Shown: positions 1 through 19,962 of the stretch, piece after piece
Layout: each line of letters starts with the position of its first letter
Numbering within the stretch: position 1 is the stretch's first letter
Virus record (IMG/VR): IMGVR_UViG_3300010403_000023
From: a virus
Taxonomy: Duplodnaviria; Heunggongvirae; Uroviricota; Caudoviricetes
DNA: 19,962 bases
Direction: 5' to 3' (one strand)
Translations under genes and position numbers: made by a program
Notes under the pieces: model-generated
Seen by the model: only the letters and a program-made list of their open reading frames with translations
Told to the model about the DNA's origin: nothing
The model's database searches: none

Positions 1-177
1 CGCCTTGTTTGTTTTGACGCAGTTTACGGTGTTGTTTCCTTCAAGTTGGTCTTCGTCGAGCCAGAGGAGAGGATAGAGAAGGCTGATCGCTAATGGTGAG
101 TCAAAAGCGTTGTTGTTGATAGCTACTACTGTATCGGCTATATCTTTGATGGGGAACTGGGCTCTGTAGAGATTCAT
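1..177 (-). CDS. Hypothetical protein, 5' part only (runs off the window edge)
   Basis: Own translation from ATG at 177: MNLYRAQFPIKDIADTVVAINNNAFDSPLAISLLYPLLWLDED... open to base 1; A/C-rich leader upstream. Not in the ORF track. Confidence 0.7.
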   Translation of the reverse strand, partial: MNLYRAQFPIKDIADTVVAINNNAFDSPLAISLLYPLLWLDEDQLEGNNTVNCVKTNKA

Positions 178-208
178 GATTGTGTGTGTTTTTTTATGGT
201 TAAAAATA

Positions 209-260
209 TTTGTTAGCAGGGGTTTGTTTTTCTATTGAGCGCCAGTTGCGACGCTCCGTT
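209..260 (-). repeat. Junction repeat copy E1
   Basis: Minus strand AACGGAGCGTCGCAAC...AATAGA...AACCCCTGCTAACAAA; its first base overlaps the TGA of ORF 260-430. Confidence 0.9.
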
Positions 261-430
261 CAGGGTTCGGGGCTGCTCTCATCTTCTTTTTTTGAACTTA
301 TTCTCAATATTCCTCCCGCAGGAATATCAAACTCAAACGATTGGGCAAAAAGAGATGTATGATCACCAATTGGAATATAATATGGCGGATAAATAGTTTG
401 TATAAATCCTGGTTGTTGCTGGTTTTCCAT
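260..430 (-). CDS. Hypothetical protein (56 aa)
   Basis: Own translation MENQQQPGFIQTIYPPYYIPIGDHTSLFAQSFEFDIPAGGILRISSKKEDESSPEP*; starts 2 nt after the stop of the upstream ORF. Below the track cutoff. Confidence 0.7.
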   Translation of the reverse strand: MENQQQPGFIQTIYPPYYIPIGDHTSLFAQSFEFDIPAGGILRISSKKEDESSPEP

Positions 431-432
431 AA

Positions 433-624
433 TTATACAATTAATCCTTGACGTGCTAAAATAATTTTAATTTCTTCTGCTTTGCAATCCCATTCTTCAC
501 CACTCATGCCATCCATTAATTTACAGTCTTTTTCGATAAGCGATAACGCATCATCAATATGTGTAACGGTTCCTAAAAACCTCATGCCATCCAAACTGTA
601 AATTCCTACAGGAAATTCTTCCAT
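433..624 (-). CDS. Hypothetical protein (63 aa)
   Basis: Track ORF 433-630 with the start moved to the ATG at 624 (MEEFPVG...); tightly packed with the next ORF. Confidence 0.7.
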   Translation of the reverse strand: MEEFPVGIYSLDGMRFLGTVTHIDDALSLIEKDCKLMDGMSGEEWDCKAEEIKIILARQGLIV

Positions 625-654
625 ACTCAAAGTTTAATCCCTGACAAGACCCCG

Positions 655-705
655 CACGGAGCATCGCAACGATGTTAAATGTAATCCTTAATCCTACCAT
701 CAAAA
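655..705 (+). repeat. Junction repeat copy E2
   Basis: CACGGAGCATCGCAACGATGTTAAAT...CAAAA, ending 2 nt before the stop codon of 708-2117. Confidence 0.9.
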
Positions 706-707
706 AG

Positions 708-2117
708 TCAATACCCAAATACTGTCACATGAACTGTCATTCCAGTGAAAGAAGTGGCAAACACAAGCCCTGTGAGTATTGCTACTATATTACTATTTGA
801 TTGAACTATATTTATTATAACCTGTGTTGTTGTGTAAGATTTAATACTTACAAATGGCACAGAAGCAATAGTAGATGTATTGCTAGCGGCCTGCGCCTGA
901 ACATTGAGGATGGTTGAGAATCCTGCGCTTGATATATCCACTGTTTGCCCACTTCCGGTTGTTGGTGTAATTATACCTGTCCATACCTTAGGAACAATGC
1001 TTAATAATCCTGCGCTATTATAAATCTGTGGCAATACGCCATATGTCCATGCTCTTACATTCTTAGAGGCAGTATCTACACGGAATTGAGTCGGTGTCGC
1101 GCTAGTATCTATCTTCAATGTTCCGGTTGTAGTTATCGCCCCTCCAGTAAGCCCATATCCGCTTGCTACAGATGTTACACTTCCGGTGCCATAACCTTTA
1201 CCTAATACAAAGTTTCGTGTATTCTTTACCGCACTATCTATGCGGAATTGCGTAGGAATATTTGTAGAGTCTACCAGTAGAGTTCCAGTAGTTGTAATTG
1301 CTCCTCCGGACAATCCAAAGCCACTTCCTACCGAAGTAACACTACCTGTCCCGTAGCCTTTTCCAAGAACAAAGTTCCTTGTGTTCTTTACAGCACTGTC
1401 TATTCTGAATTGCGTCGTAACATTGGTACTGTCTACTCTTAAGGTTCCGGACGTGGTGATCGGACCACCCGTAAGGCCAAATCCCGTAGTAACATTCGTA
1501 ACAGATCCTGTTCCAAATCCTTGTGCTGTTACATAATCTCTTATATTCTTAGAAGTGCTGTCTATGCGAAATTGAGTAGGTGTGCTTGTGGTATCCACTT
1601 TGAATTGAAAACCACTGAGCAGCAAGCCATATCCGTTTGTGTAAGGAGTTATTGTTGGTATAGCGCTGCGAATATTGGTTGCTGTGTCTGATAAGGCAGA
1701 TAACGTCGCGTATTGCTTGCGGATGATGTAGTTTATGGTAGCTAATTCTGTTGTATCTATTTCTACGCTGTCTTTATGATGTACTATAGTTCCGTAGTAG
1801 TTAAATACTTTTGTTTGGGCCTGAATAAAAAGCGTATCTATATTGGACAATATTCTTAGCCAGGTAGTATCTCTTCGACCATAGTATAGCTGACTATCTA
1901 TAGGGTTTATCTGTAAAAATCCGATGGCGGGGATATTTGTGTTTTGAAAGGGCCATTTTGTTATAGGTCTTATAGGAAGACGAAAACTGCTGTCTACTAC
2001 CATTGCTCCTGCTATTTTCTGAATACCATGAGTTTGACCTTCATTAGTAATAGTCTGAGATATTGCCGCTAAGTAGCAGAAACGTAAGACTGTTAGAATA
2101 ATAAAAGGTGTTCTCAT
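708..2117 (-). CDS. Tail-fibre-like / surface repeat protein with a predicted signal peptide (469 aa)
   Basis: Hydrophobic N-terminus ending AIS-Q; about 3.4 copies of a 54-aa Gly/Thr-rich repeat (GTGSVTxVxxGxGLxGGxITTxGTL) of the type common in phage fibres; beta-rich C-terminal domain. Confidence 0.6.
   Translation of the reverse strand: MRTPFIILTVLRFCYLAAISQTITNEGQTHGIQKIAGAMVVDSSFRLPIRPITKWPFQNTNIPAIGFLQINPIDSQLYYGRRDTTWLRILSNIDTLFIQAQTKVFNYYGTIVHHKDSVEIDTTELATINYIIRKQYATLSALSDTATNIRSAIPTITPYTNGYGLLLSGFQFKVDTTSTPTQFRIDSTSKNIRDYVTAQGFGTGSVTNVTTGFGLTGGPITTSGTLRVDSTNVTTQFRIDSAVKNTRNFVLGKGYGTGSVTSVGSGFGLSGGAITTTGTLLVDSTNIPTQFRIDSAVKNTRNFVLGKGYGTGSVTSVASGYGLTGGAITTTGTLKIDTSATPTQFRVDTASKNVRAWTYGVLPQIYNSAGLLSIVPKVWTGIITPTTGSGQTVDISSAGFSTILNVQAQAASNTSTIASVPFVSIKSYTTTQVIINIVQSNSNIVAILTGLVFATSFTGMTVHVTVFGY
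1053..1598 (-). repeat. Intragenic 162-bp (54-aa) tandem repeat, about 3.4 units
   Basis: aa 174-355: three full units starting VD(T/S)T..TQFRIDS plus a partial fourth; the units differ at many synonymous positions. Confidence 0.9.
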
Positions 2118-2126
2118 GTTGGTTGT

Positions 2127-2197
2127 TTTTGCAGCAGAGTTTTTTCGTTCTATTGAACTTCGGTGGCGATGGCACCGGTCAACTTCGGAATGCTATT
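2127..2197 (-). repeat. Junction repeat copy E3 with left arm ATAGCATTCCGAAG
   Basis: Minus strand ATAGCATTCCGAAGTTGACCGGTGCCATCGCCACCGAAGTTCAATAGAACGAAAAAACTCTGCTGCAAAA; follows the stop at 2196 and ends just before the leader of the ATG at 2117. Confidence 0.92.
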
Positions 2198-2570
2198 AAT
2201 CTTTAAACGACGAAAATATTTTTTTTATGTTTTCTGCCCATTTAAACATTTCTTCTTTTGAAACTCCTTTTACAATGTATTTAGCGTTTTCATCCTCAAA
2301 ATACATTTTTCTTTTTTTATGCACACAAAGAGAAAAAGTACGAGACCCGCTCGTAGATTTGCCATCCATCCAAGTAAGCCTCTTATTCGGATTAATCCCT
2401 ATTTCTTTCACTAGGGCAAATATCTCCTCAAACTCTTTGGCCAATAAGTCATAATCTGCTTCTGTTACTTCTTGAGTATATTCCAAAAATATTCTCTGGG
2501 CATGTACTAAAGATGGATCATTAACTTCAAGCACAGTCTGAATGGATTGGTGCGAATATTTTTTCTTCAT
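2196..2570 (-). CDS. Hypothetical protein (124 aa)
   Basis: Track ORF 2196-2660; start moved to MKKKYS (2570) because the upstream extension is the antisense of repeat E4. Confidence 0.75.
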   Translation of the reverse strand: MKKKYSHQSIQTVLEVNDPSLVHAQRIFLEYTQEVTEADYDLLAKEFEEIFALVKEIGINPNKRLTWMDGKSTSGSRTFSLCVHKKRKMYFEDENAKYIVKGVSKEEMFKWAENIKKIFSSFKD

Positions 2571-2580
2571 TTTATTATTC

Positions 2581-2662
2581 TTATGATTAAGAAAAGAATT
2601 CCTATTGTCGAACGGAGCGTCGCCACTGAAGCTGATAGATAGACTGGTGGCGACTTCCAAAA
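2581..2662 (+). repeat. Junction repeat copy E4 (hairpin subtype) with left arm TTATGATTAAGAAAAGAATTCCT
   Basis: Core 2611-2662 AACGGAGCGTCGCCAC...GTGGCGACTTCCAAAA; GTCGCCAC/GTGGCGAC is a perfect 8-bp inverted repeat. Confidence 0.92.
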
Positions 2663-2666
2663 CTTT

Positions 2667-3593
2667 TTACTGAACTACAGTCACACTATTACTCTGAAAC
2701 CCTATTGCATCTGCTTCATCTGTTCCTCCATTTACACATGTTGTTCTTACTTTTACATCATAAAAAGTATCTGCTGATAATGTATTAAACACAAATGTAG
2801 TTGCTCCTTCAAAACTTCCTGCTGTATCATCTGCTTTTATCCAGATATTACTGCTTTGTTTTTTAAAGAACAAAGTAACGAATAAATAAGCACTTGCCGG
2901 CGCTGTCCAGGTTATTTTCGCACTGTTATGTGTAATGTCTGTTGCTGCTAAATCTGTTACAGGATTGCTGCATGATGCAAACGGATCATAGTTGATGTAT
3001 CCTCCAAAGTAACATCCCGGATCAATATTGAAAGAGTCTATCTTACTTTCAAACACTGCAGCATTTATAGCAGATGGTGTGTTTTGGTAATTTTTAAGCC
3101 ATATAGACTGAAATAACGCTCCGCTGGCTGAACTGTCCGCCAGGTCTATTATCGCTTCGCTACCTACCCAGAGATTGCTCAGGATAATACCTCCGCCTAG
3201 TGTTAGTTTCTTGATGTAGGTAGGTCCGAAGATGGCCAGTTGCGTATAAACGTTTGGAGGAGAGGCGCTGTATATTACTTCTCCATCGTATTGACAATTT
3301 ATTATTACGTTTGGTGTTGCTGGAGGACTATTGCTGGTTTTGCTTACGTATATGCCTACGTTCTGGAGTTCTGTGTCGTCTAGTGTTCCTATTAAATTAA
3401 GAAGGAATGCGTTGTATTGAGTAATGGTTGGGAATAGGTATGGCCAGGTTAGTGCGAGAATTACGTCGTCGTAGGTGTTTAGTTCATCTTCAAGACGAGA
3501 TGCAACTATAGCAGCATAAGGAAGTATGTTTGCAGCGTTGTTTACTACTGCTATGAAGTCTGATTTATCTCCGCTGGATATGGGGGTTGGCAT
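2667..3593 (-). CDS. Putative virion protein with a C-terminal fibronectin type III domain (308 aa)
   Basis: C-terminus NPVTDLAATDITHNSAKITWTAP...NTLSADTFYDVKVRTTC fits the FN3 pattern; start moved from 3650 (inside repeat E5) to MPTPISS at 3593. Confidence 0.65.
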   Translation of the reverse strand: MPTPISSGDKSDFIAVVNNAANILPYAAIVASRLEDELNTYDDVILALTWPYLFPTITQYNAFLLNLIGTLDDTELQNVGIYVSKTSNSPPATPNVIINCQYDGEVIYSASPPNVYTQLAIFGPTYIKKLTLGGGIILSNLWVGSEAIIDLADSSASGALFQSIWLKNYQNTPSAINAAVFESKIDSFNIDPGCYFGGYINYDPFASCSNPVTDLAATDITHNSAKITWTAPASAYLFVTLFFKKQSSNIWIKADDTAGSFEGATTFVFNTLSADTFYDVKVRTTCVNGGTDEADAIGFQSNSVTVVQ

Positions 3594-3603
3594 GTTTTGT
3601 TTC

Positions 3604-3654
3604 TTTGGTAGTCGGCTGAAAGCATCTATGGGCTTGGTTTGCGATGGCACCGTT
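3604..3654 (-). repeat. Junction repeat copy E5
   Basis: Minus strand AACGGTGCCATCGCAAAC...CTTTCAGCCGACTACCAAA; ends 10 nt before the ATG at 3593. Confidence 0.9.
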
Positions 3655-3676
3655 CAATAACATCACTGCTTTGATC

Positions 3677-3841
3677 TTATTTCACCTTACGTAATTTTGG
3701 CTTGGCCCTTTTAGCCGCCGCACTGGAATTTCGGGTTGATGCAGCCAATATTGCTCCAGCGCGTTTCTGGCTTACTCCTTCTTTGCGGGCTATACTGGAT
3801 TGCACCGCTTTAAACCCGGGATGCGATTTTGATTTTGCCAT
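3677..3841 (-). CDS. Small, highly basic phage protein (54 aa)
   Basis: MAKSKSHPGFKAVQSSIARKEGVSQKRAGAILAASTRNSSAAAKRAKPKLRKVK; start moved to ATG 3841; K/R/A-rich and resembles a small-protein family I recognise from phages. Confidence 0.75.
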   Translation of the reverse strand: MAKSKSHPGFKAVQSSIARKEGVSQKRAGAILAASTRNSSAAAKRAKPKLRKVK

Positions 3842-3988
3842 GAGTTTTATTTTATAATGTAAATATACAAACTGTTTTGAGATTACCAACAACGATTCAG
3901 CTTCAGAACCTCAATTAAACCACATCAAAAATCAGCATCCACAACAACCTAACGATGCTATTTAGCCAGCCACTAAGACCTCATCACA

Positions 3989-4096
3989 TAAATGTTGCCA
4001 TAATGTTTATTATGCTAAATAGATTTTCTTATCTTTGTCTTTTTAACGGCAAAAATCTAATTAACATAATAATTAAAATACATTATAGAACATTTA
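3989..4096. repeat. Second repeat family, inverted pair 1 (arms 3989-4022 and 4057-4096)
   Basis: Left TAAATGTTGCCATAATGTTTATTATGCTAAATAG; reverse complement of right TAAATGTTCTATAATGTATTTTAATTATTATGTTAATTAG; 34-bp centre. Confidence 0.75.
4006..4037 (+). promoter_or_regulatory. Possible Bacteroidota primary-sigma promoter within inverted pair 1
   Basis: TATCTTTG (4030-4037) matches TAnnTTTG; TTTA (one mismatch to TTTG) lies 20 nt upstream. Confidence 0.35.
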
Positions 4097-4160
4097 CTCC
4101 GTTCTTTAATCAGCAAAACAATCCCTATTTGATTTCAGCCTTAGTTCTTTAAAATGGTAG

Positions 4161-4244
4161 TCGGATAATAAAAATTATGCTAAATAAACACTGTATCTAA
4201 TCCACCTCTTATCAGGTCTATGTTAACATAATTTTTACTATCGA
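4161..4244. repeat. Second repeat family, inverted pair 2 (arms 4161-4186 and 4219-4244)
   Basis: Left TCGGATAATAAAAATTATGCTAAATA; reverse complement of right TCGATAGTAAAAATTATGTTAACATA; 32-bp centre. Confidence 0.7.
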
Positions 4245-4326
4245 ATATCAGTTGTAAGGCAGTAAATCAAATCGGGATAAAAAGGATTGTTATGTAATAG
4301 TTGGGTTGGAGCGCAAAACTTCACCA

Positions 4327-4482
4327 ATGAAGTCGGGTTCAATAGTAATACATAAGGCAACTGAAATACTGATGACTGTGCATTCAGTTAATGGCAATAG
4401 AATAACTACCACATATTTCGATGCGTTATGTCAGTGCCATCAGAAAGAGTTTTATAACTATGACTTAGAACTCTTAGGTTGA
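4327..4482 (+). CDS. YodC/DUF2158-like small protein (51 aa)
   Basis: Own translation MKSGSIVIHKATEILMTVHSVNGNRITTTYFDALCQCHQKEFYNYDLELLG*; shows the G.IV..K....MTV...(Y/W)FD....F...L pattern of the neighbouring gene. Not in the track. Confidence 0.6.
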   Translation: MKSGSIVIHKATEILMTVHSVNGNRITTTYFDALCQCHQKEFYNYDLELLG

Positions 4483-4658
4483 GTTGGTTCTACATCTGTT
4501 AATTCAAATTCATTAAATGAACGTTGATTTGGTTTCTTGCCGTCAAACCAACTGCAAATCCACGATTCATTAGCGACTAAACCGTTATTCTTCTCTTTTA
4601 CGGTCATTGCTGGACTACCAGATTTAAGCCAAACAATCATTCCGGGTTCAATTTTCAT
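4458..4658 (-). CDS. YodC/DUF2158 family protein (66 aa)
   Basis: MKIEPGMIVWLKSGSPAMTV...CSWFDG...F...EL is the typical DUF2158 pattern; start moved to 4658. Confidence 0.8.
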   Translation of the reverse strand: MKIEPGMIVWLKSGSPAMTVKEKNNGLVANESWICSWFDGKKPNQRSFNEFELTDVEPTQPKSSKS

Positions 4659-4682
4659 CTTATTTGTTTCTTTGGTCAGACA

Positions 4683-4690
4683 CAAATATA
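4683..4690 (-). promoter_or_regulatory. Possible -7 element for the DUF2158 gene
   Basis: TATATTTG on the minus strand matches TAnnTTTG, 24 nt before the ATG; no canonical -33 TTTG seen. Confidence 0.3.
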
Positions 4691-4692
4691 GC

Positions 4693-4720
4693 AAAACCCC
4701 AGCATCCGTGCCGGGGTTTT
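4693..4720. terminator. Intrinsic terminator-like hairpin, possibly bidirectional
   Basis: AAAACCCC-AGCA-TCCG-TGCC-GGGGTTTT; T runs follow the GC stem on both strands. Confidence 0.65.
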
Positions 4721-4831
4721 CTATTTATTCCCCACAAAACAGGCCACCTTCAAGCCTCTCAACCCATACCTCTACGAACCTAGCTAACCGCCGATGTTCG
4801 CTACTTTGACCTCACCTAAGACCTCGACACC

Positions 4832-5070
4832 GTAAATGTTGCTATAATTTTTATTATCGTTAAATAGCCCCTATCCCGCTCCAACTCCCGTTCATTTTTC
4901 GACTGCACCACCGGCTTAAAAACACCATCACGCTACCATTCTCCCGACCCTTCCCCATAAAACAAAAAATCCAACCTCTTGGTTGGTATTCAGCTTTTGT
5001 AAGTTTTTGATTTTTTATTTTATCTCGGTAGCTATTGTAACATAATAAAGTGACATTATAGAACATTTAC
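4832..5070. repeat. Second repeat family, inverted pair 3 (arms 4832-4868 and 5031-5070)
   Basis: Left GTAAATGTTGCTATAATTTTTATTATCGTTAAATAGC; reverse complement of right GTAAATGTTCTATAATGTCACTTTATTATGTTACAATAGC; 162-bp centre. ACATTATAGAACATTTACT is identical at 4080-4098 and 5053-5071. Confidence 0.75.
4963..4986 (-). terminator. Intrinsic terminator-like hairpin
   Basis: Minus strand CCAACC-AAGA-GGTTGG followed by ATTTTTTG. Confidence 0.5.
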
Positions 5071-5160
5071 TTTGAATTACATCAGACAACCATAGCGAGT
5101 ATAAGGGCGCATGTTAGCTGTAACTATCTATTAAGCGTCCGTAGTTGCGCCCGCGAAGGA

Positions 5161-5231
5161 CATAGCATTCCTGAAGATGAACGGTGCTATCGCAAATCCG
5201 CTAAATAGAACGAAAAAACTCTGCTGCAAAA
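5161..5231 (+). repeat. Junction repeat copy E6
   Basis: CATAGCATTCCTGAAGATGAACGGTGCTATCGCAAATCCGCTAAATAGAACGAAAAAACTCTGCTGCAAAA; the last 28 bp are identical to E3 in inverted orientation. Confidence 0.92.
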
Positions 5232-5232
5232 G

Positions 5233-5270
5233 AAAAAAAATAAGTGCCCCAGTAATCTGAAAGGCACTTA
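5233..5270 (-). terminator. Intrinsic terminator after the 95-aa ORF
   Basis: TAAGTGCC/GGCACTTA 8-bp stem followed by T8 on the minus strand, 24 nt after the stop at 5295. Confidence 0.7.
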
Positions 5271-5294
5271 TCCTCAATCACACACAAAAACTTT

Positions 5295-5582
5295 TTAAGC
5301 TGCAGGTGTATTAGCTGTAACTGCTGCCGCTACATTTGTTGCTTCTGCATCCAGGCTGTCTGCTAATGCGTTTAATGCTACCGGATCATTAGCATTATCA
5401 CGTATTGTTTGTGCCAGACTTCCTACGAGTGCTACTAAGCTCTCATCTACTGTTACCAGGTGTTGTACCGATGCCGTAAGGCGTTCCAATTCAGGACTCA
5501 TGTTTTTAGAGTTGTTTTTAATTGTTAAAAATAAGAAAAGAGTTGCTATAAATATTGCTGCCAGAATGATTATCGTTTGCAT
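5295..5582 (-). CDS. Membrane-anchored, Ala-rich helical phage protein (95 aa)
   Basis: N-terminal hydrophobic helix, then ELERLTASV...DPVALNALADSLDA...ANTPAA, a coiled-coil-like pattern. Confidence 0.7.
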   Translation of the reverse strand: MQTIIILAAIFIATLFLFLTIKNNSKNMSPELERLTASVQHLVTVDESLVALVGSLAQTIRDNANDPVALNALADSLDAEATNVAAAVTANTPAA

Positions 5583-5594
5583 TGTGTAAAGGTA

Positions 5595-6410
5595 TTATAT
5601 TTGTTTGGTAATATTTTCTATATATTGCATTATCTTTTTGATACCGCTTGCTGTGATCATGTACTTTATCGGCTTCCCGTATAGTTTTTCTCCCGGTTTT
5701 GTGTCGGCTACTACCAGCATTTTACTGATCAGTGTCTTTACGGCCGGTTTGAGGTAGTCTTTCTTGTGGCCCAGTTCTGTGTCTTCATTTATGGTTTTCA
5801 GGTCCACGAGGCTGTTTCTTTTCAGGTATAGCGAGAGTAATATCCGGAGCTCCGTTTCGTTTAGGCTTAATTCGCTGGCTTTTTCGTCTACGCTGTTGAG
5901 TATGGCCAGTGTGTATTTTGCAAAGGACTCATAGCCATTTACTGCTTTTTTTATTTCTCCATGGAAGGTTTCTGCGCGTTTTGCTATTGTTTTGGCTGTG
6001 TCGGAGAGTTGATAAAGGTCTATCTGGCTGTTCTGGGCACACATGAATAGCTGGACCATGTCTTCCCGGGAGGATACTGCGTAGATGCTGTTACGTTTCA
6101 TGCTCTCTACTATGTCGCTTCGCTTTTCTCCGAATTCATACTGGGATCTGATATGGAAGAGTGTCTGGGCTATTTCTTCTTCATCTCCTACTGTTATGCT
6201 CCAGTCTTTGTCAAGGAGGGTAAGCATTCTTAGGAGCTTATCCAGTCCTGAGTTTTTAGTAAAGTCGTTTATAGTTCGGTCTGAATGAAATATAGTAGAT
6301 ACGGTACCAGGGAGTTGGTTTATCTTATCCTTTGAAGTGTCTTTCATTATTTTGAAGACATAATCAGAAAGAGTTTGAAAGTGGATGGTATGTTTTCTGT
6401 ATTCACTCAT
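5595..6410 (-). CDS. Hypothetical protein with a putative C-terminal winged-helix DNA-binding domain (271 aa)
   Basis: LSLNETELRILLSL...LKTI...LKPAVKTLISKMLV...YMITASG resembles MarR-type wHTH. Confidence 0.55.
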   Translation of the reverse strand: MSEYRKHTIHFQTLSDYVFKIMKDTSKDKINQLPGTVSTIFHSDRTINDFTKNSGLDKLLRMLTLLDKDWSITVGDEEEIAQTLFHIRSQYEFGEKRSDIVESMKRNSIYAVSSREDMVQLFMCAQNSQIDLYQLSDTAKTIAKRAETFHGEIKKAVNGYESFAKYTLAILNSVDEKASELSLNETELRILLSLYLKRNSLVDLKTINEDTELGHKKDYLKPAVKTLISKMLVVADTKPGEKLYGKPIKYMITASGIKKIMQYIENITKQI

Positions 6411-6454
6411 TTTGGTTGTGTGGCGATGGCACCGGTCGACTTCGGAATGCTATT
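6411..6454 (-). repeat. Junction repeat copy E7 (internally shortened)
   Basis: 6420-6454 matches 2163-2197 at 34/35 nt; the right arm is absent and the core runs into ACAACCAAAATG. Confidence 0.88.
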
Positions 6455-7238
6455 CTAAAAATAATAAATTTTGTGGCGTTATTGGCGCCGATATTTTATT
6501 GCTGATTACGGAATTAAATCCATTATTTATACTATCAAATTTGACCATATACTCTGATTCAATTTTAAACACTTCACTATCCTCTATTTCTGATGGTAAT
6601 TCTTCAAGCACCTCAAAAGTCCAGTCGCTAAGTTTTGATTGGCGCAGAAATACACCAAATGGACTACTGCTGTGCGTCAAATGATTCCACCAACGAAAGA
6701 AGGGGGCGTTGCGGGTTTTTCCGATGTAACTTTTGTTGGTTGCTTTCTCTGTAACCTTATAAATGTAGTTTGGACTATCTGCTTTAATATAGTTCGTGTC
6801 GTCAGGGAAATCAATGTTTTTATACTTCTCCTTCTTATAATTACTTAAACATAATTCGCCGTCGTCTCCGCTCCTACAAAACAATATATCATCTCCAAAT
6901 AGTTTACTAATTCGAGGTTTTGAGACATACTTATTTTCATACACCTGCCCGCATGAAGCGCAAACCCATTCACCTTGATTTATTTGATCTATTTCCCATT
7001 GATATAATGGATAGATAACAACATAAAAGAATTGAGCGGTATCCTTAGTTTCCTTCTCATACACTTTGTCTTTCTGAAAGAATTGAGGATATTCTAATTT
7101 CAGAAACTCTTTTACAGCCGCCTTATCTTCGGACTCAATAACAGGAATCCTCACTACCTGATTGTCTCCACCAAAGTAACTGCCACTATCTGTACCGATA
7201 GATTTTACAACTCTTATAAATGCTTTGAATAACGACAT
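6450..7238 (-). CDS. GIY-YIG nuclease with an N-terminal Cys-containing region (262 aa)
   Basis: YIYKVTEKATNKSYIGKT...FRWWNH...IESEY...GFN: GIY/YIG, Arg, Glu and Asn landmarks present; CASC motif upstream. Confidence 0.85.
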   Translation of the reverse strand: MSLFKAFIRVVKSIGTDSGSYFGGDNQVVRIPVIESEDKAAVKEFLKLEYPQFFQKDKVYEKETKDTAQFFYVVIYPLYQWEIDQINQGEWVCASCGQVYENKYVSKPRISKLFGDDILFCRSGDDGELCLSNYKKEKYKNIDFPDDTNYIKADSPNYIYKVTEKATNKSYIGKTRNAPFFRWWNHLTHSSSPFGVFLRQSKLSDWTFEVLEELPSEIEDSEVFKIESEYMVKFDSINNGFNSVISNKISAPITPQNLLFLE

Positions 7239-7284
7239 TTTTGTGCTTTAAAATATGCGATGTTTCATGCTTATTCTGGTTTTC

Positions 7285-7336
7285 AACGGAGCGTCGCAAC
7301 GATGTTAAATAGAATTTCTAACCCCTGCTACCAAAA
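7285..7336 (+). repeat. Junction repeat copy E8
   Basis: AACGGAGCGTCGCAACGATGTTAAATAGAATTTCTAACCCCTGCTACCAAAA; the 3' 19 nt overlap the end of the GT2 gene. Confidence 0.92.
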
Positions 7337-7992
7337 TTTATTTCTCTATCCCATTGCATCCTTAACACCACCTCTTCTTCTTCACTACACCTCCTATACC
7401 TTCTTCCTTCTAAAAACCTTTTAGAAGTATTACCTTTATGTATAGTAGCTACAAAACTATCTATTCCTCCATGAGCATATACTCTTGCTCTTGAATCTAC
7501 AATAAAGTCAAAGTCTTCCCCAATATTTTTATCTTTAAAAGGATGCGCTTCCCAGAATGACTTTCTATAAGCCATTGTTCCACCTGCCACCCATGGCGTT
7601 TCTTTATCTTCATACGTGTACAGGTACCATGCTCCGTTATCTAGGTCATAGAAATATAACTTTGAAAGACCTACAATATCTGCTTCATTATTTAAAAGTG
7701 AATCTACTGATTGGCTGATCCAGTCTGGCTTACGCATATCATCGTCATCCCAATGTCCTATAATCTGGCCAGAAGCCTTTGCATTTCCGTAGTTTCTCTT
7801 AGCGCCTATTGTTCTAAATATTGGTGGCTGCATAATAAGCCTTACGTTACGCGGCACTCCATTTAATCCGCCATACAAACCAACAATGATCATTTCCTTA
7901 TCAGGATAGTCTTGCGCTATAAACATATCAATACATTGCTGGAGCATTTCCAGCCGGCTATCTATTGTTGGCACGACGACACTAACTTTCAT
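7318..7992 (-). CDS. Glycosyltransferase family 2 (GT-A) protein
   Basis: KVSVVVPT...QDYPDKEMIIV, GAKRNYG, HWDDDD, GEDFDF motifs. Confidence 0.85.
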   Translation of the reverse strand: MKVSVVVPTIDSRLEMLQQCIDMFIAQDYPDKEMIIVGLYGGLNGVPRNVRLIMQPPIFRTIGAKRNYGNAKASGQIIGHWDDDDMRKPDWISQSVDSLLNNEADIVGLSKLYFYDLDNGAWYLYTYEDKETPWVAGGTMAYRKSFWEAHPFKDKNIGEDFDFIVDSRARVYAHGGIDSFVATIHKGNTSKRFLEGRRYRRCSEEEEVVLRMQWDREINFGSRG

Positions 7993-8705
7993 TGATGTAG
8001 TATGTAGTTATGTTTTTCAAGAATGTAAGAGATATTATCAAAAGTAGGTTCAATAGGTTTCCTCGTATATAGGTGAACTTCTTTGGCCTTTAAATCCAGA
8101 AGTTCCAGCAGGTAGATAATTGATGTGCTTACCGTATGTATCTCATTTGCTTGTTCTATTATTCCGGCCCAGTCAAACAGAGAGAAGCCTTCAATGGTTT
8201 TCATCTGGATATTCAGCAGTCCGTTATTTACCTCAATCGGTACCTGCAGTTGACTTTCACTGCCGAAGATAGTGTTCACCAGGTTATATTCACCAAAGTC
8301 CCGGTCATAGTCATTCTCCCATATACCATTCTTTATACCGAGTTTGGTCTCCATTTCTTTGTCACGGTTCCACATCGCATGCTCTTTCCAGGTGCGCCAG
8401 TCTTCGTTGTATGCGTCGTATTTAGCACGCATACATTGATTGTAGGGAACTTTTAGGTTCGCATCAGACCATCTTATCGGCAATACGCGCATTCCATTTA
8501 TTACATAATCATCCCTGCGATTATAATCCACGTTGATTAATTTTTTATCAATAAATGTGATACCGTCATACGCACGGTTCAGACCGTCAACGAAATGTGA
8601 CTCAACTCCCCATAACACCTTATTGCCGTTAGCTATCTTGCGAACTAATGACTGCGTGAATATTACGTCACCTACGCCGAAGCTCTGGAGTGGAAAAATG
8701 ATCAT
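7989..8705 (-). CDS. Putative GT-B glycosyltransferase (GT9/heptosyltransferase-like)
   Basis: N-terminal QSFGVGDVIFTQSLVR (GxGD.I) and C-terminal WAGIIEQANEIHTVSTSIIYL pattern; ATGA overlap with the GT2 gene. Confidence 0.55.
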   Translation of the reverse strand: MIIFPLQSFGVGDVIFTQSLVRKIANGNKVLWGVESHFVDGLNRAYDGITFIDKKLINVDYNRRDDYVINGMRVLPIRWSDANLKVPYNQCMRAKYDAYNEDWRTWKEHAMWNRDKEMETKLGIKNGIWENDYDRDFGEYNLVNTIFGSESQLQVPIEVNNGLLNIQMKTIEGFSLFDWAGIIEQANEIHTVSTSIIYLLELLDLKAKEVHLYTRKPIEPTFDNISYILEKHNYILHQ

Positions 8706-8706
8706 T

Positions 8707-8952
8707 TTATAATGCTTTTAATAAATCTTCTTTAGTGGCAAAAATGAAGTCTTCCAAATATACATCACTGTATTCTCTGCTTTTATACAAATTGTAAGTT
8801 ATTTTAGTAACATTTCCATCTTTATCAATATTCTTTTCTCCATTACCGCCCTTTTGTGTTACGGTATCTATGCGGACTATCCTATCTGTTTGTGGCGTAT
8901 TTCCTTTCATAAACCACACGTCCTGGTTGATTTTAAATTTTGGTTGTATCAT
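8707..8952 (-). CDS. Hypothetical protein (81 aa)
   Basis: Coupled to both neighbours (ATGA overlap at 8949-8952); KFKINQDVWF start typical of small phage beta proteins. Confidence 0.7.
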   Translation of the reverse strand: MIQPKFKINQDVWFMKGNTPQTDRIVRIDTVTQKGGNGEKNIDKDGNVTKITYNLYKSREYSDVYLEDFIFATKEDLLKAL

Positions 8953-9611
8953 GCTGTAATTAATTTATGAAGTTCGTACATGGTCTTGATGTCATTCATC
9001 CGATCATTCGTTTTGATCCGGTAATGGTAGGATGGCCGGTAATTTGATATACTCTGCAGGTCCACCCTGTCGCGATTGATAAAGTTCACTTCGTGCCCGA
9101 TCCATTGCATGATACGGCCACTGAGCACATCTTCCTCAATATTGTGCCACTTTGGTATTTCATGGCGTAAAATGTCTGCTACGTCCCGGGAATAGAACTG
9201 GCCGGCGCCGCTGATAAAGTTTTGCTTTATGATCTTGCCGGACCATGGCATGAGAGGTAGCTCCTGAGCCAGTAACCAGCCGCCGTACAGCATATTCAAT
9301 GACAGGTTTTTGCAGAGTTCATATAGTTTGTACTTATCAACGTAGCTGCTACTATGGGTACGAAATACCATATCCCAGTCTTTATCCCAGCAGGCGTCCA
9401 GGGCTTGCTTGTGTTTCCATTGCTGGGTCCAGTAACCATGTGGGCAGTCGGATTTAAATACGTTACCATCCCATTCGTTATTGCCGCTTCCATGATAGAA
9501 TACTGTTTCTATGTTTGGATGGGGTATGCTATCCCAGGTTTCTTTCTGGGCTTGAAGGAATTTATCGTAGGGGTGTTCGTGACTGCTGCATACTAAGATG
9601 AGTATTTTCAT
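8949..9611 (-). CDS. Putative GT-A glycosyltransferase (GT31/galactosyltransferase-like)
   Basis: DMVFRTHSSSYVD, FISGAGQFYSRDVA and EEDVLSG patterns; lies within the GT cluster. Confidence 0.55.
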   Translation of the reverse strand: MKILILVCSSHEHPYDKFLQAQKETWDSIPHPNIETVFYHGSGNNEWDGNVFKSDCPHGYWTQQWKHKQALDACWDKDWDMVFRTHSSSYVDKYKLYELCKNLSLNMLYGGWLLAQELPLMPWSGKIIKQNFISGAGQFYSRDVADILRHEIPKWHNIEEDVLSGRIMQWIGHEVNFINRDRVDLQSISNYRPSYHYRIKTNDRMNDIKTMYELHKLITA

Positions 9612-9626
9612 GTTTTTGATTTTTTT

Positions 9627-9696
9627 TAGTTGTCCAGAAGTTCAGTTATCTATTGGGTTTCAGTGGCGTTGGCACCATTCGCCTTCGGAATGCTAT
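9627..9696 (-). repeat. Junction repeat copy E9 (diverged, in frame in ORF 9650-9904)
   Basis: Minus strand ATAGCATTCCGAAGGCGAATGGTGCCAACGCCACTGAAACCCAATAGA; same left arm as E3/E7. Confidence 0.8.
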
Positions 9697-9904
9697 GAAG
9701 TTTAGCCCTTTTATTTCTAATGACATCCAATATCCTATCTATCTCCTTTTCAACTTTAGCTGTTTCCTTAGCATTCAAATGAGCAGTGTACGCCTTCTTA
9801 TTTTTCATAACCATCTCAATTACCCAGGTCGCAGCAGCTATTTTGTAAGCATTCTCTACATGTAATAATTTGTCTGGGATAGCATCTATATTTACCTTTT
9901 TCAT
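9650..9904 (-). CDS. Hypothetical protein (84 aa), C-terminus encoded by repeat E9
   Basis: Track ORF; ends HSIPKANGANATETQ*. Confidence 0.7.
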   Translation of the reverse strand: MKKVNIDAIPDKLLHVENAYKIAAATWVIEMVMKNKKAYTAHLNAKETAKVEKEIDRILDVIRNKRAKLHSIPKANGANATETQ

Positions 9905-9943
9905 TGCGTTTTATATTTAAAGATGATAGAAGAAATTCAGTAG

Positions 9944-9994
9944 AACGGAGCGTCGCAAATCAAGATGCATAGCGACTTTCCGCTGGTAACAAAA
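9944..9994 (+). repeat. Junction repeat copy E10 (hairpin subtype)
   Basis: AACGGAGCGTCGCAAAT...GCGACTTTCCGCTGGTAACAAAA; CGGAGCGTCGC can pair with GCGACTTTCCG; ends 2 nt before the stop at 9997. Confidence 0.9.
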
Positions 9995-9996
9995 AG

Positions 9997-10728
9997 CTAT
10001 TTAGTTATTTCAATTAATCTCTCTCTTGTTTCTTTATTAAATCTCCACAACTGCAGCTTATCTGCACAAAATCCGCCGGCGTGATGAAGCACTTTTACTT
10101 TTTTGTCATTAAGAATAAGTTCACCTCCTTCCACTTTAATTTCTTTCCAGCTATCCCAGTGTGTCTTTTCTCCGAATAGCCCAGATACTCCATAATAAAC
10201 ATTACTCTCTATCGGATCTATGATTACCGTTCTATAGTTCTTTTTTATTACATTAAATACTGTCTGCTCCATAAAAGGAAGCAAATAACCATACATGAGA
10301 TTGCTATACATCCAGTACCGGATAAACTTTTTATTACCCGTTGCAATAAGGCCGCAATTCATATATTCATCTACACTGCTCCCATCCTGTAGGATAGGAG
10401 CATCCGCGCCAGCCTTACCATAATCATTATTATTACGAACACCTATCACATCAAAATCTTCTACCCCAAATAATTCATCCAGCGGACCTGCGATAATTGA
10501 ATCCGCATCAAAGTAAACTACGAAGTCGTAGCCATCTTTTAACACTTCATTTATCACAAATGGATGAAGGAGCCCCCATCGGACATGAAAGTTTTCAATC
10601 CTTTCGCTGTTAAATACAAACATTGGTATATTAGGGTAAAAATATGCCGCTGATTTTACAAGTCTATCGCAGCCAATTGAGTGATAGAACTCATCAGATA
10701 CATAGGTACAAAAGGCTATTTTTCTCAT
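9997..10728 (-). CDS. Glycosyltransferase, GT8-like
   Basis: YFDADSII (DxD), YMNCGLI, EQTVFN and HHAGG motifs. Confidence 0.75.
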   Translation of the reverse strand: MRKIAFCTYVSDEFYHSIGCDRLVKSAAYFYPNIPMFVFNSERIENFHVRWGLLHPFVINEVLKDGYDFVVYFDADSIIAGPLDELFGVEDFDVIGVRNNNDYGKAGADAPILQDGSSVDEYMNCGLIATGNKKFIRYWMYSNLMYGYLLPFMEQTVFNVIKKNYRTVIIDPIESNVYYGVSGLFGEKTHWDSWKEIKVEGGELILNDKKVKVLHHAGGFCADKLQLWRFNKETRERLIEITK

Positions 10729-10731
10729 TTT

Positions 10732-11988
10732 TTATAACTTTATTGGTATAGGTAATCCGTGAACATGAAATCCATGAAAGCCCAGTTGTCCATCATATTT
10801 TCTTTCATGGTGCGGAACACCCCATGCCTCAATGCTGAAACGTTCTGCTACTTCTATTGGAGCAAATTTAATGTCATATTTATTCTCCAGGTACGGTCTG
10901 TAATCCCTGCCAATTTTTTCATCTTCAGGATGATACAGTGTGATATAGTCATCGGAGGCTAAAATATCAAGTAGTTTCTTTGATCTCAGACTGAAGCCCC
11001 CGTTTCCAATTTTTTTATCTGGATGGAAATGCCATGGAGCTCCGATATAATCATACTTCAACCATAAATTATCCCACGCTTCATAGTTTTGAATATATCC
11101 ATCCGCATGGATATGAAGCATATGTTCTGTATCAATGTATTTTGCTACGTCTTTGATCATAAATTTGGAGTAATTCCTGCGGCCTTCTTCTGTGGTGGTG
11201 CCAGGGAATAATCGCTCTGTAATGATCTTTACATCTCCGAACTCTATATGCTCCTGACAGATGTCCGCAGCGCGTAAAATCCCCATTGGATTATGAGCAT
11301 CTATACCAAAAAGCGTAACCGAGGGTAATGAAAGTAGCTTATAGTCCATAGCAAAATCTCCTTCGATGTGGCCCATGGTACTTTGTAATCCTATATGCTG
11401 CACCAGAGAGGGTACGGTAATTACTATTGGCTTACCTTCTTTTTGGCTTGCTACGGATGAATTAAAGTCCCAGTTACCGGTAGTGGTGAGCGTAGGTGCT
11501 ATGTACTTGTTGTATTGTTCACGGTTGAAGCACATGTTTATACCATTGCAGTAATGGCGGTGTATGACTCCTTTCTCCGGGAATTCCTGCAGGATAGGAT
11601 TTCTTTTGTTATCGCAGTTGAAGCCGGAGCAGATGTTGTCGTGCTCATTGTGGACCTGCACCAGGCGCTCTATGAAGTTTGGTTTTACTATCGCGTCACC
11701 ATCGAGGTTTATAATTAGATCGCAGCCATTCCCGAATGCAAATTCTATTCCTTTTTTTAATGATGCGGTTACACCTACGTTGCTTCCGTTTCTGAAAGCA
11801 TGAGCATTAGGAAAGTGAAGCATTACCTGGTCTATGATAGGTGTTATGCCGGGATCAGTGCTGCAGTCGTCTATAATTACTATAAGATCAGGATTTACTG
11901 TTAACCTTTTTAATGTATCTACGCAGCGCTGGAAATAGCGCGGGCGGTTGAATACAGTTATGACTAAAGCGACTGTTTGTTTGTTCAT
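10732..11988 (-). CDS. GT2 domain fused to a DUF5672-like domain (418 aa)
   Basis: N-terminal ITVFNRP...IIDDCSTD...NLDGD; C-terminal HADGYI...YDYIGAPW...GNGGFSLRSKKLL...EDE...FSIE...GFH. Confidence 0.8.
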   Translation of the reverse strand: MNKQTVALVITVFNRPRYFQRCVDTLKRLTVNPDLIVIIDDCSTDPGITPIIDQVMLHFPNAHAFRNGSNVGVTASLKKGIEFAFGNGCDLIINLDGDAIVKPNFIERLVQVHNEHDNICSGFNCDNKRNPILQEFPEKGVIHRHYCNGINMCFNREQYNKYIAPTLTTTGNWDFNSSVASQKEGKPIVITVPSLVQHIGLQSTMGHIEGDFAMDYKLLSLPSVTLFGIDAHNPMGILRAADICQEHIEFGDVKIITERLFPGTTTEEGRRNYSKFMIKDVAKYIDTEHMLHIHADGYIQNYEAWDNLWLKYDYIGAPWHFHPDKKIGNGGFSLRSKKLLDILASDDYITLYHPEDEKIGRDYRPYLENKYDIKFAPIEVAERFSIEAWGVPHHERKYDGQLGFHGFHVHGLPIPIKL

Positions 11989-12000
11989 GTTTTTTTAATT

Positions 12001-12070
12001 TTTTGCAGTCATGTTTATCTTATCTAGCATCGTCTGTTGCGATGGCACCGGTCACCGTTCCGAACTACTT
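12001..12070 (-). repeat. Junction repeat copy E11 with left arm AGTAGTTCGGAAC
   Basis: Core 12001-12052 ACCGGTGCCATCGCAACAGACGATGCT...CTGCAAAA; the arm contains the TAG of ORF 12065-12754. Confidence 0.9.
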
Positions 12071-12754
12071 TTTCTTTTGTATTACAGTAAAAATAACAGA
12101 CGCTTCCCAAGTCTTAGCCCGTTTTTCGTCTTCTGTAAATGCGCTCAGGTCATTCAAATCTGCCCTGAGCCATCCTTTGTGTTTTCCAGAACGCACCATC
12201 CTTCCCCTATCCGCATGTTCTAGTGCTTGAATATATGAAAGGTTATCGAATTCTACAGGGATGGAATCAGAAAGGTAGAATCTTTGCGGATCGCCCACAT
12301 TTTCGTCAAAATCCCAATATTCATAGTGCCAATGAGTGAATGAATAAAGGCATTCCTTGCCGTCACTATACCAGTACTTCTCTCCATCAAATGTAGCGGT
12401 CGCGGCAGATCCTCCTGGGATAATTAATAAAAGTGGAACATGCATCGGTGGCTTTCTCTCTTCCCTATGCCACCATTTACCTGCCGGCAATTCCATTTTC
12501 TGAACCGAATTCTTTCCATTGAGAATAGTTGTGAAGCCACCAAGGTTATAAATATGCAGTTCCTTCCAAAGACTACCTGCTTTTATTCCTTCAAGCTCTT
12601 TGTTGCTATATACCAGTATAACCTCTATTTCGTCTTGCTGTTCTATTCCGAAATGAGCGTCTTTTCTTAAACCATGAACTAGAGCGATTGGTCGCCGGTC
12701 AAATTCTTCTCTTATTGCTTTGTTTTCACTATCAAACTGTGATGTATGGCTCAT
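12065..12754 (-). CDS. Hypothetical protein (229 aa), possibly a fusion of small phage domains
   Basis: Track ORF; C-terminal LSYIQALEHADRGRMVR...W...AKTWE is loosely DUF2829-like (uncertain). Confidence 0.6.
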   Translation of the reverse strand: MSHTSQFDSENKAIREEFDRRPIALVHGLRKDAHFGIEQQDEIEVILVYSNKELEGIKAGSLWKELHIYNLGGFTTILNGKNSVQKMELPAGKWWHREERKPPMHVPLLLIIPGGSAATATFDGEKYWYSDGKECLYSFTHWHYEYWDFDENVGDPQRFYLSDSIPVEFDNLSYIQALEHADRGRMVRSGKHKGWLRADLNDLSAFTEDEKRAKTWEASVIFTVIQKKK

Positions 12755-12948
12755 AGTCTTTTTATTTTCGGTTCAAAATTATTATCTGCTAGTTGCTGTA
12801 GTCGTTCTTTTGCTTTCTCTAAGGTATCTGCGTAAATACCTGAGTAATGAGATGTTCCAGAAGCACAGGATTGAAGGTCACTGTACTCTGTTATGTTTTC
12901 TTTTGTTGTAGGCTTTCCTTTAGGGTAGCCTAGTATGAAGTGGGGCAT
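12751..12948 (-). CDS. Hypothetical protein (65 aa)
   Basis: ATG follows repeat E12; ATGA overlap with the next gene. Confidence 0.7.
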   Translation of the reverse strand: MPHFILGYPKGKPTTKENITEYSDLQSCASGTSHYSGIYADTLEKAKERLQQLADNNFEPKIKRL

Positions 12949-12955
12949 AAAAAAA

Positions 12956-13006
12956 TTTGCAGCAGAAGGAAGTTTATATATTTAGCATCGTTGCGATAGC
13001 ACCGTT
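12956..13006 (-). repeat. Junction repeat copy E12
   Basis: Minus strand AACGGTGCTATCGCAACGATGCTAAAT...CTGCTGCAAA; ends 7 nt before the ATG at 12948. Confidence 0.9.
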
Positions 13007-13026
13007 CAACACTATCACATTGTGCC

Positions 13027-13701
13027 TTATTTTGAATTCCATTCCATCTCTTCTATAGATAGCCATTTTTCTTTGTCTAATAATTCACTTCTGCTTACTA
13101 AAATTAATTCATTGGGAGGATCAACGAGACCCGAGGCGCCATAAGAATTAGTGGGTTTTCCTGTGTCCAATAAAATTTTAGTTCGACCAACTTTCACCAC
13201 GGTATGAACGTCTGGAATATCTTCTATTTTAGATGGATTTACAACCCATTCCGCTTCGGCGTATTTATCTCCGATTTTTATTTCAGGTACAGCATCTCTG
13301 CCAAAAAAATCGGCAACCTTTATGCTGTGTCGCCATTGCGAAAGCATACTTTTATTAGAAACTTCATCCAACCATTTTATATAACCACTAACATCCACCT
13401 TCGCAATTGCATCCTTTTTAAGGATTAGCTGATAAAGTTCTTCTGCACGCTCAAGCACAGTTTCAAACGGAAGCATTTTTTCTGTGGGAACACTTAACGG
13501 CTCAAGACTTCCTTTATGCATGCTATTATTGGATTTATCTAAGATACTCATTAGTTTTTGAACTTTATCTAAATCCGTTGTGCCGTCATCTGTAATCATT
13601 TCTCTGGCCAACTCCAGCAGCTTATCATAATTATAGTCCCTTCCTTTTATTGGCCTGGCGACTAATTCTATACACTGTAAAAATAATTCTGAATTTCTCA
13701 T
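13027..13701 (-). CDS. Hypothetical protein (224 aa)
   Basis: Track ORF with an A-rich leader; no family recognised. Confidence 0.75.
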   Translation of the reverse strand: MRNSELFLQCIELVARPIKGRDYNYDKLLELAREMITDDGTTDLDKVQKLMSILDKSNNSMHKGSLEPLSVPTEKMLPFETVLERAEELYQLILKKDAIAKVDVSGYIKWLDEVSNKSMLSQWRHSIKVADFFGRDAVPEIKIGDKYAEAEWVVNPSKIEDIPDVHTVVKVGRTKILLDTGKPTNSYGASGLVDPPNELILVSRSELLDKEKWLSIEEMEWNSK

Positions 13702-13712
13702 TGTTTTGGTTT

Positions 13713-13793
13713 TTATGATTAAGAAAAGAATTCCTGTAGTTGCACGGTGCTATCGCAAATCCGCCGATAGATAGACTGTCGCTTGCTGCAAAA
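13713..13793 (+). repeat. Junction repeat copy E13 with left arm identical to E4
   Basis: TTATGATTAAGAAAAGAATTCCT (23 bp, identical to 2581-2603); core 13743-13793 CACGGTGCTATCGCAAATCCGCCGATAGATAGACTG...GCTGCAAAA. Confidence 0.92.
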
Positions 13794-13798
13794 GATTT

Positions 13799-14341
13799 TT
13801 AAACCTCTGCTCCTGCTATTTTATTTTTAATAAACCCATCAATAACCTCTGCATTACCTAACATTCTTTTTATATCTGCTTCACTTACTTCTCTCCACAG
13901 GTGTGCTGGTCTGCTTTCTATTTCTGCTAAAAGTATATCTTTAGCATAAGATACCGCAAATGATGTTTCCCTTCCGGTAGTTATTGGATATGCTATTTTT
14001 GCTCCAGCAAATCCAGTCTGTACCGGTCCTGTTTGCGTCTGAGGTATTGATCTGCCACTTTCAGGATCATAAGGTTCTATTTCAACGACTGCCTGACCAG
14101 AAAACTCCTTTATGTTGGTTACCTTCATCCACTGTGGTACTCCTACAAAAAAGTCCTGCATATCTTCCGTAGGTGAAGGAAACTCCACAGTCATTACTTC
14201 TTTGTTTTTAAACTCTACAGTTATATCATAGAGGAATCGTAAGCCTTTTGCTGTATTGAAGGATTTTATAGTATTCCCCTTCATTCTCGCTGCGATATTC
14301 AATACTTTTACTTGGTAAGTGCCGAGTTGTTCTACCTTCAT
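13799..14341 (-). CDS. Hypothetical protein, possibly an OB-fold ssDNA-binding protein (180 aa)
   Basis: Beta-rich N-terminus, Q/T/G linker, helical C-terminus (RETSFAVSYAKDIL); the SSB assignment is inference only. Confidence 0.45.
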   Translation of the reverse strand: MKVEQLGTYQVKVLNIAARMKGNTIKSFNTAKGLRFLYDITVEFKNKEVMTVEFPSPTEDMQDFFVGVPQWMKVTNIKEFSGQAVVEIEPYDPESGRSIPQTQTGPVQTGFAGAKIAYPITTGRETSFAVSYAKDILLAEIESRPAHLWREVSEADIKRMLGNAEVIDGFIKNKIAGAEV

Positions 14342-14381
14342 AAATTCTTTGTTTTATTAAAATGTCACGTGGAACAATATT

Positions 14382-14573
14382 TTAATTTATTATTTGTACC
14401 GTAATTAAAACCTTCTTTATTTTCCAGCCATACTTATGTGTCAACTCTTTCCATGTAGTATTGCCTTGGTATCTCATCGCTTCTTCTTTACAATATTTTT
14501 TTAGACGACTCAATGTACTAAGATCAAAACAATTTCTTTTTTCGTTCCATAAGCAATATCGCACCTCTTGCAT
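14382..14573 (-). CDS. Hypothetical protein (63 aa)
   Basis: Track ORF 14382-14594; start moved to MQEVRY (14573), 2 nt after the upstream stop. Confidence 0.65.
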   Translation of the reverse strand: MQEVRYCLWNEKRNCFDLSTLSRLKKYCKEEAMRYQGNTTWKELTHKYGWKIKKVLITVQIIN

Positions 14574-14575
14574 AT

Positions 14576-14917
14576 TTAATGGAATTGACCGCAATTACAC
14601 CTTATCTTATAAACACTCATTGCCTTTAATGGAAATGTAGTCTTTGTGTTGATTGTCTCGTAAAACTCTATATCCTCTTCGCGTATCTTATCTCCGGCCT
14701 TTATCCACTTTGCTCCTCTGCTTATTTTTCCGTAGATTATCTGCTGGTTGTACTCCCAGGTTACTAAGCAGAGTTCGGCTCTCATCCAGTGACGGTCTGT
14801 AATAGCGAAAGAATATTCATCTTTTATGTCTGTTGCTTCTCCTGCACTGTTTATTACTATATCTCCAGGTTCCTTCTTAGAAGGTATAGGGATGTAAGTG
14901 GCTATGAAGATGCGCAT
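14576..14917 (-). CDS. Hypothetical protein (113 aa)
   Basis: ATG follows repeat E14 and an A-rich leader; ends CNCGQFH. Confidence 0.7.
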   Translation of the reverse strand: MRIFIATYIPIPSKKEPGDIVINSAGEATDIKDEYSFAITDRHWMRAELCLVTWEYNQQIIYGKISRGAKWIKAGDKIREEDIEFYETINTKTTFPLKAMSVYKIRCNCGQFH

Positions 14918-14926
14918 GGTTTAATT

Positions 14927-14979
14927 TTTTGGTAGTAGGGGTTATGGGATTTATTGTGCTTCAGTGGCGACGCTCCGTT
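14927..14979 (-). repeat. Junction repeat copy E14 (in frame in YopX)
   Basis: 24 bp CGAACGGAGCGTCGCCACTGAAGC identical to E4; ends AACCCCTACTACCAAAA like E8. Confidence 0.92.
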
Positions 14980-15463
14980 CGTCCACATCACTTTGTGTAA
15001 GCAGTTCCGGGTTTTCGTAGATGTTTCCAATAATTTCAACCCACGCTATTTGTGATTCAGCTACATATATAGGCCACGACTGATAATGTTCTTTGTTTTC
15101 ATTATACCTATAAGCAAATCCACCATTATTAAATTCAACTTTTGCGGTGGTTATGAAATCCGCATTGGTTACCGCGTTACCGCAATCAGGACAATATTTG
15201 CTGATTGTGTATTGTAAATCGGAGTGCATTTCTTTTTGTGTGCAATGGGGGCATATTTTTTTCTTAACAGCAAAATTTACAATATCGCCTTCGTACATCT
15301 CTTTTCCTGTCTTATCCGATATGCCAGTATATTGTAGTGCCTGCAAAAGACTTGATGGGCTATTGATCCAGCAAATACCCTTGTTGTCAGTATTTGAGGT
15401 AAAGTTGAATACCCATCTTTTTTCTGTGGTATGCCACACTTTGAATTTTATATCTCTATTCAT
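14951..15463 (-). CDS. YopX family protein with a CxxC...CxxC insertion
   Basis: MNRDIKFKVW...LQYTGISDKTGKEMYEGDIV...EIIGNIYENPELL; insert CPHC...CPDC; tail ERSVATEAQ derives from the repeat. Confidence 0.85.
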   Translation of the reverse strand: MNRDIKFKVWHTTEKRWVFNFTSNTDNKGICWINSPSSLLQALQYTGISDKTGKEMYEGDIVNFAVKKKICPHCTQKEMHSDLQYTISKYCPDCGNAVTNADFITTAKVEFNNGGFAYRYNENKEHYQSWPIYVAESQIAWVEIIGNIYENPELLTQSDVDERSVATEAQ

Positions 15464-15696
15464 TGCGGTTTATTAATTTTCATTGGCTTAACTAACTTTT
15501 TCAATTCACGTATCCTCATCTCTACAACATTACTAATACCGGCGTTCCCTTTTACAACCATACGAAGACCTTCCAGTTCGCCAATAAGCGCAAATACGGT
15601 TATATTGGTATGTAGCTTAACGCATTGCCCTATAGTTCGCTCTTTCGGAACCGCATAGACGTTTTGGTGTAGTAATTGTATATCAGCGTCTTTCAT
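15460..15696 (-). CDS. Hypothetical protein (78 aa)
   Basis: Coupled to both neighbours. Confidence 0.65.
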   Translation of the reverse strand: MKDADIQLLHQNVYAVPKERTIGQCVKLHTNITVFALIGELEGLRMVVKGNAGISNVVEMRIRELKKLVKPMKINKPQ

Positions 15697-15698
15697 GA

Positions 15699-15929
15699 TT
15701 ATTGTTTGTCGTTTCTTTTATCTTTTGCTGGATTACAATTATACATCCATCCGCGTTCGACCAAAAACTTTAACCTTTGAAGTGATGTTTTTGCTGGCGT
15801 GCTTGAAATACCCGGGCCTTTATCATACATATCGGTTCCGTCATTTATTATAGACTCGGCTTCAGCGCAGTGCCAGCATACGCCCTCCCTTAATTCTGCT
15901 GTTGGATTATTACAAATTATACAAGGCAT
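15699..15929 (-). CDS. Small putative zinc-binding protein (76 aa)
   Basis: CIIC...CWHC. Confidence 0.65.
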   Translation of the reverse strand: MPCIICNNPTAELREGVCWHCAEAESIINDGTDMYDKGPGISSTPAKTSLQRLKFLVERGWMYNCNPAKDKRNDKQ

Positions 15930-15973
15930 TTTACTGCGTTTTATGATTAAAAATGATAAGCGTGAAGGTGTCC

Positions 15974-16025
15974 AACGGAGCGTCGCACCAGGAGCTTGGT
16001 CAGCGGCTATTCGCTGGCTACCAAA
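15974..16025 (+). repeat. Junction repeat copy E15
   Basis: AACGGAGCGTCGCACC...GCGGCTATTCGCTGGCTACCAAA; overlaps the last codons of ORF 16007-16300. Confidence 0.88.
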
Positions 16026-16300
16026 GCATCTTCCTGTAATACTATTCTCTTATTTTCAAGTTGTATCTGTACTGTTTCTGGTCCTACTCTCAGGTACATT
16101 ACTTCTCCTTTTAAGTTCTTTATTCCATACCATCCATCACGACATTCATGTAGAGTAAATCCTATGTACAGAGGAGTTTCAAAGCCAGGGAGTTTAATAC
16201 TCTCTGTTAGCTTGTATATTTTACCATTTGCTTTTATTTCTTTTTTAGCTGCATTAGCAAAGAGGTAGTATTCTGTTTGTGGTTCTGATATGGATGGCAT
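16007..16300 (-). CDS. Hypothetical protein (97 aa)
   Basis: Track ORF; C-terminal LVASE* lies in the antisense of E15. Confidence 0.7.
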   Translation of the reverse strand: MPSISEPQTEYYLFANAAKKEIKANGKIYKLTESIKLPGFETPLYIGFTLHECRDGWYGIKNLKGEVMYLRVGPETVQIQLENKRIVLQEDALVASE

Positions 16301-16342
16301 AATTTTAAAATTTTGTTGTGAGCTTATTATTAGGTAGAGTTA

Positions 16343-16480
16343 GTGATGCTATTAGTAGCTTGGTAATGCCGAAATTAACGGTAGTTTTATCCGTCAACTA
16401 TAACTTCCTGTTTCTTCGCCCGACGTAACCGCCGCGACTCCACAGGCCCTTCCGACGTACCCCGCCGTGATTTTTCTAAT
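16343..16480 (-). ncRNA. Putative TnpB omegaRNA scaffold and start of guide (boundaries uncertain)
   Basis: GC-rich 3' end of tnpB (...CCTGTGGAGTCGCGGCGG...GAAGAAACAGGAAG) followed by the hairpin TTGACGG-N9-CCGTTAA; by established TnpB biology the omegaRNA overlaps this region. Confidence 0.45.
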
Positions 16481-17577
16481 CCCATAAACTTAATATTTAT
16501 TGCCGCATTTACGTCCCGGTCATGGGTTGCGTGGCATGATACGCATGTCCAATTTCTGTCTTCCAAGGTGATCTCTTCATTGATTACTTTGCATGTGCTG
16601 CAGGTTTTTGTAGATGGCTCAAATGTTCCTATCTCAATTACGCTTTTACCATTCCAAAGGCATTTGTATTGCAACATCTTCACAAACATAGACCAAGCCG
16701 CATCGGTGATTGCTTGCGCTAATCTATGGTTTTTCACCAGAGTTTTCACCGAAAGGGATTCTACGCAAAACGTAGTGGTTTGGTTATCGCGCACTAATTT
16801 TGTAGAAATTTTTTGCAGGTAGTCTTTTCGTTGGTTTGCTATTCGTTCATGTTGGATCGCCACGCGTTTTACAGCCTTCTTTCTATTACCGCTACCCTTC
16901 TTTTTTCGGCAAACTCTTTTTTGTAAAACAGCAAGTCGCTGTTGACTTAATTTTAGAAACTTTGGATTAGTAAACTTCGTTCCGTCAGATAAAATTGCAA
17001 GGTCTTTTAAGCCCAGGTCAATACCTATTGTTTTTTGTATATCTATCGGCGCTTTTGTTGGTTGGTGTATTTCATTGTCCACCAATATACTCACAAAATA
17101 TTTTCCGGATGGCACCCTGCTTATAATTATTCTTTTGACTTTCCCTTCAAATTTACGGCTGATACGAATTGGAATGTTTTTTATTTTAGTTATAGTAAGT
17201 AATTCATTATTAAAATCAATCTTTCTACCTTTATATGAACATTGAAAACTCTGTATTCCTTTTTTGCTTTTAAACTTCGGATAACCTGCATTTCTAAAAA
17301 AGTTCTTAAAGGCACTCTCTATTCTTATAACCGAAGCTACCAATGCTTGACTGTCAACTTCATGTAGCCATTCGTGATCTCGCTTTAATTCAACTAACTG
17401 CCTACATAAGCTAAACGCGGATAGGTTTATTTGATGTTGTTTATATGCAGATATTTTCACCTCCAAAGCTAAATTATATACTAACCTGCAAGCAGAAAAA
17501 GTCTGCTCAATCAATTTGATTTGGTCGCCAGTTGGATAAATTCGATATTTATATGATCTCAACATTTTTATATTCAA
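16387..17577 (-). CDS. tnpB: IS200/IS605-family TnpB RNA-guided endonuclease, no adjacent tnpA
   Basis: YKYRIYP HTH; RuvC-I IGIDLG, RuvC-II CVESL, zinc finger CSTC/CVSC, RuvC-III DRDVNAAINI; D-E-D triad intact. Confidence 0.95.
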   Translation of the reverse strand: MNIKMLRSYKYRIYPTGDQIKLIEQTFSACRLVYNLALEVKISAYKQHQINLSAFSLCRQLVELKRDHEWLHEVDSQALVASVIRIESAFKNFFRNAGYPKFKSKKGIQSFQCSYKGRKIDFNNELLTITKIKNIPIRISRKFEGKVKRIIISRVPSGKYFVSILVDNEIHQPTKAPIDIQKTIGIDLGLKDLAILSDGTKFTNPKFLKLSQQRLAVLQKRVCRKKKGSGNRKKAVKRVAIQHERIANQRKDYLQKISTKLVRDNQTTTFCVESLSVKTLVKNHRLAQAITDAAWSMFVKMLQYKCLWNGKSVIEIGTFEPSTKTCSTCKVINEEITLEDRNWTCVSCHATHDRDVNAAINIKFMGLEKSRRGTSEGPVESRRLRRAKKQEVIVDG

Positions 17578-17596
17578 TTACCTTTAAGTGTAGTAG

Positions 17597-17645
17597 AGCA
17601 GAACGTCGCCAAGGCTGAATCTATATTCTACCTTATGAAATAAAA
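17597..17645 (+). repeat. Degenerate junction repeat copy E16
   Basis: AGTAGAGCAGAACGTCGC vs E10 AGTAGAACGGAGCGTCGC (15/18); lies between the stop at 17633 and the tnpB start. Confidence 0.5.
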
Positions 17646-17893
17646 TCGTCGCTCTCTAATTCTTTATTTTTATTTCTAAAGAAAAAATAAACGGGCAATG
17701 CTATAAATAGCATGCACCAAGAACAGCACAAACACAACCATCCCTCCATCACATTCAAAATCCACATACTCACAGAAGGGATTTGTCCCCTGTTCATCAT
17801 AAAGTAAATAGCCTGCTCAATCCCAGAATGGAGGACTTTATAGGAGATAGCGCAGCCGATGAACCAGATAATGAGAATGATAGTTATGTTCAT
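17633..17893 (-). CDS. Small membrane protein (86 aa)
   Basis: Two hydrophobic stretches; ATGA overlap with the upstream gene. Confidence 0.7.
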   Translation of the reverse strand: MNITIILIIWFIGCAISYKVLHSGIEQAIYFMMNRGQIPSVSMWILNVMEGWLCLCCSWCMLFIALPVYFFFRNKNKELESDDFIS

Positions 17894-18156
17894 ATATTCT
17901 GTTTAAATTTTTGAAAACCTTCCTCTTCCGTTCCATTAGCAACAACAGTTACTTTTATCGGCATTATCTTATAATCACCTATCACTACCATTTCGTGATA
18001 TGATTTAGATATACCTTTTTGATGTAGTAATTTCACCATTGCTATACACATCGGAAAATCAGGTGCCATAGTAGATAGCTGGCAGCTACCATCAGGTGCT
18101 ACTAAAACATACATTTCTTCATTTTGTATTTCTTCAAAATTTACTTTTACACTCAT
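17890..18156 (-). CDS. Hypothetical protein (88 aa)
   Basis: ATGA overlaps on both sides. Confidence 0.7.
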   Translation of the reverse strand: MSVKVNFEEIQNEEMYVLVAPDGSCQLSTMAPDFPMCIAMVKLLHQKGISKSYHEMVVIGDYKIMPIKVTVVANGTEEEGFQKFKQNI

Positions 18157-18368
18157 GCTGCTTTAGATTTTGCTGCTCTTTTAATTTCCCGGTCCATTAA
18201 TCTTACAAATTTCCGGTATTCTTTTTCTGAAGTAACTTTAAACTCTTTCAATTCTTCAGCATTCAACGAACCGGAAATTCCTATGAAAAGATTATAAACC
18301 TTGTATAATTTTGGTTTATTCTTTTTCATTCTTTCGTGGATAAGTTTCAAGTTCATCGCGTGTTCCAT
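18153..18368 (-). CDS. Basic hypothetical protein (71 aa; start may be 18356)
   Basis: First gene after the leftward promoter; Lys-rich. Confidence 0.65.
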   Translation of the reverse strand: MEHAMNLKLIHERMKKNKPKLYKVYNLFIGISGSLNAEELKEFKVTSEKEYRKFVRLMDREIKRAAKSKAA

Positions 18369-18383
18369 TTTGAATATTTTTCA

Positions 18384-18414
18384 CAAAAGTAATTATCTTT
18401 TTTAATTTTCCAAA
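18384..18414 (-). promoter_or_regulatory. Leftward Bacteroidota primary-sigma promoter
   Basis: Minus strand TTTG (18411-18414)-N19-TACTTTTG (18384-18391): full match to the TTTG/TAnnTTTG consensus. Confidence 0.7.
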
Positions 18415-18431
18415 TAAAATTTGAAATAAAT

Positions 18432-18462
18432 TTTGTTTTGCGGATTCTATTTATTTACTTTG
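18432..18462 (+). promoter_or_regulatory. Rightward promoter (divergent)
   Basis: TTTG (18432-18435)-N19-TTACTTTG (one mismatch to TAnnTTTG), 15 nt before ATG 18478. Confidence 0.5.
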
Positions 18463-18477
18463 CACTAACAATACATT

Positions 18478-18912
18478 ATGATGATAGTAGTTCGGAACCA
18501 AGAACGGAGCGTCGCAACAGGCGACCAGGAGCGACTTTCAGCCGACTACCAAAAGAAATTAAAGTGGTTAAAAGCATGGAATAAATCCCGCGCAAAGGCA
18601 ATAAAAAAATACCAGAGTAAACCAAAGAAGCCACGTAAAATAAGACTGATCAGCATAAAGCGCCGCAAGCAACTTGATCAGTATTACATCTTATCCGAGC
18701 AATACTTAATAGACAATCCAGACTGCCAGGCAAAATTAAAAGGCTGCGTAGGTATAGCTGAAGAAATTCACCATATGCAAGGCCGCTCAAACGAATTATT
18801 ATTGGATACAAGATACTTTAAAGGAGTCTGCGGATCATGCCATATTGGGATAACTGAACATTCTGCCCAAGCTATACAGGATGGGCACAGTAAAAGTCGG
18901 CACAAAATATAG
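18478..18912 (+). CDS. HNH-like zinc-binding nuclease (144 aa) with repeat E17 in frame at the N-terminus
   Basis: CQAKLKGC...EEIHHMQGR...VCGSCH; basic N-terminal region; no in-frame ATG between the repeat and the nuclease domain. Confidence 0.75.
   Translation: MMIVVRNQERSVATGDQERLSADYQKKLKWLKAWNKSRAKAIKKYQSKPKKPRKIRLISIKRRKQLDQYYILSEQYLIDNPDCQAKLKGCVGIAEEIHHMQGRSNELLLDTRYFKGVCGSCHIGITEHSAQAIQDGHSKSRHKI
18487..18554 (+). repeat. Junction repeat copy E17
   Basis: AGTAGTTCGGAAC arm (as E11), core 18503-18554 AACGGAGCGTCGCAACAGGCGAC...CTTTCAGCCGACTACCAAAA (19 bp identical to E5). Confidence 0.92.
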
Positions 18913-19239
18913 TTTTGATTATACAATACAATATTAATACAAATTATTATTGTACTTTATTTTAATCTGTAAATCTGAGTTTTGAACACCTTATTTTGTT
19001 AATCATTAAGAAACGCCTATAACAATATGAAAATAGGTTGTTTAAGAATATTTTTCGCTGATTATTTGGAAATACAAAGAGACTTATTACCTTTATAGTG
19101 CTTATTCAATTCCTTATGTTAAAATCATCTTTTTACACCTTTCAAAATACGCTTCTTTCCTGCAGGTTGCCATTTCTTTCATGCCTTCGCATAAGTTATT
19201 GGATAAGCCAGCCTGTGGGAAAGTGGCTTTTATATCCTT

Positions 19240-19962
19240 ATGGCAAGTAAACCCACAAAAGAAGGTTTAGAATATTTTTCTGTAGACATAGATTTATATG
19301 AGGACGAGAAGATATTATATGCCCAGGAGTTGATTGATCCGGCTGGAGCGGAACCTTGGTTACGATTTTCTATCCCTTGTGTGGCTATACGTTTATTACG
19401 TGAAATCTATCGTTTAGGTTATTATATAGAGTGGAATGATCGTACCGCTTTAACTATTTCAAGTAAGATGAATAGTGTTATTACTATGTCAGTATTAAAG
19501 AAAATAGTTTTATGTTTAGTGGATTCTGGATTTTTTAGTAAAGAAATATATAACAACTTTAATATACTTACAAGCCATGGCATACAAAAAAGGTGGTCCC
19601 GTATTATAAAAATGTCGAAAAGGAAAGGTGTCGCACTGAGAAAAGATATTAACATATACAGTGACGATATTAACATATCCCCAAATAACGAAAATTTAAT
19701 TCCGGAAGAATTGCCAAATACTCCGGAAGAATTGCCAAATACTCCGGAAGAATTGCCAAATACTCAACCAATAATGGAACTTTCTAAACAAAATAATACT
19801 TTACTTTACTTTAATAATAATACCATAGATACTATAGATAATAAGGAGAGTATTAATAGTATTATAAGTATAGGAGAAGAAATTCCGGAAGAATTGCCAA
19901 ATACTCCGGAAGAATTGCCAAATACTCCGGAAGAATTGCCAAATACTCCGGAAGAATTGCCA
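19240..19962 (+). CDS. Phage replication initiator, DUF4373 (Lin1244/Lin1753)-like, 3' truncated by the window
   Basis: Own translation MASKPTKEGLEYFSVDIDLYEDEKI...LLREIYR.GYYIEWND...GFFSKEIY....ILTSHGIQKRW; open for 241 codons to the edge; contains iteron-like repeats. Not in the track. Confidence 0.85.
   Translation, partial: MASKPTKEGLEYFSVDIDLYEDEKILYAQELIDPAGAEPWLRFSIPCVAIRLLREIYRLGYYIEWNDRTALTISSKMNSVITMSVLKKIVLCLVDSGFFSKEIYNNFNILTSHGIQKRWSRIIKMSKRKGVALRKDINIYSDDINISPNNENLIPEELPNTPEELPNTPEELPNTQPIMELSKQNNTLLYFNNNTIDTIDNKESINSIISIGEEIPEELPNTPEELPNTPEELPNTPEELP
19702..19764 (+). repeat. Iteron-like cluster 1: 3 x 21 bp CCGGAAGAATTGCCAAATACT
   Basis: Three identical tandem units encoding PEELPNT. 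Confidence 0.9.
19885..19962 (+). repeat. Iteron-like cluster 2: at least 3.7 x the same 21 bp
   Basis: Units start at 19885, 19906, 19927 and 19948 (cut by the edge). Confidence 0.9.

Follow-up and report, generated by a model that had tools for sequence, protein, structure and literature searches.

Repeat copies in the phage window

The window, by which we mean the whole analyzed stretch of 19,962 nt from an 84-kb phage genome, carries an 18-kb leftward gene array and, at its gene junctions, copies of a repeat that an earlier note on this DNA had described as 16 clear copies and one degenerate copy. A sequence-only covariance model built from 15 copies (R1), which also served for the host scans, returned 15 full copies, each at E <= 3e-12, and the shortened copy E7 at E 2e-6, with no further matches in the window. 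The coordinates of the clear copies all hold, while E16 (17597-17645) yielded no R1 match in the window even at E <= 1 and was left out of the copy count. The core box ACGGWGCNNTCGC alone is matched seven times in the window vs. 0.13 times expected. Orientations, variable middles and core lengths of 51-53 bp are as previously described, but the span of ~52 bp taken for the unit is only its core: the unit measures ~76-85 nt, since a conserved 5' flank of ~25-30 nt, consisting of a stop-codon box of the TGAATAG kind and a spacer, precedes it. The copies are as follows:

E1, 205..284, minus strand: full sense copy of core type I (GGAGCGTCGC), ending 31 nt before the ATG at 177; R1 55.2 bits, E 9e-17.
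E2, 631..707, plus strand: full antisense copy, with 2 nt between the end of its A-run and the stop of gene 708..2117; R1 40.6 bits.
E3, 2124..2203, minus strand: full sense copy of core type II (GGTGCCATCGC), lying 9 nt upstream of the ATG at 2117; R1 56.6 bits.
E4, 2587..2665, plus strand: full antisense copy of the hairpin subtype with an 8-bp stem (GTCGCCAC/GTGGCGAC); R1 57.4 bits, fold z -2.46.
E5, 3601..3678, minus strand: full type II sense copy lying 10 nt upstream of the ATG at 3593; R1 53.4 bits.
E6, 5161..5234, plus strand: full type II antisense copy at a distance of 63 nt to the stop of 5295..5582; R1 53.5 bits.
E7, 6405..6455, minus strand: truncated sense copy (5' flank and core only) abutting the ATG at 6410; R1 21.8 bits, E 2.3e-6, model positions 7-56.
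E8, 7264..7339, plus strand: full antisense copy whose 3' end encodes the last six codons and the stop of the glycosyltransferase gene 7318..7992; R1 53.6 bits.
E9, 9622..9700, minus strand: full sense copy with variant core AATGGTGCCAACGCC and a GGACAAC 3' end; R1 40.8 bits.
E10, 9920..9996, plus strand: full antisense copy of the GTCGC..GCGAC subtype at a distance of 2 nt to the stop of 9997..10728; R1 42.6 bits.
E11, 11997..12076, minus strand: full type II sense copy lying 12 nt upstream of the GT2-DUF5672 gene's ATG; R1 48.9 bits.
E12, 12955..13030, minus strand: full type II sense copy lying 7 nt upstream of the ATG at 12948; R1 54.6 bits.
E13, 13720..13797, plus strand: full antisense copy, type II, mosaic, with repeats D8, D16 and D19; R1 53.2 bits.
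E14, 14924..15000, minus strand: full sense copy, type I, at whose central TAA the YopX-like ORF 14951..15463 ends; R1 59.9 bits.
E15, 15949..16029, plus strand: full antisense copy overlapping the last 19 nt of ORF 16007..16300; R1 45.4 bits.
E16, 17597..17645, plus strand: degenerate candidate unsupported by R1, 31 nt upstream of the TnpB start.
E17, 18480..18556, plus strand: full, stop-free copy forming codons 8-26 of the HNH-like ORF 18478..18912; R1 43.5 bits.

Stop codons lie on the 5' side of the unit and an A-run on its 3' side, the latter directly 5' of a start codon in sense copies and directly 3' of a stop codon in antisense copies. The placement at gene ends reported earlier is borne out: the next ATG follows at 0-31 nt in all eight sense copies, and in seven of the eight antisense copies, E16 counted, the position relative to the upstream gene's stop ranges from 5 nt before it to 19 nt inside, E6 with its distance of 63 nt being the exception. 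E16 may be part of the left end of a TnpB element. E17 is instead read through by its own gene; the homologue of this HNH-like ORF on the related phage contig L199 also has a copy in its 5' part, in another reading frame. E9 is of the same subtype as the host copy L139, and ORF 9650..9904 enters E9 and terminates at its central TAG.

Mosaic structure, termini and folding

The copies are mosaics with exact tracts of 13-28 nt in common. E3 and E6 share 28 identical nt located at the 3' part of E3 (inverted repeat I3), E4 and E14 share 24 in the 5' half of E4 (I7), and E5 and E17 share 19 at the 3' part of E5 (I22). E13 combines a flank and middle as in E4 with a core as in E6; E4 and E13, alike in flank and middle, differ in core and 3' end. 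As mosaic copies contain three or more breakpoints, general recombination or gene conversion fits them better than a single site-specific crossover.

The hairpin noted before for E4, E10, E15 and E17 is a trait of a subtype and not of the family. Only three of 15 single copies beat their shuffles at z < -2, each with a different fold, the average z being about -0.7; RNAalifold gives no consensus pair for the family, mutual-information analysis of 67 copies revealed no long-range Watson-Crick covariation, and the repeat matched no Rfam family. A hairpin followed by a T-run is absent from both orientations of the copies. The only dyad is a palindrome of 7-11 nt without spacer around GCGWCGC, the 7-nt palindrome about which the strongly conserved 20-nt core is built. 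Neither terminal inverted repeats nor a copy-specific target duplication were found within the copies; an internal half-repeat is a family-level feature, scoring 10.7 within vs. 10.65 between copies (p 0.42). A MITE was rejected on account of the missing terminal inverted repeats and target-site duplication, while one MITE-type trait, presence/absence polymorphism at orthologous sites, is present (four junctions, G117 vs. G155, see below).

Variable gene slots in related phages

In the window and at least three related phage contigs, copies fill nearly every gap between tightly packed gene blocks, the density being 0.80 copies per kb for the window and 0.91 for L199. Orientation switches between neighboring copies in 13 of 15 cases in the window and in 15 of 19 in L199 (together 28 of 34, p 1e-4).

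Synteny was compared between the window and contigs L199, L205 and L206. The slot between the GT2 gene and the fn3 gene, both of which are conserved, holds nothing in L199, one antisense-sense bracket with a 152-aa ORF in L205, and in the window two brackets (one with a GIY-YIG-like gene, one with a DUF2158 region) plus two more genes. The slot after the fn3 gene is occupied by unrelated small ORFs in the window and L199, the bracket type being alike. Segments in which related phages differ are bordered by copies. A sense copy occupies the GT2-DUF5672 junction not only in the window (E11) but also in L199 and L205, a 68-aa ORF separating copy and gene in L205, and in three phages a sense copy likewise stands directly upstream of a 271/280-aa gene.

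Protein identity between these phages amounts to about 27-54%. As relatives ~50% identical in protein do not allow base-by-base alignment of their junctions, occupied junctions could represent independent insertions rather than exchanges. Copies at one and the same phage junction belong to different subtypes, and bracket partners resemble each other no more than random copy pairs do, so there is no visible sign of cargo moving together with a matched pair.

Copies in host chromosomes and search for an enzyme

R1 matches occurred in 69 of 151 sampled genomes of the Chitinophagaceae, to which Sediminibacterium ginsengisoli belongs. Of 151 genomes sampled across the phylum, four matched; all four were also part of the family sample, outside of which there was no match. 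The repeat is a dispersed, non-palindromic intergenic element of this family and its phages and is not phage-specific. The core variants GGAGCGTCGC, AGTGCGACGC and GGTGCCATCGC are found in both hosts and phages.

The complete genome G117 harbors 56 copies in 1.6 Mb, 54 of them outside ORFs (p 3e-49). Their settings (18 sense-tandem, 16 antisense-tandem, 11 divergent, 9 convergent) mirror the abundance of each junction class, and orientation is random; alternation is limited to the phages, with 29 switches among 55 neighbors in the host. Host density is 0.035 copies per kb, i.e., about one per 29 kb or ~110 per chromosome, and that of the window is ~23-25-fold higher. In the sister species G155, copies are absent at all four identifiable counterpart junctions. 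Random orientation and positions not kept between sister species imply that the element behaves as mobile elements do in its spread or turnover. Most host copies stand alone, which argues that the cassette-like layout is not an intrinsic trait of the element, and the genes between close host pairs are housekeeping genes.

Pfam revealed no tyrosine or serine recombinase, integrase or Y1 gene in the 20-kb window of the 84-kb phage genome. Across the 151 host genomes, Y1_Tnp (PF01797) occurs in 56 of 69 repeat-positive and 62 of 82 repeat-negative genomes (p 0.44), and the repeat-rich genomes G117, G050 and G074 are without a PF01797 match. The co-occurring recombinase or HUH (RAYT/TnpA) gene that had been envisaged did not emerge from these searches. 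TnpB was detected in seven of the 151 host genomes, none of them repeat-positive, and counterparts of the phage HNH-like and GIY-YIG-like genes, present in four and two of them, respectively, do not track the repeat.

Comparison with known repeat systems

The pdif (Xer) modules of Acinetobacter plasmids rest on a 28-bp site of two 11-bp arms and a 6-bp spacer that is bound by XerC/XerD. In integrons, the inverse-complementary conserved ends of attC fold as a bulged hairpin, all sites have one orientation and a neighboring IntI gene is needed. As in pdif modules, alternating short sites frame gene modules in the phages (13 of 15 neighbors in the window, 15 of 19 in L199), and conserved ends with a variable middle recall attC. 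However, the repeat lacks the 11-6-11 Xer-type dyad, its ends are not complementary, its orientation alternates and Pfam finds no integrase in the window; from both systems it is set apart by multiple mosaic breakpoints, with no corresponding enzyme found in the window. BOX elements of pneumococcus, Correia/NEMIS elements of Neisseria and RPE of Rickettsia have terminal inverted repeats or strong secondary structure. They share with the repeat an intergenic, co-transcribed and modular nature and occasional in-frame, stop-free copies in genes (here E17); none of them is known to be enriched in the phages that infect their own host group.

PeSL cassettes of T4-type phages consist of a sigma-70-like promoter and a terminator stem-loop, are oriented along transcription and are phage-specific, and motif-to-motif recombination has been proposed to drive module shuffling (Arbiol et al., 2010, PMC2839356; Comeau et al., 2014, PMC4122927). 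Like these, the repeat is a short conserved intergenic motif with many copies in an accessory-gene-rich phage region; small orphan genes are flanked by it, and stretches in which related phages differ (the window vs. L199, L205 and L206) terminate at it. It differs in having no common stem-loop, in an alternating orientation with half of the copies antisense, and in its presence in host-family chromosomes. The two matches to the Bacteroidota promoter consensus in the window both lie outside model-defined copies.

REP sequences are palindromes of 20-40 bp mobilized by a RAYT gene flanked by inverted REPs (Nunvar et al., 2010, PMC2817692; Di Nocera et al., 2013, PMC3733652). REP/BIME and REPIN-RAYT systems of Proteobacteria resemble the repeat in their ~100 or more extragenic copies per chromosome, lineage restriction, mosaic build from few sequence types, alternating orientation in clusters and positions that vary between related species. 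In contrast, the repeat is ~80 nt long, non-palindromic, without hairpin and unlinked to Y1 transposases, and its orientation alternates in phages alone, where whole genes separate the copies. CGTC occurs in it, but the stem of 8-9 bp, the loop of 4-5 nt and the CCA tail that characterize CGTC-tagged REPs are missing. A REP-like host element without link to gene gain or loss, which the earlier note named as speaking against its interpretation, is half of what we found: the element is REP-like, dispersed and present in ~110 copies per chromosome, but in phages it is linked to just such changes.

Origin and role of the repeat

We give an even chance to the repeat being a mobile host-family junction element that provides phages with portable homology for module exchange. 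The idea of a recombination or transposition site put forward earlier survives insofar as the repeat behaves as a unit that is gained and lost, being absent at four sister-species junctions, and lies at the edges of phage-variable segments. The idea of a protein-recognized site is compatible with the 20-nt core, whose conservation in different host genera and in phages suggests that it is recognized by something, while no dedicated recombinase or HUH transposase was found.

It appears rather unlikely that the copies primarily punctuate expression, i.e., that they are a signal for host machinery (in DNA a site bound by a host protein, or in RNA a module for processing, insulation or the initiation of translation) used by the phage between gene blocks, with gene exchange as a side effect. 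The strict location at junctions, the A-run 0-31 nt 5' of the start codon in eight of eight sense copies, the 20-nt core and few variants kept across host genera and phages, and the sense copy upstream of both the GT2-DUF5672 gene and the 271/280-aa gene in three phages of ~27-54% identity would all agree with such a signal. The 18-kb leftward gene array, moreover, has a single Bacteroidota-type promoter match, so that copies are probably transcribed inside long messages. Against this stand the random orientation toward transcription (18 sense, 16 antisense) and proportional junction classes in the host, positions that sister species do not keep, different subtypes at the same phage junction and the lack of a common fold, base-pair covariation, an Rfam family or a hairpin with T-run.

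A dedicated site-specific system, in which a recombinase or an HUH or other transposase inserts and excises cassettes in the manner of integron attC, pdif or REPIN-RAYT, is improbable. Fixed length with conserved ends and variable middle, alternating orientation with antisense-sense brackets around accessory genes, presence/absence polymorphism in hosts and the short palindrome GCGWCGC in the core are what such sites could look like. However, there is no recombinase or Y1 gene in the 20-kb window of the 84-kb genome, Y1_Tnp is unlinked to the repeat and without match in repeat-rich G117, and TnpB (7/151 genomes, none repeat-positive), HNH-like (4/151) and GIY-YIG-like genes (2/151) do not track the repeat; close host pairs enclose housekeeping genes, terminal inverted repeats and copy-specific target duplications are missing, and there are several mosaic breakpoints instead of one. 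We are similarly doubtful that the copies are sites of a family-specific gene-cassette system common to Chitinophagaceae chromosomes and phages, where a putative core-recognizing protein would move the element and antisense-sense-framed genes between junctions and phages would be the main reservoir and vector.

Long-range RNA stems between a sense copy and the next antisense copy of a polycistronic transcript, framing gene blocks for RNase III-type processing or protection, are very improbable: sense and antisense copies do alternate along one transcription direction and four of six sense-gene-antisense pairs in L199 have common exact tracts of 15-19 nt, but the five such pairs of the window share exact tracts of 6 nt only, below the all-pair average, the best-matching copies (E3/E6, E4/E14, E5/E17) are not neighbors, and host copies are solitary and randomly oriented.

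Against the portable-homology reading, no recombination event was seen directly in the compared phage and host sequences. Nor does passive homology by itself explain why the 20-nt core is conserved from genus to genus, which calls for a recognizing protein or another function; a putative factor recognizing this core around GCGWCGC would account for the spread of the element. The exact tracts common to copies would then act as the portable homology, and general recombination or gene conversion between copies may take place within a genome, between co-infecting phages or with the host. Alternation could have arisen because neighboring direct copies would delete what they enclose, so that accessory genes would survive only between inverted copies, and/or because cargo might arrive pre-framed by an antisense-sense pair. 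Recombination at the copies would in this way shuffle parts of the element and insert, replace or delete the genes between them.

Extent and Composition of the Repeat

When the 17 copies listed in the earlier note were extracted and compared in a common orientation, they proved to share a 5' AACGGWGC..TCGC box, a central ATAGA-like box and a 3' CTRCTRC(C)AAAA box, set within a core of 51-53 bp in which the stretches between the boxes are variable. The same repeat families were recovered independently by a repeat finder, and the core box had seven matches in the window vs. 0.13 in shuffles. A sequence-only covariance model (R1) was derived from an alignment (A1) of 15 full copies together with 25 nt of 5' flank. 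With filters off, its only matches in the window were these 15 (E ≤ 3e-12) and the shortened copy E7 (E 2e-6). In agreement with the earlier note, extraction, repeat finder and model all point to a repeat with conserved ends, a variable middle and a core of constant length. Its tally of 16 clear copies and one degenerate one holds for the 15 full copies and E7 but not for the degenerate copy, E16, which gave no R1 match in the window scan even at E ≤ 1. E16 precedes the TnpB start by 31 nt and may be part of the TnpB element.

The length of about 52 bp originally assigned to the repeat is correct for the core and too short for the whole unit. The 25-30 nt on the 5' side of the core are also conserved, with a stop-codon-rich box (TGAATAG, TTAATAG, TGATAG) followed by a spacer, so that the full unit comprises approximately 76-85 nt. 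A box of the AATAGAATT kind is present twice per unit. The target-site duplication that this internal half-repeat suggested was rejected, as the similarity between the two halves of a copy does not exceed that between halves of different copies (p 0.42).

RNAalifold predicts zero pairs and thus no shared secondary structure, while mutual information across 67 phage and host copies revealed subfamily linkage inside the core only. Single-copy folds differ among the copies and reach z < -2 vs. shuffles in only three of 15; the GTCGC..GCGAC hairpin therefore stands as the feature of a subtype but not of the family. In line with the initial failure to recognize a known element, Rfam contains no matching family (the sole match in a scan of the window is a weak, unrelated rnk-leader at 4685-4796), and the core sequence is absent from searchable papers. 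Repeats dispersed between genes have been studied extensively in Proteobacteria and Firmicutes; for Chitinophagaceae, none was found described.

Placement of the Copies in the Window

Genes from position 1 to about 18,400 are all directed leftward, and a Bacteroidota-type promoter match is present on the minus strand at 18,384-18,414. Copies occupy nearly all junctions other than gene overlaps, and their positions relative to local transcription are as first described: the eight sense copies end 0-31 nt ahead of the next ATG, and seven of eight antisense copies (E16 counted) are found between 5 nt short of the upstream gene's stop and 19 nt inside it. Copy E8 encodes the end of the glycosyltransferase gene 7318..7992, six codons plus the stop. 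ORFs 9650..9904 and 14951..15463 enter E9 and E14, respectively, and both end at the central TAG/TAA. E17 is devoid of stop codons, and the HNH-like ORF reads through it. Orientation switches in 13 of 15 neighbor pairs (p 0.004). At 2571-2605 and 13703-13737, between antisense E4/E13 and the ATG that follows, there is another short module of conserved sequence (on the transcribed strand, consensus GGAATTCTTTTCTTAATCATAAGAA), which may represent a phage promoter or leader linked to some of the copies.

In two HNH-like homologs, a copy of the repeat lies within the 5' part of the gene:

Window, 18478-18912 (+), HNH-like gene
L199 (a related phage contig), 4651-5133 (-), HNH-like gene

Over 18 nt of the core the two copies are identical, yet the reading frame differs (ERSVAT vs. 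NGASQQ), such that in these genes DNA is better conserved than peptide; their true start codon may lie downstream of the copy. The possibility that copies code for a conserved peptide at the C-terminus (e.g., the tail ERSVATEAQ) was considered and rejected. As judged from the sequences, conservation is at the DNA and not the peptide level, because the two core types are one base apart and the L199 homolog reads its own copy in another frame.

Mosaic Copies and Variable Slots in Related Phages

Several copies share exact segments, i.e., a 28-nt 3' half in E3/E6, a 24-nt 5' half in E4/E14 and a 19-nt 3' end in E5/E17. A core is common to E6 and E13, and E4 and E13 have flank and middle in common but differ in core and 3' end. 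The copies are mosaics, and this pattern requires at least three breakpoints, a better match to gene conversion or general recombination than to one site-specific crossover. Two further ideas did not hold. Bracket partners, i.e., the antisense and sense copies around an accessory gene, are no more alike than random copy pairs, at odds with cognate RNA panhandles or matched terminal repeats, and homology avoidance around core blocks (five of five minimal tracts in the window), a post hoc observation, was not replicated in L199.

Searches of IMG/VR with four window proteins and one repeat pattern yielded no close phage relative; the four pattern matches included one contig (L003) with one true copy. 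Megablast against deposited phages gave no match, a look-up for similar stretches in other genomes came back empty, and a cluster look-up for near-identical strains returned nothing beyond the 83,962-bp contig of the window itself and fragments at read level. Among sequencing runs, none of RNA was listed for the stretch, and the one run that contains it is a soil metagenome, probably its source. Homologs of the GT2-DUF5672 protein with about 50-54% identity are located on phage-sized contigs. Among these, L199 (22 kb out of a JGI contig of 94 kb) carries 20 copies, or 0.91 per kb, and orientation switches in 15 of its 19 neighbor pairs; eight copies are present in L205 (NCBI GCA_040384425.1, JAWVGW010001270.1) and three in L206. 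Six of the eight L205 copies belong to one subtype with a GGTGCCATCGCC core and a GGACAAC 3' end, which suggests within-genome spread or homogenization of one variant. The Logan contigs L198 and L204 (55 and 50 kb), of temperate type with integrase and terminase genes, contain zero copies. They share a three-gene glycosyltransferase block with the window, and since it occurs in these copy-free contigs, the block evidently travels from one type of phage to another regardless of the repeat.

Genes conserved between the window and its relatives are:

Large glycosyltransferase gene
238-aa protein gene
GT2 gene (~210-224 aa)
271/280-aa protein gene
fn3 gene

The interval from the small GT2 gene to the fn3 gene is empty in L199, holds one antisense-sense bracket with a 152-aa ORF in L205, and in the window comprises two brackets, one with the GIY-YIG-like gene and one, a sparsely coding stretch, with the DUF2158 gene, in addition to the 271-aa and 95-aa genes. 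Beyond the fn3 gene, the window features E4, a 124-aa ORF and E3, whereas the L199 bracket, again antisense then sense, encloses a 66-aa ORF unrelated to the 124-aa one. The neighborhood of the 271/280-aa gene differs in three phages, yet the gene always lies directly behind a sense copy. Comparison of these slots in the window, L199 and L205 shows that copies form the boundaries of variable content, with accessory genes in antisense-sense brackets and the core side facing the cargo.

Further features were noted in and near these regions:

3677-5066, E6-E5 bracket
4458..4658 (-), DUF2158 small-protein gene in this bracket
4693-4720 (-), strong 12-bp terminator-like hairpin in this bracket
3670-3699 (+), Bacteroidota-type promoter match of the bracket, in the opposite direction
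708-2117 (-), 469-aa protein with internal repeats of period ~486 nt (162 aa) and TQFRIDS..KN.R..V.. segments
19677-19948 (+), replication-initiator-like gene with DUF4373-type N-terminus (PHROG replication initiation) and two arrays of a 21-nt tandem repeat encoding the heptapeptide PEELPNT several times

The E6-E5 bracket, within which the rnk-leader match at 4685-4796 also falls, could be an inverted or foreign module. The N-terminal 91 aa of the 469-aa protein, probably a fiber or receptor-binding protein, match a 478-aa L205 protein that follows the fn3 gene.

Distribution in Host Genomes

In a sample of 151 genomes from the family of Sediminibacterium ginsengisoli, reached through one loose pattern match, R1 matched 69, many with 20-30 scored matches. 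In a phylum-wide sample, four of 151 genomes were positive, all four also present in the family sample. Host copies have the same architecture as those of phages and share the core variants GGAGCGTCGC, AGTGCGACGC and GGTGCCAWCGC as well as some idiosyncratic whole-element subtypes, e.g., that of E9 and the host copy L139.

Scanning 1.6 Mb of the complete Chitinophagaceae genome G117 with an HMM that combined phage and host copies revealed 56 copies, i.e., one per 28.6 kb. Dispersal in the manner of a REP-like host element with hundreds of copies, which the earlier note had set against its own reading, is thus seen, at about 110 copies per chromosome. The proposed junction bias is evident as well, with 54 of the 56 copies outside ORFs (p 3e-49). 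Copies are sense-tandem (18), antisense-tandem (16), divergent (11) or convergent (9), in proportion to junction numbers; neighbors switch orientation at random (29 of 55 pairs), and replication-strand bias of the G117 copies is not significant (p 0.15). The phage sense copies that end ahead of start codons speak for a role of the element as an expression signal and the random orientation in the host against it; on balance, such a role appears rather unlikely. Close copy pairs are few in G117, and the genes between them are housekeeping genes.

Five copy-bearing G117 junctions were compared with those of G155, a sister species whose flanking genes are 67-79% identical at the nucleotide level. 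A counterpart was identified for four, and the copy is absent from all four. One G117 copy provides the stop of the upstream gene, and the ancestral stop persists just downstream of the element. Given the absence at four G155 junctions and the position of 54 of 56 copies outside ORFs, its turnover resembles that of a mobile element, and the repeat is tolerated solely in intergenic positions.

Candidate Partner Enzymes

TnpB, a weak GIY-YIG-like protein and the HNH-like protein are encoded in the window; recombinases of the tyrosine or serine type and Y1 transposases are not. Many genomes of the family contain Y1_Tnp, without association with the repeat (56 of 69 repeat-positive genomes vs. 62 of 82, p 0.44), and the repeat-rich genomes G117, G050 and G074 have no match; RAYT/Y1 was therefore rejected as partner. 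The same holds for TnpB, found in seven of 151 family genomes, none of them repeat-positive, and for the phage HNH-like and GIY-YIG-like genes, present in four and two of 151 host genomes, respectively, and not associated with the repeat. The TnpB gene itself, located in the phage early region without TnpA, appears intact:

16387-17565 (-), TnpB with HTH_OrfB_IS605, OrfB_IS605 and Cas12f1-like TNB domains

The recombinase or HUH gene expected to co-occur with the repeat was accordingly not found in the window or, as Y1_Tnp association, over the 151 genomes. Of the suggested recombination or transposition site linked to gene gain and loss, what stands is that mosaic copies bound variable genes across related phages; the multiple breakpoints and the lack of a dedicated or partner enzyme among those sought speak against the remainder. 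That a dedicated enzyme acts on the element appears quite improbable.

Discussion

We give roughly even odds to the view that the repeat is a mobile junction element of the host family that colonized phages and now serves as portable homology for module exchange. Phage copies would provide short homologies at which gene modules are exchanged, and the stop-capped 5' side and A-rich 3' side would render the element harmless within long transcripts. Alternation of orientation is confined to phages (13/15 switches in the window and 15/19 in L199, against 29/55 in G117). It is most simply explained if either cargo survives only between inverted copies, direct neighbors deleting the intervening DNA, or cargo arrives already framed by a copy pair.

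If a dedicated enzyme exists, the repeat would define a new cassette system; without one, it would be a clean case of recombination-driven modularity, PeSL-like yet host-derived. What recognizes the conserved core is a tractable question. Common to a bacterial family and its phages and about 25 times denser in the latter, the repeat offers a sequence marker by which phages in soil metagenomes can be assigned directly to hosts, and a natural system in which short portable homologies organize the phage accessory genome, with a slot structure visible across several contigs.
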